DNA from: a virus
Taxonomy: Duplodnaviria > Caudoviricetes
IMG/VR virus record: IMGVR_UViG_3300010965_000001
Location: 1-64,000 of that record
Direction: 5' to 3' (one strand)
Length of the DNA stretch: 64,000 nucleotides
Part shown: positions 1-64,000 of the stretch, piece by piece
How positions within the stretch are numbered: the stretch's first letter is position 1
Layout: every line of letters begins with the position of its first letter
The notes under the pieces: model-generated
Databases searched by the model: none
Seen by the model: the letters and a program-made list of their open reading frames with translations, nothing else
What the model was told of the DNA's origin: nothing
Program-made: the position numbers and the translations under genes

Positions 1-73
1 ATATTTGCAAGAGAATCATCAATCGCTTTTCCCAATTTCTCTAAATCAAGTGCCATTATTTCTTCTCCATCAT
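1..73. repeat. 73-bp direct repeat copy 1 (gene junction MMEKK*/MALDLEK)
   Basis: Identical to 513..585. Confidence 0.9.
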
Positions 74-250
74 ATCTGTATAGTCTTCCATTTCAAATGT
101 GTATATGTCCTCGTACGGAAATCGATTCCTCTCCCAAACAGTATAGCAACTCAATCCATAGTGAATCTTATATCGGTTGTTATACCACTTCCCACCGATG
201 AACTTTCTATACCACTTAAATCGAGAGAATATATCATCAATAATATTCAT
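56..250 (-). CDS. hypothetical protein
   Basis: ORF in minus-strand run; TAATG overlap with next gene; start moved to MNIIDD. Confidence 0.6.
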   Translation of the reverse strand: MNIIDDIFSRFKWYRKFIGGKWYNNRYKIHYGLSCYTVWERNRFPYEDIYTFEMEDYTDMMEKK

Positions 251-251
251 G

Positions 252-467
252 TTATTTTTCCTTCTTAGGTATGATTTCCAAGATGTATTCACGAAAAATA
301 TAAGGCCACTTCCCACTAGTTACAGTTACATACTCAAATCCACTATTTAAACCGATAGATGTAACGACACCACTTTTCTCTTTTGTATCATCACGGTCAA
401 TATATCTAACCTTATCTCCCGCTTTCCACCCGTGGGTTCTAAACTGTTTCTTCGTAATTGATTTCAT
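252..467 (-). CDS. hypothetical protein
   Basis: Packed minus-strand ORF. Confidence 0.6.
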   Translation of the reverse strand: MKSITKKQFRTHGWKAGDKVRYIDRDDTKEKSGVVTSIGLNSGFEYVTVTSGKWPYIFREYILEIIPKKEK

Positions 468-512
468 TTGGCATCCTTTCCCTTAGTCATACAAACACAT
501 TCACCGTCAGTG

Positions 513-585
513 ATATTTGCAAGAGAATCATCAATCGCTTTTCCCAATTTCTCTAAATCAAGTGCCATTATTTCTTCTCCATCAT
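513..585. repeat. 73-bp direct repeat copy 2
   Basis: Identical to 1..73. Confidence 0.9.
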
Positions 586-735
586 TGTGTTAAGCATCTT
601 AACTTGATTAGAAAGAATCTCAATCGTCTCCTGCAATATGGCAATATGCTCATTCTTCACTTTTATAACTTCCTGTGCGAGTGTCATATTCTCATCGGCG
701 GTTTTAAGCAATTCAACAATATCAACGTCTGTCAT
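568..735 (-). CDS. hypothetical coiled-coil protein (55 aa)
   Basis: Hand translation MTDVDIVELL...MMEKK; abuts neighbours. Confidence 0.55.
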   Translation of the reverse strand: MTDVDIVELLKTADENMTLAQEVIKVKNEHIAILQETIEILSNQVKMLNTMMEKK

Positions 736-923
736 AGTCCCAACCTTTCATTAATGATTTTCAATGCGTCTTCTCTTGAATTGGCTACAAACGGTCTAAC
801 CACTTCTTGAACAAACTCATTATCGTAGCAATCATCTGTGTAATCCTTTACATCACCAAACCATCGTTTTACTTGAACCTGTCCATTGGAATGTAAGTAA
901 CCCCACCACATTAAATCAGTCAT
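732..923 (-). CDS. hypothetical phage protein
   Basis: Packed ORF. Confidence 0.65.
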   Translation of the reverse strand: MTDLMWWGYLHSNGQVQVKRWFGDVKDYTDDCYDNEFVQEVVRPFVANSREDALKIINERLGL

Positions 924-944
924 AGTATTATCCTTTATTATGAA

Positions 945-1127
945 TTAAGCATACCATTTATCTACCTTTTCCCATTCATCACACACTTCACCGAAACCAA
1001 GTGAACGAAGTAAATCAAGGAGAACTTCATCAGCGGCGTGATGTGCCATCTCCGTATCACCATTCATCACACACATTTTAAGTTCATTTATTGCTATATT
1101 GTTAACTACCTTTTCCAAATCAGTCAT
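945..1127 (-). CDS. hypothetical phage protein
   Basis: Packed ORF. Confidence 0.65.
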   Translation of the reverse strand: MTDLEKVVNNIAINELKMCVMNGDTEMAHHAADEVLLDLLRSLGFGEVCDEWEKVDKWYA

Positions 1128-1405
1128 TGTCTTCTTCCCTTATTCTTAATTCATAATATCGCTGTACCATTTCTTCATATGCACGTTCTTCATACTCATG
1201 CCATGCTTGTTCGCAAATCTCACACAACTCAGGAGTATCATCTTCGGGAAATATTCCTTCAATTTCCATACCACATCCGTTACAATTTTTCATTTCTTCT
1301 CCATTAATTGATAATACGCGTTGATATAACTACCTATGACGTTGGAGTCAGCACCATAACACTCCCATACACATTTTTTTGGAAATATTTTTTTGAATGG
1401 ATTAC

Positions 1406-1663
1406 TCATTTAACACTCCGTTTCTTGTCAGAATCCTTATACTCAACCAACCGCATCGGAGCGTCGGGATATATAAAAACCATCCCCGACTCCCAATCAA
1501 ACCCACCGTCAATATTGTCAATTCTTACAGATTGCATTGCTCCAAATGTATTGGCAAGGTGTGTTTTAGCCTTTATTACAACTCTGTCACTGGGGTTTTC
1601 TTTCTTCAACAATTCCATCAACTGTTCGACTGTCATGTTCTCTCCTTTATTATATTGAATCAC
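1406..1663 (-). CDS. hypothetical protein
   Basis: ORF with GGAG RBS before MTVEQL. Confidence 0.6.
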   Translation of the reverse strand: MIQYNKGENMTVEQLMELLKKENPSDRVVIKAKTHLANTFGAMQSVRIDNIDGGFDWESGMVFIYPDAPMRLVEYKDSDKKRSVK

Positions 1664-1764
1664 GACATGATGTCGCGATAGATGTCGCGATTGAAGAGGG
1701 AAATAACTTCTCCATCAATTTGTTCAGGTGTTAACATGGTATATTCCTTTATTATTGTACATAT

Positions 1765-1793
1765 AATATACGAAGAATAAACGAGAAAGTCAA
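1765..1793 (-). promoter_or_regulatory. sigma70-like promoter without upstream box
   Basis: TTGACT-17-TATATT on minus strand. Confidence 0.75.
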
Positions 1794-1796
1794 GTT

Positions 1797-2039
1797 TTAC
1801 TGCGTGAGTCCGCAATTTTTTGGCACTAAATCAGCATATTTTACACTGTAATATCCGACATACGACTCAAAAATGACCATTTTATGTTTTCTAAAGGAAG
1901 TACATACGATGTATGGAATGAGTTTGCCTTTGTAACGGGTATAAATGGCATCCCCATCCTCCGAATTTGAGAGAATTTGGTATGAATGCGTGTAACCCTT
2001 ACCCTTCGCGTAGAGGCGAAATAATTCCTTGTTAGTCAT
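1797..2039 (-). CDS. hypothetical protein
   Basis: Start reassigned to MTNKELF; the upstream extension crosses non-coding GC island. Confidence 0.5.
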   Translation of the reverse strand: MTNKELFRLYAKGKGYTHSYQILSNSEDGDAIYTRYKGKLIPYIVCTSFRKHKMVIFESYVGYYSVKYADLVPKNCGLTQ

Positions 2040-2196
2040 TTTTTTATTTCCTAAAATTTTTTTAAAATGGGCAAAATTAACGCAAAAAGTATAGCAGAAA
2101 AACGAATAATGGCGGATATTAGGGCACACCCTGTATGGGTTACTCTTAAAAAGGCATCTCCAAGAGAAAAAAATTGTCACCGATATATGAAACAGT

Positions 2197-2272
2197 CGGG
2201 GCCGCACCCCGCCGGGGGGCGCCCCGCCCCCCTGTTGCCCCCGTGTGACCGCCCCCCTAGCCGCCCCCCGCC
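2197..2272 (-). other. GC-rich island with G-quadruplex-forming potential
   Basis: Six G-runs of 4-6 nt on the minus strand within 76 nt in AT-rich context. Confidence 0.6.
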
Positions 2273-2481
2273 TTCTGTGGGGTATATTGGATTCCTCCAC
2301 CGTGAGGTAACTTAACGATGAGTGTAACCTTGTGTGTCTCACAGCACTTGGTACATAAGACAGTCGTTGACCCACAGTTACCGTAGTTAATATTATATCC
2401 ACTGAATGCCACGTCACCACATACATCACAAGTGTAGTCCTCTTTAAAGTATTCCATTGTGTTCTTTCGTATTGTGAGTGA

Positions 2482-2766
2482 TTAGTCAATCAGTGCCATA
2501 TACGTATCCGCGTTGACCTTCAACATGAGATACTTGAGACGGTCGAAGTCACGGACTGCGGAGAAGGCTCCTGCTTCGTATTTCGAATACTGAATCATTA
2601 TCTGACGGTACAGTTCAACTTCGAACTCGTTTGCAGCAGCCATCCTGCCGAACCTGTTCGTGATTGTGTAATTCCGTGGGCCGTTGACATTGAAACCGTC
2701 AATGCCGTATTTGACCATGAGATTGATTTCGCCCTTGGTGAACGGTGCCTTTTTGGTAGTTTTCAT
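2482..2766 (-). CDS. hypothetical protein
   Basis: ORF with GGAG RBS downstream of promoter. Confidence 0.75.
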   Translation of the reverse strand: MKTTKKAPFTKGEINLMVKYGIDGFNVNGPRNYTITNRFGRMAAANEFEVELYRQIMIQYSKYEAGAFSAVRDFDRLKYLMLKVNADTYMALID

Positions 2767-2825
2767 ATTACTCCTTTATGAACGGATAGTGGGAAGTGGG
2801 ATTCTCCGTGTTATTTGATGTATAT

Positions 2826-2880
2826 AATATACAACCTTTTCCGCCCGAAAACAACGCCTTCTATGTTACGAAATTGTTAA
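2826..2880 (-). promoter_or_regulatory. promoter with degenerate TGTTAC-N5-TGTTA box
   Basis: TTGTTT-17-TATATT; box 2864-2880, 9 nt upstream of -35. Confidence 0.7.
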
Positions 2881-3074
2881 GGATTCTGCGCCTTTTCTAC
2901 CTCTTCTCTACTGAACAGCGTTGACGAATCGCACTGTTCCCAATACAAATCAGAAAGAGTGTCGAGTTCATGCTCCAACTTTTCTATTTTTTCGTTGTCG
3001 CCGTTGTCACGTACAAGGGAGAAGATTTTCACCCGAATTGCGAACATCCGTTTTTCAAATTCTTCAAGTGTCAT
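2877..3074 (-). CDS. hypothetical protein
   Basis: ORF downstream of promoter. Confidence 0.65.
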   Translation of the reverse strand: MTLEEFEKRMFAIRVKIFSLVRDNGDNEKIEKLEHELDTLSDLYWEQCDSSTLFSREEVEKAQNP

Positions 3075-3112
3075 TTTTAGTCCTTATTATCGGGGATGAT
3101 TGCCACGTATAT

Positions 3113-3168
3113 AAGATAGGGAAAAAAGAGGGAAAAGTCAACAGTTCCAATGTTACCAAATTGTTACC
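3113..3168 (-). promoter_or_regulatory. promoter with TGTTAC-N5-TGTTAC box
   Basis: TTGACT-17-TATCTT; box 3151-3168. Confidence 0.85.
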
Positions 3169-3463
3169 GAATGCGCTGGAAGTCGTTCATTGCTTCCTTG
3201 TAACCGTCACGCGTACATTTGCGGCGTTCAAGACGGTCACGTAACATATCATACCGTTTGCTGTCGAAATCCATCTCTTTCGCCATCTCCTGCGCCATTT
3301 CCGCCTCGATTTCATCCACCATTTTGGCGTAAAATGCTAAGGATTCTCCCATGAATTTCAAAACTTTGAGGCGGGAAACTGTGTATTTTGACATTCTATT
3401 CCTTTGGTCGAAATGACCGATTGTGAGAGGGTGTTCCGTCATCAACGTGTAATAATATAACAA
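3164..3463 (-). CDS. hypothetical coiled-coil protein (true start likely MSKYTV)
   Basis: ORF downstream of promoter at 3454-3513. Confidence 0.6.
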   Translation of the reverse strand: MLYYYTLMTEHPLTIGHFDQRNRMSKYTVSRLKVLKFMGESLAFYAKMVDEIEAEMAQEMAKEMDFDSKRYDMLRDRLERRKCTRDGYKEAMNDFQRIR

Positions 3464-3513
3464 TTCCAGCCCTCAAAGTCAAGAGCTGGAATGTTATGTA
3501 ATTGTTACCAAAT
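3454..3513 (-). promoter_or_regulatory. promoter with degenerate box
   Basis: TTGACT-17-TATATT; TGTTATGTAATTGTTACC at 3492-3509. Confidence 0.75.
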
Positions 3514-3524
3514 CTCGGTCAAAA

Positions 3525-3923
3525 TTACCGAGAGGTGTTCAGCTTGATCGCCGTCACAATGTCCGTGAGCAACTGCGGAATCTCCGAAGGGGAGATGCTC
3601 TCATCGTTGGCGAGGATGAGTGCCATTTCCTTGAGGAAGTCCTCATTGGCGTTCGTGTCGTTGTAGTGCTCGTTCTCATCCTCATCACAGGTGCATCCAT
3701 CGGCATCTTCAAGGGACTCAAGCGTGTCGGTGAGTTCCTCAATTTCACTCTCCATCGTTTCCGCCAGCGCTTCCAACTCGGAGTTACGTTCCTGGAGATT
3801 GCTCACCTCAACCTGCAGGTCGCTGATGGACTTTGCCGCGATGTTGAGCAGGTCTGCGGAGCGGAGGATGTTGGTCTTGAGCGTTTCGTTTTCTGTGAGA
3901 ATTGCAAAAATATTGGTATTCAT
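3525..3923 (-). CDS. acidic coiled-coil hypothetical protein
   Basis: 132 aa, heptad pattern, acidic. Confidence 0.7.
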   Translation of the reverse strand: MNTNIFAILTENETLKTNILRSADLLNIAAKSISDLQVEVSNLQERNSELEALAETMESEIEELTDTLESLEDADGCTCDEDENEHYNDTNANEDFLKEMALILANDESISPSEIPQLLTDIVTAIKLNTSR

Positions 3924-4048
3924 ATGAGTATTTCCTTATAATAGTGAGAGTGTTTGTTAAATAAATTTACATTTGGGGCTGTTGTATATCCAATTATCTT
4001 CATTCAGTTGCCGATTGAGGTGTTTCAATAGGTCACGCAGTTTGCGTA

Positions 4049-4507
4049 TTATTTACGTTTACCTTTCGCTTTCGCTTTCGCTTTGTTAATTTCACCGACA
4101 ATGTTCGACAACTGCTTGATTAATACCGATTCACGTTCCCTTTCCCATTCTTTACAGTCCGCCACCATACTCTTGTAGTCTGCGTCAGACGTAGATACAG
4201 AGGCGAAATGTACCTTCATCGCCTGTGCCACTCTCGCCACGCCTAACTGCCCAACAAGGCGGTCGTTCTTCATCACTTCGGTAAGGTGTAACTTTACTAC
4301 ATCATCGAACCCAAGATTGAGGGATGCTGCAATTACAGCGAGGTTCGTTTTGAGTTCGTCCAAATGTTCCTCCACCTGTTCGTTGATATGTGAATCGTTC
4401 TGACGGCGGTTGTATGCCTTAGAGGTGCTGTCGGACACTCGCTCTAACAATCTCCGATGCGGTTCGTAAGCCATACAACCTCCGTTTAAGTGTTTAATAA
4501 TATACAA
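4049..4507 (-). CDS. hypothetical protein (true start likely MAYEPH)
   Basis: ORF with GGAGG RBS, downstream of TTGACT-17-TATATT at 4499-4527. Confidence 0.7.
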   Translation of the reverse strand: MYIIKHLNGGCMAYEPHRRLLERVSDSTSKAYNRRQNDSHINEQVEEHLDELKTNLAVIAASLNLGFDDVVKLHLTEVMKNDRLVGQLGVARVAQAMKVHFASVSTSDADYKSMVADCKEWERERESVLIKQLSNIVGEINKAKAKAKGKRK

Positions 4508-4567
4508 ACAATTTCCTTAAAAGTCAACGCCTTACTTCAACTTTTTCACCAATTCTTTAATTTCATA

Positions 4568-4885
4568 TCAATCTCCAATTCCGTAAGATAATGACCAAGT
4601 GATTGTTTTTTCGATTTCGTTGATATTCTCGATATGAACGGAACAGGCTCCCCACGATGAACCAGCAATCGAACCACGGTGAGCGAAGCGTTTGCTAAGT
4701 GCTTCCCACATCCTACCACGGTCTGCCTTTCCCGTATACGGTGCGGTGTACTCCGTAACATCAGACCATGCTTCCTGCCTCAACTTGCCAGCGGTCACTT
4801 CTTTAATCTTGATGGCTGTCCGTTCCTGCACTTCCATCATTTTACGGTAAGGTTCAAGGATTGCTTTGTCGAAGTCTAACGCCAT
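4568..4885 (-). CDS. hypothetical protein
   Basis: ORF with GGAG RBS downstream of promoter. Confidence 0.75.
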   Translation of the reverse strand: MALDFDKAILEPYRKMMEVQERTAIKIKEVTAGKLRQEAWSDVTEYTAPYTGKADRGRMWEALSKRFAHRGSIAGSSWGACSVHIENINEIEKTITWSLSYGIGD

Positions 4886-4911
4886 TGGTATTCTCCGTCT
4901 GTGATGTATAT

Positions 4912-4958
4912 AAGATACAGAGATTTCAGCCCAAAGTCAATGGTTCCAATGTTACCAA
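4912..4958 (-). promoter_or_regulatory. promoter with half TGTTACC box
   Basis: TTGACT-17-TATCTT; TGTTACCAA at 4950-4958. Confidence 0.75.
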
Positions 4959-5273
4959 GTAGTTGGATGGACTCATACCACCATCTCTCCATTTTGGGAA
5001 GCGTTCTGCTATTGAACTACGGTACGGACGGCAGTGTACAGCCGTAATCTCTTCGTGAAGGTCGGCATTCTCCTTAATGAGCACTGCCACGCGCTCACTC
5101 ATATGACGGTTGGTGAGAACGAGCTGGTTGTTCTCCTGTTTAACCTTCGTCAGTTCCGCGTTGAGATTGGAGTTGGTCGTTGCAAGCCCTCTCAACTGCA
5201 TGGCGAGTGAATCGTTGTTCTTCATTGCGAGTTTAAGCTGGTTGGAAAGTGCTTCGATGATTTCGCTTACCAT
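4926..5273 (-). CDS. coiled-coil hypothetical protein
   Basis: Heptad pattern; promoter at 5323-5351. Confidence 0.7.
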   Translation of the reverse strand: MVSEIIEALSNQLKLAMKNNDSLAMQLRGLATTNSNLNAELTKVKQENNQLVLTNRHMSERVAVLIKENADLHEEITAVHCRPYRSSIAERFPKWRDGGMSPSNYLVTLEPLTLG

Positions 5274-5347
5274 ATGTGTGTATCCCTTTATGTGAGTGAG
5301 TATAGCGTTGTTTGATGTGTATAATGTACGAAGAATATTTTAAAAAG

Positions 5348-5713
5348 TCAAGAGTTATTTTTAACAATCTTTTCTGCTCTGGCACGGATGTTAAAATCTG
5401 CACCCATGATGAACACCCATGCAATTGCCGTGAACCACCATCCCCACATTGCAAGTGCCATGATGAACACCGTATACTGAACCTTGTCCATCCATTCTGG
5501 GAGATGCTTTCCATCGAGATAACTCTGTACCACTCTCAGTGATGCTTCCTCATTCGCCGCCGCAATCACATACGAAACTGCCAAGAACCATGATGCGAAG
5601 ATGAACACATTGCCAGCCATCTCACTGTTCAATACAAGTGCCATGTAGAGCACCCACATGAACATTCCCGTGAGTATAAAGTTTTTCAGATATTCCATGA
5701 ATGTAGTTTTCAT
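5348..5713 (-). CDS. hypothetical membrane protein
   Basis: Three to four hydrophobic segments. Confidence 0.7.
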   Translation of the reverse strand: MKTTFMEYLKNFILTGMFMWVLYMALVLNSEMAGNVFIFASWFLAVSYVIAAANEEASLRVVQSYLDGKHLPEWMDKVQYTVFIMALAMWGWWFTAIAWVFIMGADFNIRARAEKIVKNNS

Positions 5714-6110
5714 TTGTTTTCCTTTAATGTTAGAGAATGAATTTATTTCTTGGGGAGTGATGCTTGGTCTGGCTGTTATAAATCCAGTTATCCTCGTTCA
5801 ACTGTCTCTTGAAGTGGATTATCATTTCGGTGAACCATCGTTTCATTTCAATTTCTCCGGCTTAGTTCCAATGAATGCTCTGATAATGAATTTGGTCTTA
5901 TCCTCTCCATGTGCTACTGCCGTTTCGAATCGTGCTTCACCCACCACGAGTTCAACTTCTAAGTGGTCGGGGAAGGAACCGATTGTCTTTTTAAGTTCAC
6001 CGAGTGTCATTTTTTCATCCTATTGAAAAATCCAACCATTCCAAAAAATATGACTAATGTTGCCACGACTGTACCGATTGCTGACCACGTTATATCAAAT
6101 GAAAATTGCA

Positions 6111-6326
6111 TCACATATACTCCTTCCGATAATTTTCAAGCTGGTCGGGATGATGAATCTCTAACCATTCTTCCACATCATCGTCGAACCAGTCTGCCGC
6201 GACAAACAAGTTAGGAGCATCAACTATGTAATCAGTGACGAGTGCTTGAACGTATTTGGGTTGTCCTTCAAGGTAGTCCATAACTTCCTTTCCTTGCTTT
6301 GACATCTCTTTGATTGTCAGATTCAT
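6111..6326 (-). CDS. hypothetical protein
   Basis: Packed ORF. Confidence 0.6.
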   Translation of the reverse strand: MNLTIKEMSKQGKEVMDYLEGQPKYVQALVTDYIVDAPNLFVAADWFDDDVEEWLEIHHPDQLENYRKEYM

Positions 6327-6517
6327 CGTTTATCCCCATCGAGTAAGTTTTTTGCCCATCTCTCACTTCGTCTCGACAACCAATATGCTCCACCGATTAC
6401 CACTACTGATGTTACAGCAGAAGCACACAACACTACTAGAAAATCAATCATTCTTTCTCCCAGTGAATAATTTCTCTGATTCCACCAAACACGATGAGAA
6501 GAAGTCAGCCCATTCTC

Positions 6518-6703
6518 TCATTTTATATTCTCCCATGTACGTGTACTATCGGCATGAGTGACCAACTTCACCTTAGCATTTCCCGTCAGTGCATCGATTT
6601 GTCCATCTCTGTATGACGGTAAAAATGAATCAATGACGAATATTACTAGCATTCCAACTATCCACCCAAGAAAAAATGCATCAGCACGATTAACATATTT
6701 CAT
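6518..6703 (-). CDS. small membrane protein
   Basis: One N-terminal TM segment. Confidence 0.6.
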   Translation of the reverse strand: MKYVNRADAFFLGWIVGMLVIFVIDSFLPSYRDGQIDALTGNAKVKLVTHADSTRTWENIK

Positions 6704-6996
6704 TTCGTCACTTCTTCCAACACCTTCAAACCCTTGTCAGTGATTGACCAAACAACGTTCCTGCCGATTCGTGTCGTTTCAACGAATCCTTTATACCGTG
6801 CCATCGTAAACAGGTACGAACCCCATGAACGGTTGCCTGTGTTCTTAACGAAACACTCCTTGAGAATTTCCTCTTTCCGCCTCGGACCGTTGTTCCACAG
6901 ATACGACAAGAGACGAATCAATCTCGACTTCACGTTCGTCACCGATTTGTTGAGATTCAGACCGTTCCACACCTTACTGCGATGTCCGATTTTCAT
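6700..6996 (-). CDS. possible winged-helix DNA-binding protein
   Basis: Basic; C-terminal helix plus hairpin (KGFVETTRIGRNVVWSITDKGLKVL) resembles a wHTH wing. Confidence 0.45.
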   Translation of the reverse strand: MKIGHRSKVWNGLNLNKSVTNVKSRLIRLLSYLWNNGPRRKEEILKECFVKNTGNRSWGSYLFTMARYKGFVETTRIGRNVVWSITDKGLKVLEEVTK

Positions 6997-7056
6997 TTGA
7001 TATTCTCCGTTTGTGATGTCTCTACTGTTTGGTCGATGTCAAATCATCATGTATTA

Positions 7057-7116
7057 AAGATACACAATCCCCGCCCCAAAGTCAACAGGGCGGGTGTTAC
7101 CAAATTGTTATCAAAT
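7057..7116 (-). promoter_or_regulatory. promoter with TGTTAC box
   Basis: TTGACT-17-TATCTT; box 7095-7116. Confidence 0.85.
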
Positions 7117-7791
7117 GACGAATCCGCTTGTCTTGTCTTTCCGTGCCTTGCCCTTCGCCTTCAGCCCAACAACAACACCGTGCTCATCACCGAAACGCAA
7201 ATCCGACAAATCTCCGTTCACAACTTTGTAACCATTCCATTCGGTGGGGATGGTGTGAAACACTGCGGCGACATTCCCGCCATTCTCCAGCACGTGCGCG
7301 ACGGCCTTGTCGTTATCACCTGTGCGCGAAAAGGTCAAATGATAATTCTTCGGCATCTCGCCCGCCAAGAATAACATCATGCGCGGGTAACTCTTGGTGT
7401 AATCGTAAAACTGAATTTCGGGGAAGGACTGCATAACGGAGAAATATTCCCAAGGGATGTCGGACGTGCCGTTCAAACGGACACAGGGAGTCATGCTAGC
7501 CTTTACAGCCTTTTTCGTAAGTGCCACGATGTCCTTGCTCAACTGCTCAAAAAATCCTGCTTGGTCTTTGCCGAAGAACACCGTCTTAGCGATACGTGCG
7601 TTGCGGACATTGGAGAATGTTCCACGTCCTGCCGTAAACAGACATGCGGCGATACATGAAGGGGTTGCGTTCGCGCAGGTGTTCATCACACCCGATTCCT
7701 TATGCGGAGCCAAATACAAGATGCCTGTCATGTAGCCCAACTTCTCACCTTTGACCGTCTTTGCGTCTGAACCTACTGAGAGTAATTTCAA
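7111..7791 (-). CDS. GP88-like Cys-cluster (radical-SAM-like) phage protein
   Basis: C-x6-C-x3-C (CANATPSCIAAC), VRLNGTSD, FYDYTK; TTG start with GGAG RBS. Confidence 0.6.
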   Translation of the reverse strand: MKLLSVGSDAKTVKGEKLGYMTGILYLAPHKESGVMNTCANATPSCIAACLFTAGRGTFSNVRNARIAKTVFFGKDQAGFFEQLSKDIVALTKKAVKASMTPCVRLNGTSDIPWEYFSVMQSFPEIQFYDYTKSYPRMMLFLAGEMPKNYHLTFSRTGDNDKAVAHVLENGGNVAAVFHTIPTEWNGYKVVNGDLSDLRFGDEHGVVVGLKAKGKARKDKTSGFVI

Positions 7792-7825
7792 GGGATGCTC
7801 CGTATTAGTGTGATTTGATGTATAT

Positions 7826-7880
7826 AAGATACGAAGATAATAGGGGAAAGTCAATAGGGGAATGTTACCAAATTGTTAAC
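7826..7880 (-). promoter_or_regulatory. promoter with TGTTAC box
   Basis: TTGACT-17-TATCTT; box 7863-7880 (8-nt gap). Confidence 0.85.
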
Positions 7881-7911
7881 AAAAAACGGTGATTTTTGCT
7901 CAGAATCACCG
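7881..7911 (-). terminator. intrinsic terminator after tRNA-like gene
   Basis: CGGTGATT/AATCACCG stem followed by T6. Confidence 0.75.
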
Positions 7912-7931
7912 AAACTGATGTAGATAAAGGC

Positions 7932-8061
7932 TGGCTCGTAAGGGACTCAAACCCTTGTCTCTCAAATTCACCTTCACAAGTCGCGTACTTGCAAATGTCC
8001 GACAAGTCGCGCAACCCGCCAATAAAGAATATGAGTATCCTTCCCGTTAGACCAACAAGCC
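7932..8061 (-). tRNA. tRNA-like RNA with about 57-nt structured insertion at the anticodon loop; identity undetermined
   Basis: Acceptor GGCTTGT/ACGAGCC+A; D arm GTCT..GGAT; T arm AAGGG-TTTGAGT-CCCTT; long anticodon arm. Confidence 0.65.
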
Positions 8062-8254
8062 GTGGAAATAAGGTCTATCGGCGTTACACATTAACGTCAA
8101 TCGCCGACTTTTTGACGTACTACAGTAGTGGTTTAGATTTAAGTGAACCACGTTCTCACTGTTTACAGATAATTAGGCGGATTCAATTTATCGTCATATC
8201 CGCCAAAAGACTTGTTTCACGGTTTAGATTATAGACATGGCCGCCAAATGTCTA
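8062..8254 (-). ncRNA. structured non-coding RNA with tandem H-type pseudoknots
   Basis: ACGTCAA/TTGACGT with TCGGCG/CGCCGA; AGTGA/TCACT with GTGGT/ACCAC; two further hairpins. Confidence 0.5.
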
Positions 8255-8258
8255 AGAT

Positions 8259-8447
8259 TTACATCTTCATTAACTTCCTATGGAGTGCGTTCAATTCTTT
8301 TTCTCTTTTACGTATCAGCATTTTATCTGTAGCATGTTGTATTTCAAGTCGTTCAAGTTTTGCATTGAGGCGTTTGATTTGTTTCTCACGCAGGTCAATT
8401 ACTCCCTGCATTACTTCAAATTTATCTTTGTCAGTAGCCATCGTCAT
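8259..8447 (-). CDS. small coiled-coil protein
   Basis: ORF. Confidence 0.55.
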   Translation of the reverse strand: MTMATDKDKFEVMQGVIDLREKQIKRLNAKLERLEIQHATDKMLIRKREKELNALHRKLMKM

Positions 8448-8921
8448 CCTCTGAATCGTGAACGAATAGTCCCTGCCGAATTTCGAACAGGTCTTGCTCC
8501 CACTTCTTAGCCAACTTCTTAGCCTGTGCTTCAGCCTTCTTCAATTCCTTCGGCGTAGGTTCATCTGCCGCCGGTTTCTTATGTCTGCCCATCGGCGCCC
8601 TCCATCAACTTGTTTTTCCAATTTTTATCCTTGACAGGCTTGAGCAACCCCTTCTTGTATGAAGTCTTATTATTCTGCTTCTTGAGATGTTTCTGCTCAC
8701 GTGCCTGTCGCTCATCATGCGTTTCCATTATTTTCTCATCTCCGTAATTGCGTCAGTGAACTGCGTGAAAAAATTGAGAATTTCGGGGTCTACCGTATGG
8801 TCAAGTATTCATGCTTCTATCAACGTCTTACGTGCCTCACGTTTGTCTGCGGGTGAAGCGGTGTTGTAATCAACTGAACCTTTGAGAAGATTGAGTACTG
8901 CAGTTTCCATAGGGCCACGTT

Positions 8922-9164
8922 TCATAGTGAGAATCCTTTCAAATATTTATGAAGTATGTTCGCGCTAGTTAAAATCTGTTTCCAATTTTTTCCATCTGAA
9001 CCTGTTGTCACTAAGTGGCGTGTCCACTCACGCAACTTACTTTCATCGGTATTGGAGTAATCCATAATTCTGGAATGTCTCCAATCGATGAGCGGGGTGT
9101 TAAGTAATGTGGTCAACAGTAATTCAAGTTTATCATGGACTATATGTATTTCTGCCTGTGTCAT
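8922..9164 (-). CDS. small helical paralog family member (outlier)
   Basis: DKLELL..REW..WKQILTSANILHK. Confidence 0.65.
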   Translation of the reverse strand: MTQAEIHIVHDKLELLLTTLLNTPLIDWRHSRIMDYSNTDESKLREWTRHLVTTGSDGKNWKQILTSANILHKYLKGFSL

Positions 9165-9290
9165 CGTCTTAAAATTAAAGTGACGGAATATTATCGTTAA
9201 GGAGTCCAAGCCACAGCGGTAAGGGATTGCCGTCACTGTCTCCGAAGAGATAGTGAACGGGGGAGCCTCACGGCTCCCACCGCCCTTTGG

Positions 9291-10331
9291 TTACTTGCTT
9301 GCTGCCGCGATTTCCTCATCGGTGAACAGAACGTCAGAATCGTCGCCTGTCTTGGCGTCCTTCGGCTTCTCACCACAGTGCTTCTGCACCATTTGCTTGA
9401 TGTAAGTCCGTTCCGAATCCGCTCCACCGTCTGCGGAGAAGAAGGGGAAAATTGCAACTTCTGCGGCTTCCAACAGACTGAATCCATCGTTGAGAAGTCC
9501 TGCCACCTTCACTGCGGCTCGTGTCGAAATTGAAGTAGTAAGGACAGATGCCTCGCTCTTCGCTTCCTTCCTCGTGGTGTGAGAAATCTGCGAAACGGAC
9601 TTCAGTTTCGCCTCATCCACCTTCGGATAACGCTGTTTCAACAGTTCCGTTTCCTGCTCAACTTCCAGCGCCGAAATTTCCACAATCGTGAAACGGTCAA
9701 TGAGTGCGCGGTCAAGGACACGTGTTGAGGTATACTCATTACCCACGTTTGCCGTTGCGATGAACGAAACACCTTCCGCCACCAACACCGTTGCCCCATC
9801 CTCTTTTTCCTCAAGGCGGAGGTAACGCTGAGTCGGGTCTAACACAGGCATCAGGATGTTCCATGCTTCAGGATGTGCTCGTGACAGTTCATCCAACAGA
9901 ATAACTGCGTTGGGCGTCCGAAGTGCGTTGACGAAGTACGACTCGGCGAAGTACGTGCCACGTTCTTTGGAGTAATGCGTATTGCCAATCAACGATGCCC
10001 GTGGGTCTTGTGTCGAACCAAGCGGGATATTGAAGAAGGGACGTTTGAGCGAATCCGCCAAACAGTGAGCCGTCATTGTCTTCGCCGAACCAGCCTGCCC
10101 AACAAGGAGAATATTCTCCGCGCGGAGGACGTTACGAATTGCGAATTTCCACGTCAACTCAGGAAGGAACAGCTCCTTCGGCTTGAGCGAATAACTTGTT
10201 GCGATGAAGGGAATGAGATTCGCCTCAGACACAACAGTGCCCAATCCCTTGCTCAACTGCGTTTCAACCATTGCATCGGTCGAATGTGTTTTTGCCATTT
10301 TCTGAACATTCTGTTTCAAGTAGGACTCCAT
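9291..10331 (-). CDS. MoxR/CbbQ/NorQ/CobS-type AAA+ ATPase
   Basis: Walker A GQAGSAKT, Walker B ILLDE, ATAN, DRALIDRF, STR lid motif. Confidence 0.85.
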   Translation of the reverse strand: MESYLKQNVQKMAKTHSTDAMVETQLSKGLGTVVSEANLIPFIATSYSLKPKELFLPELTWKFAIRNVLRAENILLVGQAGSAKTMTAHCLADSLKRPFFNIPLGSTQDPRASLIGNTHYSKERGTYFAESYFVNALRTPNAVILLDELSRAHPEAWNILMPVLDPTQRYLRLEEKEDGATVLVAEGVSFIATANVGNEYTSTRVLDRALIDRFTIVEISALEVEQETELLKQRYPKVDEAKLKSVSQISHTTRKEAKSEASVLTTSISTRAAVKVAGLLNDGFSLLEAAEVAIFPFFSADGGADSERTYIKQMVQKHCGEKPKDAKTGDDSDVLFTDEEIAAASK

Positions 10332-10367
10332 ATTAAGTGTGTTTCAATGTCAATCGTTGATGTATTA

Positions 10368-10428
10368 AAGATACAAAGATTATAGCCAAAAGTCAACTGT
10401 TTCAATGTTACCAAATTGTTACCAAATT
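10368..10428 (-). promoter_or_regulatory. promoter with full TGTTAC box
   Basis: TTGACT-17-TATCTT; box 10406-10428. Confidence 0.85.
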
Positions 10429-10458
10429 TAGGGGGGATTTTATTCCCCCCTTTGTTGG

Positions 10459-12693
10459 TTAGATTGAACCACCGCCGTCATTCGTTTTCACTTCGGCTTC
10501 AAGGAACTTTTTATTCATCGTCCTTGCGATTTGCTCAACCGAATCAGTGTTGATATTGAAGGCGTTCTTAACACCGTACATTGCCGACAACGAACGAAGG
10601 GATGCTTTTCCATAATCCGAAATAAGGTATGAAATAACTGTTGCACCATTCCGAATCATCTTGTCAACCATTCGCTTACAGTGACGGTATGCAGGTTCGT
10701 CACCGTAGTAGAATGATTCCTTTGTTATCGTTCCATGTCCGTACCGTCCGCGCCGCCCGCCGGCAACGCCGTTGTTCGCTTGGTAACACGGTTCACCGTC
10801 CGAAAGATTGACGAAGAAGAACTGTTCGTCACGTTGCATCGAAGGGAAAATGCCGTGCATCATTGCTTCAAAACACAATGACTCAGGTGTTGTGCCGTCT
10901 GCAATCAATCGGTGAAAGTACTTACGAATATGCGACAACTGATTGACGCGGGAATCGTAAGCCACGTACACCAACGGATTCGATACCGTTGTGGTTCTGA
11001 ATGAAATGACACATTCAATGTTCTGCGTCATGTGTGAGGCGACTGCCAATGCGATACAAGTCTTAATCGCGTTCTTGAATCGTGTACCACTCATTGAACC
11101 CGACGCGTCAACTGAAATGTGGATGTGTGCCTTGTTGAACCTGTTGGTTTCAATCTTGGAAAACACGTTCGTAACATCGTAACCAAGTGATGCCACTAAA
11201 CGCTTATCCATCTTGCCTGCATCCTGTCGTGTGAACTTCAACGACTTCTCCTCATTACGAATCTGTAACCGTCCGCCAAGCAGTTTACCCAACACAAAAC
11301 CCTGCTGAACGGAATCTTTCAGATTCTCCCCGCCCCAGTTCCTGTCTGAAGGGACGAATGCTGTGTTGAAGGTACGGTTATCCATCGTCGCGTCAGTCAA
11401 CTTCTTAATAACCAACACCTGCACGGTATTACCCATAAATTCTTCACCACCAGCCAATTCAACAGTAACACCGCTGGACTGTAATGAAGTAAGACGTTTA
11501 CCTTCTGCGGCGGAGATACTCTTCTTCTTAATGTCACCGCCTACAAAGTCCTTCTGCTCCTGCATCTTCTTCAGTAACTTCTTCAGTGCGGCTTTTCCCA
11601 TTCCAAACATCGCTTTACATTCCTTGTCTGAAAGGGAATCAATATTGATTGACATGCCATCGTCATTACCGTTTTCATCTTTACATGCATCACCCAAACC
11701 AAATTCCAACAACTTCTGCGTCTTGTAATCCAACGCCGTAATGTTATCCATGATAACGGATAAGACTTTTGCGGCGACTTCCGTAACTTCCGTTGTGTTG
11801 GTGAGGCGGTCAATCTTGCCGACATTAATCAACGAACGGATTTCACGCATCCCTTTCAAGATGTCAGGATTGCTCGACTCATTAAGGCTGTTGATAATCT
11901 GATACGAATACGAATCCATCGTTTCGGTGTTGAACGTCTCGCCCTCTTTCAACTGCTTTGTAACTTCCTCAGAGAAGAAGTACCGATTGTACAGTGATTC
12001 GTAGTAGCCACGATAGCCGGGAGCCGTGTTATAGACGTAACTGTCGATGCGTCTGTCCTCAATCCAATTCTCAAGTTCCTTCAACTGAAGGACTAAGAAA
12101 AGGTCTGCACGAACCTGTGCGGCCGTCAAACCTGTGCCGAAACCCACTGTAGTCTTACCGAATACAGCCTTCCAATCCCAAAACTCAATTTTCGGATTCA
12201 AGGCGACAACACGGTCAATCATCTTCATCGTGATGTACTTCCGGCGTTCGGAAGAATTTTCAAACAACCGTTGAAATAAGGAGAAGTCCGTTTTAACGAT
12301 ATGCGATGCCTCATGTAAGGCGAGCCCTACCGTAGAATCGAAGTTACCTTCCACGTTCGATGACAGTGTAACCGTCTTACCGTCCGTATACGATTCATCC
12401 TTTTCAGAGTAACGGACAACGATGTCATCACGTTCAGTAAGGATGCGGACGAAGTTACCGCAACTTCTCATAAAGGCTCCCAACTTGATGAGCTCAAGAG
12501 TCTTCTCAGCCTTATCCACGTTCTTGCCATGAACCTTGTCAACAACGGCGACATCACCGTCTTCATCCTCATCAAAGGAGTCAAGGAATCCACCGCTGTA
12601 ACGCGACACCGCGTAGTCATCATCATCGAACCAAAACGATGAATACCGATTATTTGCGTTCGCCTTTTGTGTGGCGGTTAATTTTTTAGCCAT
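10459..12693 (-). CDS. VWA-domain protein with N-terminal HExxH metallopeptidase-like domain (CobT-like partner of AAA+)
   Basis: LHEASH, EDRRID, MIDAS DASGS, GTTPE, NLSDGEP. Confidence 0.8.
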   Translation of the reverse strand: MAKKLTATQKANANNRYSSFWFDDDDYAVSRYSGGFLDSFDEDEDGDVAVVDKVHGKNVDKAEKTLELIKLGAFMRSCGNFVRILTERDDIVVRYSEKDESYTDGKTVTLSSNVEGNFDSTVGLALHEASHIVKTDFSLFQRLFENSSERRKYITMKMIDRVVALNPKIEFWDWKAVFGKTTVGFGTGLTAAQVRADLFLVLQLKELENWIEDRRIDSYVYNTAPGYRGYYESLYNRYFFSEEVTKQLKEGETFNTETMDSYSYQIINSLNESSNPDILKGMREIRSLINVGKIDRLTNTTEVTEVAAKVLSVIMDNITALDYKTQKLLEFGLGDACKDENGNDDGMSINIDSLSDKECKAMFGMGKAALKKLLKKMQEQKDFVGGDIKKKSISAAEGKRLTSLQSSGVTVELAGGEEFMGNTVQVLVIKKLTDATMDNRTFNTAFVPSDRNWGGENLKDSVQQGFVLGKLLGGRLQIRNEEKSLKFTRQDAGKMDKRLVASLGYDVTNVFSKIETNRFNKAHIHISVDASGSMSGTRFKNAIKTCIALAVASHMTQNIECVISFRTTTVSNPLVYVAYDSRVNQLSHIRKYFHRLIADGTTPESLCFEAMMHGIFPSMQRDEQFFFVNLSDGEPCYQANNGVAGGRRGRYGHGTITKESFYYGDEPAYRHCKRMVDKMIRNGATVISYLISDYGKASLRSLSAMYGVKNAFNINTDSVEQIARTMNKKFLEAEVKTNDGGGSI

Positions 12694-12746
12694 ATTATCC
12701 TTTCGGCGTCATGCCGTTATGATGTGAACCATTTTAAGTGTCTAAT

Positions 12747-12805
12747 AAGATACGGACTTTTCAACCAAAAGTCAACTGTTTCAATGTTACCAAATTGTTA
12801 CCAAA
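12747..12805 (-). promoter_or_regulatory. promoter with full TGTTAC box
   Basis: TTGACT-17-TATCTT; box 12785-12805. Confidence 0.85.
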
Positions 12806-12810
12806 ACTTG

Positions 12811-12954
12811 TAGTCGGTGTAGGATTCGAACCTACGTAAAGGACGGCTCCTTTATCGGTAGATTGTAGGTAATTACTCCTTCAACCATCCCGCCGTGATA
12901 TGCTTTTGAGCGCTCGCCACATATCCAAATGTATTTCCAAGTTCACAACCGACT
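12811..12954 (-). tRNA. type-II-like tRNA-like RNA with about 55-65-nt insertion at the anticodon; identity undetermined
   Basis: Acceptor AGTCGGT/ACCGACT+A; T arm GTAGG-TTCGAAT-CCTAC; variable arm TAAAGGA-GCCG-TCCTTTA; own promoter. Confidence 0.7.
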
Positions 12955-12972
12955 GCCATCATCAACGTATTA

Positions 12973-13033
12973 AAGATACACAGAAAAGAGAGAAAAGTCA
13001 ATGGAAGTAGTGTTACCAAATTGTTACCAAATT
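12973..13033 (-). promoter_or_regulatory. promoter with full TGTTAC box driving the tRNA-like gene
   Basis: TTGACT-17-TATCTT; box 13011-13033. Confidence 0.85.
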
Positions 13034-13265
13034 ATCCCTGTTTTTGAATGGATTTGAGGGATTTGTAGTGTTTATTTCCCAATATACACATTTCGGCACT
13101 CGCCTCACGATGAGGCCTTGCACTTATTCTAAAATAACTAATGTATCCTTCCACTTCCGACATGACATCTACTTGCTTGTCGGTCAATGTAACATCCTCC
13201 ATTACTCTGTTATAGAGTAATTCTAATTTGTCAAGACGTTGTATAAATACGTTGTATGTTATCAT
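13032..13265 (-). CDS. small helical paralog family member
   Basis: RLDKLELL..MCILGNKHYK. Confidence 0.65.
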   Translation of the reverse strand: MITYNVFIQRLDKLELLYNRVMEDVTLTDKQVDVMSEVEGYISYFRISARPHREASAEMCILGNKHYKSLKSIQKQG

Positions 13266-13471
13266 GGTAACCTATTGATTTTTTGCCAATACTTGTTTGC
13301 TACTTCCATTCTGTGACGGTATCCGTTCGTTGCATTTTCATTGTCATTGACGAACCGCCGTGCGTCCATCACCAATTCCGCTTGCTCATCGGTGAATATG
13401 AACGATTCGCTTTTCTTCTGACACAGTATTCTGATTTTAAGTAGCCTATTACGAAATTCCTGTTGTGTCAT
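13262..13471 (-). CDS. small helical paralog family member
   Basis: RLLKIR..RMEVANKYWQK. Confidence 0.75.
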   Translation of the reverse strand: MTQQEFRNRLLKIRILCQKKSESFIFTDEQAELVMDARRFVNDNENATNGYRHRMEVANKYWQKINRLP

Positions 13472-13696
13472 GCCCACTCCGCCGACTCTTCAACGTATCC
13501 ATTGAATTTACGAGCCTTGAGATAATTGTACGCGAGGTTCGTCAATCCAATGTTGGCACTTGTCAAGTATGTCACTCAAAGGTATGACGATGGAATCATC
13601 CGTTGTAGTTATCATTGCTATCTCAAAGTGACATTTCGCCTTGAGGCGCGACAACTGAAATATAAACGTATTCCATTCACGATTGGTTACAGTCAC
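13468..13696 (-). pseudogene. frameshifted probable family member
   Basis: 229 nt; removing one C near 13520 gives an ORF ending in an ATGA overlap with the next gene. Confidence 0.5.
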
Positions 13697-13892
13697 TCCA
13701 ATGTTGGTTTGCCAGCCTCATCACTTCATCCCATCTGAACTTGTGTACACCATCTATCCACATATTACAATCGTTTATAATTTCCGTATAGTGTTTCCGT
13801 TCCCATTCCTCACAATGCTCTCTGTAATTGAATGCGGCGATCCGTAACTTCTGCAACTTCTTATCCATCAACAATTTTTTAATGAATTTCAT
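13677..13892 (-). CDS. small helical paralog family member
   Basis: KLQKLR..WDEVMRLANQHW. Confidence 0.75.
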   Translation of the reverse strand: MKFIKKLLMDKKLQKLRIAAFNYREHCEEWERKHYTEIINDCNMWIDGVHKFRWDEVMRLANQHWSDCNQS

Positions 13893-14158
13893 TTCTTAGC
13901 CTTCAGATGCTTGTACAATGCACTTGATATTTCAGTGACGAACTTCAAGTCCAATTGATTTTGGTCGCGTGACGGTGTAAAGGATTCAAGTCCGTTTATC
14001 CACCGTACAATGATTTTAATATCATCATCCCGCATGTTGGCGAATCGGTCACTAATCCACGTACTGCCTGACGGCACCTTTTCTAACAGGACACGTAACC
14101 CCTTTATTATAGATTGCCGTAATTCTCTATCCTTATCCGTAAGGTCAATTAATTTCAT
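13889..14158 (-). CDS. small helical protein, divergent family member
   Basis: VRWING..ISSALYKHLK. Confidence 0.55.
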   Translation of the reverse strand: MKLIDLTDKDRELRQSIIKGLRVLLEKVPSGSTWISDRFANMRDDDIKIIVRWINGLESFTPSRDQNQLDLKFVTEISSALYKHLKAKK

Positions 14159-14484
14159 TTCGGTGCGCTAGCCTCCAATAATATTCTCTGTGCAATATGC
14201 AAGGTTTCATCCAGATGTTCACACTCTTCGAAGATAGGACGAACGGTGTCCATCGCATCCACCACATCCGATGCTTTCATCTTGAAGCTGTATGCTACAT
14301 CGTAAGTACCGTTTGCTTTATGCTCGACACTCATTACAATGTATTCCTCGTGCATTATAATGTGAATGACGCCCCTCAATTTGCACTTCAACTTAAGCAT
14401 GAGTTTTTTCATTTGTTCGCTTGCTCCCATAATTCGTTTGCACATTTCATGGCTTGGGCAGGTGGTAAATCTTTCAATAGGCAA
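14155..14484 (-). CDS. hypothetical protein (true start likely MKKLML)
   Basis: Packed ORF. Confidence 0.55.
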   Translation of the reverse strand: MPIERFTTCPSHEMCKRIMGASEQMKKLMLKLKCKLRGVIHIIMHEEYIVMSVEHKANGTYDVAYSFKMKASDVVDAMDTVRPIFEECEHLDETLHIAQRILLEASAPK

Positions 14485-14621
14485 AGTTGTTGTGATACAA
14501 AGGAATCATCGGGTACCATTTCTCGTGGTGTGGGGTTGTTCCATGACGGTGCATGGAATGCCCGTGCTCCCATCTTCGCACTTAAAATTTCAATCCGTAT
14601 CTCAAATTCATCTATACTCAT
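14409..14621 (-). CDS. small helical paralog family member
   Basis: AMKCANELWEQANK; close paralog of the next gene. Confidence 0.7.
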   Translation of the reverse strand: MSIDEFEIRIEILSAKMGARAFHAPSWNNPTPREMVPDDSFVSQQLCLLKDLPPAQAMKCANELWEQANK

Positions 14622-14848
14622 TTCTTGTTCGCCTCTCTCCAAAGGTCATTGGCATATTGCATGTTTTTTGCCGTGTAAACTGGACTGGTATGATAATAAG
14701 TTAATGTCCCTACAACTTGTTCTTTAGTGAATAAATTATCTGTGCCACAATGTTGCCGCGGAATCCACGATTTGCAGGGATAGGATGTATCTTCCCTCAT
14801 CTTATCCGCCAATTTTTGAATTCGTACGTTAAATTCAGCTTCGGTCAT
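14618..14848 (-). CDS. small helical paralog family member
   Basis: MQYANDLWREANK. Confidence 0.7.
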   Translation of the reverse strand: MTEAEFNVRIQKLADKMREDTSYPCKSWIPRQHCGTDNLFTKEQVVGTLTYYHTSPVYTAKNMQYANDLWREANKK

Positions 14849-15144
14849 GCTTTGCTCGCTTTCTCATTAATCAATTGGAGAATTTGCGACCAATATTTTG
14901 GCATTTTCTTTTTGGCAATCACAAATTGCTTGTCTGTAAGGAATCCCTTTTTCGCCAACTGCTTTGCGAAGGAGGACATGATTTCCGCGTCCACCCCGTT
15001 GAAACCGATTCCATTGTGTTCAATGGTTTGGTCACAATTCTGTTCTTCGGCGGTCTGCCGTTCGTAGATTTTAATGATTGCACGTTTGAGTGCGGCAGGA
15101 TTCGACAGTATAAGGGATTGAATCGATGTCTTTGTCCAAGTCAT
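14845..15144 (-). CDS. hypothetical phage protein
   Basis: RQTAEEQ..HNGIGFNGVDA..KKMPKYW; first gene after promoter. Confidence 0.75.
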   Translation of the reverse strand: MTWTKTSIQSLILSNPAALKRAIIKIYERQTAEEQNCDQTIEHNGIGFNGVDAEIMSSFAKQLAKKGFLTDKQFVIAKKKMPKYWSQILQLINEKASKA

Positions 15145-15167
15145 AATGTCCTCAATTGTTATGTATA

Positions 15168-15222
15168 AAGATACACACTTTTTGGGGGGAAGTCAACAGT
15201 TTCAATGTTACCAAATTGTTAT
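15168..15222 (-). promoter_or_regulatory. promoter with TGTTAC box
   Basis: TTGACT-17-TATCTT; box 15206-15222. Confidence 0.85.
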
Positions 15223-15649
15223 CAGATTTTATCCCAATTATAGGGGTTTTTGAGGAACATTCGGCGTTTCCTGTTTGTTTTCTTCTTAATGGACTTTGCG
15301 GCACGATTGCTCAACCACTTGTCAGGAAATGCTTTCTTGAGACATTTCATCCAGCCTGTCATCTTTGTGGCGGGGCTGGAGGAGGATTCTCCGCAGTGTG
15401 ATGCTAAAGAATTTGAGCCTGTCATTTTATCTCCCCCAATTGTTTCCAAAGTTCGTTTGCCCACTGCATTACACGGTCATCTATCTCATGATGATTCCAC
15501 TGCATTACATTTTTTAGATAGAAATATTATCAATATCACTCGGACGTTGCACATATGATTCAACAGGAAATCCAATGTACTGTTGCCCCGAGTTGCGCCA
15601 CCTCTCAATTAACATATTAATCCGCAGTTTAGCCTCTGTCTGTGTCACG

Positions 15650-16057
15650 TCAATTCTGCCCTTTCAATGAGGACTTTGCCGCACTATAGAGACGATTCGC
15701 CGTTTCCATTTCCCACGCAGAGAATCGCCCCCACTTAGCTAACGAATACATAAGAAACATTGTCGCTTCATTATGTTCACCGTACAATGAACGTAAACAT
15801 GTTGCCTGTTTAACTGATTTTTTATACATATCATAATTCACATTACCTACGGCAACTCGCAAATAACCGTGATTCAGTCTATCTTGTAAGGTACTGTCCC
15901 ACAGGAAGACAGGCTTTGTTATTGTCTTATGCCACCCTTTACCGTCATTCACACCATAATTGCAGATGAAGGAACCGTTATCATCCGCAATCATAGTATA
16001 GAATTTGTTAGAGCCGCCGGTAGACTTCTCAAACACTATCATGTGTCCTGTTGTCAT
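15650..16057 (-). CDS. WGR-like domain fused to the family C-terminal helix
   Basis: SNKFYTM..FICNYGV (WGR-like) plus WEMETANRLY. Confidence 0.55.
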   Translation of the reverse strand: MTTGHMIVFEKSTGGSNKFYTMIADDNGSFICNYGVNDGKGWHKTITKPVFLWDSTLQDRLNHGYLRVAVGNVNYDMYKKSVKQATCLRSLYGEHNEATMFLMYSLAKWGRFSAWEMETANRLYSAAKSSLKGQN

Positions 16058-16263
16058 TTGCCGTCCTTTATCATTTTATAAACGTGATTCGCAGTCACCA
16101 TCCATTCACCACGTGTGTTAATATCACTTTCATCGTTACGTGTGGTGATGTTTACCCACGCATTCACTGACTGTTTAGTCCATCCACCGTAATATTTTTT
16201 ATTCTCTTGCATGGAATCTCTCAGTCGAGTCAATCGTTTTAATACATCATCTTTGGTCATCAT
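16054..16263 (-). CDS. small helical paralog family member
   Basis: RLTRLR..VNAW..WMVTANHVYK. Confidence 0.75.
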   Translation of the reverse strand: MMTKDDVLKRLTRLRDSMQENKKYYGGWTKQSVNAWVNITTRNDESDINTRGEWMVTANHVYKMIKDGK

Positions 16264-16535
16264 CCGTTCCTCTCGTTGTATCTAAGAACATCCTTGTATA
16301 ACTTATTGAAGGAAGTAATCAAATCTACATTGTGCATGCTCTCACTCTGAAAAAACATTATCCACTGGTCAATGTCTTGCACTCTTACTTCGGAAACACC
16401 AGTGCTCTGTATGCTGTGGGTAATCAACGCATCACATGGATACCCAAGGTACGCTTTCATGGCTTTTCGTAACTTCGTCAACTTGGCAACTACTATATCC
16501 GAATCCATGTCAAATTTTCCTTTGTATGTGCCCAT
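16260..16535 (-). CDS. small helical paralog family member
   Basis: KLTKLR..IDQW..FNKLYK; promoter at 16558-16586. Confidence 0.7.
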   Translation of the reverse strand: MGTYKGKFDMDSDIVVAKLTKLRKAMKAYLGYPCDALITHSIQSTGVSEVRVQDIDQWIMFFQSESMHNVDLITSFNKLYKDVLRYNERNG

Positions 16536-16593
16536 TACATTATATTCTCCATGTTAGAATATACATAATTTTGTGGTGAATGTCAATAGAGAG

Positions 16594-16806
16594 TTAGGAA
16601 CACCAGTATGCGTCTGAATCTGGGGAGCAATTATACGCAATGTGACGCATCAGCTTGCAATCTCCGATGGCATTACGACAGTCCCAGAATTCACGCATAC
16701 GGCAATAGTTACCAATCTTAAATAATTCAGATGCTTCTTGAATAGGGGCATACGCAATGTTCTTCTTTTCCATATCCGTCATAGTGAGCAAGAATGCATC
16801 GACCAT
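16594..16806 (-). CDS. small Cys-containing hypothetical protein
   Basis: ORF downstream of promoter at 16874-16902. Confidence 0.5.
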   Translation of the reverse strand: MVDAFLLTMTDMEKKNIAYAPIQEASELFKIGNYCRMREFWDCRNAIGDCKLMRHIAYNCSPDSDAYWCS

Positions 16807-16873
16807 TGTAAAGAATTCGACTGTCGGCTCCTTTATAATAGTTGACCGTTTGGTCGTTCATTGTCACGTATAT

Positions 16874-16902
16874 AAGATACGAATATAATTGCGGCAAGTC
16901 AA
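16874..16902 (-). promoter_or_regulatory. leftward sigma70-like promoter of the divergent hub
   Basis: TTGACT-17-TATCTT. Confidence 0.8.
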
Positions 16903-16950
16903 ACAAAATCGGCATGCTCTTGCCGATTTATCCTGCTATTATAGTAGTGA

Positions 16951-17009
16951 TTTGGTAACAATTTGGTAACACTGAAAGGCTTGTTTTCCGCAGGAAAAAT
17001 GCGTATCTT
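16951..17009 (+). promoter_or_regulatory. rightward promoter with full box in mirrored orientation
   Basis: TTTGGTAACAATTTGGTAACA-9-TTGTTT-17-TATCTT. Confidence 0.8.
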
Positions 17010-17080
17010 TATATACGTTCGAAAGGGAACTAAGGAAGGCTTCCGCTGGAAACGAAGTCTGCAAGCGAACCGGAAATCCG

Positions 17081-17245
17081 CCCTGCGGCAATGTAGGACG
17101 GTGCCCTACACAGTTTACATGTTGATAACTTGTGGAAAAATAAATCGGCATAAGGCGTTGATTTTGCGGCAAAATAGCCGTATCTTGTAGTATGGAGTCC
17201 AAACCAAGCGTTCAAACCGAAAAACCACCCTGCGGCAATGTAGGA
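17081..17245 (+). repeat. 18-bp direct repeat pair CCCTGCGGCAATGTAGGA
   Basis: Copies at 17081-17098 and 17228-17245. Confidence 0.85.
17158..17186 (+). promoter_or_regulatory. second rightward promoter
   Basis: TTGATT-17-TATCTT. Confidence 0.7.
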
Positions 17246-17255
17246 GAATTTCTGA

Positions 17256-17325
17256 TGACACGATGACAGAGTGACATGACAATTTGACACATGACGGAAT
17301 GACATGACATTTTAACAGGCATGAC
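17256..17325 (+). repeat. TGAC-rich short repeat tract
   Basis: Nine TGAC copies in 70 nt, mostly ATGAC/TGACA. Confidence 0.8.
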
Positions 17326-17399
17326 CTGCCCAAAATGTCAGATGGAATCCTACAACCCTACACGAACGCCCACTACGGGCAATTGATAAGAGGAGACGT

Positions 17400-17804
17400 A
17401 TGCCCGAGCAAGCCTACTTAAGCAAAGCACAATGGAAGAAAATTTACAAATTTCAACGGCAAGTTCCTGCTAATATTGATGAATTTACAGGCGGAGTTAC
17501 CTTACGTACAAGTGACAATAGAATGGTCCATTATTCCTACACTGAACTACTATTATGTCTGTGCACCGCTCAATGTATACAGAGAGAAGGATACGTCATT
17601 TTGGCGCCGATTCACTTTTTGAGATTCGCAGAACGTGTCACGATAGAACTCGGACTACTGATGGAGATAATGAATACAGCATATCAGCAATGCTCACAAC
17701 ACATGCCGCGACGGGCAAGGACATATATAATCATAGACCCCCTATATATAAGGGATGACAGTGGGGCGTATACCCCTATATATAAAGGGTTACTATATAA
17801 CTAA
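17400..17804 (+). CDS. hypothetical protein
   Basis: AGAGGAG RBS before ATG; C-terminus runs through palindromic repeats. Confidence 0.5.
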   Translation: MPEQAYLSKAQWKKIYKFQRQVPANIDEFTGGVTLRTSDNRMVHYSYTELLLCLCTAQCIQREGYVILAPIHFLRFAERVTIELGLLMEIMNTAYQQCSQHMPRRARTYIIIDPLYIRDDSGAYTPIYKGLLYN

Positions 17805-18296
17805 CGACAGAGTGCCGCAGGCAGGGAACCCCATAATGACAGGACAACAATATAACAATATAGCACTAAAAATACACAGACTGTATATCAAGACGCCTGA
17901 AACAATGCACATACAAAAGTCAACCCTCAATCAGTGGTTCAAGAAAGCGCAGCAACATAAGGATGCCGATTGGGTAACTATTATGAGAGAGTGTAATAAG
18001 GCGTGGAAGAAGTTGCTCTAACTGCTCCCCTATATATAGAGGGCGTATCATCAAGGACAAAAGTATATGTTTTCATAGCTGGCCGGCGCGCAAGAAGTGT
18101 ATTTTCATAGACTGTAGGCGCGCAAGGGAAGGGCAAATTTCCTCCGTCAAAAATTTTTCGTTGCTCGACGGGCATAAACCCCCTAAAACGTGCTGTATTC
18201 GTCGGCAAATCTTGCTCTATTCCTTGCTTTTTTTCTCTTGAAATGCTCAGTATTTTATGCTTTTATTACAACAGTATTATCCCCTATATATACAGG
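17738..18296. repeat. four quasi-palindromes CCCC-TATATATA-N1-2-GG(G)
   Basis: 17738-17754, 17773-17789, 18027-18043, 18281-18296. Confidence 0.8.
17836..18021 (+). CDS. small helical paralog family member
   Basis: LNQW..WVTIMRECNKAWKK. Confidence 0.7.
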   Translation: MTGQQYNNIALKIHRLYIKTPETMHIQKSTLNQWFKKAQQHKDADWVTIMRECNKAWKKLL

Positions 18297-18507
18297 TTAT
18301 ATGGTTATACATTATGATTTGTAGCCCCTTCTGCTTGTATCGTTACCCTTATACTATACAGAGACTTGATATTGTCATTTATTTTACTTATATTATATAC
18401 ACTAGTATTTGATACGGACTGCGTATTGCATGTCTATTACAATTTATCGCTTGCATTAGGTAGTTTTCTTTTTTCCTTCGCGCAACCTTAATTTAGGGAT
18501 TTCTTAT

Positions 18508-18716
18508 ATGACTAACAGAAAAAAATTGAATTACTATATGAGAGGTTGACCGCCTACAATAAAACTCATCGGTGTTACGTGACGGTTTTTTCGGACATTG
18601 GGTATATGCACGATGTAGAGAGTGTGTTAGAATGGTTAGCAGATGAGGAATTCGACATGGTAATTAAGAAGGATAGAATGAAAATTGCAAATAAATTATG
18701 GAAGGCGATGAAATGA
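18508..18716 (+). pseudogene. frameshifted family member (A7 run)
   Basis: MTNR then -1 frame KIELLYERL..LEWL..RMKIANKLWKAMK. Confidence 0.6.
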
Positions 18717-18931
18717 TTGACAACGGAGTAATCGAACACAAATTACGTACCCTTCACGACAGACTGTTGATAACTAAGTCCGTAGTTTACGATGGTTCCA
18801 TACAATGGAACATTACAGATGTTGCACGATGGTTAAGAGATATGAATGGTAATATACTTCCTGTACAATGGGAATACATATTACCCATCGCTAATCAGTT
18901 ATGGGAACAGACAGAATGGAAGTTGAAATGA
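18713..18931 (+). CDS. small helical paralog family member
   Basis: KLRTL..VARW..WEYILPIANQLW. Confidence 0.8.
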   Translation: MIDNGVIEHKLRTLHDRLLITKSVVYDGSIQWNITDVARWLRDMNGNILPVQWEYILPIANQLWEQTEWKLK

Positions 18932-19386
18932 TAGAACGTTCTGAGATTAGACATAGACTTATGAAATTGAACACCGCTATACAATACAGTATTACCATTT
19001 CCGATGATGCCATGAGAAGTCACAATTTATTAACTGCACGACACTTCGTTGACCTTTGGATTGAGGATACAATGAAGGATGATGGACCGACTATTGATTG
19101 GAAATTGGTTATGAGACATTGTAATCAATACTACTCATGGTGTGACAAGGGTAGTAAAAATCAGAATTACTATTTAAGGGATTTTTTCATGCGTACAGAC
19201 GATGTTATTAAACGACTTTGTAAGTTGGAAGAACGTGTGAAAAGGAATAGTTCAAAGTATACTGATAGTTATGTAACTAATAGATTAAATGACATTAAGT
19301 GGTGGAAAGCCGCTCTTCCAAATTACAGTGTCGATGAAATGATGAATTTGATGAAATACGCTAACATTATCTACAAGGAGTTTTAA
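18928..19386 (+). CDS. tandem two-domain family member
   Basis: WKLVMRHCNQYY and LMKYANIIYK. Confidence 0.8.
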   Translation: MIERSEIRHRLMKLNTAIQYSITISDDAMRSHNLLTARHFVDLWIEDTMKDDGPTIDWKLVMRHCNQYYSWCDKGSKNQNYYLRDFFMRTDDVIKRLCKLEERVKRNSSKYTDSYVTNRLNDIKWWKAALPNYSVDEMMNLMKYANIIYKEF

Positions 19387-19388
19387 TT

Positions 19389-19554
19389 ATGTCAAACAGA
19401 GATAAATTGGAATTGTTACGGAATATGATGTCCGATTACAGAAGAACAAGGAACAAAACTAAATAAGTGGTTCGTAGCGTCAAGGGATAAACAAGATATT
19501 TACCGTTGGGATGAAGTAATGATTGAATGTAATAAATGGTGGAGGGAGAGATAA
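19389..19554 (+). pseudogene. frameshifted family member
   Basis: MSNRDKLELLRNM then +1 frame LNKW..WDEVMIECNKWWRER; 166 nt. Confidence 0.6.
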
Positions 19555-19760
19555 TGACAACAAGAGAGAAGTTAGAGAAGTTGCACACTATGTTATTTTC
19601 TTACAATAAACTCCATGAAGATAAATTTGAAATTAAATTTGATGGTAGTCTTTGGAGTATGCAAGATGTTACATCTTGGTTGGGAAAAAATGGTAACATA
19701 TCACTTAATCATAGGTACATGGGTGCGGCGAATGCAATGTGGAAGGAACTACACAAATGA
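19554..19760 (+). CDS. small helical paralog family member
   Basis: YMGAANAMWKEL. Confidence 0.8.
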   Translation: MTTREKLEKLHTMLFSYNKLHEDKFEIKFDGSLWSMQDVTSWLGKNGNISLNHRYMGAANAMWKELHK

Positions 19761-19963
19761 GAGATGATGAATTGAAGAAGATTAACTCGTTACGTGAAAA
19801 AATGCAAGAATTTAATTACGAACATGGTGATAACTTGTATGTAAAGTATAATAACATGTCTTGGGGTGTTTCGGATGTCGATTTTTGGTTAGTTGGTAAT
19901 GCCCCATGTTACGATGATATGATGAAAATTGCGAACTTGTTATGGAAGGAGTTACGGAAATGA
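19757..19963 (+). CDS. small helical paralog family member
   Basis: MMKIANLLWKEL. Confidence 0.8.
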   Translation: MRDDELKKINSLREKMQEFNYEHGDNLYVKYNNMSWGVSDVDFWLVGNAPCYDDMMKIANLLWKELRK

Positions 19964-20202
19964 CATACGTTGAAAAAACTGACATGGTTGACACTATTAT
20001 TAAACCGAGATTGCGTATGTTGCTTAAGAAGATGGAAGCACAGTCTCATCCAACTTGGTTAAGAGTTCCCCACAAGGGAAATAGTTTCGGAATTGATAAT
20101 GTCCGTGATTGGGAAACATGGCCGAGTGATTATTTTAATGGACCTACTGCCAGTAGTACTATGCATATTGCTAACATGCTATGGAAGGAGTTACGGGAAT
20201 GA
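19960..20202 (+). CDS. small helical paralog family member
   Basis: VRDW..TMHIANMLWKEL. Confidence 0.8.
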   Translation: MTYVEKTDMVDTIIKPRLRMLLKKMEAQSHPTWLRVPHKGNSFGIDNVRDWETWPSDYFNGPTASSTMHIANMLWKELRE

Positions 20203-20405
20203 CAGACGAACAATTCACTGTATTTAGAACTAATGTACGGAAGTTGTGGAATGGTCTTCCAACAAGAACTGACGAACAAGTTGAACTTCTTAATAGATGG
20301 TATAGAGAAGCAGGTACCACTGAACGTAAACAAGACTCTCATTGGGATGAACGTATGGCACAGTGCAACGTCTGGTGGAAGGAGTTGCAAAATGGAAAAA
20401 TCTGA
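20199..20405 (+). CDS. small helical paralog family member
   Basis: WDERMAQCNVWWKEL. Confidence 0.8.
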   Translation: MTDEQFTVFRTNVRKLWNGLPTRTDEQVELLNRWYREAGTTERKQDSHWDERMAQCNVWWKELQNGKI

Positions 20406-20649
20406 ATTTGAAGATTTTCAGTATCGTTTATGTATCCTCACTGAGATTCTTAAAAAGAGTAATAGAGTGCAGTCACCTGAAACATTTGACTATAAGAGTG
20501 ATGCAATGACGAATGTGAAAGGTTGGTTGGAATGGAAAATACAGGAAAATCATCCGTGGCACACTGCAATGAAATGGGCTAATAGATATTACAGGGGTTC
20601 AAATGACATTAGAACACAATCGAAGATTATATCTGGCCATCAGAAATAA
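20392..20649 (+). CDS. small helical paralog family member
   Basis: VKGW..WHTAMKWANRYY. Confidence 0.8.
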   Translation: MEKSEFEDFQYRLCILTEILKKSNRVQSPETFDYKSDAMTNVKGWLEWKIQENHPWHTAMKWANRYYRGSNDIRTQSKIISGHQK

Positions 20650-20821
20650 AATGATAAATTTACATCAACACGTTAAAAGCGAGAAAACCACTGGAGCATT
20701 CCATCGCAGGTCAAAGGTGATAGATAATCTTAAACTATGGTTGGCTTACAATATTACCGATGATATACAGTGGGATGTAATTATGAAAATGTGTAATGAC
20801 TATTATAAGGACTTCAAATGA
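20603..20821 (+). CDS. small helical paralog family member
   Basis: LKLW..WDVIMKMCNDYYK. Confidence 0.8.
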   Translation: MTLEHNRRLYLAIRNKMINLHQHVKSEKTTGAFHRRSKVIDNLKLWLAYNITDDIQWDVIMKMCNDYYKDFK

Positions 20822-21030
20822 CCATTGATTGGAAAACATTATATTACAAATTGGAGAAAATGCGTAGAGTGTATGAACTTCTCCATGAGGATTCATGTGC
20901 GGAAAAAATCAGTCAGTGGCAGGAACAGTGTCTCCGGCACGAAACGGATAACTACATCGATTGGGCGCAACGGATGAAAAATTTAAATATAAGTTGGAAA
21001 ACATATGGTGGAAGGAACCACAGTGATTGA
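20818..21030 (+). CDS. small helical paralog family member
   Basis: KLEKMR..ISQW..WAQRMKNLNISWK. Confidence 0.8.
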   Translation: MTIDWKTLYYKLEKMRRVYELLHEDSCAEKISQWQEQCLRHETDNYIDWAQRMKNLNISWKTYGGRNHSD

Positions 21031-21232
21031 CGAAAGTATTGTACTACAGAAACTATATAGACTTCGAGAAATAGTTGAGACTGGTCACTTTATACCAGGA
21101 AATGAACATGACTTAGGAACTTCTAGGTGGTATGTTAATGAATGGATTTATGACATTACACTTAAAAGAGAACACAGTAATTGGGGTAAAACACTTATCG
21201 AATGTAACAGAATGTGGAAGGATTACAGATAA
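21005..21232 (+). CDS. small helical paralog family member
   Basis: KLYRLR..VNEW..WGKTLIECNRMWK. Confidence 0.8.
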   Translation: MVEGTTVIDESIVLQKLYRLREIVETGHFIPGNEHDLGTSRWYVNEWIYDITLKREHSNWGKTLIECNRMWKDYR

Positions 21233-21270
21233 TTGTGGCTACTCTACCAATAAGTATAGCACTACCATTA

Positions 21271-21582
21271 ATGAAACCTATTTGGGGTTCTCTTGTGGCG
21301 AGTTCATTAGTATCCGTTCAACCCATGACGGGATTGGTTTCAGGAACAACATTTTACACGGATTACGTCTATGCAAATGCAAAAATAATAGATAAAATGA
21401 GGAAGTTACTCAAGGTTATTAGGAATACACACAATCATCTTGGACATGAAGATGCCATTATTGAGAAGTTGGAGTATTGGATAGCACATCCGTCGGCAAG
21501 TACTATTAAGTGGGATGAGTGCATGAACGAATGTAACGAATGGTATAAGATTTATAAGGAGGAATACGATGCCGCAAATTGA
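21271..21582 (+). CDS. family member with N-terminal gp23-like peptide
   Basis: SLVASSLVSVQPMTG plus WDECMNECNEWYK. Confidence 0.7.
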   Translation: MKPIWGSLVASSLVSVQPMTGLVSGTTFYTDYVYANAKIIDKMRKLLKVIRNTHNHLGHEDAIIEKLEYWIAHPSASTIKWDECMNECNEWYKIYKEEYDAAN

Positions 21583-21799
21583 TTTTGTTGTTACCTTAAG
21601 TAAAATAAAAAAACTTAGGAGTATTCTTTCGCATATACCTGGTCGGAGTACTAACTTCGAACTTCAAGGTGATTGGGGACTGGTTGATGAATGGAGAGAG
21701 GATTGTCAGAAGGCAAATGTGAATCGAAGATGGGATGAAATTATGCGGGGTTGTAACGGACTGTATATCAAATACAAGGACAGAGATGATAGACTTTGA
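21569..21799 (+). CDS. small helical paralog family member
   Basis: VDEW..WDEIMRGCNGLY. Confidence 0.8.
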   Translation: MPQIDFVVTLSKIKKLRSILSHIPGRSTNFELQGDWGLVDEWREDCQKANVNRRWDEIMRGCNGLYIKYKDRDDRL

Positions 21800-21983
21800 T
21801 TTTATAAGAACGAAGTTGGTAGTATTTAACAGTACTTTATGTTTACGTTACGGTGAAGGACAACGTGCTTTCTATTCCAGCATAGTAGATGAATGGATTG
21901 CTGCCTGTGACCAAAGAGATACTTCGTATAATTGGAAAGAGGTTATGAAAGAATGTAATATCATGTATAAGGAGACTAAATGA
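21786..21983 (+). CDS. small helical paralog family member
   Basis: VDEW..WKEVMKECNIMYK. Confidence 0.8.
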   Translation: MIDFDFIRTKLVVFNSTLCLRYGEGQRAFYSSIVDEWIAACDQRDTSYNWKEVMKECNIMYKETK

Positions 21984-22228
21984 GTGACGATGCGTTGTAT
22001 GAAATAATTTATAATAAGTTAATACTCCTCCGAGATGAAATGTGGTCACGTAATGGTGATGAAGATTATATGTGGCATGTGCCTTTACCAAATGGTAAAC
22101 CCGATTCGTTGTCAGTCGGAATCGTTGATTATTGGACGAAGGTTATGCGTATGGGCAATCCACGAGCGGCAGTTAACTGGGGAGAAGCCTTACCATTATG
22201 TAACGCAATATGGAGGGAATTGAAATGA
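21980..22228 (+). CDS. small helical paralog family member
   Basis: KLILLR..VDYW..WGEALPLCNAIW. Confidence 0.8.
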   Translation: MSDDALYEIIYNKLILLRDEMWSRNGDEDYMWHVPLPNGKPDSLSVGIVDYWTKVMRMGNPRAAVNWGEALPLCNAIWRELK

Positions 22229-22485
22229 CAGTGGAAAAAACAGTAGTACAAAAATTAGTATTCTTACGTGACACACTAGAAAATTACAACAACACACATG
22301 ACGATTTCTTTGAACATCAATGTCAATATGATGGAATGCAGTTTACCATTAGTGCCTATGATATTGTAAATTGGATTGACAATATTGAAGGACGCGGAGA
22401 AACACCAGCTCAATCTACGTTGATATTGTCTAATCAATTGTATGCGGCATTCATGCAACTACAAAGGAGAGTGAAGAACGGATGA
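22225..22485 (+). CDS. small helical paralog family member
   Basis: KLVFLR..VNW..LILSNQLY. Confidence 0.8.
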   Translation: MTVEKTVVQKLVFLRDTLENYNNTHDDFFEHQCQYDGMQFTISAYDIVNWIDNIEGRGETPAQSTLILSNQLYAAFMQLQRRVKNG

Positions 22486-22706
22486 CACCACATGGAAAAT
22501 TAGTTAAGTTAAAATTACTCATCATTAAGTGGGAATATAACACACATCAAAAATTCACAACAATGTTTGACGGAAGTGTGTACACACTGCATGATGTTCA
22601 TCAATACATTGATTGGTATGAAAATGACCCTTCACGGTTGAACATGCAATACATGATGCGTACTGCAAATCACATGTATAAAATTATCAAAGGATACGAG
22701 GAATGA
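22482..22706 (+). CDS. small helical paralog family member
   Basis: KLVKLK..YMMRTANHMYK. Confidence 0.8.
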   Translation: MTPHGKLVKLKLLIIKWEYNTHQKFTTMFDGSVYTLHDVHQYIDWYENDPSRLNMQYMMRTANHMYKIIKGYEE

Positions 22707-22915
22707 TAACTCCACCAATGGAATGGAAACTTTATCGGTTACGAAATCGGATGGTTGAAGTTGGAAACATGCGTGGTGAAGATTACACATGGCATGGGTA
22801 CGACTTAGAAACCATTCAGTGGTGGATTGACCTTGCACATGACGAATTTCCAGGTACAGATTGGAAACATATCTTAACAATAGCGAATCAAATATGGAAG
22901 AACTTACCTAAATGA
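22703..22915 (+). CDS. small helical paralog family member
   Basis: KLYRLR..WKHILTIANQIWK. Confidence 0.8.
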   Translation: MITPPMEWKLYRLRNRMVEVGNMRGEDYTWHGYDLETIQWWIDLAHDEFPGTDWKHILTIANQIWKNLPK

Positions 22916-23151
22916 CAGACTTCGACTTACTTGAACGACAGATAAATAGATTAGGAATGACTGTTACACTCCACGAAACACATTGTTGGGATGTAGATGT
23001 TACTGGAATGATGCCGATGATTCACCTATGGAAAACTTACATAGACAAACGAGGGGAAGCAGTTCCGTGGGCACATATCATGCAACAGGCAAACCTAATG
23101 TGGAGAGTTCTTCACAACGAACCAATCAAGCAAACTGAACGAATGTGGTAG
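22912..23151 (+). CDS. small helical paralog family member
   Basis: WAHIMQQANLMW. Confidence 0.8.
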   Translation: MTDFDLLERQINRLGMTVTLHETHCWDVDVTGMMPMIHLWKTYIDKRGEAVPWAHIMQQANLMWRVLHNEPIKQTERMW

Positions 23152-23844
23152 TTACTTCTGATGCCCCTCTAACAAATGATACTTCATCCTTCCACTTAAA
23201 TCTACGACATTTAAGAAGTAACAATTGTAGCATAATACACGTAAATTGTCTATCTTCCAATTCATTTTATCCCCATCTAAGAAGTCTAACAGGACAGGAC
23301 ACTCATAATCGGTGATTCTCTGTTCGTCAAACCCACAAATAGCGCATTTTTCAATCATTAATCCGTACTTTATCAGCCGTTTTAACTGTTGGTGAGGATG
23401 CGTCTTCCACTCCACTCTCGCCTGCTCAGACCCCTCTAAAACGCGCACAGCTTGCTGATAAGAGGGTAGTTTGGTCACATCCCTCGTTCCGTACACCTTT
23501 TTACCTTTTAGACGTAATGCGCTATTTCTGAAGGCGTTAAATTCGTCAGGAATGAGGATTTTAGCCCATTTACGGAAGTAGACCTCAGAGACTCCCAATA
23601 CCCTACACGCACCTATAATACCCCCTGTGCTTGCTTCTATACCCGACAGGAGTTCCTTTGCCGTAGGTGGTCGGAGTGCCTTCTTACCACGGGTTAATGG
23701 TTGTGTTGAGTTGTGAAGGTATGCCTTGTGAGAATAGTATCTCACTAATCCTTTACAGACTTCTCCACATTCAGGACAGATGAAGTCTGCTTTAAGTAAT
23801 TCTATGTTCGGGTCGGATGGTAGAGGATGTTCTTGTTGTTCCAT
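23152..23844 (-). CDS. C2H2 zinc finger + HTH + degenerate HNH endonuclease-like protein
   Basis: CPECG..HKAYLH; CAICGF..LDFLDGDKMNWKIDNLRVLCYNC. Confidence 0.7.
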   Translation of the reverse strand: MEQQEHPLPSDPNIELLKADFICPECGEVCKGLVRYYSHKAYLHNSTQPLTRGKKALRPPTAKELLSGIEASTGGIIGACRVLGVSEVYFRKWAKILIPDEFNAFRNSALRLKGKKVYGTRDVTKLPSYQQAVRVLEGSEQARVEWKTHPHQQLKRLIKYGLMIEKCAICGFDEQRITDYECPVLLDFLDGDKMNWKIDNLRVLCYNCYFLNVVDLSGRMKYHLLEGHQK

Positions 23845-23889
23845 ATCGTAACTTTCTATTTGTGATAACTATAAATAGTTACGATATGG
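23841..23889 (-). promoter_or_regulatory. 13-bp perfect hairpin sequestering the HNH start codon
   Basis: CCATATCGTAACT at 23841-23853 and AGTTACGATATGG at 23877-23889; covers the ATG. Confidence 0.7.
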
Positions 23890-23893
23890 AAAA

Positions 23894-24127
23894 TTATTTC
23901 GATTTTTCGGAGAGGATTGCTTTATAAATTTTGTTAGCTTCTTTCAGCACGGTTTCCCATCCAACCGCAGGGGATTTGTGATACCTACATAGGTTAATAT
24001 ATCTATCTACGTCAGATATGGTTATAAGTATTTCGGCATCCTCTACTCCATATGACTTAGTGTTTTGCATCATCATCTTTAATAGAGAAAATTTGCCATT
24101 TATTATAAGCCATTCAGCGTTTGTCAT
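23894..24127 (-). CDS. small helical paralog family member
   Basis: WETVLKEANKIYK. Confidence 0.8.
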   Translation of the reverse strand: MTNAEWLIINGKFSLLKMMMQNTKSYGVEDAEILITISDVDRYINLCRYHKSPAVGWETVLKEANKIYKAILSEKSK

Positions 24128-24357
24128 TATCTGTCCTTCACTAATTTATAAATTTGATTTGCTTTGGTCATCAACTCGCGCCATCCACATATTGGTACGG
24201 AGCTGTCTTTTGCGTATCTAGCCCAATTCACCATATCCTCTTTATCATAATCAATTTCATCAAATGTGAATGTTTCATCTTCATATAGTAGATTAGCTAA
24301 GATGATAAATTTCTTGTACATCACTATTCTAACAGGTGCATTTGGTTCAAGGCTCAT
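24127..24357 (-). CDS. small helical paralog family member
   Basis: VNW..WRELMTKANQIYK. Confidence 0.8.
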   Translation of the reverse strand: MSLEPNAPVRIVMYKKFIILANLLYEDETFTFDEIDYDKEDMVNWARYAKDSSVPICGWRELMTKANQIYKLVKDR

Positions 24358-24740
24358 GTTATGATACCCCTAATGTATGTATTGGTGTTGTAGACAGGCC
24401 ACACTATTGCATTATTCTTAATGAGGTTATGAAGAGTATGCACGACATCCTGCACCCTCTTTTCATCCATTGTAATCTTGTAAAGTGTATTACAGAACTT
24501 TAACTTCTTCTTCCAATTATCGTTGGGAGAATGCATCTTAGTAACTAACATTGTTACTGTGGTGTCTATGAATCGAAGAACACCATTGTAATCAAGAAGT
24601 TCATATGGATTTTCATCCGTACTCGCAGTTGAATGTAATTTACGGTTGAATGCAGAACGACTCTTCTCACTCTTGTAAACTTCCAACATAAGGAATCGGA
24701 GTTTGTTTAATTGTTCTATGTATGGTGTTGGGTTATTCAC
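24354..24740 (-). CDS. family member with C-terminal extension
   Basis: LNKLR..WKKKLKFCNTLYK. Confidence 0.75.
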   Translation of the reverse strand: MNNPTPYIEQLNKLRFLMLEVYKSEKSRSAFNRKLHSTASTDENPYELLDYNGVLRFIDTTVTMLVTKMHSPNDNWKKKLKFCNTLYKITMDEKRVQDVVHTLHNLIKNNAIVWPVYNTNTYIRGIIT

Positions 24741-24955
24741 GTTGTTTTAATTTGTTTGTAAAGAGCGTTACACCAGTGCATTGTTAGTGGAATATCAAGT
24801 GACATCGGACTTTCTTCTAACAACTCAATCCATTTGTCGATTTTTGCTCTTGTAATATCTGTGTGACTATTCTTATAAGAAACAAAATAAGAAGTAGACA
24901 CCAACATCATCTTCAATCCTGTTAATTTTTCTTTTGTTACTTTAAGGTCTACCAT
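24737..24955 (-). CDS. small helical paralog family member
   Basis: IDKW..TMHWCNALYK. Confidence 0.8.
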   Translation of the reverse strand: MVDLKVTKEKLTGLKMMLVSTSYFVSYKNSHTDITRAKIDKWIELLEESPMSLDIPLTMHWCNALYKQIKTT

Positions 24956-25201
24956 TTACAAGTCACTTTCTTTTAGAAATTTATGTAGTTTATTACATCC
25001 CTTCATAACCGTTGTAATGGCGGCGATTTCATCATTTCTGAGCCATCTTTCAAGTAATTCGTCGTCTGTATCCCTTCGTGTAAGTGGTTGAAGAATATAA
25101 CTTGGTCCTTTTACTGGTGGCGGCGGCCCATACCATTTCCAAAATCTCTCACGAAGTTGTCTTATTTTATCCAATTCATCTTCGGTAAATGTCCCTCGCA
25201 T
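24956..25201 (-). CDS. small helical paralog family member
   Basis: KIRQLR..LERW..VMKGCNKLHK. Confidence 0.8.
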   Translation of the reverse strand: MRGTFTEDELDKIRQLRERFWKWYGPPPPVKGPSYILQPLTRRDTDDELLERWLRNDEIAAITTVMKGCNKLHKFLKESDL

Positions 25202-25512
25202 CAGTAACCTCTATTTCGTAAAAATACATGAAGTTTATTTGCCATCTTCATTGCAAGATGTTCTCTGAAATTACTATCACATTTACCATCTATCCAATTT
25301 CTCAAATATTCTATGTCATGTAATCCATCGGTAGTATCTCTCATTTCATTAGTATACATTCCTTTATTTTCTCGTCGTACGTAATCCTGTTGACGTACCT
25401 TGAGTTGTCTTAATTTATCTCGTTGTTCTGCAGTAAATTTGTTTATCATTTGTTCTCCTGTCGGCGGGTTACCCGTATGCCAAACTATGTTCCATCTTGT
25501 GATTGAGTTCAT
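25201..25512 (-). CDS. small helical paralog family member
   Basis: KLRQLK..LRNW..AMKMANKLH. Confidence 0.75.
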   Translation of the reverse strand: MNSITRWNIVWHTGNPPTGEQMINKFTAEQRDKLRQLKVRQQDYVRRENKGMYTNEMRDTTDGLHDIEYLRNWIDGKCDSNFREHLAMKMANKLHVFLRNRGY

Positions 25513-25517
25513 TGTGT

Positions 25518-25823
25518 TTAGAATTTTGGAATATACGGTGTGTAAACTACACCACTTGACATATAAGCGCTAGCCGTGAATCCTACTATAACATCACGTT
25601 TCGTCAACTTATACACTGCGTTCAATTCTTCCATCAAAGCCCCCCACGTTGTATTCAAGTTTCCAGCGGGACGTTCTTTACGTTCTGCATTTTTAATCCA
25701 CATATCAACACCCTTTGAATCTATAACACAACTGTCGGCGTATTTATATTCTTTTTTCGTCACCATACACGAACGTAACATCAGTAACTTTTTATGTAAT
25801 ATTTCCCATTGAAGATTTGTCAT
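25518..25823 (-). CDS. family member with C-terminal VYTPYIP peptide
   Basis: KLLMLR..VDMW..WGALMEELNAVYK. Confidence 0.75.
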   Translation of the reverse strand: MTNLQWEILHKKLLMLRSCMVTKKEYKYADSCVIDSKGVDMWIKNAERKERPAGNLNTTWGALMEELNAVYKLTKRDVIVGFTASAYMSSGVVYTPYIPKF

Positions 25824-25944
25824 TTTCTAAGTTCCTTTATGGTTCTGTAGATGGTGAGTGCCACGGTTCCTAAGATGATTAATACGATGATGGAGAATAT
25901 TCCTAAGAAGATTAACTGTCCGATTCCGATTATCAATGAAAACA

Positions 25945-26169
25945 TTAAATCTCTTTCTTTTTTGTTTGTAATGACGCATGTAATTTATTTGCCGTTTCTA
26001 ACATATGTGACCAACTTTTAATCGCTGCACCTGGGAGGTCTGTATTAGGAATGTATCGTTCCCTCGTGTATAAAATCCACACTCCGACATCAAATGCATC
26101 TTCAACACCACTTTTCTCACAAAGGGTTCGAAGATAAATTAATCTATCTTCAATCATATCATAATCCAT
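25945..26169 (-). CDS. small helical paralog family member
   Basis: RLIYLR..WSHMLETANKLH. Confidence 0.8.
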   Translation of the reverse strand: MDYDMIEDRLIYLRTLCEKSGVEDAFDVGVWILYTRERYIPNTDLPGAAIKSWSHMLETANKLHASLQTKKKEI

Positions 26170-26182
26170 TGGAAGTCCTCCG

Positions 26183-26383
26183 TTATTTTACCTGTTTCCA
26201 AATATCGTTGGCTACTCTCATTCTACGAACATCTAACACAACTTCCTTCGACCACATCAACCAACTATGAATGGTGTCCTTACGAAATTCGTTGTCGGTT
26301 CCCCAAGATTCACACACATACACCGCATCAGAGTCCATCTTTGAATAGAGTAATTCTATCTTTTTTTTCTGAATACCTTGCAT
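26183..26383 (-). CDS. small helical paralog family member (first gene of the array)
   Basis: KIELLY..IHSW..RMRVANDIWK; promoter TTGATT-17-TATATT at 26407-26435. Confidence 0.8.
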   Translation of the reverse strand: MQGIQKKKIELLYSKMDSDAVYVCESWGTDNEFRKDTIHSWLMWSKEVVLDVRRMRVANDIWKQVK

Positions 26384-26462
26384 AAATTCTCCTTTTTGTA
26401 TGTAATAATATACGAAGAATTTGGGTCAAAATCAAGTGTTATTTTGTGCGGATTTACTGAGG

Positions 26463-26978
26463 TTATTTGAGTTTATTGAGTGCTGCAATTGAGGAATTGG
26501 CATTTTTATGGAGTATTCCAATGCCACCTTTGGCAATCCATTGGTCGATATTCTTACTTCTATCATCGATGAGAATGGCGTTAGGATTTGCCATAAGTTG
26601 CTTATTCTTGGAAGTGGTGACGATTACCTCCACGTTCTGTCCTAAGTTCTTCTTACACCAATTCTGCTTGCCCTTTGAAGATACCCCTGGTTTGTTGTGA
26701 GGAATTGCCGTTAAGATGATTGGTTTAGTATTCTTTATACCTGCCCATAACTGTCTACCGTCTTGTGTCCACGGCATGTTCTCCCAGTATTGGATGCCGT
26801 GTTTTGCTATAGTATCCCAAAATCTTGGTGCGCCGTACTTATCTTCAAATGTTTCAGGTTTGATTCCATTTGCAATATTTCTGAACTGTTGGTCGAAGTC
26901 GCATAGGACACCATCTAAGTCACAATAGATTACGTACTTACTTTTATAGTCTTCTATAAGGGATGTGAGTTTAATCAT
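26463..26978 (-). CDS. HAD-superfamily 5'(3')-deoxyribonucleotidase (NT5C-like)
   Basis: IYCDLDGVLCDF, ILTA, ILIDDR. Confidence 0.8.
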   Translation of the reverse strand: MIKLTSLIEDYKSKYVIYCDLDGVLCDFDQQFRNIANGIKPETFEDKYGAPRFWDTIAKHGIQYWENMPWTQDGRQLWAGIKNTKPIILTAIPHNKPGVSSKGKQNWCKKNLGQNVEVIVTTSKNKQLMANPNAILIDDRSKNIDQWIAKGGIGILHKNANSSIAALNKLK

Positions 26979-28030
26979 TGAATTTCCTCTATGGTTCCGT
27001 ACAATACAATTGGTTGGATTGGTTGCCACTCTTGAATCTCATTACTATCTTTGGGTTTACCGTCAGGTGATACTGCCAACGTAATATGTGCTATTTTATT
27101 TGCAGAGTCATATCCACTGACTTTAACTGCAACACACTTATCACTAATACCAATTTCATTTGCCGTCAACTCTACATTCTTACCTTTATCGTTTGGATTA
27201 CGAAGTCCTTTACCAAACTCTATTGTCATGTGATGTGCATACGTCTTCCATCCTTGTGGGAGGAATTGCTTTAACGTGTCAAGTAATGCGGTCTGTGATT
27301 TTTCATTGAGTATGACCGCGGAGTATAGTACTCTCTTAGGAAGTATGTTTTCATCTACGTTGGGGTATCTCATTTTTGAATATTGTGCCGCTGGCATGTT
27401 ACCCTTCATTCTCATTGAACCCACTCCCTTTGGAACTGCGTACTTCGCTTTTATCTTAACCTTCTCAGAAGGAGTTCGAGCCGCAGCCATTTCTTTCGCC
27501 TTCATTTCTTCCTTGTCTTTCGGAGGTGCAACGTGTTGTTTACCAGTATCAACGTTCACTGCCTTAATTGGTACAATGTATTTGTTAATGGGAATCAACT
27601 TACCAGCCGTCCCACCTGGCAGCATGATCGAATTTCCAGATGAATCATAATTTTCTTCATCATTAAACCCATCCGTCTCAGTAGGTAAGTCAAGTTTCCA
27701 CAATGAATGGTTGATTCGAATTCCAAGTGCCTTAGATACATCTTTCAAGAGTTGTTTTAATTCTGATGGAGTTGGATACTTTCCCCAAAAACTTATAACA
27801 CGTTTTCGTGTCCATAAGCGTCCAGGGAATTTAACATTGGCTCTACTTCCAAACATATCAGAGTGTGTGACACCATCACCGTCATCACCGTGTGATTTGT
27901 TTATCACAAATTTCTTACTACGTTTTTTATAACCAAAGGTAAATGCATCACTATCAAACCAACTGGCATTAAATCTACCGTAGTGGAAGCCGTCTGGAGT
28001 TTCATTTAATAGTTTACGTAATTTTATCAT
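26975..28030 (-). CDS. hypothetical protein with C-terminal 2H phosphoesterase domain
   Basis: HMTI and HITL motifs; N-terminal part paralogous to 28027..28617. Confidence 0.65.
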   Translation of the reverse strand: MIKLRKLLNETPDGFHYGRFNASWFDSDAFTFGYKKRSKKFVINKSHGDDGDGVTHSDMFGSRANVKFPGRLWTRKRVISFWGKYPTPSELKQLLKDVSKALGIRINHSLWKLDLPTETDGFNDEENYDSSGNSIMLPGGTAGKLIPINKYIVPIKAVNVDTGKQHVAPPKDKEEMKAKEMAAARTPSEKVKIKAKYAVPKGVGSMRMKGNMPAAQYSKMRYPNVDENILPKRVLYSAVILNEKSQTALLDTLKQFLPQGWKTYAHHMTIEFGKGLRNPNDKGKNVELTANEIGISDKCVAVKVSGYDSANKIAHITLAVSPDGKPKDSNEIQEWQPIQPIVLYGTIEEIQ

Positions 28031-28617
28031 TTCTTTTTCTCGTCTATGTTTGGGTATCGTTTCCTTCTGTAGTCTGCTTGTGGCATGTTCCCTTTTAATT
28101 TCATAGAGCCATATCCTTTTGGAACTTCTCTCTGTGCTTTCTTTAAAGGACTCTTAACATGCTCAATGTCACCACCACTGTGTTGTCGTGAAGGTGTTAG
28201 TTCTTTATTATACTGTGCGATGGTTATCAATCTTCCAGTATTTAATCCATTTCTGAATTTACCCCTACGTGGAACATCGAGTAACCATTCATCGTTGACA
28301 CCCAACCCCGCCTCGAAGTTAATATGTCCAATGATTCGTTTCAATTCCATTGGTGTTGGATAGGTTCCCCAAAAACTCATAACTTGCCCATCGGTCCAAA
28401 GTCTTCCAGGAAATGTTGCACCCCATCTCCCACCTGTAAACATTTGGTCGTGTGAAATTGGGTCACCCTGTTCATCCATATTCATAATTATAAAATCACC
28501 ATCTTCTTCATATCCAAATGCCCACGCGTCTGCATCCATCCAACCATGTCTATCATTGGTAACCGCATTATCAACTCTGTCAGGTGATTCTTTTAATAAA
28601 TATTTAAGTCTAATCAT
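28027..28617 (-). CDS. hypothetical protein, paralog of the 26975..28030 N-terminus
   Basis: Shared FPGRLWT, SFWGxYPTPxELK, VPKGxGSMxxKGNMPxA, RYPN. Confidence 0.8.
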   Translation of the reverse strand: MIRLKYLLKESPDRVDNAVTNDRHGWMDADAWAFGYEEDGDFIIMNMDEQGDPISHDQMFTGGRWGATFPGRLWTDGQVMSFWGTYPTPMELKRIIGHINFEAGLGVNDEWLLDVPRRGKFRNGLNTGRLITIAQYNKELTPSRQHSGGDIEHVKSPLKKAQREVPKGYGSMKLKGNMPQADYRRKRYPNIDEKKK

Positions 28618-28618
28618 T

Positions 28619-29551
28619 TCAGTCCTTCATTTTCAAAAATTGAGAAATGTATTTTTTGTTTCTATTATCGCCCGTCAACCACACATATTTATCTTTTGGG
28701 GAAGTTGCAACTAATTCACCCATGTCTCGTTCTTCTGGTTTTACTCTCGCCGGGCGTATCATTCTATCACTGTTAAAGAATTTAAATAGTTGACTCGCCT
28801 TCCCTCTTCCTAAATAGATTGCATTACTTGCCTTGTAGATAGTTCCAGCGTGCTCAGCGGAATCACTGTAAGATACTATCAATTTTGCATTTGGATATTT
28901 TGATTCAATCAACTTGTTAGCACGGACGATACTCATTGTCGCTAAGTTCTTTCTAATTTCTTCAGGTAACGGTTTGATATACATACGTTGTAGTTCCTTC
29001 ACCTGTTGCATTACAAATGGGAAATCCCCTTCCTGTTTACCAACCTTCATCGCTTCCTGTGCAGTCATAGGTCTTACTACTGATGGAACGATTAGTGGTG
29101 ATGTAGGTGAACCATAGATAATAACCCCAACAAGTTCTTCTAACGGAAGTTCCATCTGAGGTGATGGTTTCTGTGGAACGGGATTGGTATAAAAGATACC
29201 AATGTAATCCTGTGGTACCGCTGGAAACTTACCAAGATAATGTTTCTCTACGAACTTCTTACTCATGTCTCTTGTGATAGGTTTAACTGCCAACTTATTC
29301 ACGTCAGCATCTTCTGTAATACTTTCATTGAGTGCCTTGTCATACGCCTTCATAACGGAGCCATCCAAGTGTTGTTGGTTATTCTTCAACCAATCCATAA
29401 CACGTTTATAACTCTGCTGGTCCATTTGACTTGCCTTGTCAGGATTGTTCATTAACTCATACGCAGTCTGTGCATCGTGTTTATGATACTTGTTAAAGAA
29501 CTCTACGACATCGGCAGTTCCAAAGTTTTCGTTAAGAAGGTGTTTTAACAT
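28619..29551 (-). CDS. Mom-like GNAT-fold putative DNA-modification enzyme
   Basis: ELQRMY..IVSYSDSAEHAGTIYKASNAIYLG. Confidence 0.55.
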   Translation of the reverse strand: MLKHLLNENFGTADVVEFFNKYHKHDAQTAYELMNNPDKASQMDQQSYKRVMDWLKNNQQHLDGSVMKAYDKALNESITEDADVNKLAVKPITRDMSKKFVEKHYLGKFPAVPQDYIGIFYTNPVPQKPSPQMELPLEELVGVIIYGSPTSPLIVPSVVRPMTAQEAMKVGKQEGDFPFVMQQVKELQRMYIKPLPEEIRKNLATMSIVRANKLIESKYPNAKLIVSYSDSAEHAGTIYKASNAIYLGRGKASQLFKFFNSDRMIRPARVKPEERDMGELVATSPKDKYVWLTGDNRNKKYISQFLKMKD

Positions 29552-29687
29552 TATACCCATTTGTTCACCCACTTCTTAAGCATCTCATGGAATTCATACG
29601 CTTCCTCATAAGTAAGATTGTTATTTCTAATGTATTGACGGATGTACTCTAACACATCACCGTACAATTCTTTTGCTTTGTCTTCCA

Positions 29688-30293
29688 TTATTTTTTCTCC
29701 ATCTTGCGTAACTTTGAATAATAATTTGGGTCTTCTGCCAAGTGGTCCATTGCAATTCGTATCGCAAGTTTGGGAAGTTTTGCATGTTCCAATTCTACCT
29801 TGGCACCTTGAAGTACCTTGTCTCTTGGGAAGTCTGCTACACCAAATCCTTTTGACTTACCATTCCAATCATTCCAATCAAAGTCCATTGAGTTTGTTGG
29901 GTCGTAGTCTGCTTCATCCTTTACTTCCTGTAGGTTGTCCTTCTCTAAGTTGTTACCCTCTTCTTCATAATTTGCAATATTAACATCTCTTAACAACTGC
30001 TCTACACCTGAAATTACACCACGAAGTTTCTCACGGATGATAAGCACGTCACTCGCAATCCTATCAATCTCCACTTTCATACTTGGAGACTCCCAATTCA
30101 TTGCATCTGAACTTGTTTTAAGTGTACGTAGGTCACCTTCAAATGATGAAAGTTGTTCCTCATCTGGAAGGTTTGAGAGAAGTGTTTGGAGTTGTGTCTT
30201 GATAGGTGCTTCCACCTGTGCCCCTAACGTGCTGGGGTCAGTGTAACTTGATGCATTAAGGAATTCTCTAAATAATGATTTCTTTTTTACCAT
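29688..30293 (-). CDS. hypothetical protein with DUF5661-like C-terminus
   Basis: GAKVELEH..IAMDHLAEDPNYYSKL. Confidence 0.6.
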   Translation of the reverse strand: MVKKKSLFREFLNASSYTDPSTLGAQVEAPIKTQLQTLLSNLPDEEQLSSFEGDLRTLKTSSDAMNWESPSMKVEIDRIASDVLIIREKLRGVISGVEQLLRDVNIANYEEEGNNLEKDNLQEVKDEADYDPTNSMDFDWNDWNGKSKGFGVADFPRDKVLQGAKVELEHAKLPKLAIRIAMDHLAEDPNYYSKLRKMEKK

Positions 30294-30306
30294 ATTGTTC
30301 TTTCGA

Positions 30307-30801
30307 TTAAAGCAATTTTGTAATAAAATTGAATACATTCATAATTATTTCCGCAGGATGGTAAGGTAACATACCAAGTGTATACAATGAACTTAGTAGT
30401 ATCCACGCACCTGCAGTACCGCCAAATAGTTTACCAAATCTTGTAGAGAGAATTTTACCAAATGTTGTGTTGTGCAACCAACCATCTAATGCGGTTTTAA
30501 AACTATTTTTACTTCGGAGACTAACTGTTGCCAAATAAATATCTTGTAGAGACTCCTGTAATCCAATTCTACCGTTAACTCTGATATTCTGAATGGAATC
30601 TAACTTAGCGTGAATGTCATTTAATGACATTTGTAGTTGTTCGTGTTGATGTTCGTTCATTAGAATATCCTCCTGTAACACCGCGACATCATGTATTAAC
30701 GTACACGCATCGCATAACGTTGCCGCACCTGGAATGTCCACTTCAACTTGTTTGGGGGATTTTTTCACCTTTGTTATCTTCTTTGGTTTTCTGACCGCCA
30801 T
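30307..30801 (-). CDS. coiled-coil protein with C-terminal membrane segment
   Basis: Hydrophobic C-terminus. Confidence 0.65.
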   Translation of the reverse strand: MAVRKPKKITKVKKSPKQVEVDIPGAATLCDACTLIHDVAVLQEDILMNEHQHEQLQMSLNDIHAKLDSIQNIRVNGRIGLQESLQDIYLATVSLRSKNSFKTALDGWLHNTTFGKILSTRFGKLFGGTAGAWILLSSLYTLGMLPYHPAEIIMNVFNFITKLL

Positions 30802-30916
30802 CGCATATCTCCTATCTAAGTTTTATGATGAATAATTATACATATAAGTATAAAACTTGAGGAGATAAATAACATTTTGCTCAGTAAAATCAAAGAATTA
30901 ACTACAATAGTAACAC

Positions 30917-31327
30917 TTAATCATTTGATTCAGTATTGTCCGTACCCTTCGGTGTTTTATCATCCTTTACTTTGTTAATAACATGGAGTGTAGCCGCCAG
31001 ACGCTTCATTAATTTCTTATTTAACTCAGGGTGTGCTTTGAGTAATGACGTGTACAACTTAGTTGACGAACCTGCCTGTGATATTAAATATCCAAGTGAC
31101 CGTGTTATCTGTATTGTCTTATCATCCATCTTCTCACTTGGTGGTAATTTTGCAGTTTCTTTTATCATTACATTCTCCATTGTATGGTTATGCCGTGCCC
31201 GTTCTTCTGCCACCACGATTCGTTCGATTTCACGTGCGAAAGATGTAGTGTCAATTGTCCAATGCTGATATTCGTCATATCCTTCATGCCGTTTTACAAT
31301 AGATTCTATTTGCTCATCTGTTAGCAT
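30917..31327 (-). CDS. hypothetical protein
   Basis: AGGAG RBS and upstream ATATTTAT motif. Confidence 0.65.
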   Translation of the reverse strand: MLTDEQIESIVKRHEGYDEYQHWTIDTTSFAREIERIVVAEERARHNHTMENVMIKETAKLPPSEKMDDKTIQITRSLGYLISQAGSSTKLYTSLLKAHPELNKKLMKRLAATLHVINKVKDDKTPKGTDNTESND

Positions 31328-31373
31328 TGTGTACTCCTGTATGGTTATTTGATATAAATATCATCATATAAAC

Positions 31374-31397
31374 AAAAAAAGCGGACAATTTGTCCGC
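31374..31397 (-). terminator. intrinsic terminator
   Basis: GCGGACA/TGTCCGC stem plus T7. Confidence 0.75.
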
Positions 31398-31424
31398 TTA
31401 ATTTGTTTTAGTACGTATTTTTAC

Positions 31425-31706
31425 TTACCCCATGAAGTCTTCGGAGGTGATGTATTTCGTCGTGGCGTGCTTCGACACACGCTTGGTGTTATACAACTCA
31501 GACCACGTTTTATCCTGACGCATCCGTTTTGCCTCTGTGACGAGCCGTGTGCGTGGTGTTTCGTCCAACTGCTTCAAGGACAGTTCCTTCTTCGGTGCCT
31601 TTGCTCCCGCCTTCTGACGAAGCTGGATGATTTCGAACAACTGACGCTTGTTGAAATTGTTAGGACCGATTCCACTGTACGAACTACCGAATGTATTTGT
31701 CTGCAT
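31425..31706 (-). CDS. basic hypothetical protein
   Basis: ORF after promoter TTGACT-17-TATATT at 31772-31800. Confidence 0.7.
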   Translation of the reverse strand: MQTNTFGSSYSGIGPNNFNKRQLFEIIQLRQKAGAKAPKKELSLKQLDETPRTRLVTEAKRMRQDKTWSELYNTKRVSKHATTKYITSEDFMG

Positions 31707-31803
31707 AACCTTTTTTACTCCTTGTTTGTTTGTATTTTATCGGAGACAGTGTGTTCCGATTTGATGTATATAATATACGAAGAATTTTGATTAAAGTCAA
31801 GCC

Positions 31804-32034
31804 TTAACTTGCATTATTTTCTATTCCACTCAACCAAGTAGCCCTTCGCATCCACATTGTCTTGTATAACGATGCGGTCGCGTTCTTCACAATCTGTAGA
31901 ACGTACTTCTCTAACTGTTTATTACCTTTGAGTTGCTCTCTGACAATCTTCTCGACATGTTTCTCCAACTCGTCCTTGACTGCCGCACGTGTCAATCGTT
32001 CGATGTCACGTTCATCTGATTTAGTTAATGCCAT
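31804..32034 (-). CDS. hypothetical protein
   Basis: Packed ORF. Confidence 0.7.
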   Translation of the reverse strand: MALTKSDERDIERLTRAAVKDELEKHVEKIVREQLKGNKQLEKYVLQIVKNATASLYKTMWMRRATWLSGIENNAS

Positions 32035-32293
32035 TCTGTTCCTTTTTTGAATTCCATTTTACTGATATAATACCGTTGTTTATTAATTTGGTAAGTTCAT
32101 CGGCAGTAACTATCTTACTAATCGTTCCTTGATAGGGCATATTGAGATTAGTAATCCAATATTTTTTATCATCTGTTATACCTATGCTGGCTTCTCTATC
32201 TATAGAATCTGGTCGTTTTTTCAAAAACGTAACGACTCCAGCACGAGAGATTGATTCAGTTAACTTCCGTGATACCAAATTTGATAATTTCAT
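32021..32293 (-). CDS. hypothetical protein with MKLxxL leader
   Basis: MKLSNLVSRKLTES. Confidence 0.6.
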   Translation of the reverse strand: MKLSNLVSRKLTESISRAGVVTFLKKRPDSIDREASIGITDDKKYWITNLNMPYQGTISKIVTADELTKLINNGIISVKWNSKKEQNGIN

Positions 32294-32309
32294 AATTTCA
32301 TATTTTTCC

Positions 32310-32546
32310 TTATAAATGATAATCCTTGAGGTCTTCTGCTTTGATTTCTTCACCGCCGTCTGCAAACAACATTCCCAAATCATCTGTGAACATTTCATGT
32401 GGTATTGACTTTACTAAAACTTTCTTGTGATACTTCTCATACAATTCACTTGCGAATACACTACCCACAACTGCCACTGCGATTATCACTACCACCCCTA
32501 ACGCCATATTCGTGATGGTAAGCCATTGTCCGTCTGTTATAAACAT
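32310..32546 (-). CDS. small membrane protein
   Basis: One TM segment. Confidence 0.65.
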   Translation of the reverse strand: MFITDGQWLTITNMALGVVVIIAVAVVGSVFASELYEKYHKKVLVKSIPHEMFTDDLGMLFADGGEEIKAEDLKDYHL

Positions 32547-32548
32547 AG

Positions 32549-32815
32549 TTATCTCCTTTGTTCATCCATGTATTTTACTATTTCGGAATAGACATGTTGT
32601 AATTCCATTCCCGACAAGTGCATTCCATGTGACGATGCAAATTTCATTGCTTCTCTCTTAACATAATTTGCAATATCGTGAGGGTCTGCATTTATATGCT
32701 CCACGATTCCAACGGGGTCACGCATCTCGTAGAAGTAATCTAATATAGGTTCAGTGTTGTATTCCAACTCCGACTCCTCATTAAGTTTTTTAGGTAAAAG
32801 AGTTGTTAGTTTCAT
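32549..32815 (-). CDS. hypothetical protein with MKLxxLL leader
   Basis: MKLTTLLPKKLNEE. Confidence 0.7.
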   Translation of the reverse strand: MKLTTLLPKKLNEESELEYNTEPILDYFYEMRDPVGIVEHINADPHDIANYVKREAMKFASSHGMHLSGMELQHVYSEIVKYMDEQRR

Positions 32816-33441
32816 TTTGAGTTCTTTCCCATCTTCTTAATACCCTTTGCAGTTTTTGCAACGGCTGACATCAACTTAACACCTTTCGGCTTCCCCTTTG
32901 CCGCTTCGGTGTTTCCCATTGTCGCCTTTACATTTGACTTTGCAACTTCTTTATCCGTCTTACCTTCCAACTGTTCTTTCTCTTTTACTTCCTTAGCCTT
33001 CTCAGGGTCACCGCTTTTCTCTTGTGATGGAGTTTCATATTCCATCTGCTCGTCACCTTGATTTGGGTTATCTTGAAACAATTGAACGACTTCAAATGCG
33101 TAAATCTTTGGTCGTTGTCCATAGACTTGTAAATTGTCTTGAACCGTCTTACGTTTTGCACCGACAAGTTTTCCAACTTCCATAAGTTTGTCAACCATTT
33201 CATCACCCTTGTCCATACAATTTGTGTTGTATTCATGGACGAATGCCGTGATTGCCTCAAGGAATTGTTTCTTTTTATCACACACCACTTCTTCGGTGGC
33301 TTTACGTTCTTTAGCCAACGTTGGTGGTGTCTCTTTCTTTATTTCTTTAAACTGCTTCTTATCATAATTTGCTAATTCTTCCTTAATCATTGCTCTTATG
33401 GCAGTTGTTAAAACTTGTCGGTCATTCATGTTAGTCTCCAA
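32812..33441 (-). CDS. charged hypothetical protein
   Basis: 209-aa K/E-rich ORF. Confidence 0.7.
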   Translation of the reverse strand: METNMNDRQVLTTAIRAMIKEELANYDKKQFKEIKKETPPTLAKERKATEEVVCDKKKQFLEAITAFVHEYNTNCMDKGDEMVDKLMEVGKLVGAKRKTVQDNLQVYGQRPKIYAFEVVQLFQDNPNQGDEQMEYETPSQEKSGDPEKAKEVKEKEQLEGKTDKEVAKSNVKATMGNTEAAKGKPKGVKLMSAVAKTAKGIKKMGKNSK

Positions 33442-33499
33442 AGTTAAAGGGTATTTAGTAATAAATATCTAAATGAAATTAAAAAACACCCTTTTTAGA

Positions 33500-33961
33500 T
33501 TACTTCTTTGACTTTTTATGACGTTTTCCACCCGCTTCATCGATGTAATCTGCACCTGTATGCTTAGGTTTTTTGGGAGTCTTTGTAGGCATTTCCACTA
33601 CTACAATATCTTCCGTATTGAATGTTCCACCCTCATTTCGCCAATCGTGTGAGTCCATATACTTCTCATATGCGGCTCGCCTACTATCGTCACTTGACGA
33701 GCTCTTGATTTCCTCTTCTGTGAATAAATCTTCATTTGGATTTGATTTTCCATCCCTGTCATTCACCAATCGACTCAACTCATATTCAAGTCGTGCTATT
33801 TTTTTAACATGAGAGTCCAGTGCCTTATCTACTGCCTCAAACACAGATTCATCTGCCTTGACAAATCTACGGAGACTCATAACAGAATTGACAACATTTG
33901 CTAAGATAAGTGCCGTAGCAAACAAGAGTAAATATGCGGATAATACAAAGAGTTCATTCAT
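33500..33961 (-). CDS. membrane-anchored hypothetical protein
   Basis: N-terminal TM segment. Confidence 0.65.
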   Translation of the reverse strand: MNELFVLSAYLLLFATALILANVVNSVMSLRRFVKADESVFEAVDKALDSHVKKIARLEYELSRLVNDRDGKSNPNEDLFTEEEIKSSSSDDSRRAAYEKYMDSHDWRNEGGTFNTEDIVVVEMPTKTPKKPKHTGADYIDEAGGKRHKKSKK

Positions 33962-34010
33962 GGCAGTTCCTTCCAGTTGGTTATTTGTTTTGTGTGTGAG
34001 TTGTTTATAT

Positions 34011-34271
34011 TCATTTATTGATTCCGTTATGTAATTTAACATATACAGTTAAGAATGTACCAAGTGCTCCACCGATTGCGTAACACATTACATTCCATAT
34101 AAAGTCTGGACTTAACACTAAACTGTAAACTACTATACAATTTATAACCGTATTTACAAATGCCAATACACTACTAGATAACGGTTTCTTTTCAGATACT
34201 TGTAAATAAAACCACGCGATGATAATGTCTTGGAGGAATCCCACGAGCAAGTAAACTAATAATTCTATCAT
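34011..34271 (-). CDS. small multi-pass membrane protein (DUF5698-like)
   Basis: Three hydrophobic helices; YAIGGALGTF. Confidence 0.5.
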   Translation of the reverse strand: MIELLVYLLVGFLQDIIIAWFYLQVSEKKPLSSSVLAFVNTVINCIVVYSLVLSPDFIWNVMCYAIGGALGTFLTVYVKLHNGINK

Positions 34272-34480
34272 CGTCCACACCAAGCATCACAAACTGTTCC
34301 ATCTTCTGACGTAGTTTTTCCGGCACGTGCCACCCATTCAGGCGGACGGATACTGTTCTGTATAAAGAACATACATACTGATTCGATTACTGCTTCATCT
34401 GATTGTTGTCGCATCAAATTGTATTGGTGCATATCTACACCGACTAGGTTAAAATATTTACATGTTAGGCAAGTTTTCAT
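34268..34480 (-). CDS. small Cys-rich protein
   Basis: CLTCKYF..C..CDAW. Confidence 0.55.
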   Translation of the reverse strand: MKTCLTCKYFNLVGVDMHQYNLMRQQSDEAVIESVCMFFIQNSIRPPEWVARAGKTTSEDGTVCDAWCGR

Positions 34481-35589
34481 TCGTAATCCCTTATTGCTAT
34501 GACAAATGGAAAACGGGGAATCCCGTCGGGAGTTAAGTTGAAATACTTGATGGTCGCTTCCTTCCCAATCAAATTCTTTCTGTCGTTCCACAACTCTGCC
34601 AAGTATTCAAAGTCTCCTTTGATGTTAGAGTTAAACTCTTTACCATCCTCATTTTTGAATACCATACTACCTGCGGTTCCAGTCCGTCCGCCGATACCTT
34701 CGATAACTTTAAGAATTGTAAATTCACAATCCATAAAATCCTTCCGCTTCAACAGGAACTTACTACGTTTGTTTTCATAGACACTTTCCATTACTCTAAT
34801 AATGGAACCTTCATATCCTGCTTCACAGAATGCCGCGTGAAGTTTATCAACATCTTTTTCATTGTGCGCTACCATAGTAGGAACACGTTGAAGATAGTTC
34901 TTATCTGCGAACAGAACACTGTTGATAAACAATGAACGTTGGTCAAATGTCATGTTAGGTCGTTCACGGTCGAACATATCATAACAATGATACTGTGCGT
35001 ATTTCTCCGCCTTTGCCAACGATTCTGGTGTAGTCTTCTGTTTCTTTACGATACTGATAATTTCATTGAAGTCTTTTTTGAACTTGTGATTATACAACTC
35101 ACCATCGAGAACGACACCCGGATGCTGTAAGAAGAAGTTACTCAGTGAGTTAAAAATATGTGGTGCAGATACAATAGGTTTGCCGTTTCTACTGAACATT
35201 CCATCTTGTGTAATAATGCAACGCATACCATCCAACTTAGGTTGCACGAACACTGGGTATTCAAGTTTATCCTTAAGGTCTTTCCATTCTTTAGCAAGCA
35301 TTGGTTCGAAGAACTTCGCAGTGTTCTTCTTCGTTGAGGAGGTTCCATACCCACTATCCATCTTCTTCGTTGCCTTTGCTTCTGCTTCGGCAAGTGCTTG
35401 TTCTTCTGGAGTGGTTTCGTTTGCTCTACCGATGTTCTTACCTTCACAAATTGTCCAAGAACCAACGGTAAGTTGGCCGTTTAATTGGCCAGCAATAGTA
35501 CGGAACTTGTTGCCCTCAACTTGGATTTCCCAACTCTGAGTCGCATCTTTTTTAGATTGTTTGTAGAGGGTCGCAACCGTTTTTATCAT
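34477..35589 (-). CDS. ATP-dependent DNA ligase
   Basis: QPKLDGMRC, LDGELY, YHCYDMF, EGSIIR, LLKRKDF, PRFP. Confidence 0.92.
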   Translation of the reverse strand: MIKTVATLYKQSKKDATQSWEIQVEGNKFRTIAGQLNGQLTVGSWTICEGKNIGRANETTPEEQALAEAEAKATKKMDSGYGTSSTKKNTAKFFEPMLAKEWKDLKDKLEYPVFVQPKLDGMRCIITQDGMFSRNGKPIVSAPHIFNSLSNFFLQHPGVVLDGELYNHKFKKDFNEIISIVKKQKTTPESLAKAEKYAQYHCYDMFDRERPNMTFDQRSLFINSVLFADKNYLQRVPTMVAHNEKDVDKLHAAFCEAGYEGSIIRVMESVYENKRSKFLLKRKDFMDCEFTILKVIEGIGGRTGTAGSMVFKNEDGKEFNSNIKGDFEYLAELWNDRKNLIGKEATIKYFNLTPDGIPRFPFVIAIRDYE

Positions 35590-35834
35590 TTTTTTCTCCG
35601 TGGAATTAGTTTTTCAATGTCGGGTGGAAATACTTCAATTTCAAGTCCACATTCTACAATTATTACACATCTTACATTAAAACTAACTCTAACAATTGAA
35701 TGTAATCGTCGGGTTCCATATACCTTGACCTTCATTCCTTTGGTGAATGTGGCATTGTTAAATTCCGTACATGTCATAACCAATCTCCATTTTTTAGTGT
35801 ATAATAATATACATAAAAAATACATTAAAGTCAA
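35586..35834 (-). CDS. hypothetical protein (true start likely MTCTEF)
   Basis: ORF after promoter at 35806-35834. Confidence 0.5.
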   Translation of the reverse strand: MTLMYFLCILLYTKKWRLVMTCTEFNNATFTKGMKVKVYGTRRLHSIVRVSFNVRCVIIVECGLEIEVFPPDIEKLIPRRKK

Positions 35835-35839
35835 GGCAT

Positions 35840-35876
35840 AAAAAAACCCAATAAATGGTTAGTTTATTGGGCTTTT
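35840..35876. terminator. bidirectional intrinsic terminator
   Basis: CCCAATAAA/TTTATTGGG stem flanked by A and T runs. Confidence 0.7.
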
Positions 35877-35883
35877 GTGCTAT

Positions 35884-36021
35884 TTACGAACCAACTTCAA
35901 CAGGACCAACTTCTGCTGGAGGTTCCACTGCTGGTTGTGGAGGCGGTGGAGGTGGTTGTGGTCGTGGAGGGAATTGTGGTCCCAAAAATCCATCTGGTGG
36001 TTGTTCTGCTTCTAATGCCAT
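35884..36021 (-). CDS. 45-aa proline-rich peptide
   Basis: MALEAEQPPDGFLGPQFPPRPQPPPPPPQPAVEPPAEVGPVEVGS; lies between gene and terminator. Confidence 0.5.
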   Translation of the reverse strand: MALEAEQPPDGFLGPQFPPRPQPPPPPPQPAVEPPAEVGPVEVGS

Positions 36022-36055
36022 TCGTTATGTTTCCCTTCTATAAAGTTAAAAGTTA

Positions 36056-36322
36056 TTATGCTAATATGTAAACCGTTCCTGCTGAACAACTAACATACAA
36101 TGGGTAACATGGCATTGGATTTCCAACTGCAATGTGTGCAAGATTGAGAGCGCCACCACCACTCATACTAACATATCCAACTGAGCCAGTGGTTACCATG
36201 ATACCCCATACGTTTTTATAATCGTAAGCACGTGTACCAACTGTAGGATTTTCTCCAGAGTTTACACTTCCAGACCAAGACGTTGGCAACTGTATTACTT
36301 TTGATATTCTATAATTAGACAT
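36056..36322 (-). CDS. small beta-rich hypothetical (possibly virion) protein
   Basis: G/S/V-rich. Confidence 0.65.
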   Translation of the reverse strand: MSNYRISKVIQLPTSWSGSVNSGENPTVGTRAYDYKNVWGIMVTTGSVGYVSMSGGGALNLAHIAVGNPMPCYPLYVSCSAGTVYILA

Positions 36323-36704
36323 TTGTTTCTCCTTGTGAAAATTCTTGTTGTAATTTGTTTAATACCCAATCGTATGGGTCCGCCGTATGTGCTTTCTGTA
36401 TAGAGTACGGCATCTGTGTTCTGTAGAGATTAAATAACTTATCCCACAATACTTGGTCATCACCTATCTCTTCCGTACCATCAACGATTCTTAAAACAGA
36501 ATCAAGTTCAGGTGGAGTTAACTTAGTAATGATACCACCAAACCGTAAAGGTTTTTTAGGTTTTGGAGGAGGTGCCTGTACTTGTGGTTGAGCTGGTTTT
36601 GGTGCTTGCACATTGGGAGATGGTAATGGATTCTCTCCCATTCCAGGTACATACTCTGCCTCTAAGAATTTACCAAAACTTTCTTTTAATATTCTAATAT
36701 TCAT
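36315..36704 (-). CDS. hypothetical protein with MNIRILKE leader
   Basis: Packed ORF. Confidence 0.7.
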   Translation of the reverse strand: MNIRILKESFGKFLEAEYVPGMGENPLPSPNVQAPKPAQPQVQAPPPKPKKPLRFGGIITKLTPPELDSVLRIVDGTEEIGDDQVLWDKLFNLYRTQMPYSIQKAHTADPYDWVLNKLQQEFSQGETNV

Positions 36705-36712
36705 TGGTGTCC

Positions 36713-37210
36713 TTATTTCTTCTTCCAATTTTGGTTGTAGACGGGTTTACCTTTTGAATCTTTCTTACCAGTCTCATGGTCTGCCTTGTATGCATCAATT
36801 TCTTTTTTTGAGAATTTGCCATTGTCTTTCTTCGGTGCTTTAGTTACCTCACGCATGCTCAACCGTGGGTCACCTGTGTTGGCAATTGCCTGTACTTGGT
36901 CAGCGGAAAGTTCACCAGTTGCTGGTTGTGGTTTACCACGTTTGCTTAAAATCTGTCGAAGTTCATTTAACAATGATTCGTTATTCTCTTCATCCAACTC
37001 ACCGTGGTCGGAGACTCTATCTATCTGCCACCACTCTGCAACAGATTTTGCAACTGCCGTCACTTGTTCTGGTGAAAGTTTTGGAGTGTTTGATACTGTT
37101 TCCTCTTGTCCGAACGCCATGTTACCCATTTGTTCTTCAACTCTTGATGCTCTGTTGGCTAAAAAGTTATTGAAGTTCGTTTTAATTTCGTTATACTTGT
37201 CCTGGTTCAT
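36713..37210 (-). CDS. hypothetical protein
   Basis: AGGAG RBS; packed. Confidence 0.7.
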   Translation of the reverse strand: MNQDKYNEIKTNFNNFLANRASRVEEQMGNMAFGQEETVSNTPKLSPEQVTAVAKSVAEWWQIDRVSDHGELDEENNESLLNELRQILSKRGKPQPATGELSADQVQAIANTGDPRLSMREVTKAPKKDNGKFSKKEIDAYKADHETGKKDSKGKPVYNQNWKKK

Positions 37211-37219
37211 TGTTTCTCC

Positions 37220-37885
37220 TTATAGTGATTTCAACATGGCTATCATGTCGGGTTGGGGATGTATGTCATTTTTGTCTGGTCTTACTGAGCAGTGTGTATA
37301 TACACCAGCGGCCCCCTTCAATGCTCCGACACTAACATCAAATATCGAATCACCGTTATACTTAATAGGAATGCCATGCTCAACATTCCACTTAACTAAT
37401 AAATCGTGTACAGATTGAATCTGTGCGGGCGTGTACTTTTGATAATGGGTGTATCCTCTGTGTGGAACTTGATATTCCACCACTTCACTGTCAGGGATGA
37501 TTGTATTTACATACGATACCCACCCTTTATCGGAATGTGTTAGCTGCCCCCAATTACAAATTTCCAAACCAATTGAAATCTTGTCAAGTGATTGGTATGG
37601 AACTCCATGTGCTGCGAACACAGCCTGCTTAATTCCTAAGTGATACGCCCAATACTTTGAATCGAATACTTCAAAGATTTCACCGTCAGTATATTTTGAG
37701 TTTTTGTCAAGTGGTTTACCTGCAATTACAGCCGATGTTGCAATTTTACCAGCATCTTGTCTCCACCAATCAATCGTGGAGTATGGATTACTCGCTCCTG
37801 CGGTGTGGTGTAGATAGATTTGTTTCTTCGGATGCGTCTCTACATAGTATTGGTCTTGATTCAACTTATACTGTGTTACGTTCAT
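37220..37885 (-). CDS. N-acetylmuramoyl-L-alanine amidase (Amidase_2; endolysin-like)
   Basis: IYLHHTAG, SIGLEICNWG, THCSVRPDKNDIHP. Confidence 0.85.
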   Translation of the reverse strand: MNVTQYKLNQDQYYVETHPKKQIYLHHTAGASNPYSTIDWWRQDAGKIATSAVIAGKPLDKNSKYTDGEIFEVFDSKYWAYHLGIKQAVFAAHGVPYQSLDKISIGLEICNWGQLTHSDKGWVSYVNTIIPDSEVVEYQVPHRGYTHYQKYTPAQIQSVHDLLVKWNVEHGIPIKYNGDSIFDVSVGALKGAAGVYTHCSVRPDKNDIHPQPDMIAMLKSL

Positions 37886-38088
37886 TATCGCACACCCTGT
37901 TTAAGAAGTCGGTCCATCATCAATGATACCGCTCCCTTAACACTTTCTGGTGCGTCACCATTCTGTAAAGAAAACTGTATCCACTTACTAAGTGCGTTGC
38001 TCAATTCAGCCTTCTCCGCGTCCAATTGTGTTTTACTCTGTTGTCCGACGAATGAGTCGAAAGCCTCTTTTAATATTTGTAATTTCAT
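37885..38088 (-). CDS. hypothetical protein with MKLQILKE leader
   Basis: Packed ORF. Confidence 0.7.
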   Translation of the reverse strand: MKLQILKEAFDSFVGQQSKTQLDAEKAELSNALSKWIQFSLQNGDAPESVKGAVSLMMDRLLKQGVR

Positions 38089-38103
38089 TGTTTTCCTTAT
38101 TGT

Positions 38104-39357
38104 TTAGTGTTCTAAGTTATAAACCGCTCTGACATTTACTTCAGACGCGGGTAGGTCACTCTTACCAGTATAAAGTATAACGTGATATTTTGGTGTAGTC
38201 TTATCTAATGATGTGTAGTTATCCATGTATTCGTCATGTAATAGAACATCATTGATATTGAGTTTGTATTTCTGTGCAACACGTTCTTTAAGTTTCTGTG
38301 CATTCTCTGCGGCGGGTTCTTTAGATGCCCATGCGTTTGTTGAGTCCTTTGCAAAATGCGCTCCCTTACGTGCGAACAAGTCTTTGAATAAGTCATATGG
38401 GACGGTGAATGCATGATAGTGTTTACTCATATCACCCATCTTACCAATCTCCGTTGGGTTAGCACCCATTGAGAATCGTGTTAAGAAATTAGATGGGAAC
38501 TTTGATAGTACTGCATTAGATACTTTGGTATATGCATAGAACCAAATGTTTGGGAACTTCTCTGCAATACGTTTTGCCATACCCAAATAATCCTCTGAGA
38601 AGAAGTCACCCGCATCATGCCATCTAACTTGCATTTTGATTACGATTCCCAATTTCTTCTCATCCTTATCAAGTTTAAGACGCATCTTTGCAATATCATC
38701 ACCCAATCGTTTCTCAAATCCAGCAGGGTCATTCAAATAGAAATTCAATCGTTGTGCACGACTCAGGTATGTGTTAGGAACTCTGATGAAGTTGCCATGT
38801 GTACCGTAGCATGCCATAAGACATCCCTCTGTACCACCACCAGCACCTGGACATGTTGTAACGATTGCCCACTTCTGAGCGGACTCATCGAATACCAATG
38901 CTCTGATTGCTGGCATGCCTACATTGTAAAACTTAACGAACTCACCACTACCATGTTTCATCTTCTCATTTTGGAGAAGCATGTCATTGGGTCTACGTGT
39001 GATGATTGCTTTGAGTTTATCCAAATCCCATGTTTGGTCATTCTCATTTCTAATCTTGTTCATCTGCACAGTGAAGAGTCCTGCCTGTGCGGCTTGCTTC
39101 GAAGGTTCTAAGTCTTGTGCTTTTGTAATCTTATCACCAAGTTCATCAGGTTCTAAGTGTTTATATTTAAGACCTTGTGCACCTGCTAAATCCTCACTGA
39201 CTTCAGTTGGTTCATTCTCACCAGAAAGTTCTTCTGCATGTCCACCGTCTTGACCAGCAATATTCAAATATTGTGTTTTAACTTTGCCAAATAAATTTTC
39301 GAGCATTAATGATTTTACGTGGTTATCAAAGTTCTCTTTAAGTAAGTGAAAATTCAT
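38104..39357 (-). CDS. GP88-like Cys-cluster protein with N-terminal extension
   Basis: TCPGAGGGTEGCLMACY, VRWHDAGDF, FYAYTK. Confidence 0.65.
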   Translation of the reverse strand: MNFHLLKENFDNHVKSLMLENLFGKVKTQYLNIAGQDGGHAEELSGENEPTEVSEDLAGAQGLKYKHLEPDELGDKITKAQDLEPSKQAAQAGLFTVQMNKIRNENDQTWDLDKLKAIITRRPNDMLLQNEKMKHGSGEFVKFYNVGMPAIRALVFDESAQKWAIVTTCPGAGGGTEGCLMACYGTHGNFIRVPNTYLSRAQRLNFYLNDPAGFEKRLGDDIAKMRLKLDKDEKKLGIVIKMQVRWHDAGDFFSEDYLGMAKRIAEKFPNIWFYAYTKVSNAVLSKFPSNFLTRFSMGANPTEIGKMGDMSKHYHAFTVPYDLFKDLFARKGAHFAKDSTNAWASKEPAAENAQKLKERVAQKYKLNINDVLLHDEYMDNYTSLDKTTPKYHVILYTGKSDLPASEVNVRAVYNLEH

Positions 39358-39359
39358 CC

Positions 39360-39563
39360 TTATTCTCCTGTTTGTATAGATGCTTTAAATCGTTTCCATT
39401 GTGAGTCTATGTACTTGTAGAACTGTTTCTTCTTCGCAGGGTCAAGTTGTTCAGGATTGGATACTCCATAATACGCAAGTACTGCCTGCATGAACTTCTT
39501 ATACTTCGAATGTCGCTTGCGGCGTTCGTTGACTATTTTCCTACTTACATTATACAATGACAT
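39360..39563 (-). CDS. small basic hypothetical protein
   Basis: KFMQAVLAYYGV..KKKQFYKYIDSQW. Confidence 0.7.
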   Translation of the reverse strand: MSLYNVSRKIVNERRKRHSKYKKFMQAVLAYYGVSNPEQLDPAKKKQFYKYIDSQWKRFKASIQTGE

Positions 39564-39619
39564 AGTAATTCCTGTTAATTTATAATACTTTAGTATAAAT
39601 ATTAAAATTTATTTAAAAA

Positions 39620-39862
39620 TCATCTTTTTCGTATCTTTAACGGCGAAATAATGTCAAAAAATTCGGTCAAAGTGTATTTTTTACTGTCTTCTCCAATAAT
39701 AGTAATCTTGGAGAGGAGTTCTGGGAACTTATCCACTATTCTCATTAGTGCATTCATCCCCTCATCTGGATAAAACATTCCAAAACTCTCCTCTCCAAGT
39801 ATATTTGAAGAATATTGTGTATCTTGTTGCTTATCACCGTCCATCATTATGTAATACGTCAT
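39620..39862 (-). CDS. hypothetical protein
   Basis: Packed ORF. Confidence 0.7.
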   Translation of the reverse strand: MTYYIMMDGDKQQDTQYSSNILGEESFGMFYPDEGMNALMRIVDKFPELLSKITIIGEDSKKYTLTEFFDIISPLKIRKR

Positions 39863-40650
39863 TACTTAAAGTCTCCGTTCAATCGTTTCAATATAACTGA
39901 TATTAGGGGATTTCTCACGATGTCAGCGTCATTAAACTCAAAGATACCGATTTGTGGAATGCCTTGTAACTTATGCATCGCCGTGTACAATCCTGTCTCT
40001 TCGAACTTAATGTTCGTGTCAATCTGTGAGGTATCACCATTGATAATATATTTACAATTCTCACCAATACGTGTAAGAATCGTTCTTATTTCTTTTCTGT
40101 CACAGTTCTGTGCTTCCTCTAAGATGAAGATACAATCATCTAAGTTGATACCGCGTAGGAAACCCATAGCAAGAATTTCGATTTGACCACGTGCAAGCAT
40201 GCGGTCAGTCTTTTCTTGTCCAAGTATCTTGTTAAAAATGTATTTTGAACTGTATAGGTATGGGTCGAGTTTTGCATTGACATCTCCTGGAATGAATCCA
40301 ATTGACTTACTGCTTTCGATATTTGGTTTAGAGATGACAATACGTTTGTATTTACTTGGAAACTGTTTCATTAGTTCCAATGCTTTTAATATTGAGACAT
40401 GCGACTTTCCAGTGCCTGCCGCACCTGAGATAAGTGTAATATCTTTTGAATCTATAAGATTCCACAACTCCTCTTGGGCTTTGGTCTTGAACGTTACGTC
40501 AAGATTCTTGATGTGAATTTTTGTCTCTTTTGGTTCCCGCGCCATTTCTTTTAAAAGGGTGCGGTCTTCTTGAGTTGGTTCAATGGGGTTAGTTGAGTTA
40601 GCACGTTTTTTTGACAAGCAGATTCTCCGTTTAGTTAATAAAGAAATCAT
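39862..40650 (-). CDS. phoH: PhoH-family ATPase
   Basis: GAAGTGKS, GFLRG, ILEEAQN, RIGE, GDTSQID, DIVRNPL. Confidence 0.92.
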   Translation of the reverse strand: MISLLTKRRICLSKKRANSTNPIEPTQEDRTLLKEMAREPKETKIHIKNLDVTFKTKAQEELWNLIDSKDITLISGAAGTGKSHVSILKALELMKQFPSKYKRIVISKPNIESSKSIGFIPGDVNAKLDPYLYSSKYIFNKILGQEKTDRMLARGQIEILAMGFLRGINLDDCIFILEEAQNCDRKEIRTILTRIGENCKYIINGDTSQIDTNIKFEETGLYTAMHKLQGIPQIGIFEFNDADIVRNPLISVILKRLNGDFK

Positions 40651-40692
40651 TAGTTACGCTGCCTATAAGTATCAACTAACCCCACAAAAACA

Positions 40693-41223
40693 TTAGACAG
40701 GCGTAGTAAAAACGCCGAGCCCGTGAGAATGTGTGAAGTTAAATTTCGCTCCCTGTATCTCATTGAAGAATCGTCCCACGTCATTGGGGAAGGACATTGT
40801 ATCATGGAAGAGGATGATGCCGCCGGGTCGTACGAATTTAGACCACACTTCAAACACGGACTTAGTAAAGTCATACGAATGGAATCCATCGATGTGTAAT
40901 ATATCAATTGACTTATCCCATGTCTTCGCCACATCAAAGAAGTCACCTTCAATCAATACAACGTTGGTTACTTCATTATCTGCGATGTGTTGCTCCGCTA
41001 CTTGTTTTGCATTTCTAATTCCTGCGTGGTCATCACCCTTAAACCAGTCGATTCCATACACTGTGCCGATGTTAGGAAGTGCCCACGCGATAGTTGAGAA
41101 TCCAAAATCAACTCCCAAATCAACGGTGACTTCAGGCTTGATGAATTCTACTAAGGTATATGCATAGTCTTCGTGACCTCTCCATGCGGTTTCGATGTTA
41201 CCTTTAATTCGTTTTCGTTCCAT
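40693..41223 (-). CDS. class I SAM-dependent methyltransferase (Methyltransf_24-like)
   Basis: VDLGVDFGFS, LHIDGFHSY, ILFHDT. Confidence 0.85.
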   Translation of the reverse strand: MERKRIKGNIETAWRGHEDYAYTLVEFIKPEVTVDLGVDFGFSTIAWALPNIGTVYGIDWFKGDDHAGIRNAKQVAEQHIADNEVTNVVLIEGDFFDVAKTWDKSIDILHIDGFHSYDFTKSVFEVWSKFVRPGGIILFHDTMSFPNDVGRFFNEIQGAKFNFTHSHGLGVFTTPV

Positions 41224-41225
41224 TG

Positions 41226-42506
41226 TTATTCCTCTATGATTAATCCACTTGATAGTTCTGTGTGTTGTGTTATTAAATGTTTATCTGAAATTTTTACCTT
41301 ACGTTCTATTTCTATTTTGATGTTGTCGTATTCGTATTCACCTATCTCATACGTTTCTACTACACCTGCCAAACTTCCAACCAATTCAAACAACGATTTC
41401 CAATTACAGTTGGTGGCGTCGATGGTCACTAATGCGTTGTATTCAAAATATGGACCGCTGAAGAAGATATTGAAATAGTTTGTTGTATTGTAAAATCTAC
41501 GTGATGCGTTCCACCCCTCCATTGATATGTCAAGTAACTGATTTGGTATTGTATCTTCCATTAACTGCGTTGAGTTGATAGCACCATCGTGGAATTGTGA
41601 ATCCAACCACACTTTAGTAAAGTATGGTTCAAGGTTCTGAATCAATGACCAATCCATCTTATCACAATTCAATATTCTAAGTGATACATCATACTTAGTC
41701 AATGGTGTATTGTGACTAAATGTTCCCCATTTACGAATGAACTTACGCATTTCGAATCCGTCAGCCTGTTCCTGTAACTTAACTCTCTCCTGTGCCTGTG
41801 TATTATTAGTATCGAACCAATCAGTTCCTCTTGAACTAACACATGTGAAGTGGTACACGTTGGCTTTGAATGTCTGTTTAATCTTAATGCCACTATGCAT
41901 GAACTTCTGTAAGATGTCACTATCTTCTCTTGACCTGCGGAAGATGGAGTCATGCCCTCCAACTGACTGCCATGTCTTCTTATGATAGGTGAAGGGTGCG
42001 AAGAAGTATTCTTCGGTTCTATCACTCTTTACAGTAGTTGCAAATTCCATATACCCATCCCAATCAAACTTGTCTGGTGTGATACCGAAGTCCCGTGTAA
42101 AGGTTATGGGTGAGGGTGGATGTAATGGTGGTTCCGTTCTCGTGGCACTCAATATACAATTCTCTTCAAGGTCTTCTAACACATTCAAGTCATAGTCCTT
42201 GCTTACAATCATGTCAGACTGTAAGAAACTAACGATGTCATATTTTGCAAGGTCTGTAAGTATATTCACATTCAACTGATAACCTACACATTGATTCGGA
42301 AACTTATGCGTGACAATCTTTAAATCAAAGAACTCATGCTTGACACTCTTTAAGTATTGATATGTGCCGTCATTGTCTCTGTCAATGAACACGATTATCT
42401 CATGGTGCTTATAATGGAGATTCTCTTGTAATGACTTCAACAACAACTTCGTATAAGGTAATGTGTTAGCACCTGTATTAGTTATAAAACTGATATGATT
42501 ATCCAT
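41226..42506 (-). CDS. glycosyltransferase family 2
   Basis: IIVFID..DGT, LQSDMI, REDSD. Confidence 0.8.
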   Translation of the reverse strand: MDNHISFITNTGANTLPYTKLLLKSLQENLHYKHHEIIVFIDRDNDGTYQYLKSVKHEFFDLKIVTHKFPNQCVGYQLNVNILTDLAKYDIVSFLQSDMIVSKDYDLNVLEDLEENCILSATRTEPPLHPPSPITFTRDFGITPDKFDWDGYMEFATTVKSDRTEEYFFAPFTYHKKTWQSVGGHDSIFRRSREDSDILQKFMHSGIKIKQTFKANVYHFTCVSSRGTDWFDTNNTQAQERVKLQEQADGFEMRKFIRKWGTFSHNTPLTKYDVSLRILNCDKMDWSLIQNLEPYFTKVWLDSQFHDGAINSTQLMEDTIPNQLLDISMEGWNASRRFYNTTNYFNIFFSGPYFEYNALVTIDATNCNWKSLFELVGSLAGVVETYEIGEYEYDNIKIEIERKVKISDKHLITQHTELSSGLIIEE

Positions 42507-43479
42507 TCAACGCCTCATTAATTTTCTTTAAGAATTCTTCTTCTGCGAACTTAGTGTAATTGTATTTTGCTTCTTCACAACACATCTTGAAGAACTCGGG
42601 ATTACGTTGTAACGTCCACGCCAAATCCTTTGCCTTCTGAACATCATCGACATCCACAGAGAGATTTGGGTGACAGATACGTTGTGTGTCTACCTTCTCA
42701 TTACCTATACAGGGGATACCGAAGTATGCACAGTTGAGACTGAACGTACCTGCCGCAACCGTGGGCATCATGTGGACTGCATACTTGAAGGATGATAGGG
42801 TCTTCATCCAATCCAACCATTCAAGTCGTGGTAAATGTGTAAGTCCTTCTATGTCAAATTCCTCTTGTCTCGCCGCATGAGACGAAGGAACATAGATACG
42901 ATTCACAAACTCCTGTGCTACGATGTAACTCTGAAAGCCACCATACCACCTACAGAAGTTACCACCAATGATTGTTTTGTCTTCTGTGACAGGAACTATG
43001 TCCTTCACTAAGTCTTCAATCATAAGGGTCGGCATGACGTAAGTCTTCTTATCAAACAGACCTGAATAGAAATTCCTATCAGTCTCATTGTGAACGAAGA
43101 TTCCATCGGAACTTACGATTGCGTTATTGTAATGGAACTGATTGATTATCTCATACTCATTGAAGAACCACGATGGACCTTCTTGTACGAAGAAGACCTT
43201 CTTGTTATGTTGTTTTAACTCTCCAACAAAGTCTTCTTGAAATAATGGAAGATACTTGTTAGGAACGTCCACCATCTTAGAACCAACTGCATTCAATGAC
43301 ACATCACCTTTGGGGAAGATGATGAATACAACATCAAAATCCTTGACACCATTGAAGTGTGTAATTGGATAGTGAACTGCATTGAGTGCCGCCATCCATG
43401 CAAACTCTGTTCTCATGTTAGTGTGATTCCTATAGACAGGACCACTAAATCCCATCTCTGTTAAGAATGCTATTTTCAT
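42499..43479 (-). CDS. glycosyltransferase-like (GT-B) protein
   Basis: AGTFSLNCAYFGIPCIG; context. Confidence 0.6.
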   Translation of the reverse strand: MKIAFLTEMGFSGPVYRNHTNMRTEFAWMAALNAVHYPITHFNGVKDFDVVFIIFPKGDVSLNAVGSKMVDVPNKYLPLFQEDFVGELKQHNKKVFFVQEGPSWFFNEYEIINQFHYNNAIVSSDGIFVHNETDRNFYSGLFDKKTYVMPTLMIEDLVKDIVPVTEDKTIIGGNFCRWYGGFQSYIVAQEFVNRIYVPSSHAARQEEFDIEGLTHLPRLEWLDWMKTLSSFKYAVHMMPTVAAGTFSLNCAYFGIPCIGNEKVDTQRICHPNLSVDVDDVQKAKDLAWTLQRNPEFFKMCCEEAKYNYTKFAEEEFLKKINEALNG

Positions 43480-44306
43480 TTATCCCTCAACTGATTGTAC
43501 ATTATTTTTAGTCCTTCACCTAATCCTATTAATGGAAGTGTTGGTAGTATGCTCGGGTGTGCCTCTCCGTAATATGACAACTCCACTCCGCCTCTGTCAA
43601 TCTTAATAGGACATCGATAATCACTCAACTGATTAATCACACCACAAATATCAGTCAATGTTATTTTATCCTTATAGACTGCATTCATTTCCTTTGATAG
43701 AAAGAATGGGTCGGAATGCATATAGTAACTTACGACAGTCATTAAATCATCAATGTAGAAGAAGTCCATGATTCTGTCCATATCAACAGTTAATGTGTCG
43801 TGGTTGATGTATCGTTGAATGTTTGTTTTGATGAACCGTGCAGTATCTTCATCGTGGGCAAACACATTGAACAATCTAATATTATAGAAATCATCAGTGT
43901 CTTCTATGATTCGTGCTATGAGATTTTTACTCATACCATATGGGTCAATTGGAAACGATGTAACAACTTTGTTACTAACATCTATGTTACGCCGCCGGTC
44001 CAACTCCGCCCCTGTTCCAAAATTGATAAACCGTTTGTAATATCGTCTATTGGTATAGAGATTGTTAAACATAGTAAGGTTATCTGCCAATACTTGATTA
44101 GTGTCTACCTTCGTACGTTTACCACCTGTTATAGCAGTGTGAAGAACCACATCAAATTTACCACTAATCTCAAAGAATTTATCGACATCAAATCCATTAG
44201 TCCAATCCAATTGGGAATGTGTCGGTGCGACCATTTCATGCTCACCGAAATATTCTTTAAGATGCCGTGCTATAAATCCATTACCGCCTGTTATGAGTAT
44301 TTTCAT
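43476..44306 (-). CDS. NAD-dependent epimerase/dehydratase (extended SDR)
   Basis: ITGGNGFIA, YGMSK. Confidence 0.85.
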   Translation of the reverse strand: MKILITGGNGFIARHLKEYFGEHEMVAPTHSQLDWTNGFDVDKFFEISGKFDVVLHTAITGGKRTKVDTNQVLADNLTMFNNLYTNRRYYKRFINFGTGAELDRRRNIDVSNKVVTSFPIDPYGMSKNLIARIIEDTDDFYNIRLFNVFAHDEDTARFIKTNIQRYINHDTLTVDMDRIMDFFYIDDLMTVVSYYMHSDPFFLSKEMNAVYKDKITLTDICGVINQLSDYRCPIKIDRGGVELSYYGEAHPSILPTLPLIGLGEGLKIMYNQLRDK

Positions 44307-44307
44307 A

Positions 44308-45060
44308 TTATCTCTTTCTAAAGACTGCCAAGTAATTGATTTCATTGGGGTCTAATATCAAATCAACTAATTCAAATGCTTCACTGACTTTCTTATTCAT
44401 ATCGTCATTTAAGAAACTTGAATTAAACTTTCCAGTAAAATGTGTCTGTATTAATTCCTCTCCAACCAATGAGTTGTCATATCTGTACTTACCACGGGAT
44501 TTGAATGGATTTTGAATATCTTCCATGAAATAATATCCACCACTCTTCACTAAATCGATGGACTGATATAACGTAACCATCATGTGATTCGGCCAGTGGC
44601 TTCCATCTTCTACTATGAAATCTAAGTCATGTGGTACACATTCTTTTATGCCCACCCAATCTGAGAATGAACCTTGGTCTGCGTAAATGAAATTCACACC
44701 CATTTGATTTAAGAACTCTACATCACCCATCTTATCATCAAGTGTGTTATTCCAAAAGTTGTCTACGGAATATAAATCTAAATCTGAGAAGAATCCTGTC
44801 CACATCTTGCAACTTGCATAGGGAAATCTGTTATCACATATACCAATCTCCATCATCTTAACAGGTGCATCCTTGTATTGATTCATATAACGTGCATACG
44901 TAGTGGTGTATTCCAAACAGGTATGTGTAGGATATTTCACTCCCCAAGAAGTGAGTGCCGCGGGAAATGTCCCCTTGTCGGATTCGTGTGCATTAGCCAA
45001 GTATGTCAAATCTCTCACACCAGCAAGAACGTTGGATTTAGTCTTTTGAAAAAATTTCAT
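44308..45060 (-). CDS. class I SAM-dependent methyltransferase-like protein
   Basis: MMEIGI, ADQ, IVEDGSH, GGYYFMED. Confidence 0.75.
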   Translation of the reverse strand: MKFFQKTKSNVLAGVRDLTYLANAHESDKGTFPAALTSWGVKYPTHTCLEYTTTYARYMNQYKDAPVKMMEIGICDNRFPYASCKMWTGFFSDLDLYSVDNFWNNTLDDKMGDVEFLNQMGVNFIYADQGSFSDWVGIKECVPHDLDFIVEDGSHWPNHMMVTLYQSIDLVKSGGYYFMEDIQNPFKSRGKYRYDNSLVGEELIQTHFTGKFNSSFLNDDMNKKVSEAFELVDLILDPNEINYLAVFRKR

Positions 45061-45061
45061 G

Positions 45062-46012
45062 TTATTTCCCTTTTAAATATTTGTTAATTAGTTTTTTCAT
45101 TCCAAGATGTGTACTCTCATACTCATCGTTTAATGTAATTGTTTCTATACCAGTTACGTGTGTAATGTATTCTTTTATAACAGGTAGTTTCTTACTGATT
45201 CCACCAGTCAAAAATATGTGTTCGAATATATCTGTATCAATTCTTCGAATGTATTGTGTAACGTATCCTTTTACAACTGATGCAATCATATTATCTACAG
45301 TAAAGTTGTCTTCGTGTATATTCTTAATGAACCCGCCACCGTTATACTCAACAGCCTGTTCAAATACATTCAAGTCAATTTCCAATGTAGAAGTTATAAG
45401 GTCGTTCACTGTCAACTTACTACACCTTTCAAAGAAATCTACACCCATCGATTGAAAGAATGAACTGAACATATTCAATGCTCTTCCGCTTGGAATGTAA
45501 CTTGTGATATTGTCAGTTGATATTACTTGTGAACCCGTTCCCATGTTAATTAACAAGTCCGTCTCCTCTAAGTCAACTGATTCTATAACACAATTGGTAT
45601 CACCCAATACACTATAGAACTTCACACCGTTGATATAACCAAGAACTTCCAACCCATCTACAATTGAATCTTTTGAATGATGTTTATGTATGTGATATGT
45701 CTCCTGCCCCCTAAAGAGTTCAGAGATTAAGCAACCTTTATAATTTGGATTTTGATACAGTGCCTTCCATGAATAATAAATATCATTCTCTGAGTAGGAA
45801 CCGCCTAAGATTGAACATATCACAACATTTTTTATGCGTGTATATTGTGCCAATACATGTAATAATGACCCAATCACATATCGTTTGGCAACAGAGTATT
45901 CCATGTGCAATGGAGATTGAAAACTCTTATAATTTGTTAAACTATCTGTATCGGAATCATACACTATACACTTAATGTATGATGCACCGTAATCAATTAG
46001 CAAGTATTGCAT
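45062..46012 (-). CDS. FGGY/sedoheptulokinase-like sugar kinase
   Basis: IDYGASYIK, GDTNC, INMGTGSQ, LTGG. Confidence 0.55.
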   Translation of the reverse strand: MQYLLIDYGASYIKCIVYDSDTDSLTNYKSFQSPLHMEYSVAKRYVIGSLLHVLAQYTRIKNVVICSILGGSYSENDIYYSWKALYQNPNYKGCLISELFRGQETYHIHKHHSKDSIVDGLEVLGYINGVKFYSVLGDTNCVIESVDLEETDLLINMGTGSQVISTDNITSYIPSGRALNMFSSFFQSMGVDFFERCSKLTVNDLITSTLEIDLNVFEQAVEYNGGGFIKNIHEDNFTVDNMIASVVKGYVTQYIRRIDTDIFEHIFLTGGISKKLPVIKEYITHVTGIETITLNDEYESTHLGMKKLINKYLKGK

Positions 46013-47015
46013 TGAGTCTCTCCACTAAGATGTCATCGAGTTTGGTTGGGAAAAAGTTCGTTACTCCTTCGTAACAGTTTACTAATTGTATTACATCACC
46101 AGCAACCTTCTTGTCACTTTTCAAATTGGACACAATCCCTACTGTGCTTAACTGTTTTATTTTACACAATGATGTAAACTTTAAACATGCTTCATTGATT
46201 ACTTCGTTGTTATCAAATAACTTATTGACAAGGAGGATTCCAAGTAATACAGCCTCACCATGTGGTATCTTATACTTTGTCATTGATTCAATCACGTGCC
46301 CAAACGAATGACCGTAATTCAGGGACTTTCTCAAATCTTCTTCGAATTCATCCTTCTCAATTACCAATCGTTTGATTTCAAGTGAATGTCTAATCACATC
46401 TTCAATTCCCCAATTACTGATGTTATTCAAGTAATAATTACCACCGATGGTAAACAACTTAACAATCTCACCATAACCTGACACCATATCTTCTGCTGTC
46501 AAAGTTTTAAGAAACTCTATATCGACTGTAACTTTACTTGGTGCGGAGAACAATGCCAATTGATTCTTATGATTGTCGAAGTTCAATCCAGACTTACCAC
46601 CAATACAACTGTCACACATCGACAATAGAGTGGTAGGATAGAACTCCCAATTAATTCCACGCTTGAACATTTTGGCTACGAATGCACCAATGTCTTGTGT
46701 TATGCCACCACCAATTACTATAAGTCTATTACTCTTAGTGAAACCCCACTCGGACAATTGTCCACACACCATTAGACATGTGTCCATTGACTTATTCTTC
46801 TCTAATGCTTTAATCTCAACAATCTTATCACATGATACATTGTAAAGATTCCCAACAGTTTGGTCTACTAATACAACACAATCGTCACCAAATGTTAAGT
46901 CCGCTCTACCAATCACAACATCGTAATTCTTTGGAAATGACTTAACAGTGAACTGTTTTTCAAGTTTTTGATTTATACGAAATATCGTGTCTTCAATCTT
47001 AAATAAATTGTGCAT
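45993..47015 (-). CDS. 3-dehydroquinate synthase / sugar-phosphate cyclase family protein
   Basis: IGGGITQDIG, PTTLLSMCDSCIGGKSG, LNYGHSFGH, PHGEAV. Confidence 0.85.
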   Translation of the reverse strand: MHNLFKIEDTIFRINQKLEKQFTVKSFPKNYDVVIGRADLTFGDDCVVLVDQTVGNLYNVSCDKIVEIKALEKNKSMDTCLMVCGQLSEWGFTKSNRLIVIGGGITQDIGAFVAKMFKRGINWEFYPTTLLSMCDSCIGGKSGLNFDNHKNQLALFSAPSKVTVDIEFLKTLTAEDMVSGYGEIVKLFTIGGNYYLNNISNWGIEDVIRHSLEIKRLVIEKDEFEEDLRKSLNYGHSFGHVIESMTKYKIPHGEAVLLGILLVNKLFDNNEVINEACLKFTSLCKIKQLSTVGIVSNLKSDKKVAGDVIQLVNCYEGVTNFFPTKLDDILVERLNAILAN

Positions 47016-47018
47016 GTC

Positions 47019-48752
47019 TTACTCCTTTGAAATGGTCATATCAGTTAATGTTCCAGGAATGATTTTACCATTTGCATCAATTCCTCTGTGAGTTACTTTT
47101 GGTTCGTGCTTTTCTGATGGGTTCACGAACACTTCGATTATACATGGTTTGTAGGATGTCATACTCTGCGACAATACACCGTCTACGTCGGCATTACTTT
47201 TAATACTGTAATAATCAATCCCAAACGCCTTTGCAATTTTTTCAAAACTTGGGAGTGAGACACCATTATCCTTGCCGCTTGCAAATTCAGCCCCACCGAA
47301 GAACGCACCCTGTGTAAGTTTAATGGACACATATCCATCGTTATTGACAATGATGATTTTGATTGGAAGGTTGTTATGTTTGATAGTTTGCAATTCCTGT
47401 AAGTTCATCATTATACTTCCATCACCTTCGATACATACTACTCTCATGTTGGATGCTTTACACGCGCCGATTGCTGCGGAGATACCGTATCCCATACTCG
47501 CACACCCCACATTGGTGTACAGTCGTTGACCTTTGTTTATGTTATATGTTTGTTGTGTCACTACATGTGCTGACCCATTACTTGTTACAATGGGAAGTTT
47601 ACCAAAATACTTTGGTGCTCTACTTATGAAATAATAGAAACTTGCAAATTGTTTTGGATGAATGTGTTGTGGATAACAATAAACCTGTTCCTTACGTTTA
47701 TCCTTGACATATTGTTGCCACTCACCAATTTGCAATGTTTCATTATCCATAGTAATATATGATAAGAACTCTTTCAAATCTGATGGGATTTTCAAATCTA
47801 TATGAAATTTATGTTTCATAATTTCAAATTCATCAATATCAACAATTATCTTCTTAGCGTTTGGTGCGAAGTCCTTTATATTATATCCAGTCATTTTGAA
47901 GTTTAACCGTGACCCTAAGATGATTAACAAATCACACTGTTGAACTATTTCGTTTGAAGTTAGTTGTCCATGAATTCCAATACGTCCTGCATAATATTCA
48001 TACGTATTGTCAATACAATCCACCGCAGAGTGTGGTCCAGTTACTGCGGGGATGCCTGTCTTCACTAACAAGTCGTTAAGTAAAGTGTAACTGTTTGACA
48101 GTCTCACTCCACTACCACACACTATTAACGGTTTCTTTGCATTGAGAAGTAATTTCTTAAATTTAACAATTTCACTTGGAAATGGTTTCATCACTCTAAT
48201 TACTTCCGTGAATCTATCTAACATCTCTTCATCTACATCTGCTCCTTGAATATCCAATGGAACGTCTATCCATACTGGACCCATTCTATCATGTAGTGCG
48301 ATTTGATACGCCTTCTCAAGTTCGTACAATATTCTACTCTTGTCTTTTATTGTCACACAATACTTTGTCATTGGAGCCGCCACCTTCACAATATTGAACT
48401 CTTGGTCACCGATTTGACGGCAACCAGTTCCTTCTGACAGTTGATTAGTGGACACCTGTCCAGAAATGACCATCGATGGGATACTATCTAACCACATCCC
48501 CAATAGACCTGTTAATGCGTTAGTGCCTCCAGGACCAGTTGTGATTACGTTGAGTGCCATCTTACCACTCTGACGGTAATACCCTTCAGATGCCATCAAT
48601 GCAGTTTGTTCGTGGTGAACACATGTCGTGTCCATCCCCTTTGCAAGTCGTAACGCGTCTATGAGATGAATACATCCACCACCTGAAACTGTGAATGCAT
48701 GGTCGATTTTCTTCTCTAAGAAAAACTTCATTATTAAGTCTGCTACTCTCAT
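47019..48752 (-). CDS. thiamine-diphosphate-dependent enzyme (acetolactate synthase-like, YerE-type context)
   Basis: HHEQ, TTGPGGTN, GCASMGYG, EGDGS..NN. Confidence 0.88.
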   Translation of the reverse strand: MRVADLIMKFFLEKKIDHAFTVSGGGCIHLIDALRLAKGMDTTCVHHEQTALMASEGYYRQSGKMALNVITTGPGGTNALTGLLGMWLDSIPSMVISGQVSTNQLSEGTGCRQIGDQEFNIVKVAAPMTKYCVTIKDKSRILYELEKAYQIALHDRMGPVWIDVPLDIQGADVDEEMLDRFTEVIRVMKPFPSEIVKFKKLLLNAKKPLIVCGSGVRLSNSYTLLNDLLVKTGIPAVTGPHSAVDCIDNTYEYYAGRIGIHGQLTSNEIVQQCDLLIILGSRLNFKMTGYNIKDFAPNAKKIIVDIDEFEIMKHKFHIDLKIPSDLKEFLSYITMDNETLQIGEWQQYVKDKRKEQVYCYPQHIHPKQFASFYYFISRAPKYFGKLPIVTSNGSAHVVTQQTYNINKGQRLYTNVGCASMGYGISAAIGACKASNMRVVCIEGDGSIMMNLQELQTIKHNNLPIKIIIVNNDGYVSIKLTQGAFFGGAEFASGKDNGVSLPSFEKIAKAFGIDYYSIKSNADVDGVLSQSMTSYKPCIIEVFVNPSEKHEPKVTHRGIDANGKIIPGTLTDMTISKE

Positions 48753-49792
48753 TCTATATCCTGTTTGGTTAGTGGTGAATCTGCCGATTTATCTTTATTA
48801 AGTACAAATCCTTCTAAAAAATCTCTTGATGTTAACTGACCGATTTCCGCTTGATATGGTATTGCACTATACAAGTCTATCAACTTCACCGACTCTCCTT
48901 TTACCATATCAGCGCGTAAATAGAATCCTCTATATAGATTCTCCAAATATTCAGATTCCTTAACATCAATAATTCTACGTGCCTGTGAAGAATTACCACA
49001 CATTGTTTGTGCGTATTTGAATGCTTTGAACCATTCATCAATTTGTTCAGGTTGTGAGCAGTAACTACTTACCATCTTCTGCTCACACTCACCCGCTTTG
49101 TATCGTATATCTACATGACGTTCCCATGTTCTCGCACCCTTTGCATATGAGATATTCATGGACGTTTGCCAATCATTCTTCTCATGTGTTGAAAATCCTA
49201 TTACGTGATTGGGATACCGATTCTTTAAGTAATCTATTTGATTCAGTTCTAACTCACTATCCTCACTCGGATACTTGGACACACAATGGTTGATTGCCAA
49301 AGGTATGTTTCGGTTTTCAAAGAATGCTACCGCGTCATCAATCTGTTTCTCACTTGCTCCACCTGTAGAGAATATGACAGGTTTCTCTGTTGCCGCGATT
49401 GCTTTTAACAATATCCAATCATTTATGTCTGAACTTGCAATTTTGATAATTGGAAGGTCTAAGTCTACACACAATTGAACTGACCGTTCATCAAAGGGTG
49501 TAGCCATAGGGATACAACCACACTGCCTAATATAGTCAACCAATTCTTCAATATCCCTGTCAAACAATTTAGTCTTAACAGTCTTTTGAATGTATCTGTC
49601 TGAATCTTTAGTAAAGTCAGAATGAACGAATGTTTCCACATCTCTAAATTGTAATTTGATTGCCGCCTTTACATTGTTATATCGAACTACTTGTGCAAAT
49701 TCTTTGATTATCCGTTTACCACGCTCCAAAGAACCCCAATGATTGTTTGCCATTTCAAGTATAAACAGATTTTCGAATATTTCATGTTCCAT
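48749..49792 (-). CDS. neuB: N-acetylneuraminate synthase (NeuB/SpsE) family protein
   Basis: EMANNH, AIKLQ, KIASSD, STGG, HCVSKYP, GFSTHE, ERHV. Confidence 0.8.
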   Translation of the reverse strand: MEHEIFENLFILEMANNHWGSLERGKRIIKEFAQVVRYNNVKAAIKLQFRDVETFVHSDFTKDSDRYIQKTVKTKLFDRDIEELVDYIRQCGCIPMATPFDERSVQLCVDLDLPIIKIASSDINDWILLKAIAATEKPVIFSTGGASEKQIDDAVAFFENRNIPLAINHCVSKYPSEDSELELNQIDYLKNRYPNHVIGFSTHEKNDWQTSMNISYAKGARTWERHVDIRYKAGECEQKMVSSYCSQPEQIDEWFKAFKYAQTMCGNSSQARRIIDVKESEYLENLYRGFYLRADMVKGESVKLIDLYSAIPYQAEIGQLTSRDFLEGFVLNKDKSADSPLTKQDIE

Positions 49793-49793
49793 A

Positions 49794-50102
49794 TTATTTC
49801 CAATCCCGCGTATTCATATTTTTATCATCGATGAATAAATCAAAATATGGTTTGTCAAATTTGAGTTCGTGATACTTGACTCCCCAATTACTTAATTGTT
49901 TCTTTGTTAGGTCAGACCAGTCAATTCCAGTCTTCTGTCCTCTTGCCGTCCAATATACAATGTGATGTCCTTTGTCATACAACTTATTAGCCTTTACTAT
50001 ATTCTCATTTATTGGACTACTAATTGTATAATCAGGTGCGTTTGGACTGTGACAAATTGTTTCATCAATATCAATGTATATTGTTTTTAATGTGCTGAGC
50101 AT
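49794..50102 (-). CDS. small HAD-superfamily phosphatase
   Basis: IDIDETIC, YWTARG, KPYFDLFIDDK. Confidence 0.8.
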   Translation of the reverse strand: MLSTLKTIYIDIDETICHSPNAPDYTISSPINENIVKANKLYDKGHHIVYWTARGQKTGIDWSDLTKKQLSNWGVKYHELKFDKPYFDLFIDDKNMNTRDWK

Positions 50103-50731
50103 GAATAACCTCCATCGATGATGAAGTTTTGTCCATTGATGAAGTCGTTATTATCACATAAGAAGAATACCATATCCGCCACTTCACTTGGTTGCCCCAA
50201 TCTACCAACGGGAATTTTGCCGATGAGTTCTTCAAGTTGTTCGTCAGTGTTATTCTTATACGTCATATCCGTGTTTATAAATCCAGGTGATACCGTGTTG
50301 CATAGAATATTGTGTTTACCATACTCTACAGCGATAGATTTTGTAAGTGCATGAAGTGCATTCTTACTCGCACTATATGCAAATCGATTTTGTTTTGCAA
50401 AGTCAATCCATACACTACCCATATTCACTATTCTACCATATTGGTTTAGCATCATATGATTTAAACATTGTTTAATTATTTGTGTGGGTGCATAGAAATT
50501 GACATCCATAGTTCTCTGTAAATCAAATCCTGTTGTCGCCATATCATTAAGTATGTTTACACCTGCGTTATTAACAATCACATCGAAATTCGTGTTTGTT
50601 AACTGTGGGATAACTGACAAGTTAAGTTCGTCACGGTTAGGAGCGTACACCTCATAACCGTTGGACGAAAACTTCTCTACAATCGCTTCACCGATACCTC
50701 TTGAACCACCTGTAACTAATACTTTTTTCAT
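50087..50731 (-). CDS. short-chain dehydrogenase/reductase
   Basis: TGGSRGIG, NNAG, YSASK, SPGFINT. Confidence 0.9.
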   Translation of the reverse strand: MKKVLVTGGSRGIGEAIVEKFSSNGYEVYAPNRDELNLSVIPQLTNTNFDVIVNNAGVNILNDMATTGFDLQRTMDVNFYAPTQIIKQCLNHMMLNQYGRIVNMGSVWIDFAKQNRFAYSASKNALHALTKSIAVEYGKHNILCNTVSPGFINTDMTYKNNTDEQLEELIGKIPVGRLGQPSEVADMVFFLCDNNDFINGQNFIIDGGYSCSAH

Positions 50732-51531
50732 TAATCCACCTTAATAGATTGGTTGATTCGTTCCTGTATCATGTGAATTCGTTTCAAATCTGCATCTGCA
50801 AATCCCATATAATGTTCACGTTTAACCATGAGCCATTCATACTCAAACATCTGTCCTTTTGCCAGTGCGGCTGGTAGATTCTTGAGTGCTACAGCTGGGT
50901 CATACATGACATAACGTGTTTCGAACTTGTCGAGTAATCGTTTTGAATGGAGACGGGACAAGAACGAATATGATTCCGTTGATACAGCGCCTCCAACACA
51001 CGCCTTTAATCCCTTTTCTTTTGCAAGAGTAAATACCTTCTCAGCCATATCAAATACAAATGGACTCTCAACAAAATTTCTATCTTCACCCAACGAAGAA
51101 ACAAGGTCAACTCTTCCCAACGTGATTCCATACAGTGAAAATATGTCATCAATTTCCATTATGTCTGCGATATTTTTAACAGCAGTCATAGTTTCAATAT
51201 TCACCAATAATTGAAGTGATGATACTGAATCTGGTGAAATATATTTCTTAACGGCACCAATGAACTTCTGAACCCCAAATGGAGATTCAACCATCGGTGC
51301 TACCAACCCCTTCACACCGATAATTGCGGAGTCTTGAATATCTCTGATTGCTTCAGGACCACCAATCTTCAACGTTATCTTCGTCTTTGCTTCGTTACAA
51401 ATCTGTTTAAGACGAACCACTTCGTTGAAGGTTGCACCTTCATCTTCGAAACTTGTCTTGATACCAACCATTCCATGATTTTCAACCAAGTCAGTCAGTA
51501 ACTCTACACATCTAAATTCTCTTTTGTTCAT
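50731..51531 (-). CDS. HpcH/HpaI aldolase / citrate lyase family protein
   Basis: PMVES, NIET, GRVDL. Confidence 0.75.
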   Translation of the reverse strand: MNKREFRCVELLTDLVENHGMVGIKTSFEDEGATFNEVVRLKQICNEAKTKITLKIGGPEAIRDIQDSAIIGVKGLVAPMVESPFGVQKFIGAVKKYISPDSVSSLQLLVNIETMTAVKNIADIMEIDDIFSLYGITLGRVDLVSSLGEDRNFVESPFVFDMAEKVFTLAKEKGLKACVGGAVSTESYSFLSRLHSKRLLDKFETRYVMYDPAVALKNLPAALAKGQMFEYEWLMVKREHYMGFADADLKRIHMIQERINQSIKVD

Positions 51532-52088
51532 AACTTTCTACTCCTTTTTAATTTAAAAATTTCAGGGTGTTTGTGGACGATTAATGCTACATCACCAGGA
51601 TGTACTGAATGTGGTGAATATGGTTCACATGTTTTTGCAAGTTCAGGAAATTGTGAACTAATTCCCAATATTAGATAAAAGTCCAACACTGAACAGACCA
51701 CCTCTTTTTTATTGAGTGGATTAACTTTTGCTCTCATATCATATCCAAGAAGTTCTCCAGCTCTACGATAAATATACCACGGAAGTTGAAGGAACCCATA
51801 CTGATGCTCCGCGTACAAATCATACAAATATGACACCAACGGAAGTAGTTGGTCTTGTGACATTCCAATCACTTCATACTCCTCATATTCCGATGTTAAG
51901 TCTTCTGTGATATGAGTTTCGGGTCCGATTGAAATTAAAATTTGCGCTTCATAAATTGACGGAATCCCAACGACATCACCTGCACCGATTGCACAATGGG
52001 TATAAGGGCATCCAGTAATCCACCGAATCGCCCATGATAAAAATCCACCCTTAGTGGAGTTGACAACTACTATATTTCCTACTTTCAT
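51528..52088 (-). CDS. permuted papain-like (YiiX/YebB NlpC/P60) enzyme
   Basis: THCAIG before VVCS; PYSPHSVHPGD. Confidence 0.6.
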   Translation of the reverse strand: MKVGNIVVVNSTKGGFLSWAIRWITGCPYTHCAIGAGDVVGIPSIYEAQILISIGPETHITEDLTSEYEEYEVIGMSQDQLLPLVSYLYDLYAEHQYGFLQLPWYIYRRAGELLGYDMRAKVNPLNKKEVVCSVLDFYLILGISSQFPELAKTCEPYSPHSVHPGDVALIVHKHPEIFKLKRSRKL

Positions 52089-52098
52089 AATTTCTCCT

Positions 52099-53052
52099 TT
52101 ACCACACAAATGTGTCTTTGTTATATTCTGTGATGTTCCACAACTCTTCGTCAAACTTAACTTTCGGACTCCATCCAAGTGCTCTCAACTTAGAATCATC
52201 GAGTGCATATCGAACGTCTTGCCCTGCCCTAACAACACCAAAGTTAACGTACGGTTCCCATTGGTCAGTTCCCTTCACAAGTTTTATAATCTTCGTAACT
52301 GTCTCCAGATTCGATTGTTCAAATCCTCCACAAATGTTATATATTTCATTCACAACACCCTTTTCTACAATCAACAAAACTGCATCTGCAGTATCTTGTG
52401 CATGTAACCAATTACGAACAGGTTTACCCATATTGTGAAGTGGAATCGGTTTATCCAACATCAAGTATTTACAAGCCTTTGGAATCAACTTTTCCACATA
52501 CTGCCCACACCCATAATTGTTTGTGGGACGAACTATCACGTACGGAATGCCATACGTTCTCGCATACGCGGTAATTAACATATCACCAGCGGCTTTGGTT
52601 GCAGAGTATGGATTGGATGGGTGGAGAATATCCAATTCCGTGTGTGCTCCAACTGCAATATCACCATACACTTCATCGGTACTGAAATGTAACAGAGTGG
52701 GAACCTTACCACTTTCTTGACGATAATTACGAATCAATTCTAACAGATGATGAACTCCACCAATATTTGAGTGGACAAAATCATCACTGTTGGTGATTGA
52801 ATTTCCTACATGTGTTTCAGCGGCACAGTTAATAACATAGTCACATTCATATAAGAATTTAAGGTCATTAATGTCCTCTTTCATAAATGAGAAATTTGGA
52901 TATTTACTCATAAACGATTTAATTAATTTTATATCGGCTGCGTAGGTACACTTGTCAACACCCATCACATACCAACCTTCATTGAGTAATGTCTCTGTTA
53001 CATATGAACCTATGAATCCAAGACATCCTGTTACGTATACTATTTTTTTCAT
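52099..53052 (-). CDS. rfbB: dTDP-glucose 4,6-dehydratase family
   Basis: GCLGFIGS, AAETHV, STDEVYG, PSNPYSATKA, EKLIP, DRWYALD-like DVRYALD. Confidence 0.85.
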   Translation of the reverse strand: MKKIVYVTGCLGFIGSYVTETLLNEGWYVMGVDKCTYAADIKLIKSFMSKYPNFSFMKEDINDLKFLYECDYVINCAAETHVGNSITNSDDFVHSNIGGVHHLLELIRNYRQESGKVPTLLHFSTDEVYGDIAVGAHTELDILHPSNPYSATKAAGDMLITAYARTYGIPYVIVRPTNNYGCGQYVEKLIPKACKYLMLDKPIPLHNMGKPVRNWLHAQDTADAVLLIVEKGVVNEIYNICGGFEQSNLETVTKIIKLVKGTDQWEPYVNFGVVRAGQDVRYALDDSKLRALGWSPKVKFDEELWNITEYNKDTFVW

Positions 53053-53660
53053 TATTCTCCTTTGTAATTAAAGAACTTCGTTGTCAACATATCTTCTCTT
53101 GCTGTATGTGCTGGATTGTAAATGTATGTCCATGCTCTCTCTAAGAAGTATGCCGTGAATGGATGTGTATACCACGGTAACTTGTCTCTTAGATTTTCCC
53201 AAAACCACTTAGGTTTGTTGTGAATGTATTCTTTTGGGACTGAGTACTGCGCCCCACAAGGAAATGCCACGCCGATGAAATTGCAATTGACCAATCCTTC
53301 CACAAATATCTGCGTGTCTTCACCTGCGGCTATGTAGATTCGTTTATCTGCCAGTGGTTGAAAACCCTTCTCATATCGTTTCTCATTAAGAAACTCAAGT
53401 GCCTTCTCATAGTGGTCGAACGGAAAGTCCTGCATGAAAATTGTATACTCTCTCAGTTCATCATAATATGTTGACGTATAATAGATGAAGGAATTATCCG
53501 TGACTCCAATATTAGGAATCGTAATACACTTGTATTTGGGATGCTCAGTCCATCTTCCCTTGTTAATGAGAACTATCTCAAGTTCATCATTGTCTATCTT
53601 ATCTAACCAATCCAAGTCTTTTTGGTATGCGGCTATTACTAATGTTGCTTTTGGTTCCAT
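53052..53660 (-). CDS. DUF3431-like glycosylation-associated protein
   Basis: VIAAY..LDWL, PFDH, GAQYSV, LERAW. Confidence 0.65.
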   Translation of the reverse strand: MEPKATLVIAAYQKDLDWLDKIDNDELEIVLINKGRWTEHPKYKCITIPNIGVTDNSFIYYTSTYYDELREYTIFMQDFPFDHYEKALEFLNEKRYEKGFQPLADKRIYIAAGEDTQIFVEGLVNCNFIGVAFPCGAQYSVPKEYIHNKPKWFWENLRDKLPWYTHPFTAYFLERAWTYIYNPAHTAREDMLTTKFFNYKGE

Positions 53661-53668
53661 GCTACTCC

Positions 53669-54634
53669 TTATAAGAAATTTTTACTCTTTAAGTATTCGT
53701 CTACTTTATTCATAAATTGAATTGGTTTACCCTTGCCCTGTGTATGCCCGATGAAGTGTGTGATACGTGACTTCAGTGCGATGTCCCATCCATTAAGTTC
53801 ACTTGAATGGTTTATCTCCCCAAATGTTGGATGAACACCCCAATTAGGAACTACGTAATAATTTACAGTATCTAAGATGTGAATGGGTTTCTTGGATAAT
53901 GCGATATTCATTACTCCCATGAATGACTGTTGTTGTGTGTCGATTTTGAATCTATCCACTCCCCATATCTCCTTGCCGTTTTCGTCAAAGATTGTGGAGT
54001 AATCAAAGAGACTCAATAACAATTCCATTCCATCCTTTGATAAAAAATCATCATAAAGGCTTAAATCTATTCCTTGAAATCCTGCATTGAATCCGAGCAT
54101 CTCTGGATTTTGTTGTTTATATACATCAATCAATGGTTGACCGTAAATGTCAGCCAATTTATTAAATAGAACCTTATCACAACTTGAATTCATTGGTTCT
54201 GCTATTAAACAGGGTGTACGTGAAAGTAGAACATTGTATACTTCGCTAAAATCGTCATTGATTAAAATGTCATCATCGTATATTAAATAATAATGTTTGA
54301 GTAACACCCTACGAAGGTAGTGACCCATGAGAATGAAATAGATTGCTTTCCACTTCTTGAATCGTGTTATGTCAGTTCCTTCATAAAATTCAGAAACATA
54401 GTTATCAAAGAAACCAAAATTATATGATGTCAAATTTTGTATTTGTGAATCTATCAATTCAGACCAGTTACCTTCTTCTTGAAGATTACAGTCATTGGTA
54501 TCGTCCCACAGAATGTGAAATTCTATTCGTTGGTCAGGATTTATTGCATGAATCTTGGATTGAATCTGATGTAGTGCGAAGAAGGATTGTTTATTCTTCG
54601 CTCTCATTATGTTAGATATTACGATTGTTTCCAT
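53669..54634 (-). CDS. GT-A-like hypothetical glycosyltransferase
   Basis: IYDDDIL, FNAG, DTQQQ, HFIG. Confidence 0.5.
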   Translation of the reverse strand: METIVISNIMRAKNKQSFFALHQIQSKIHAINPDQRIEFHILWDDTNDCNLQEEGNWSELIDSQIQNLTSYNFGFFDNYVSEFYEGTDITRFKKWKAIYFILMGHYLRRVLLKHYYLIYDDDILINDDFSEVYNVLLSRTPCLIAEPMNSSCDKVLFNKLADIYGQPLIDVYKQQNPEMLGFNAGFQGIDLSLYDDFLSKDGMELLLSLFDYSTIFDENGKEIWGVDRFKIDTQQQSFMGVMNIALSKKPIHILDTVNYYVVPNWGVHPTFGEINHSSELNGWDIALKSRITHFIGHTQGKGKPIQFMNKVDEYLKSKNFL

Positions 54635-56318
54635 AATTTTCAATGATTTGTTTGTAATAGTTTTCGTATGCCATGTCGTTATTTATATTGTACGTCAATG
54701 CTGTCTGTAAATTCTCCTTGATTGCATCCATCATTGAAAAATACTTCTTCTCCGTAAGTTCTGATAATATGGTATCCAATTCTTCTTGTGTCGTAAATGT
54801 GATGATTCCGTCTTTGTTAAAGAAATCTCCTACATTTGGACAACCGTAATAAATTGGAACTGTACCTGTTAAGAAACAATCTGTCAATTTTTCAGTAAAT
54901 GCATTTGTGTCCACCACATTCTCAATCGCCACATTGAACATATAGGGATGGAGTGCATCCAACTTGCTCGGAATCTCCCGTATCCCTCTACCGAATACTT
55001 CTACTCTATCATTGATTGAATTAACAAACTTCATCCGTTGAATGTGACCAGGAAGTGTAGTCTTATTTGAAGTTACACATGACACCTTCTTCGTCTTTGG
55101 ATATAACCGAAATGCCTGCATTGGAAAATCATATGTCTCCATAATATCTGACTTATACGGACGTAAGTTATGCCGTGGTGGGAAGGGTAATGGATTATCA
55201 ATGATGTTGAACTGCGACACCTCTGTGATATTGCATCTCATTGCATTTGGCAGTTTCAACAGTTCTTCATCATACGTCAAGATTGCGGCAAACTTGTCGT
55301 AATTCCGTAAGAGTGCGGCGTGCACTTCCTTACCGTAGTAGTCACGATGTTCTCCGACTCTTGCCACAATAGGAACATTCCGATTGATAACGATGGAACC
55401 GTTTAAATATTCCAAAATTCCATTATCTATCAACAGTGTCATATCATACTCACCATCTGACTGGTCGTAACAGAATGTAAACTTGGTAGGTATGTTATGA
55501 AACTCCACATATTCATGGAATACATTTATCTGTGGTAACTTCTCACCAGACAATCCTTCTTTGTATGTTTTACGTGTTCTGATTTCCACTTCGTATTTTG
55601 CATTATCAGTTGTTTCACGTGCCGCGGTGCGAACTGCACTGGATTTGGATTGGTTGTAGACATACGTGTAAAAGTCACAAACACCAATTTTCTCTTTAGG
55701 ACACATTTCCATGAGTGGGAACATCTCTATCAAATCCCCAGCATGCCATGCCAACTTATTGTCGATGTGTGAATAATAATCATTATCGTCATATGCATAC
55801 CACAGAAATCCTCTAAAGGTTCTTAAATGGCTTGCTCTCCACGTATCACGTTTGTAAAATTTGTATTTGTGTACGAAGTCTGGATAAGGAGTATTTTGTG
55901 GGAATGGTATGCCAGCACCTTCCAAATCACCCTCACCATCCCAACATACAAATGCACCATACGTCATCCAATAGTTACCTTTATCATAAAAGTCACTAAG
56001 TTTCTGCAATACGTTTTCATCATACAACCAATCATCACCATCGATTCGAACCACAATATCATCAAGAAGTATATCAAAATCTTTCATGTGTTGTGTGGAG
56101 TTGAACGTGCCGCCCATACGTTCTGTGTTGATAATAATCTTAAATCGTGGGTCATCTCCGACTGCTTGTTTAACTAACTCAGCCGTGTTATCATCGCACA
56201 AATCAACCACATACAAGACTTCGTAGTTTGTATATGACTGATTTAAGATACTTGCAATGTTGTATTCTACCCACGATTCGTTATTGTATGAGGTGACTAT
56301 CAATTTGAATCTATTCAT
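54612..56318 (-). CDS. GT2 glycosyltransferase fused to GT10 fucosyltransferase-like domain
   Basis: RIDGDDWL; FNVAIEN..FTEKLTDCFLTGTVPIYYG. Confidence 0.8.
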   Translation of the reverse strand: MNRFKLIVTSYNNESWVEYNIASILNQSYTNYEVLYVVDLCDDNTAELVKQAVGDDPRFKIIINTERMGGTFNSTQHMKDFDILLDDIVVRIDGDDWLYDENVLQKLSDFYDKGNYWMTYGAFVCWDGEGDLEGAGIPFPQNTPYPDFVHKYKFYKRDTWRASHLRTFRGFLWYAYDDNDYYSHIDNKLAWHAGDLIEMFPLMEMCPKEKIGVCDFYTYVYNQSKSSAVRTAARETTDNAKYEVEIRTRKTYKEGLSGEKLPQINVFHEYVEFHNIPTKFTFCYDQSDGEYDMTLLIDNGILEYLNGSIVINRNVPIVARVGEHRDYYGKEVHAALLRNYDKFAAILTYDEELLKLPNAMRCNITEVSQFNIIDNPLPFPPRHNLRPYKSDIMETYDFPMQAFRLYPKTKKVSCVTSNKTTLPGHIQRMKFVNSINDRVEVFGRGIREIPSKLDALHPYMFNVAIENVVDTNAFTEKLTDCFLTGTVPIYYGCPNVGDFFNKDGIITFTTQEELDTILSELTEKKYFSMMDAIKENLQTALTYNINNDMAYENYYKQIIENYGNNRNI

Positions 56319-56328
56319 GTATAACCTT

Positions 56329-57201
56329 TTAGTTTTCGTTGTCGATGTTAATCCATGACGGCGGATACCAATTGCCGTTTATCCATGCTAAGTCGTGATT
56401 CTTTTTAAGATAATTTGTAGGACATATAACCTTTTTATTTGGATTTTTGTTTAAGTATGCTCCCCACCAACTGAATGAACTATTTGCAATTACATTGTGG
56501 TCACACATACTCATTAATGCCAAATCTGAAAGTTCCGTATCTGTGCTTTGTTGATGTTCATTTCGTGCTTCGATGAAGACTACATTGTCACCTTCAAACA
56601 AATCTTTGACATATCCAATATCATTAGAAAACACCACAAATCCAACACCTTTGAATTTGTTGATTGCGTCAACGTAGTAGTCTGTTGATAACTCACAAAA
56701 TGAATGCCACGGTAATAAATAGTCTCCACGCCTCACATGAATGCTGACTAATTCCTTATCACCAAAATAATTTTTAATATCTTTCAACTTCATTTCCGCT
56801 GTTCTACGACTATAAGTTTCGAACTCCATATTAGCCATTTCACAACCAACTACGTCATGCCAATACGTGTAAAGGTCAAATCTGCCAATGTAGTCGTAAT
56901 TGAGATTTGGGTCAAGGTCTAACACTGTCTTGTCAAATGGAATGGAACCATCAATTGTCTTCTTCGTGAAGTCATTGAAAAATTCATGTGGGAGAATCTC
57001 ATAATCCAACTTCAACAATTCTCCAACTTTAATGTCACCGTATGAACCTTTAACAAATGGTTGAAGTCCGTCCATCATCCTCTGAGAGAATGCGATACGT
57101 CTTCCTGTCTGTCTTGCGATTGATAATAGTGCGGCATAGTTCCCAAGTTGGGAACCCACACCACCTAACGCACCTAAACTGCTTAACGTTATGTATTTCA
57201 T
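56329..57201 (-). CDS. alpha-1,2-fucosyltransferase (GT11)
   Basis: GSQLGNYA, HVRRGDY, FSND, NSSFSWWGA. Confidence 0.9.
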   Translation of the reverse strand: MKYITLSSLGALGGVGSQLGNYAALLSIARQTGRRIAFSQRMMDGLQPFVKGSYGDIKVGELLKLDYEILPHEFFNDFTKKTIDGSIPFDKTVLDLDPNLNYDYIGRFDLYTYWHDVVGCEMANMEFETYSRRTAEMKLKDIKNYFGDKELVSIHVRRGDYLLPWHSFCELSTDYYVDAINKFKGVGFVVFSNDIGYVKDLFEGDNVVFIEARNEHQQSTDTELSDLALMSMCDHNVIANSSFSWWGAYLNKNPNKKVICPTNYLKKNHDLAWINGNWYPPSWINIDNEN

Positions 57202-57202
57202 A

Positions 57203-58573
57203 TTAGTATGCCTTTACAAAATAATCTCGCATGAATCGTTCCACAACAACTTCAATGTAATCCAACTGTTCATCCGTAATTCCAGGATATACCCCGAGGA
57301 AGAATGAATCCAACGTTGACTTAGTTGCCACTGGAAATTCTCTTCTTGGATTTACATACTTGCTAGCTTGGTCAACGTACGCTGGATGAAGTAGTGCATT
57401 CCCCGTAAAGTACGAACGTGTCTGAACTTTCTTATGTTCGAACCACGACATCAGTTGGTCTTTTGTAAATGGTGATTCATCCTTAATCGTAAGAAGGAAT
57501 CCAAACCACGACACATCCGCCCCAAACTCCGCCAGTGGCATGTGGAGATACTTCCGATATGGATAGAATATTTCACACAACCTCGCGTGGTTCTTCTTTC
57601 TCTTCGCGTGCATTTCATCCAACTTGTCAATTTGTTCCAATCCAATTGCAGTCTGCATTTCAATTGGTTTTAAGTTATATCCGATTTCATCAAACACATA
57701 ACGATGGTCAAATGTTATATCGTCATGTCCCTTGAACCAACACTTAAACCGATTGCCACATGCAGTCCCATCGATGACATCACCAGGTTTGTTTGTATTA
57801 CAATGACATGCCCTACCCCAATCACGGAGACTTGACACGACTATCCGTTCCTTCATCGTGTTCACTCCAACGAACCCACCTTCACCCATTGTCATGTGAT
57901 GTGCTGGGAAGAATGAACAACTTGAAAGATGTCCAAATGACCCCAACACCTGCCCCTTGTACGTAGAACCAAGTGCATCACATGCATCTTCTAAGAATAT
58001 CAAATTGTATTCTTTGACAATTCTCATAACTCTATCCATGTCAGGAGGATTTCCTAAAACGTGTGCGAATATGATTCCTTTGATTTCTTTGGCAGTATCT
58101 AACTTCAAAACTGCTTCCACTTGGTCTAAGTCTAAATTCAAACTTGGAAGTGTGACATCTACGAAGACAGGTTCGAACCCATTCTGAATGATTGGATTGA
58201 GTGTTGTAGGGAAGCATAATACAGGTGTGATGAACTTCGAACCAACTGGAAGGTTATACAACCGTTTCGACTTCATTGCGGCGAGCATTAACAAATTTGC
58301 AGATGAACCTGAATTGACTACTACACCATCCTTCTTTCCAAGTTTCGGTGCGAACTTCGTTTCAAACTTACGTGCGGTCTCTCCCAAAATCAACCACTCC
58401 GATAGGAGAGATGTGATTGCGGCAGTGTATTCCTTCTCATTGAAGAACGGACCAGAATAATGAATCCAATCTTTACCAGCAACCCACTTCTTTGCCTTCT
58501 TTGTTTTGATATACGAACTTACAACTTTTAAAATGATTTTATGTTTCAACTTCTGAATTGTGTCATTAAACAT
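57203..58573 (-). CDS. rfbH: CDP-4-keto-6-deoxyglucose 3-dehydrase (RfbH/E1; DegT family)
   Basis: NSGSSANL, FPTT, EDACDALG, SFFPAHHMTMGEGG (His instead of Lys), RDWGR. Confidence 0.85.
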   Translation of the reverse strand: MFNDTIQKLKHKIILKVVSSYIKTKKAKKWVAGKDWIHYSGPFFNEKEYTAAITSLLSEWLILGETARKFETKFAPKLGKKDGVVVNSGSSANLLMLAAMKSKRLYNLPVGSKFITPVLCFPTTLNPIIQNGFEPVFVDVTLPSLNLDLDQVEAVLKLDTAKEIKGIIFAHVLGNPPDMDRVMRIVKEYNLIFLEDACDALGSTYKGQVLGSFGHLSSCSFFPAHHMTMGEGGFVGVNTMKERIVVSSLRDWGRACHCNTNKPGDVIDGTACGNRFKCWFKGHDDITFDHRYVFDEIGYNLKPIEMQTAIGLEQIDKLDEMHAKRKKNHARLCEIFYPYRKYLHMPLAEFGADVSWFGFLLTIKDESPFTKDQLMSWFEHKKVQTRSYFTGNALLHPAYVDQASKYVNPRREFPVATKSTLDSFFLGVYPGITDEQLDYIEVVVERFMRDYFVKAY

Positions 58574-59513
58574 TTTTATCTCCACGATATAGGATATTAT
58601 AAACTTTTTGGATTCCGTTAACAAAGTGCGTGAATTCAAAATTTGGAATAAGATTTACCATTTTATTAATACTTACATCTTTACGGTATTGACCGTCGGG
58701 ATATGTACTGTCATACCAAATATCCCAATCTTCATGCCCCAATGCCAATAGTGTCATTCGTGCTAATTCATCTATACTGAAATTTTGACCGACAGGGGCG
58801 ACATTGAAACTTTCAGTAATATCGTACTCAACCATATCTCCCAACACTCTCGCCAAGTCTCCAGCATACATAAATTGACGTAACGGCTTTCCAGTCCCCA
58901 TTAATTTAATAGTCTTATCTCCATACTCCTCAGCGCGCTGAATCTTTGATAGAAGTGCCGTCACAAAATGTGGTTTGTTAGCATTACGTCCGTAAATTAC
59001 GTCATACTCACTATAGAGATTGGAAGGTATTACGTAATTGTAGTTAGTTTTGTACTGTTGATTGTATGCGTCTATTTGAACTGCCATACATCGTTTCGCA
59101 TATCCATAACTGAAATTGGTTTCTGCTGGTGGTCCGAGATGTAAATCCGTTTCCACCATTGGATACTTGTCCATTACATCAGGATAGATGCATGTACTCA
59201 GTATACCAGTGAATCGTTCAACATTATATTTATGTGCGTACTTTACCATCAAAGTATTCATTAAAATATTTTGGTCGAAGAAGTCGGCTGGGTGCATCAT
59301 ATTATCCATGATACCACCAACTTTCCCCGCGGCGTGTATAATTCGTTGTGGACGATTTGCAGAAATCATATATTCGACATGGACAGGGTTTGTCAAGTCA
59401 AATTCTTCACCGAAATTGTCTTTGGTGACAAAAACGGCAGATGGGAACTGCTCGCGGAGATGTTTTCCCACCATGCCGTTCCCACCTGTTATTAGTAATT
59501 CGTTATCAAACAT
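58566..59513 (-). CDS. fcl: GDP-L-fucose synthase
   Basis: TGGNGMVG, AGKVGG, STCIYP, YGYAKR, GTGKPLRQF. Confidence 0.88.
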   Translation of the reverse strand: MFDNELLITGGNGMVGKHLREQFPSAVFVTKDNFGEEFDLTNPVHVEYMISANRPQRIIHAAGKVGGIMDNMMHPADFFDQNILMNTLMVKYAHKYNVERFTGILSTCIYPDVMDKYPMVETDLHLGPPAETNFSYGYAKRCMAVQIDAYNQQYKTNYNYVIPSNLYSEYDVIYGRNANKPHFVTALLSKIQRAEEYGDKTIKLMGTGKPLRQFMYAGDLARVLGDMVEYDITESFNVAPVGQNFSIDELARMTLLALGHEDWDIWYDSTYPDGQYRKDVSINKMVNLIPNFEFTHFVNGIQKVYNILYRGDKNV

Positions 59514-59545
59514 ATCAGAACCTATTAGTCTACTTGTATAATAAT

Positions 59546-59574
59546 AATATACGAAATTATTTAGTCAAAGTCAA
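59546..59574 (-). promoter_or_regulatory. sigma70-like promoter heading the sugar operon
   Basis: TTGACT-17-TATATT. Confidence 0.75.
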
Positions 59575-59575
59575 C

Positions 59576-60361
59576 TCACAACCATTCTTTTAATTCAATA
59601 AATTCACATCCCAATTTATCAATGATTTCAAGTTTTCTTCGTTCATCTTTTTCAGATTTACTACGATGTGCTTTTTCATAATATTCAATCACAACATTCT
59701 TTTCTTTGTCATATCCATCGACAAAGTATCCAAGTTCTTCAATATAATATTCACCACCATTAAGTGCATGTTGAAAATTATAATTATGTTGTTTCCCATA
59801 TTCCTCAATCACATCACATGCTTTTTTATTATATCGGGGAGCGATTCCAAGTTTCTTAAATCGTTCTACAGCTGCTCGACGTAAAATACATCTATTTTCT
59901 GGATTAATATATCGTAATGACTGTGATTCCGACATTTTTTTCCGAGTTTCTTCTGTGTGCCGACTTCCAAGTAAACGTTCCGATGTTTTCTTACACTGTT
60001 CAATTGGTTGTGTTTTCCCAGTATTGGCAATAGATAAATTTTTTCGATGCTCTTCTGAAAATTCCTTTTCTTTTGCTGCACAAGATTTACATCTGCGATT
60101 TAATTTTACATATCGATTGAACTGATATAAATTATTACATTTGATTGATTCACCACAACTCGGACAATTACGAAAATACTCTCCAACCCTGTTCAAATTA
60201 CATATGTTTTGTGCTAATTTATTCTTAACTTTTGATTCTTCTGTAACTTTAGAAGCACGTTGTAATTTATGAGCAATCTTACGTTCATCTTCTGTATGAT
60301 ATAACTTTGGTCTTCCCATAGGTATCTCCATTAATTGAGTATACATATAAGTATCAAGCAT
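59576..60361 (-). mobile_element. free-standing NUMOD3-containing homing-endonuclease-like gene
   Basis: NUMOD3-like SEEHRKNLS and HTEETRKKMSES; C-terminal VDGYD..VIEYYE..H nuclease-like motif. Confidence 0.7.
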
Positions 60362-60378
60362 TTTGATTTTCCTGCTGA

Positions 60379-60996
60379 TTAATGTATGGTACTATACAGT
60401 TGGTTCTGAATAGTCTGTTTTTCGATACTTTTTATGTGATAAATAGCCAATTCCTCATAGTCTGGAAACCGTCCGATGCTCTTTGCACCGTCCAACTTCT
60501 CATGGACAGGCTTAACCCACTTAATATTTGGGTCATTCCGATAGATTCTACATTGTGGGTCATGCGGCCAGTTAATCCATCCCTTATCATTCACAATCCA
60601 TCCCCATTTTGCAATATGTTCATTTGTGATGCCTTCTACGATGTTGATGCGTGGAACCCACATTGCATCAGCCTCATCATTCATGTCAAGAATGTCACGA
60701 AGGTTATCTAACAAATTAACGTTGGGAAGTTCATCTGCATCAATGTTGAAAATCCATTTCTGCGTACAGCAACTATTCATAAAATTCTTTAACGCCGAAA
60801 AATCGTTTTTGAATAGGAAACTAAAACTTTTAACGTTATTATTCCCTGCCAAATACGCCGTAATATCTTTGTCAGCACAGGATGCGTCTTGAACGATAAT
60901 GATTTCATCGTCTTCCCTCTTATATTGTGAAAGTCTTTCGACTAAGGCTGTTAATTCCTTAAGTTCGTCCTTGACTGTAATTGCATAACTAATCAT
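60379..60996 (-). CDS. glycosyltransferase family 2
   Basis: ISYAITV, IDADE, PVHE. Confidence 0.85.
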   Translation of the reverse strand: MISYAITVKDELKELTALVERLSQYKREDDEIIIVQDASCADKDITAYLAGNNNVKSFSFLFKNDFSALKNFMNSCCTQKWIFNIDADELPNVNLLDNLRDILDMNDEADAMWVPRINIVEGITNEHIAKWGWIVNDKGWINWPHDPQCRIYRNDPNIKWVKPVHEKLDGAKSIGRFPDYEELAIYHIKSIEKQTIQNQLYSTIH

Positions 60997-61007
60997 ATTA
61001 TACCTCT

Positions 61008-61472
61008 TTATTTAATAGAGTTGTAAAAAGCGGAACCTGTAATCATTGTGTTGTTTATATTAATGAAATCCTTCTTCCATTCCCAATTGTCCATCACGCA
61101 TGATTGGAACTCTTGGCGGTCGAGTTCTGCCACTCTGTCTAAACTGAAATCCAACATTGAAATTGCTGTGTCATAATCTTCCAAGTAACTGATTGGTTTT
61201 GTGACCATCACCCACTGTAAATTAATAGATGGGTCTTTTTCGAAGTTGGTAGATTCTTCTAAAATTCTGGCGACAAGTTTTTCATATTTTGCTTTTTCAT
61301 CCTGCAAACGTTCTTGTATTTTATTAATAACAACAACCTTGTAGGCTTCTACTGCTTCGTTGTATGCAGTTTCGTGTGATGCTCGATTCTCACGTACCTT
61401 ATCCATTAACCTACGTTTGTCAATTCGTACACAATCCATTGTTACATAATTTTCTTGCTGTTCCATAATCAC
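61008..61472 (-). CDS. hypothetical phage protein
   Basis: Helical ORF. Confidence 0.7.
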   Translation of the reverse strand: MIMEQQENYVTMDCVRIDKRRLMDKVRENRASHETAYNEAVEAYKVVVINKIQERLQDEKAKYEKLVARILEESTNFEKDPSINLQWVMVTKPISYLEDYDTAISMLDFSLDRVAELDRQEFQSCVMDNWEWKKDFININNTMITGSAFYNSIK

Positions 61473-61885
61473 TCTCCGATTTTTAATAATTTAAATGCTT
61501 CTTTCAACTCAGTTGACTTGAAAGTCTTTTTTCTGTATTCGTCTGGTTTTTCTTTTTTGCCAGGATTCTTACGTTTCTCATCGTCAGTCAAATCTATGTA
61601 CGGCATGTATACCCACTCCAGTTTTGCCGTTGTTCCTTGTGGATACAACACTCCGATTTTTGGAATGTCGAAGGAAATGGGAAACCAATACAACCCAGTA
61701 TCACAATCCTTCCACACCATATCCTTAGTCCTCATATCCATATTCACGATTGTAGGTTGAAACTCCAACCGTTTTGCTGTCCAATCGGAACGTGACCTAT
61801 ATCCACAAGTCTCACAAAAATATGCGGTGATGCCATTAGTGACATCTTCCAAACATCCTTCTGTATTACACTTTGGGCACTGCAT
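61469..61885 (-). CDS. zinc-ribbon hypothetical protein
   Basis: CPKC..CETCGY. Confidence 0.7.
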   Translation of the reverse strand: MQCPKCNTEGCLEDVTNGITAYFCETCGYRSRSDWTAKRLEFQPTIVNMDMRTKDMVWKDCDTGLYWFPISFDIPKIGVLYPQGTTAKLEWVYMPYIDLTDDEKRKNPGKKEKPDEYRKKTFKSTELKEAFKLLKIGE

Positions 61886-62684
61886 CCGTATACCTCCACT
61901 TATAACCATATGCACTATTTTGTTGTTGTCTGCAGCACCCACCGATATTACCTTTGGTAATTGGAATTTTTCCAATATCAACACATGCAGCAGAAATACT
62001 TTTATGAGTTTTAATAAAATTACCATTTATGTCATATTGATTTACTGCGCGCGGTTCTCTACCAAGTCGTTTACGTTTATCTTCTTCTGACATGCGGCGA
62101 TTCTTATTTGGTATGTATATTCCAAGTTCTGTGAGATAATTTTTAACAGTAGAATAACTACTATTTAAAAATATACACAATTCTTTAAGTGTCATTGTAT
62201 CATACAAAGTTATAATTTCGTCCCTACGTGGACTCAATTTTCTAACACCCACATTAGACGCTGATGCAAGTTTAAAATTATCTATGCTAATATTTACTCG
62301 TTCACCAGAGTTATAACTATCGGACATTAATTTTTTGGATTTGGCTGAATGTTTTAAACCAGATACTCCCTCACCACCATTTGTTAAATTACAAAGAATT
62401 CCAGTTTTATTATCCCTTCTTCCATATTTTAAAATTTCAAATGTTTCCAATTGCAATGCACTTTCTTCTGATAATCCATCTTGTATTTTTTCATATTTAA
62501 TTTCACCACATTCACGTAATACTTTCGTTATCTTATTAAAAAGTAATTTATTACCATGTGGTACACTTCCACGAATCGTATCTTCTTCATGTCGATACAT
62601 TCTTGATTCGTGCAATCCTTTTCCAATATAAAATGGAATATCAGTTTTTGGATGCTTTAAACAATATACATAATAATCATTCAT
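61866..62684 (-). mobile_element. GIY-YIG (LEM-3-like) homing endonuclease with NUMOD3/NUMOD1 domains
   Basis: YYVYCL..PFYIGKG, LCNLTNGGEG, VNQYDING, YGYKW. Confidence 0.8.
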
Positions 62685-62721
62685 GTCAATAAATATAAAC
62701 CAATTTAAGTAAAACTTCAAT

Positions 62722-64000
62722 TTATATGGATTTTGATAAATTAATCCTCTTTAAAGTGGGTAATTTCAACTTAACGTCCGCTGGAAATTCAGGAACATAT
62801 TTGTCGAATACCTGTTTGAAGATTTCATGCATGTGCTCTAAACTGAAATTCTGTTTTGCATAATCTTTCTGTCGTGTACACATTGCCTTCGCACCCTTAT
62901 AGTCCTTGTAGACATTATACATTGCGTTAGCGGCTTGATTGTGGTCAATGTAGAACCATTGGCTCTCCTGTAAGATTACCTTATCCCATGCGGCTGATGG
63001 GTCTACGTTTTGTAACTTACCACCGATTAACATATTGTAATCTTTGTGTAAGAAGTCAACATGTCCACTCCAATTTGAAGCGATGATTGGCTTACCACTT
63101 AAACTTGCTTCAAGTAATGGTCTGCCGAATCCTTCTCCCTTGGTAAATGACACATGTGCCTTCACCTTGCCGTGGTTGTAGAGTCCGTTCATTTCTTCTG
63201 CGGTTAAGTCACCGTGGAGAAGATAGATGTTCGGGAGTGATACCTTGTCCTGTGGTGTGACACTCTCACCAATCTGACGAATCTTACTAAGAATTTCTTC
63301 TCTATCCATCACACTGAATGTTGCTCCACTTGTCTTTAAGATTAATGCTGGAGGATGAGTTTCACGTTTGAATGTCTCCAAGAATACTTTAACTAACATG
63401 CCAACATCTTTACGGTCTGCACCAGCATTACCCTTCAACCAGTGACCTACGAACAGATAACAGAAGTCTTCCTTTATCTCATTCAATTCAAAACGGATTG
63501 ATGGTGGTACATGTGATGTCTCATTGTAGATATTCAGGTCAGCACCTTCAAAGATAACTTCGATAGGCACGTTGGTTCTCAACTCACCAGTCTTAGTCTT
63601 TGTTTGGTCGTTCATAATATCATAATGTGTTGAATCGAATACATCCTTTGAGAACTTTGAAGGAACGATGACCATATTCATTCGGTTCATACCTTCAATC
63701 CATTCAGGTGCGCACGCCGTAGTTTCAATACCAGCAGTGATTCCAATGTTGTACTTACCAACAGGTTGAAACTCATTGGGAACGGTTATTTGAACCCAAA
63801 CTTCTGGTTGTCGTGGTATCTGATTGTTGTTTGGAAGAATGCGTTTAATCATCTCTTGATGGATAGGGATGTTGGGGTCAAGTGCATTTCTACTGCAATT
63901 TCCCCACGGCTGACTGATTATCTTAATGTCGAATTTATCCATCTTCAACAGAGATGCGAAAATATCTCTCGCATGTTCCCCATATCCTGAGCGTGTGGCT
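62722..64000 (-). CDS. GT4-like glycosyltransferase (5' end beyond window)
   Basis: TRSGYGEHARD at window edge; KGEGFGRPLLEA. Confidence 0.85.
   Translation of the reverse strand, partial: ATRSGYGEHARDIFASLLKMDKFDIKIISQPWGNCSRNALDPNIPIHQEMIKRILPNNNQIPRQPEVWVQITVPNEFQPVGKYNIGITAGIETTACAPEWIEGMNRMNMVIVPSKFSKDVFDSTHYDIMNDQTKTKTGELRTNVPIEVIFEGADLNIYNETSHVPPSIRFELNEIKEDFCYLFVGHWLKGNAGADRKDVGMLVKVFLETFKRETHPPALILKTSGATFSVMDREEILSKIRQIGESVTPQDKVSLPNIYLLHGDLTAEEMNGLYNHGKVKAHVSFTKGEGFGRPLLEASLSGKPIIASNWSGHVDFLHKDYNMLIGGKLQNVDPSAAWDKVILQESQWFYIDHNQAANAMYNVYKDYKGAKAMCTRQKDYAKQNFSLEHMHEIFKQVFDKYVPEFPADVKLKLPTLKRINLSKSI

Follow-up and report, generated by a model that had tools for sequence, protein, structure and literature searches.

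A 130-nt tRNA-Arg(UCU)-like gene interrupted by a 58-nt hairpin in a cyanophage-like genome, quite possibly a disabled duplicate

A 130-nt element on the minus strand of a large phage genome was found to be, very probably, a tRNA-Arg(UCU) gene that is interrupted between nucleotides 36 and 37 by an insert of 58 nt. The window analyzed (64,000 nt) covers positions 1-64,000 of a virus record (IMGVR_UViG_3300010965_000001) that has a length of 210,562 bp and is rated as complete by CheckV. The element is unannotated and is mis-parsed by standard tools; it is another short-insert phage tRNA gene, with an insert that is plainer than most, and it is quite possibly just a broken spare. The parts of the element, with RNA position 1 at 8061 and the discriminator A at 7932, are as follows:

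7932-8061, minus strand: whole tRNA-shaped gene, 130 nt
8026-8061, minus strand: 5′ exon-like part, comprising the 5′ strand of the acceptor stem, the D arm, the anticodon stem strand CTCAT, and A32, U33, U34, C35 and U36
8026-8028, minus strand: UCU anticodon (Arg, AGA codon) at canonical positions 34-36, after U33 and a 5-bp stem
7968-8025, minus strand: 58-nt insert, RNA nucleotides 37-94, a hairpin of about 10 + 5 bp
7932-7967, minus strand: 3′ exon-like part, comprising A37, U38, TTGAG, the variable loop AGAC, the T arm, the 3′ strand of the acceptor stem and the discriminator A
7878-7911, minus strand: intrinsic terminator, CGGTGATT / AATCACCG and then TTTTTTGTT (8-bp stem, 9-nt loop, T run)

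An initial annotation had described a tRNA-shaped RNA gene at 7932-8061 with clear acceptor, D and T arms, and this description was confirmed on the minus strand, where the arms can be read directly and are intact. The acceptor stem (GGCTTGT/ACGAGCC) has 7 bp including one G-U; the D arm (GTCT/GGAT) has 4 bp, two of them G-U, and the loop AACGGGAA; and the T arm (AAGGG/CCCTT) has 5 bp and the loop TTTGAGT, with a variable loop of 4 nt (AGAC). Canonical features of tRNA are thus present, including the 7-bp acceptor stem, G18 and G19 in the D arm, and U54, U55 and A58 in the T arm; U56 stands in place of C56, likewise in other phage tRNA-Arg. Position 26 is A, and nucleotides 27-31 (CTCAT) pair with TTGAG at 39-43 except for one U-U. 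A long helix occupies the space between the D and T arms; the anticodon stem is extended, as had been stated, and the extension (CTCATATTC/GAATTTGAG) consists of 8 pairs plus one U-U. The stem strands of the anticodon arm lie 65 nt apart, and a canonical 7-nt loop is obtained only after in silico removal of nucleotides 37-94. Two blemishes were detected in the exons, the U31-U39 mismatch and an A15-C48 combination where a Levitt pair is expected; these may be the first signs of decay. The absence of an encoded CCA, also remarked on initially, was verified (the discriminator A at 7932 is followed by GCC), but does not make the element special, as CCA was encoded in none of the 35 ordinary tRNAs of this phage whose 3′ ends were read. 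The terminator that had been reported to follow the gene begins 21 nt past the tRNA 3′ end; it was missed by our consensus scan, which covered loops of 3-8 nt only, solely because its loop of 9 nt is longer than 8 nt.

Folded without constraints, the element formed a cloverleaf in which the anticodon arm is long (−46.1 kcal/mol, z = −3.3); 2 of 200 shuffled sequences folded equally well. ARAGORN in intron mode placed a tRNA at exactly c[7932,8061] but with a meaningless ‘Cys’ parse, whereas in default mode it reported neither a tRNA nor a tmRNA; the intron option had been suggested at the outset. A match to a known Rfam family had also been allowed for, and none was found for the element, RF00005 included, at gathering thresholds or at E-values up to 10. 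The silence of the default tRNA finders and of Rfam, together with a 112-codon TTG-start frame that overlaps the element on the plus strand (7896-8234), could be read to mean that there is no RNA gene here and that the fold arose by chance in DNA that is either non-coding or coding. We consider this highly improbable: the frame has no match among the Pfam-type and PHROG families tested, is opposite in direction to every neighboring gene and spans the terminator, while the tRNA arms match real Arg tRNAs (E ~6 × 10−8), the fold is more stable than shuffled sequences, and the exact ends are recovered by ARAGORN in intron mode. The frame was likewise rejected as a gene in its own right, given the lack of a family match and the wrong orientation. 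Hallmarks of tmRNA are a G3-U70 pair and a tag reading frame; tmRNA, YrlA and other tRNA-like Rfam families were rejected for the element, in which pair 3-70 is C-G and which has no ARAGORN tmRNA call and no Rfam match.

The identity of the element as tRNA-Arg(UCU) was apparent from the register of its anticodon. A32, U33 and U34-C35-U36 follow the 5-bp stem in canonical register, and the A and U past the insert serve as positions 37 and 38. Removal of nucleotides 37-94 generated a 72-nt sequence with the loop AUUCUAU, including A37, that was called tRNA-Arg(TCT) by default ARAGORN. Because ARAGORN is permissive, with some tRNA called for many arbitrary deletions at other loci, the identity was weighted on the register and on core similarity and not on this post-deletion call. 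The boundaries of the insert are unambiguous, provided that A37 is indeed required. It had been proposed that the anticodon loop was replaced by a helix of about 57 nt; the size of the insert and the long rod were upheld, but the loop is interrupted and not replaced. The initial annotation missed that the anticodon survives in register and that excision of nucleotides 37-94 would leave a canonical tRNA-Arg(UCU) arm. With regard to the core, the closest of the 35 ordinary tRNAs of the phage was its own tRNA-Arg(gcg), which has GGCTTG, CGAGC, CTC../..GAG and the variable loop AGAC in common with the element. A covariance model built from the element scored 42.7 bits on a provirus tRNA-Arg(CCU) (L082), a locus to which its T arm had led. 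The unusual T loop TTTGAGT was also found in phage tRNA-Arg(UCU/CCU). A20 is the classical identity nucleotide of tRNA-Arg, which is also recognized by a discriminator A or G; the element has A20 in its D loop and A as its discriminator. In addition, the tRNA found near cobS-like AAA and GP88-like genes in related phage contigs, the two genes that flank the element, was usually tRNA-Arg(tct).

On its own, the insert forms a hairpin (about 10 + 5 bp, loop of 11 nt) at −20.9 kcal/mol; 4 of the 10 pairs of its lower stem are G-U. It stacks on the anticodon stem to form a long rod. However, the continuity of the two is less remarkable than it appears, since A32-U38 and U33-A37 are formed between the exons, which leaves U34-A94 and C35-G93 as the only two additional pairs to which the insert contributes. 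The direct repeat noted in the initial annotation is present as two 10-nt copies of CGCGACTTGT at 7976-7985 and 8002-8011 (plus strand). This repeat with its 26-nt period and the four G-U pairs look like the outcome of slippage, and not like a streamlined mobile intron. Nor does the insert have the shape of a tRNA: no TTCRA motif and no acceptor-like stem with T arm and T loop were found in it, and it has no Rfam match. No second copy was detected in the 210-kb phage genome, and a MITE within the phage was rejected on account of this single occurrence. One 16-mer from the insert matched a dispersed palindromic repeat of an Acaryochloridaceae metagenome-assembled genome (G001), with similarity extending to 32 of 37 bases, and an nhmmer search with the repeat family gave its best match in the phage genome on the insert (E 0.007, rising to 0.07 when the seed copy is left out). 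Profile scores of this order turn up about once in every 3 Mb of unrelated phage DNA, and the extension P-value (6 × 10−4) for insert versus repeat did not survive correction for at least 120 seed hits. A repeat origin of the insert is hence not significant once the search procedure is counted and is kept as a lead only; among the approximately 350 cyanobacterial genomes searched, no other one matched. The G001 repeat itself is about 90 nt in length, with outer arms GGGTTTCGGCTTC/GGAGCCGAAACCC and two inner hairpins (z = −4.5; no Rfam family). It occurs at 6085-6185 of L302 and in at least 40 other places in G001, with parts of it in 16 of the 401 cyanobacterial genomes sampled.

We compared the insert with known intervening sequences of tRNA and rRNA. 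To our knowledge, the removal of tRNA introns in bacteria and their viruses is thought to proceed by group I self-splicing only. Group I introns reside in the anticodon loops of cyanobacterial tRNA-Leu(UAA) and of proteobacterial tRNA-Arg(CCU) and tRNA-Ile(CAU); they are of about 200 nt or more, with a P3-P8 core and a conserved terminal G. Similar to these, the insert is in the anticodon loop of an Arg(YCU) tRNA, directly 3′ of the anticodon, and the last exon base is U. In contrast, it is of 58 nt and ends in A, without a P3-P8 core or a match to RF00028 even at an E-value of 10, and a group I intron was rejected on size, RF00028 and terminal base, in agreement with the earlier assessment that the insert is too short. 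The bulge-helix-bulge (BHB) introns of archaea and eukaryotes are, like the insert, short, located after the anticodon and paired with anticodon-loop bases. The BHB-like segment that had been proposed can be drawn, with two bulges on opposite strands 4 bp apart, but one of the bulges is of 4 nt and this conformer, at −37.3 kcal/mol, is 8.8 kcal/mol less stable than the best fold. Cleavage at the bulges would leave a 9-bp stem, consistent with the earlier view that splicing there would not give a canonical anticodon arm. BHB splicing was rejected on the grounds of the 4-nt bulge, the energetic penalty, the 9-bp product stem, and the absence of splicing endonuclease (PF01974) and RtcB from the phage. 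Bacterial 23S and 16S rRNAs carry intervening sequences that are excised by RNase III, and the fragments are not religated and still work. As in those cases, an extra hairpin with no catalytic core extends a native helix of a stable RNA, and the rod of the element is long enough to be an RNase III substrate. The two differ in that rRNA fragments function unligated, whereas a tRNA nicked in its anticodon loop cannot decode; thus, excision alone would not rescue tRNA function.

The nearest published parallel is found in Lak megaphages, whose tRNA genes carry short introns described as ‘enigmatic’ (Devoto et al. 2019, Nat Microbiol, PMC6784885). In both, phage tRNA genes are lengthened by a short anticodon-loop insert that is too small to self-splice and belongs to no Rfam family; without the insert, the exons would give a normal tRNA. 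Like the Lak cases, the element combines intact exons with a short anticodon-loop insert that is not a ribozyme. The Lak inserts differ in being conserved across cohorts, where they occur beside insert-free alleles, and one of them is tRNA-shaped (PMC6784885), whereas for the element no relative, empty allele or tRNA shape was found; neither a conserved insert nor an insert-free allele emerged from the viral, metagenome, related-record and source-sample searches. The hosts also differ, with Prevotella for Lak and probably a cyanobacterium here. Other phage tRNA genes with short inserts were observed during these searches. At 7574-7696 of contig L102 lies a 123-nt tRNA-Arg(CCU)-like gene with a 51-nt insert, the 3′ end of which pairs with four anticodon-loop bases as in the element of the window; the restored loop would have U37, and the GP88-like gene of the contig is of 50% identity. 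Anticodon-loop inserts of 46-47 nt were seen in a Leu(CAA)-like tRNA (L169, 44-174) and a Thr(GGT)-like tRNA (L184, 12308-12425, minus strand), with the L184 insert containing a T-arm-like hairpin.

These parallels bear on whether the insert is a true intron of the ‘enigmatic’ type seen in phages, the removal of which would yield a working second tRNA-Arg(UCU). On this account, host endonucleases, for instance an RNase specific for double strands or for AU, would attack the base of the rod with cuts at 36/37 and 94/95, and an RNA ligase would then reseal the anticodon loop. Exact excision would give a canonical loop with A37 from undamaged exons, AGA is the most used Arg codon of the phage, and the 3′ end of the insert pairs with anticodon-loop nucleotides in a manner comparable to the introns of protein-spliced pre-tRNAs. 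Precedents are provided by the published Lak megaphage tRNAs with inserts that do not self-splice (PMC6784885) and by L102, where the insert is just past the anticodon of a tRNA-Arg(CCU), an equal 4-bp anticodon/insert helix is formed, and the contig has a GP88-like gene. Nevertheless, the 3′ cut would have to be made inside a helix and not in a bulge, and the insert is neither tRNA-shaped nor a member of any family found. We know of no endonuclease that would make the 36/37 and 94/95 cuts, and of no bacterial or phage activity that fits such an insert. Family profile searches of the phage genome detected no archaeal-type splicing endonuclease (tRNA_int_endo, PF01974), RtcB, RNase III (Ribonucleas_3_3), PolyA_pol/CCA-adding enzyme or AAA_33 polynucleotide kinase family member. 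Among the control genomes, the PF01974 profile matched the archaeal controls only; the RNA_lig_T4_1 profile had no match even in its control and is hence uninformative. One candidate for the sealing step was identified:

123661-126402 of the phage genome (1662-4403 of L424), minus strand: protein of 913 aa, in the central part of which an RNA_ligase (PF09414) domain scores marginally (29.5 bits; cut-off 27)

This weak domain favors an intron, yet the match is marginal and finds no support in PDB or PHROG; in the Atlas, the clusters closest to the protein consist of DUF6267/cytidylyltransferase-like phage proteins. Taken together, a genuine intervening sequence appears somewhat unlikely, and that the hairpin is cut out and resealed in a bacterial host, as protein-dependent splicing of a plain-hairpin insert distinct from group I and also from tRNA-shaped inserts, is slightly less likely still.

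The element was searched for relatives and for alternative forms. A 19-mer of its T arm was found only in L082, an ordinary tRNA-Arg(CCU), and a 15-mer of the T arm at 105 loci, every one an ordinary tRNA. In metagenome contigs, the T arm plus acceptor gave no match and a D-arm 16-mer gave 75, which were mostly chance matches or bacterial tRNA-Trp/Glu. The insert pattern returned 10 chance matches in coding DNA of viral contigs, and the predicted spliced junction sequence none. No relative with an insert was detected when the covariance model of the element (R1) was run over 100 loci and 21 related phage records, nor was any relative of the element found by synteny through the cobS-like AAA and GP88-like neighbors. 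An insert-free allele was absent from the viral, metagenome and related-record searches, and among the sequencing runs listed for the locus were two DNA runs (probably of the source sample) and no RNA run; the contigs of the DNA runs contained no variant, no joint and no insert-free form. Little weight attaches to this absence of relatives, given that the collections contain only distant kin of the phage as a whole.

The singleton status is relevant to a further explanation, that the gene is meant to yield the RNA in its unspliced form. Such an RNA would be a stable tRNA mimic that does not decode, acting as a decoy for tRNA-targeting defense nucleases or tRNA-binding sensors or, alternatively, as a tRNA ‘frame’ that lends the hairpin RNase P/CCA processing and stability. 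The intact top half of the tRNA and the terminator of its own agree with such a role. So does the abundance in phage contigs (>120) of tRNA frames in which the acceptor and T arms are constant and the middle is hypervariable, although that family has other constant parts, does not occur in the phage genome, and is linked to the element by nothing observed here. Aberrant anticodon regions are also found in two loci with the D arm of the element, L238 and L556; these were found through a D-arm seed, and with little else in common their kinship is unproven. Against a mimic, the element is a singleton with no conservation to indicate selection on the rod, and no target nuclease or sensor was identified. 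Moreover, an in-register UCU and A37-U38 would be left over from a simple insertion into a functional tRNA, and a designed mimic would not need them. We therefore regard a mimic as rather improbable. The constant parts of the frame family are the acceptor AGTCAGG/CCTGACT, the T arm ACAGGTTCGAATCCTGT and a tail, AC; the D arm is often class II-like, and the hypervariable middle spans 20-130 nt. It is represented at L010 6234-7068 (four tandem copies), L007 9936-10037, L015 4306-4574, L026 12665-12751 and in L433, as well as in more than 120 other IMG/VR contigs; among 134 copies, 130 sequences were distinct, and as many as 6 copies lay within 5 kb. Of the two loci with the D arm of the element, L238 4-71 is tRNA-like with an anticodon loop of 4-6 nt, and L556 8167-8274 (the same as L241) has a 22-nt loop, 41 nt in place of the T arm, and a perfect 7-bp acceptor stem.

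The genomic setting of the element was also examined. The 35 ordinary tRNA genes detected by ARAGORN form a single minus-strand cluster at 173-190 kb of the phage genome, about 165 kb away from the element, and include an intact second tRNA-Arg(tct) at 176761-176833. Two cluster members received odd ARAGORN labels, Asn(att) with a 3-nt ‘intron’ at 186495-186573 and His(atg) at 189847-189916, and these may have enlarged loops or unusual anticodons. The element itself is at the 3′ end of a minus-strand unit, followed by the terminator, inside a 2-17 kb block of small minus-strand genes with a G+C content of 0.44-0.46 compared with 0.36-0.40 elsewhere; this block (2000-17000 of the window) may be a module of different origin. 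The neighbors of the element are as follows:

7111-7854: GP88-family protein, downstream neighbor
9291-10331: cobS-like AAA_5/CbbQ_C ATPase, upstream neighbor

The best match of the AAA protein in the collections was of 63% identity, and the relatives of the phage there are all distant. By this ATPase, the nearest named phage is Microcystis phage Mel-JY01 (49% amino acid identity), and the host is therefore likely to be a cyanobacterium, as judged from sequence. A second, longer GP88-family paralogue (417 aa) is encoded at 38104-39357 of the window. An intergenic motif, AATGTTACCAAATTGTTAACAAAA (plus strand), at 7861-7884 recurs near 3149, 7095, 10404, 12783, 13011, 15204 and 16951; it is conserved and limited to the 2-17 kb block. 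It adjoins the promoter-like sequence TTGACT-N17-TATCTT on the minus strand at 7854-7826 and 7085-7057, and the two elements probably constitute a phage promoter/operator set. The tRNA 5′ end is separated from a coiled-coil-like gene of 62 codons by a 197-nt non-coding spacer (8062-8258, minus strand) with four hairpins and two copies of the linker AATCTAAACC. The stability of its fold is not unusual (z = −1.4), and its sole Rfam match is a weak one to the TMV pseudoknot (E 4.7).

Overall, disablement of a tRNA gene by an insertion, which the initial annotation had raised only as a way to refute its proposal, is no less likely than a spliced tRNA or a decoy/mimic, and we tentatively favor the element as a disabled, non-decoding duplicate of tRNA-Arg(UCU). 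Because the acceptor/T-arm half is normal, host enzymes would be expected to mature the transcript, with RNase P and a 3′ nuclease trimming its ends and the CCA-adding enzyme completing it. With no self-splicing core and no known activity that fits, the RNA would retain its hairpin; U34 and C35 would be buried in a helix, so that the unspliced RNA should be neither charged by ArgRS nor able to decode. This predicted inability of the transcript to decode as it stands agrees with the non-decoding character raised as one option in the initial annotation. Such a copy could be tolerated because an intact tRNA-Arg(UCU) is present in the 35-tRNA cluster. The one-off insert, the slippage-like repeat, the lack of plausible removal machinery, the intact paralogue, and the U31-U39 and A15-C48 blemishes make a disabled copy the most likely outcome. 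Counter to this, all four stems, G18-G19, U54-U55 and A58 are intact, which implies that any inactivation is recent or that the exons are still under selection. In addition, AGA is the commonest Arg codon of the phage (36%), such that a second working tRNA-Arg(UCU) would be useful, and the recurrence of short anticodon-loop inserts in phage tRNAs (Lak, L102, L169 and L184) suggests that at least some of them are removed.

Short inserts incapable of self-splicing recur in large phages, where they interrupt tRNA genes; the Lak megaphages were the first example. The locus described here is a clean case in a cyanophage-like genome, with perfect exons, an anticodon in register and an intact paralogue as an internal control. 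Should protein-dependent splicing be true, the 913-aa protein would be a candidate sealing enzyme. If the element is only a disabled copy, it would serve as a lesson for annotation, in that default tRNA finders miss it and intron mode labels it ‘tRNA-Cys’. The locus is a convenient substrate for deciding among spliced RNA, unspliced stable RNA and junk.

Follow-up and report, generated by a model that had tools for sequence, protein, structure and literature searches.

A tRNA-shaped RNA gene under its own boxed promoter in a 210-kb phage genome, a candidate non-decoding RNA of the T4 RNA C kind

The 144-nt element described here, which runs from 12954 to 12811 on the minus strand (RNA base p corresponds to window coordinate 12955 - p), is supported as a genuine gene of tRNA-like form, served by a promoter of its own. 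On balance it appears to encode a tRNA-shaped RNA incapable of decoding, a tRNA mimic of the kind represented by T4 RNA C. The phage record comprises 210,562 bp and is 100% complete by the CheckV estimate; the window, meaning the whole 64,000-nt stretch that was analysed, is its first 64 kb.

The tRNA frame and the fold of the element

The element has the acceptor stem, T arm and discriminator of a tRNA, with a 7-bp AGUCGGU/ACCGACU stem in which seven of seven pairs are Watson-Crick (12948-12954 with 12812-12818) and a T loop of the UUCRANY type. The perfect 7-bp acceptor, canonical T loop, long variable arm and discriminator A described in an earlier note on this DNA are all confirmed by the sequence and the fold. 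The variable arm is an AAAGGA-GCCG-UCCUUU hairpin (p102-117) with the extra pair U101-A118, giving 6-7 bp in total, and the T arm (GGTTCGAATCC) has a single exact occurrence in the window. For a chance test, the frame was defined as a 7-bp acceptor of Watson-Crick pairs only that adjoins a T arm of 5 bp with a TTCRANY loop, and was compared with 200 Markov shuffles, outside the tRNA cluster. Across genome bases 1-165000 and on both strands this combination occurred once, as the element itself, where 0.005 occurrences were expected, a value to which neither the CAA trailer nor the lack of an encoded CCA contributes.

The acceptor is separated by U8-G9 from a D-like arm, a feature missing from the earlier note's list. 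This arm has three of four pairs, GG in its loop and a C replacing A14, and it is absent from the thermodynamic fold, with a pair probability of 0.02 or less. The minimum-energy fold of the full RNA is a five-helix junction (-43.1 kcal/mol, z -2.3 versus shuffles). Both internal hairpins that had been proposed are present with pair probabilities of at least 0.9, although the core of the second one, UUGAAGG/CCUACAA (p71-77/86-92), makes six of seven pairs and contains one A.A mismatch. This core is lengthened by G69-C94, G70.U93 and C63-G65/C97-G99, and the whole is a 37-nt imperfect hairpin. Extra sequence does exist in the anticodon region, but its size, previously put at roughly 60 nt, is either 52 nt (the only intron model) or approximately 73 nt (p27-99, as two hairpins), depending on how it is counted. 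Because every frame stem is intact and the insert itself is well folded, the element looks designed rather than decayed, in agreement with the earlier view that a strategy and not decay is at work.

No variants were found within the element in four DNA runs, and no ORF of at least 50 aa lies over it. An overlapping 29-codon ORF (12884-12970, minus strand) was rejected, as it has no ribosome-binding site and does not resemble the neighbouring small-protein family. An inner tRNA proposed by Rfam (12811-12890) was also rejected, having neither a D nor an anticodon arm. A search for antisense targets in the phage genome returned only chance-level 11-13-mers.

The window contains another tRNA-like gene (7932-8061, minus strand), which folds as a clean cloverleaf with one long rod as its anticodon arm (-46.1 kcal/mol, z -3.3). 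It has no Rfam tRNA match at E <= 1 and no CAA trailer, and its anticodon would be UCU in a spliced-tRNA reading. It is found directly upstream of a boxed promoter (7880), as is the 144-nt element upstream of its next one.

Table 1. Features of the element and its surroundings (window coordinates), with T4 RNA C for comparison (coordinates of NC_000866)
Feature	Coordinates	Strand	Details and basis
tRNA-shaped RNA gene	12811..12954	-	144 nt; sequence, fold, chance test
Acceptor stem, 5' strand AGUCGGU (p1-7)	12948..12954	-	pair probabilities 0.74-1.0
Acceptor stem, 3' strand ACCGACU (p137-143), and discriminator A (p144)	12811..12818	-	from sequence and fold
D-like arm UGAA-CUUGGAAA-UACA (p10-25)	12930..12945	-	read from sequence
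Hairpin 1 (p27-62), core GAUAUG/CAUAUC (p30-35/53-58)	12893..12928	-	pair probabilities 0.95-0.96
Hairpin 2 (p63-99): CGG/CCG base, GGUUG/CAAUC, AGG/CCU, 8-nt loop AGUAAUUA	12856..12892	-	pair probabilities 0.90-1.0
Variable-arm hairpin UAAAGGA-GCCG-UCCUUUA	12837..12854	-	pair probabilities 0.94-0.99
T arm GUAGG-UUCGAAU-CCUAC (p120-136)	12819..12835	-	sequence, fold
3' trailer CAA	12808..12810	-	same trailer in the phage's tRNA cluster
5' leader	12955..12972	-	about 14 nt from inferred transcription start to RNA base 1
Sigma-70-like promoter TTGACT-17-TATCTT	12973..13001	-	box 9 nt upstream, as in the family
Upstream box GGTAACA-ATTT-GGTAACA	13011..13028	-	exact match, aligned with other boxed promoters
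Next boxed promoter (GGTAACAATTTGGTAACA-N9-TTGACT-N17-TATCTT)	12747..12802	-	promoter for the CobT-like gene 10459-12693
T4 RNA C (species 1 RNA, rnaC)	NC_000866 70908-71046		139 nt, folded here; neighbour RNA D

Promoters, trailer and genomic setting

The element is the sole feature between its own promoter and the next. The earlier note had placed it alone between two TGTTAC-box promoters, and both of these are complete (13028 to 12973 and 12802 to 12747). The promoter of the element reads GGTAACAATTTGGTAACA-N9-TTGACT-N17-TATCTT-TAATAC (13028 to 12967), with the TAATAC also found in two other boxed promoters, and has the full consensus of a promoter family with approximately eleven members, all of them within 2.8-17 kb. 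Ten copies of the box GGTAACA-ATTT-GGTAACA are found in this interval, compared with 0.11 expected by chance. The next box, which begins 9 nt past the 3' end of the RNA, serves a CobT-like/CobS-like gene pair, and no terminator is present between the end of the RNA and that promoter. A box of the form (G/C)TTAACAATTTNNTAACA is kept in phages with a CobT-like protein 46-58% identical (L106:2485-2620; L004:7917; L007:2364) and, because it is conserved in these related phages, it is a real regulatory signal of the lineage. One of the contigs, L106, has three tandem copies of the box, 59 nt apart, upstream of its CobT-like gene.

The tRNA cluster of the phage (174569-188940) has 34 tRNA calls. In 25 of them the trinucleotide CAA directly follows the discriminator, as it does in the element, and in 32 at least the C is present; in this cluster CAA is likely to be a 3'-processing signal. 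The element has no encoded CCA, like all of the cluster tRNAs but one (tRNA-His). The phage also has a tmRNA at 170373-170755, the tag of which ends in ...AEYAYAA (ARAGORN).

A full tRNA set is already present in the genome, and none of the phage's own cluster tRNAs is a close paralogue of the element. Long variable arms are normally restricted in bacteria to the Leu, Ser and Tyr tRNAs. The Asn, Lys and His tRNAs of this phage also carry one (180829-180912, 180926-181008 and 187342-187431; 83-90 nt in total), so that a long variable arm is no guide to identity in its genome. The element had been labelled type II and Leu/Tyr-like, which is unsafe in view of these three tRNAs and of the acceptor, since the exact acceptor together with A73 is that of tRNA-Val(GAC/UAC) in bacterial genomes, including two Acidobacteriota MAGs, many Endozoicomonas, Salinisphaera and Novimethylophilus (L112:7677-7749, L113:1024-1095, L107, L118 and others). 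The tRNA-Val match, that in Acidobacteriota included, may hint at an origin or a host and should be read as a lead, nothing more.

Megablast and blastn searches of 50,697 phage records found no homologue, with only the T arm being matched, and the exact 3' 25-mer of the element had no match in viral contigs. The acceptor and T-loop frame with a long gap was found in neither viral nor metagenome contigs. With a gap of normal length it was absent from viral contigs and recovered five tRNAs or odd tRNA-likes from metagenomes, the contigs of which showed no coding similarity to the phage by tblastx. In bacterial genomes the strict frame pattern gave 0 matches, and a looser pattern matched mostly tRNA-Val. 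Metagenome tRNA-likes that combine the acceptor AGUCGGU/ACCGACU-A with a long variable hairpin and lack a normal anticodon arm were observed at L092:8703-8792, L093:1107-1198, L094:888-972 and L096:3310-3395; comparison of L092 with L093 revealed a 4-bp stem closing a 9-nt loop, with compensatory changes (GUGA/UCAC versus ACGA/UCGU).

Eight contigs with a CobT-like protein 46-58% identical to that of the phage (L004-L009, L104 and L106) retain the gene order and the boxed promoters, and have no tRNA or tRNA-like gene at the locus or anywhere on the contig. At 80 further IMG/VR loci, with identities of at most 36%, only ordinary tRNAs were found nearby. The earlier note had considered that relatives might carry a normal tRNA at this position; those examined carry neither a tRNA nor a tRNA-like gene there. 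As no homologue was found, and as relatives with the same gene order and boxes are without a tRNA-like gene, the promoter-plus-RNA unit looks like a cassette specific to the lineage.

The anticodon region and competing readings

Neither ARAGORN in its default mode nor Rfam at gathering thresholds reports anything at the element, which becomes visible only under intron or relaxed settings. When introns are allowed and the threshold is lowered, ARAGORN calls a tRNA-His(GUG) and places an intron of 52 nt at the canonical position, 37/38, a single base 3' of the anticodon; the form from which the 52 nt have been removed clears the default threshold. The match to RF00005 reaches 19.3 bits (E 0.16, against a threshold of 29) and extends only over 12811-12890, skipping the D and anticodon arms. 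The sole candidate for an anticodon stem, and the only 5/5 stem in the right geometry, is p28-32/92-96, which has 5 bp and closes a U33-GUG-G loop after removal of the 52 nt. The corresponding reading, put forward in the earlier note as an interrupted anticodon, is that of a true intron-bearing tRNA, in which the 52 nt between p38 and p91 would be excised to leave a 92-nt tRNA with the anticodon GUG and a long variable arm. The phage does have one Rnl2-type RNA ligase domain (124918-125568), and Lak megaphages reportedly have short, 'enigmatic' tRNA introns for which no splicing route is known (Devoto et al. 2019, PMC6784885).

Several observations make such a spliced tRNA unlikely. The candidate anticodon stem has a pair probability of 0 in the full-length RNA and forcing it costs 4.6 kcal/mol, its 5' strand being sequestered in hairpin 1 and its 3' strand in hairpin 2; the transcript thus contains no 5-bp stem closing a 7-nt anticodon loop. 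Protein-spliced pre-tRNAs of the archaeal/eukaryal type retain the mature domain in the precursor, whereas here the anticodon stem is unformed, which precludes a bulge-helix-bulge, and none was found at the splice sites (no 3-nt bulges flanking a 4-bp helix). Two nucleotides would lie between the D and anticodon stems. The self-splicing core of a group I intron takes approximately 200 nt or more, for which the insert of 52-73 nt is too short, and no intron or ribozyme family matched it at E up to 10. The ARAGORN intron call is itself non-specific because its score comes from the strong frame: when 300 excisions were made arbitrarily, 84 (28%) equally yielded a tRNA call at the default threshold, and these calls had more than 12 different anticodons. 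The spliced product would be without histidine identity, as it has A73 and no G-1 (there is a C at -1), and a canonical tRNA-His(GUG) with G-1, C73 and an encoded CCA is present at 187342-187431. No splicing endonuclease (EndA, PF01974), RtcB (PF01139) or CCA-adding enzyme was found in the 210-kb genome, the control genomes being matched by these models. Rnl1 was likewise not found there, a weaker blank, since its model matched no control genome either. The search for splicing enzymes suggested in the earlier note thus yielded only the Rnl2-type ligase domain, and a tRNA completed by removal of the insert is left unsupported, given a stem that does not form, models that reject the element or are non-specific, and the missing histidine identity. 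It is more doubtful still that the insert is a real intervening sequence spliced by a route new to bacteria and phages, with both early-region tRNA-like genes giving conditionally matured tRNAs. One such route might have a host or phage anticodon-loop nuclease make the cuts and the Rnl2-type ligase of the phage seal them.

That the element is the relic of a disabled tRNA is a possibility of rather low probability. On this account a tRNA was copied into the early region and received an insertion of approximately 52 nt, its function was lost, and it is perhaps still transcribed. The failure to find a homologue, the absence of the element from the nearest relatives, the weak D arm, the sub-threshold tRNA scores and the full tRNA set of the genome are all compatible with decay, and the authors of the KVP40 record annotated similar genes as tRNA pseudogenes. 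Decay should, however, strike all stems, whereas no damage is seen in the acceptor (7/7), T arm (5/5), T loop, variable hairpin or trailer; moreover, the insert folds cleanly into two hairpins, the element has a full-consensus promoter to itself, and it was not recently copied from a cluster tRNA. The position of the element, whose 3' end and the next promoter box are 9 nt apart and not separated by a terminator, could instead point to a module acting in cis, in which an RNase P or 3'-end cleavage site would separate upstream read-through from the CobT/CobS mRNA and the RNA would be a by-product. A boxed promoter (7880) likewise follows closely on the other tRNA-like gene (7932-8061), which fits this proposal. 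We consider it improbable, as an element that served only for cleavage would have no need of its own promoter approximately 14 nt upstream, a simple tRNA or hairpin would suffice for that purpose and two elaborate hairpins are left unexplained, and the relatives handle the same gene junction without the element.

Analogues among phage RNAs and a possible role

The reading that appears best to accommodate these observations, a tRNA-shaped RNA that does not decode, has a parallel in T4 RNA C. This RNA was reportedly sequenced in the 1970s, and phage tRNA look-alikes that are unable to decode are said to have been known since. To our knowledge, phage RNAs of this type are routinely ignored or annotated as pseudogenes, and we are aware of nobody who knows their role. 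T4 RNA C and RNA D are real stable RNAs of unknown function (PMC3014915) and have been seen on Northern blots as late RNAs (PMC9697503). In the folds of both RNAs, the element shares the architecture of RNA C: the two are similar in size (144 and 139 nt) and each has an acceptor-like stem, a long hairpin at the variable position and a canonical T arm (CCGGG-UUCGAAU-CCCGG in rnaC), with a hairpin region of approximately 60 nt replacing the anticodon arm. There is no sequence similarity beyond the T arm, the alignment of the middle parts giving z 1.65. The two RNAs also differ in structural detail, in that the acceptor of rnaC has two U.U mismatches and is not accompanied by a D arm, whereas that of the element pairs at 7/7 positions and is followed by a D-like arm, and in that the insert of rnaC is one rod and that of the element two hairpins. 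Furthermore, rnaC lies at the end of the T4 tRNA cluster and gives a late RNA, whereas the element is approximately 160 kb from the tRNA cluster and has its own boxed promoter. A blastn search with rnaC matched only close T-even relatives, and Rfam holds no rnaC family.

A weak blastn match of the element led to the KVP40-like vibriophages, in which four tandem long tRNA-like genes of 113-123 nt are found inside the tRNA region (e.g. JN849462 182676-183547). These genes, 113-124 nt long when those of Cronobacter phage S13 are counted with them, are labelled 'tRNA-Pseudo / tRNA-OTHER', and in the KVP40 record tRNA pseudogenes. They have perfect acceptor, D and T arms with 40-54 nt inserted in the anticodon loop and, like the element, they are missed by default tRNA finders. 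Two of them nevertheless score 52-55 bits on RF00005 despite their inserts, compared with 19 for the element, and they stand in tandem within the tRNA region, unlike the element.

Twenty long tRNA-like genes of 113-125 nt were collected from seven T4-like phages of Vibrio and Cronobacter (S13), namely phi-pp2/KVP40 (L091:716-1587) and L098-L103, a count that leaves out a 208-nt call in Cronobacter phage S13. In these genes a conserved insert module is present in 20/20 copies and consists of a covarying stem of 5-6 bp, a UGAYAA loop and then a AUUCAGCA/AUGCUGCA-like motif. The stem variants include GCAAGC/GCUUGU, GAUUC/GAAUC, CUUAC/GUAAG and GAAUAC/GCAUUC, and the module is common to different tRNA bodies; it has no Rfam family. 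The residual anticodon loop drifts among the KVP40-type genes (AUGUUAA, ACGUUGA, AUGUUAU, GUAGAAA), and it is the insert, not the anticodon, that is conserved in them. The element is without the module, having neither its stem and UGAYAA loop nor the AUUCAGCA-like motif. Alignment of the middle part of the element with rnaC, the KVP40 genes and the other tRNA-like gene of the window gave z values of at most 1.7, and a 9-mer (AGCAUAUCA) common to the element and some KVP40 inserts was treated as chance. Judged by sequence, the element is an analogue of rnaC and the long KVP40 genes and not a demonstrable homologue.

Two further systems resemble the element in part. The tRNA genes of Lak megaphages are also too long and recognised only with eukaryote-type intron settings, but copies with and without the insert define their excision points, whereas no insert-free copy of the element is available; in addition, the precursor of the element does not keep the mature anticodon arm. 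YrlA (Y RNA-like, RF02553) is a non-coding RNA with a tRNA-like module, as is the element, but this module is internal and the ends of the RNA form a Ro-binding stem. RF02553 did not match the element at E up to 10.

As a tRNA mimic of the RNA C kind, the element would be transcribed from its own boxed sigma-70-like promoter, within a block of small genes with promoters of the same type. The transcript would be a substrate for tRNA end-processing enzymes by virtue of its intact acceptor/T-arm minihelix, with RNase P predicted to cut at base 1 and the 3' end presumably trimmed at the N73-CAA trailer, as in the real tRNAs of the phage. The CCA would have to be added by the host, because the phage encodes neither the CCA nor a CCA-adding enzyme. 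The mature RNA would retain the tRNA elbow, with its T loop, D-loop GG and long variable hairpin, and should not pair with codons on the ribosome, because two stable hairpins replace the anticodon arm. Its most likely mode of action would be that of a mimic or decoy that ties up a protein recognising the upper half of tRNA. Candidate partners, purely by inference, are a host tRNA-directed nuclease, a modification enzyme or a charging enzyme.

Phage tRNAs are known to counter tRNA-directed immunity (PMC10264068, PMC11555353), nucleases that cut tRNA tails exist (PMC12851939), and immune nucleases directed at tRNAs have turned out to be common (PMC10264068, PMC11555353, PMC12851939). Because such nucleases are common, a decoy role would be directly testable in T4 and KVP40 phage-host pairs with analogous RNAs. 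Intron-aware tRNA finders easily turn RNAs of this type into tRNAs with introns. The element indicates that a non-decoding tRNA-like RNA can be a separate gene outside the tRNA cluster, under an early-region operator-like box, and its location in a set of genes with boxed promoters points to host takeover or counter-defence as its role, and not to translation.

What the first reader, a model, noticed from the sequence alone, without database searches (positions are those of the whole stretch)
13032..26383. About 40-member family of ~70-aa helical paralogs in three tandem arrays
Reading the translations side by side, about 40 ORFs share one architecture: an N-terminal K/R-L-x-x-L-R helix, a variable loop, a V/I-x-x-W helix, and a C-terminal W-x3-(M/L)-x2-(A/C)-N-x2-(W/Y/H) helix with a near-invariant Asn. 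Examples are WDEVMRLANQHW, WKEVMKECNIMY and WETVLKEANKIY. They lie at 13.0-16.5 kb (-), 17.8-23.15 kb (+) and 23.9-26.4 kb (-), with an outlier at 8922-9164. Members are strongly diverged, and the arrays start from separate promoters. I recognise no named family. Inference: a fixed scaffold with variable surfaces, expanded like an accordion, suggests a repertoire of target binders such as anti-defence inhibitors, decoys or host-takeover factors. This is the best candidate for an undescribed system here.
Basis: partly seen in the sequence, partly recalled or inferred. Interest (0 to 1): 0.92.

Follow-up and report, generated by a model that had tools for sequence, protein, structure and literature searches.

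The report
Forty-copy small helical phage protein family
An uncultivated 210-kb T4-like phage devotes about 4% of its genome to some 40 very different copies of one tiny, undescribed three-helix protein, and two copies carry pieces of the phage's own capsid protein, which hints at a set of small binding or decoy proteins whose function is still untested.

Summary
An iterated profile finds 37 domain copies in 36 ORFs, all between 8.9 and 26.4 kb. It also finds a frameshifted copy, a truncated copy, a remnant and two or three very divergent copies. 35 of the 37 still pass when left out of the model. Conserved positions are almost all hydrophobic core, one Asn is invariant, and everything else is nearly random. 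AlphaFold2 gives a confident helix, beta-hairpin, helix, helix bundle.

Pfam, PHROGs, PADLOC, PDB sequences and four structure libraries give no specific match. About 45 unnamed metagenomic relatives exist. In two other phage lineages they form the same arrays around the same MoxR/CobT-like pair and a conserved HNH gene, while more distant relatives have none or one copy.

Intact copies are under purifying selection (dN/dS 0.14-0.39). A close relative differs by a whole-gene indel and a disabling deletion, but there are no recent duplicates (at most 36% identity).

New here: one member carries an N-terminal copy of capsid residues 84-123, the region matching T4's most conserved gp23 segment, and another phage keeps this fusion. 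A second member carries capsid residues 475-507 at its C-terminus.

The function is untested. My best reading is an early-expressed repertoire of small binder or mimic proteins.

The parts
8922..9164 (-). Outlying family member (80 aa), immediately downstream of the MoxR-type AAA gene
   Evidence: HMM E 1.4e-14; leave-one-out E 7e-9.
13032..13265 (-). Divergent member (77 aa; Gly instead of Ala/Cys before the Asn)
   Evidence: HMM E 0.003-0.03. Its ortholog in L016 keeps the A-N motif. dN/dS 0.23.
13262..13471 (-). Member (69 aa)
   Evidence: HMM E 7e-14. 93% identical ortholog in L016; dN/dS 0.14.
13508..13696 (-). Truncated member (62 aa) that has lost helix 3
   Evidence: A 56-nt deletion relative to the intact 94-aa ortholog in L016. 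dN/dS 0.59.
13677..13892 (-). Member (71 aa)
   Evidence: HMM E 2e-16; dN/dS 0.26 against L016.
13889..14158 (-). Possible very divergent member (89 aa; Ser at the Asn position)
   Evidence: HMM E 0.008-0.02 only; lies within the array.
14409..14642 (-). Member (77 aa)
   Evidence: HMM E 1e-10, but leave-one-out E 0.05. A near-identical outside copy exists, P0061.
14618..14848 (-). Member (76 aa)
   Evidence: HMM E 5e-13.
15425..15526 (-). Remnant of a member (helix 3 only)
   Evidence: Stop-to-stop frame matches profile positions 58-76, E 1e-3; E 0.003.
16054..16260 (-). Member (68 aa)
   Evidence: HMM E 3e-14.
16260..16535 (-). Member (91 aa), first gene of array 1 behind the promoter match at 16586
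   Evidence: HMM E 1.6e-14; leave-one-out E 2e-4; promoter match.
17836..18021 (+). Short member (61 aa, no hairpin), flanked by the CCCCTATATATA motifs
   Evidence: HMM E 2e-12; motifs.
18546..18716 (+). Member (56 aa), first gene behind the promoter match at 18366
   Evidence: HMM E 1.4e-11; promoter match.
18698..18931 (+). Member (77 aa; likely start at 18713)
   Evidence: HMM E 8e-18.
18901..19386 (+). Two family domains fused in one ORF (domains at 18922-19152 and 19189-19383)
   Evidence: Two HMM domains, E 5e-16 and 5.5e-10.
19389..19551 (+). Frameshifted member: helix 1 in frame 0 up to the stop at 19464-19466, the rest in the +1 frame
   Evidence: The +1-frame segment matches profile positions 41-73, E 5e-6; E 7e-6.
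19536..19760 (+). Member (74 aa)
   Evidence: HMM E 1e-14.
19757..19963 (+). Member (68 aa)
   Evidence: HMM E 1.5e-14. ATGA overlap with the upstream gene, whose W-K-E codons hold the ribosome-binding site.
19960..20202 (+). Member (80 aa)
   Evidence: HMM E 5e-13.
20199..20405 (+). Short member (68 aa)
   Evidence: HMM E 2e-14.
20392..20649 (+). Member (85 aa, short C-terminal tail)
   Evidence: HMM E 2e-14.
20603..20821 (+). Member (72 aa)
   Evidence: HMM E 1.3e-13.
20818..21030 (+). Member (70 aa), marginal when left out of the model
   Evidence: HMM E 8e-13 after iteration; leave-one-out E 0.098.
21005..21232 (+). Member (75 aa)
   Evidence: HMM E 5e-18.
21214..21582 (+). Member with an N-terminal capsid-derived peptide (likely GTG start at 21235). 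Peptide at about 21256-21378, family domain at 21355-21579.
   Evidence: Residues 15-55 are 46% identical to residues 84-123 of the phage's own major capsid protein (pairwise E 6e-10; E 6e-8 against the whole proteome). Ortholog P0071 keeps the fusion. The peptide aligns with T4 gp23 around residues 94-131. In the AF2 model the peptide has low confidence and the bundle has pLDDT of about 90.
21569..21799 (+). Member (76 aa)
   Evidence: HMM E 6e-15.
21786..21983 (+). Member (65 aa)
   Evidence: HMM E 1.2e-16.
21980..22228 (+). Member (82 aa)
   Evidence: HMM E 8e-16.
22210..22485 (+). Member (91 aa; very acidic, net charge -9)
   Evidence: HMM E 2.4e-13; charge.
22482..22706 (+). Member (74 aa)
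   Evidence: HMM E 1e-14.
22703..22915 (+). Member (70 aa)
   Evidence: HMM E 4e-17.
22912..23151 (+). Member (79 aa), last gene of the + array
   Evidence: HMM E 1e-13.
23152..23844 (-). HNH endonuclease gene (230 aa) at the point where the + array and the second - array converge. Not a family member, but kept at this position.
   Evidence: phrog_10822 E 2e-11. Orthologs at 39-63% identity lie at the same position in L012 and L019-L021.
23894..24127 (-). Member (77 aa), the reference copy for the model
   Evidence: HMM E 3e-18; leave-one-out E 2e-15. AF2 pLDDT 88.7, with helices at 3-22, 37-49 and 57-76 and a hairpin at 25-36.
24127..24357 (-). Member (76 aa)
   Evidence: HMM E 8e-17.
24354..24740 (-). 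Member with a 35-aa C-terminal extension (128 aa)
   Evidence: HMM E 4e-11; leave-one-out E 3e-4.
24737..24955 (-). Member (72 aa)
   Evidence: HMM E 7e-16.
24956..25201 (-). Member (81 aa)
   Evidence: HMM E 5e-13.
25201..25512 (-). Member (82 aa from the ATG at 25449; the ORF extends to 25512)
   Evidence: HMM E 8e-13.
25518..25823 (-). Member with a C-terminal capsid-derived peptide (101 aa; the peptide is residues 70-99)
   Evidence: 36% identical over 33 aa to residues 475-507 of the phage's own capsid protein (pairwise E 4e-6; E 3.9e-4 against the whole proteome).
25945..26169 (-). Member (74 aa)
   Evidence: HMM E 7e-11; leave-one-out E 2e-4.
26183..26383 (-). Member (66 aa), first gene behind the promoter match at 26435
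   Evidence: HMM E 3e-12; promoter match.

Best explanation
The locus encodes a clade-specific, undescribed family of roughly 40 small cytoplasmic proteins. They are transcribed as three polycistronic, translationally coupled arrays from host-type (sigma-70-like) promoters, so they are probably made early in infection.

Each protein is a rigid three-helix bundle, usually with a beta-hairpin between helices 1 and 2. The only conserved residues are the hydrophobic core, one invariant Asn and two Lys. The solvent-exposed faces, the hairpin and the occasional tails are free to vary.

I read the set as a repertoire of stoichiometric binding or mimic modules, each copy aimed at a different host or phage protein. 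At least two copies work as displays of conserved segments of the phage's own major capsid protein. One of these segments corresponds to the most conserved gp23 region, which in T4 is the Gol determinant sensed through EF-Tu by the Lit abortive-infection protease. Such copies would compete with nascent capsid protein for whatever binds those segments, whether a host sensor, EF-Tu or a chaperone.

Shown here:
- the family, its fold class and its core-versus-surface conservation pattern;
- purifying selection and gene gain and loss;
- conserved synteny in related phages;
- the two capsid-peptide fusions.

Inferred: early timing, binding as the mode of action, and the decoy role.
For: - Family and copy number.
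- Fold: AF2 pLDDT 88.7 and pTM 0.77 for the reference copy. A second, hairpin-less member folds into the same three-helix core with pLDDT of about 90.
- Core-only conservation: hydrophobic positions 6, 9, 13, 16, 20, 26, 35, 40, 43, 44, 47, 57, 60, 61, 64, 67, 68 and 71 are conserved. N65 is 100% conserved over 82 sequences, K12 70% and K69 60%. All other columns have entropy above 3 bits. Net charge runs from -9 to +7.
- Real, selected genes: dN/dS is 0.14-0.39 for intact copies against contig L016, 0.18 for the neighbouring CobT-like gene and 0.59 for the truncated copy.
- Turnover: a whole-gene indel and a disabling deletion relative to a relative about 90% identical in DNA, plus a frameshifted copy and a remnant.
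- Faster evolution than the neighbours: other phages share MoxR at 72-77%, CobT-like at 46-54%, HNH at 39-63% and NT5C at 50% identity, yet no member exceeds weak local matches of at most 40 bits.
- Same array layout in two other phage lineages, with at least 19 and about 21-23 copies.
- Capsid-peptide fusions: in a search of family members against every ORF of at least 120 aa in the genome, the only two significant matches both hit the capsid protein (E 6e-8 and 3.9e-4). The N-terminal fusion is kept in another phage. By my count from the alignment, the peptide is about 67% identical there and the bundle about 22%.
[quoted passage not shown] The peptide aligns to T4 gp23 around the invariant VQPM.
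- Operon structure and promoters.
Against: - No binding partner, expression data or phenotype exists. The phage is known only from metagenomes, and its host is not identified.
- Only 2 of about 40 copies carry a recognisable mimic peptide, so the decoy idea may not apply to the rest.
- A Gol-like peptide could in principle trigger rather than block a Lit-type sensor.
- The conserved polar trio K12/N65/K69 suggests a common ligand, which the 'each copy a different target' picture does not explain. K69 may be conserved only because its codon is part of the next gene's ribosome-binding site.
- dN/dS well below 1 shows no bulk signal of an arms race, though only five short pairs could be measured.
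- The second capsid-peptide fusion was found only in this genome.
Confidence: 0.4

Rival explanations
1. The family are adaptors or substrates of the neighbouring MoxR-type AAA+ ATPase and CobT-like (VWA-type) protein. A conserved patch (K12/N65/K69) would dock on that machine, and the variable surfaces would recruit different client proteins for remodelling.
For: - Arrays flank the MoxR/CobT-like pair in all three phage lineages that have them.
- The outlying copy at 8922-9164 lies directly downstream of MoxR.
- In 5 of 80 more distant IMG/VR loci, a single weak homolog (E about 1e-4 to 1e-5) lies near the MoxR gene. In the one locus I inspected (L052) it is two genes downstream.
- The only conserved polar residues could form one shared site.
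Against: - The MoxR/CobT-like pair occurs without any detectable family member in Microcystis phage Mel-JY01, in LR756508 and in 75 of the 80 IMG/VR loci.
- Adjacency among phages this closely related may be inherited gene order only.
- No interaction was tested.
Confidence: 0.13
2. The family are packaged internal head proteins, like T4 IPI/IPII/IPIII: small, diverse proteins loaded into the prohead and injected with the DNA to disarm host defences. The capsid-derived peptides would help them co-assemble with the shell.
For: - The size (56-90 aa) and diversity resemble the polymorphic internal-protein loci of T-even phages (my recollection of the literature).
- Many N-termini read M-T-x-x-E-F, which loosely recalls the T4 capsid-targeting sequence as I remember it.
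- Capsid-protein segments fused to two members could mediate incorporation into the shell.
Against: - There is no (L/I)-x-E protease site near residue 10.
- The N-terminal residues are part of helix 1 of the folded core, so removing them would destroy the fold.
- The genes sit behind host-type promoters in a region of nucleotide-metabolism and accessory genes, far from the head genes at about 100-110 kb.
Confidence: 0.1
3. The family are small nucleic-acid-binding regulators, such as transcription or translation modulators, with the conserved Lys/Asn patch contacting a phosphate backbone.
For: - The Lys, Asn and Lys are the only conserved polar residues.
- Weak Foldseek rows include winged-helix and MerR-type DNA binders.
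- About half of the copies are basic.
Against: - All those structural matches have E above 1 and TM below 0.5.
- No helix-turn-helix family is hit in Pfam.
- Many copies are strongly acidic, down to -9.
- Forty different regulators in one phage would be without precedent.
Confidence: 0.07
4. The arrays are largely neutral or selfish. They would be expanded by recombination at the repeated gene junctions, perhaps stimulated by the resident HNH endonuclease, with little function per copy.
For: - A unit-length indel lies exactly between repeated junction motifs.
- Pseudogenes and a remnant are present.
- An HNH endonuclease is conserved at the point where the arrays converge.
- A T-even homing endonuclease has been shown to drive segmental amplification (PMC13096335).
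Against: - dN/dS of 0.14-0.39 for intact copies, similar to a neighbouring conserved gene.
- Open frames with intact core residues in 37 copies despite at most 36% identity.
- The arrays are retained in phages whose flanking proteins have diverged to 46-77% identity.
Confidence: 0.06

Closest known systems
Arrays of small helical paralogs in jumbo coliphages (phrog_4148, the 'LGTNYQ' family), noted earlier in this scan
   Same: Both are tens of roughly 70-aa helical paralogs in overlapping, translationally coupled operons. Both diverge strongly between copies, have unknown function and are presumed to be expressed early.
   Different: There is no sequence relationship: PHROG scans of 28 members and relatives gave no phrog_4148 hit. 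The motif, the host group and the genome position differ. Here the copies surround a MoxR/CobT-like pair and an HNH gene, and two of them carry capsid-derived peptides.
T4 Gol peptide of gp23 (the Lit / EF-Tu abortive-infection trigger)
   Same: The N-terminal extension of member 21214-21582 aligns with the same, most conserved gp23 segment around the invariant VQPM motif. The review PMC3014915 describes that segment's role.
   Different: Here the segment is detached from the capsid protein and tethered to a small three-helix domain encoded in an accessory array. Whether it binds EF-Tu, or acts on any sensor, is unknown.
Small phage anti-defence and host-takeover proteins encoded in variable early regions (T4 hyperplastic regions; accessory-gene islands)
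   Same: Small size, host-type promoters, rapid divergence relative to neighbours, gain and loss between close relatives, and no enzymatic motifs.
   Different: A single fold is repeated about 40 times in one genome. No member matches any characterised anti-defence protein or PADLOC model.
Generic three-helix-bundle binders (PezA antitoxin C-terminal domain, protein A-type domains, designed mini-binders)
   Same: Similar size and three-helix topology (VIA-align Z 5-6.9, rmsd about 3 A).
   Different: Z values are in the range the tool itself calls non-specific for helical bundles. There is no sequence similarity and no toxin partner gene, and the beta-hairpin between helices 1 and 2 is absent from those folds.

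Membership tests
Any Pfam-A family | A match at or near the family's gathering score | tested here: not met
   All 37 copies plus 8 outside relatives were scanned. The best E was 0.012, each hit was to a different family, and all were far below the cut-offs.
Any PHROG, including phrog_4148 | A profile match at E<=0.01 | tested here: not met
   28 members and relatives were scanned. There were no consistent hits, and the best E values for typical members were 0.026-0.07, each to a different family.
Solved structures / known folds | A specific structural match (Foldseek E<1e-3, or a Z score clearly above the helical-bundle background) | tested here: inconclusive
   Foldseek against PDB, BFVD and AFDB gave best E values of 0.5-1.7. 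VIA-align gave a best Z of 6.9 among generic bundles. The Atlas gave only partial matches to residues 1-51. A PDB sequence-profile search gave a best E of 0.034 over 16 residues.
T4 internal proteins (IPI-III) | An N-terminal capsid-targeting sequence of about 10 residues ending in an (L/I)-x-E cleavage site, and presence in virions | tested here: inconclusive
   Reading the alignment shows no (L/I)-x-E site at that position, and the N-terminus belongs to helix 1 of the fold. Virion content cannot be tested with these tools.
Toxin-antitoxin antitoxins of PezA type | An adjacent cognate toxin gene, and an N-terminal DNA-binding domain | tested here: not met
   The arrays consist of family members only. 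There is no toxin-like ORF and no helix-turn-helix hit.
gp23 Gol-type capsid segment (for the extension of 21214-21582) | Sequence correspondence to the conserved gp23 segment around VQPM | tested here: met
   46% identity over 41 aa to the phage's own capsid protein, residues 84-123. It aligns with T4 gp23 around residues 94-131, with V, Q, P, M, G, F and Y invariant.
gp23 Gol-type capsid segment (for the extension of 21214-21582) | Binding to EF-Tu and activation or blocking of a Lit-type protease | not testable with these tools
   The host and its EF-Tu are unknown, and no assay is available.
HNH endonuclease (for 23152-23844) | A profile match to HNH families | tested here: met
   phrog_10822 E 2.3e-11 and phrog_14736 E 2.3e-8. 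Pfam HNH_3 is only E 0.035.

The most novel reading that the evidence does not exclude
The family is a display scaffold that the phage uses to present copies of conserved 'self' peptides, and perhaps host peptides. The two capsid-peptide members would be early-made competitive decoys. They would occupy host factors that recognise nascent capsid protein (a Lit/Gol-type or CapRel-type capsid sensor, or EF-Tu) before the real capsid protein appears, and so blunt capsid-triggered abortive infection. The other roughly 38 members would be a library of binders or mimics against further sensors.
Probability: 0.13. Interest if true: 0.9.

Novelty: new variant of a known kind. Interest (0 to 1): 0.63.

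Why it matters
Large phages carry many small, fast-evolving genes of unknown function, and such genes have repeatedly turned out to be inhibitors of bacterial immunity. This phage clade repeats one unannotated fold about 40 times (roughly 8.5 kb, 4% of the genome), keeps it under selection and turns copies over between close relatives. That gives a natural library of one scaffold with many surfaces.

The two members that carry conserved capsid-protein segments offer a concrete, testable hypothesis: phages may deploy detached capsid peptides against capsid-sensing defences or capsid-binding host factors. I know of no described example of that. If the scaffold is a general binder, it may also be useful as a small protein-engineering framework.

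If the copies have no partners, the locus would instead be a clear case of birth-and-death expansion next to a resident endonuclease.

Tried and rejected
- Megablast of 13.0-26.4 kb against 50,697 phage records: no match.
- tblastn of the reference member against the phage records: only chance hits, E at least 0.6.
- The word-based homolog search with the alignment returned only the genome's own proteins.
- The same search with the C-terminal capsid-like tail of 25518-25823 returned only that protein itself, so conservation of that second fusion is unknown.
- The family profile found nothing in Flavobacterium phage immuto, Microcystis phage Mel-JY01, LR756508, T4 or three complete IMG/VR relatives. 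The same search on the window's own genome gave 39 matches.
- A marginal ORF next to the CobT-like gene of LR756508 (E 0.003) was not accepted as a member.
- The ESM Atlas searches by features and by structure gave no usable hit.
- Complex prediction of the two capsid-peptide members together gave no verdict: score 0.00, with both chains poorly folded without alignments. This is neither support nor evidence against binding.
- No RNA holder was listed among public runs. Three metagenome runs from two studies hold the stretch or a part of it, two of them almost all of it. Expression is therefore untested.
- A match between a family member of another phage (L019 10243-10491) and capsid residues 4-31 (E 2.4e-4 before correction for about 700 queries) was judged not significant.
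- I considered that the family derives from the capsid protein's N-terminal propeptide and dropped the idea, because the family HMM does not hit the capsid protein.
- I could not confirm the exact residue range of T4 Gol from the held papers. My figure of about 93-122 is from memory.
- The three contigs L019, L020 and L021 looked at first like copy-number variants. They carry identical arrays, and the differences were in gene calling only.

Full report
**Setting**

The window is the first 64 kb of a single 210,562-bp virus record. IMG/VR-style metadata rate the record as complete and linear. It is a T4-like myovirus. Its Gp23-type major capsid protein lies at genome 108231-109883(-) (Pfam Gp23, E 8e-77). 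That protein is about 57% identical to those of Microcystis phage Mel-JY01 and Flavobacterium phage vB_FspM_immuto. The phage is known only from metagenomes: two runs of one study hold 94% of the sampled words, and no RNA run is listed. An earlier first-reader note mentions a T9SS-sorted protein elsewhere in the genome. That would point to a Bacteroidota host, but I did not test it.

A scan for [AC]-N-x2-[WYHF] near ORF C-termini already picks out about 32 ORFs in the stated intervals. An HMM built from 26 of them and iterated over all 1,324 ORFs of the genome converges on 36 ORFs carrying 37 domains (E 1e-10 to 1e-18), all between 8.9 and 26.4 kb. One ORF, 18901-19386, holds two domains in tandem. 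Leaving each copy out of the model in turn, 35 of 37 still score E<1e-3 against the whole ORF set. An independent six-frame search of the genome gives 39 matches and nothing elsewhere.

Degenerate copies raise the count to about 42:
- a frameshifted copy at 19389-19551;
- a copy at 13508-13696 that has lost helix 3;
- a helix-3 remnant at 15425-15526;
- divergent copies at 13032-13265 and 13889-14158;
- a weak candidate far away at genome 69226-69531.

**Anatomy**

Paralogs are extremely diverged: the mean column identity is 16%, and the best paralog pairs share 22-36%. In an alignment of 82 sequences (own copies plus outside relatives), the conserved columns are hydrophobic positions spaced i, i+3/4, i+7 along three helices, plus two positions in a hairpin. 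Only three polar positions are conserved: K12 (70%), N65 (100%) and K69 (60%). All other columns have entropy above 3 bits. Net charge ranges from -9 to +7.

AlphaFold2 with the family alignment gives a confident model (pLDDT 88.7, pTM 0.77). It has a helix at 3-22, a hairpin at 25-36, a helix at 37-49 and a helix at 57-76. A second member without the hairpin folds into the same three-helix core.

Genes mostly overlap by 4, 1 or 14 nt. About half of the starts are preceded by a Shine-Dalgarno-like motif that lies inside the previous gene's C-terminal W-K-E/D codons (TGGAAGGAG). Part of the conservation at K69 and beyond may therefore be constraint at the nucleotide level.

**Transcription units**

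A promoter-like motif, TTGAC(T/A)-N16-18-TAT(A/C)TT followed by ATACA, occurs 44 times in the genome against 6.8 expected. Copies sit upstream of each array:
- 16902, 16586 and 15196 on the minus strand for array 1;
- 17158 and 18366 on the plus strand for the long array;
- 26435 on the minus strand for array 3.

From 18366, about 20 genes (4.7 kb) follow without another match. Nine promoters between 3.1 and 16.9 kb also carry an upstream tandem TTTGGTAACA repeat. Because the motif resembles a host sigma-70-type promoter, I infer early expression. This is inference only.

**Not a known family**

All of the following came back without a specific match:
- Pfam: all 37 copies and 8 relatives;
- PHROGs: 28 proteins;
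- PADLOC;
- PDB sequences by profile;
- Foldseek against PDB, BFVD and AFDB clusters, best E 0.5-1.7;
- an exhaustive VIA-align pass, best Z 6.9 among generic and designed three-helix bundles, a range the tool itself calls non-specific;
- the ESM Atlas.

**Relatives elsewhere**

An exhaustive profile search of 1.84 billion representative proteins found 80 hits at E<=1e-3. Thirty-one are this genome's own. About 45 are outside proteins of 63-118 aa with the same three motif blocks, all unnamed or called 'hypothetical'.

Their contexts are informative. A 23-kb contig (L012) has at least 19 copies on both sides of an orthologous CobT-like gene (54% identity) and MoxR-type AAA gene (72%). Another lineage (L019-L021) has about 21-23 copies in the same order as here:
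1. MoxR, then CobT-like;
2. a plus-strand array;
3. an HNH gene on the minus strand;
4. a minus-strand array;
5. NT5C.

The flanking proteins are 39-77% identical, yet no family member can be matched one-to-one across phages (at most 40 bits). The family therefore diverges or turns over much faster than its neighbours.

More distant relatives lack it. None was found in immuto, Mel-JY01, LR756508, T4 or three complete IMG/VR genomes. Among 80 IMG/VR loci with MoxR at 51-63% identity, only five carry a single weak homolog (E about 1e-4 to 1e-5). In the one locus I inspected (L052), that homolog lies two genes downstream of MoxR. This matches the position of the outlying copy at 8922-9164. It suggests, weakly, an ancestral single copy next to MoxR that expanded in this clade.

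**Selection and turnover**

A 2.5-kb contig from a close relative (L016, 82-96% DNA identity) covers 11.9-14.1 kb of the window. Relative to it, this genome lacks exactly one whole member. The breakpoints lie in the repeated ...ATGAC gene-junction motif. This genome also has a 56-nt deletion that frameshifts the neighbouring member, producing the truncated 13508-13696.

Nei-Gojobori dN/dS values are 0.14, 0.23, 0.26 and 0.39 for the intact copies, 0.18 for the CobT-like gene and 0.59 for the truncated copy. The counts are small. The copies are thus functional genes under purifying selection, with continuing gain, loss and decay. There are no recent duplicates, so 'accordion' is right only in the long-term sense.

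**The capsid-peptide fusions**

This is the main new finding. An earlier first-reader note suggested that 21214-21582 begins with a capsid-like peptide, and I tested that. Residues 15-55 are 46% identical to residues 84-123 of the phage's own major capsid protein (pairwise E 6e-10). An outside ortholog (P0071, 39% identical overall) starts exactly with this peptide and matches the capsid protein at 48% over 42 aa. By my count from the alignment, the two orthologs share about 67% identity in the peptide but only about 22% in the bundle. The peptide is therefore the more constrained part.

The peptide aligns with T4 gp23 around residues 94-131, including the invariant VQPM. A review states that the 29-residue Gol determinant is the most conserved region of gp23, binds EF-Tu and thereby lets the Lit protease cleave EF-Tu (PMC3014915). 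That this is the same stretch rests on my memory of the Gol coordinates (about 93-122), which I could not confirm from the held papers.

In the AF2 model the peptide has low confidence (pLDDT 52-63) and no assigned secondary structure, consistent with a flexible tether, in front of a confident bundle. The likely start codon is the GTG at 21235, three bases after the previous stop.

I then searched every family member against all ORFs of at least 120 aa in the genome. Only two matches were significant, and both hit the capsid protein. One is the match above (E 6e-8). The other is the C-terminal tail of 25518-25823, whose residues 70-99 match capsid residues 475-507 (36% over 33 aa, E 3.9e-4; pairwise 4e-6). 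Both capsid segments are among the more conserved windows of the protein across five T4-like capsid proteins. I found no outside ortholog that keeps the second fusion. A complex prediction for the two fusion proteins gave no verdict.

**Interpretation**

The evidence best fits a repertoire of small, early-made, non-enzymatic proteins that act by binding or mimicry. At least two copies present detached capsid segments (confidence about 0.4).

The rivals I could not exclude are:
- adaptors of the adjacent MoxR/CobT-like pair (0.13);
- packaged internal proteins (0.10);
- nucleic-acid binders (0.07);
- largely neutral expansion promoted by the resident HNH endonuclease (0.06).

The HNH assignment rests on phrog_10822, E 2e-11. 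A T-even homing endonuclease has been shown to amplify anti-defence loci (PMC13096335).

The scan has seen analogous arrays before, the phrog_4148 arrays of jumbo coliphages. Those are a different family. I therefore class this as a new variant of a known kind rather than something categorically new.

Noticed in passing
window 17739-18297 (+): The palindrome-like motif CCCCTATATATA(N)(A)GG occurs exactly four times in the whole 210-kb genome (17739, 17773, 18027, 18281). All four are on the + strand, bracketing the first member of the + array and lying in the 525-nt non-coding gap at 18021-18546. It could be an operator or a special promoter for the long array.
   Followed up: partly
window 3141-16902 (-): Nine promoters of the type TTGACT-N17-TATCTT each carry an upstream tandem repeat TTTGGTAACA-A-TTTGGTAACA at fixed spacing. 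All are on the minus strand and all lie within the first 17 kb. They include array 1 but not the other two arrays.
   Followed up: partly
whole genome (G000): The general promoter-like motif TTGA(C/T/A)(A/T/C)-N16-18-TAT(A/C)TT, usually followed by ATACA, occurs 44 times against 6.8 expected from shuffles. It is mostly on the minus strand, upstream of genes.
   Followed up: partly
window 23152-23844 (-): An HNH endonuclease gene (phrog_10822, E 2e-11) sits exactly where the + array and the second - array converge. It is kept at that position, at 39-63% identity, in the two other phage lineages that have arrays.
   Followed up: partly
window 15650-16057 (-): A 135-aa protein inside array 1 ends in a family-like helix (W-E-M-E-T-A-N-R-L-Y), but its N-terminal 100 residues are unrelated to the family. 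It has a 32%-identical homolog in contig L012 and no Pfam or PHROG hit.
   Followed up: partly
window 14845-15144 (-): A 99-aa ORF inside array 1 is a clear member of phrog_21015 (unknown function, E 4e-31). It has its own boxed promoter at 15196.
   Followed up: no
L051, L052, L053, L057, L068 (IMG/VR contigs): More distant T4-like phages (MoxR at 51-63% identity) carry a single 87-147-aa gene that weakly matches the family profile (E about 1e-4 to 1e-5). In L052 it lies two genes downstream of MoxR. It may be the single-copy ancestor of the arrays.
   Followed up: partly
window 19389-19551 (+): The apparent 150-nt gap in the + array is a family member split by a one-base frameshift. I saw no obvious slippery site, so it is either a pseudogene or an assembly error.
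   Followed up: partly
window 26463-29572 (-): Just past array 3 lie an NT5C-type deoxynucleotidase, a protein with a 2H (tRNA-ligase CPD-like) phosphoesterase domain and a Mom-family protein (Pfam E 1e-6, 3e-5 and 4e-18). Together they suggest nucleotide or DNA-modification functions.
   Followed up: no
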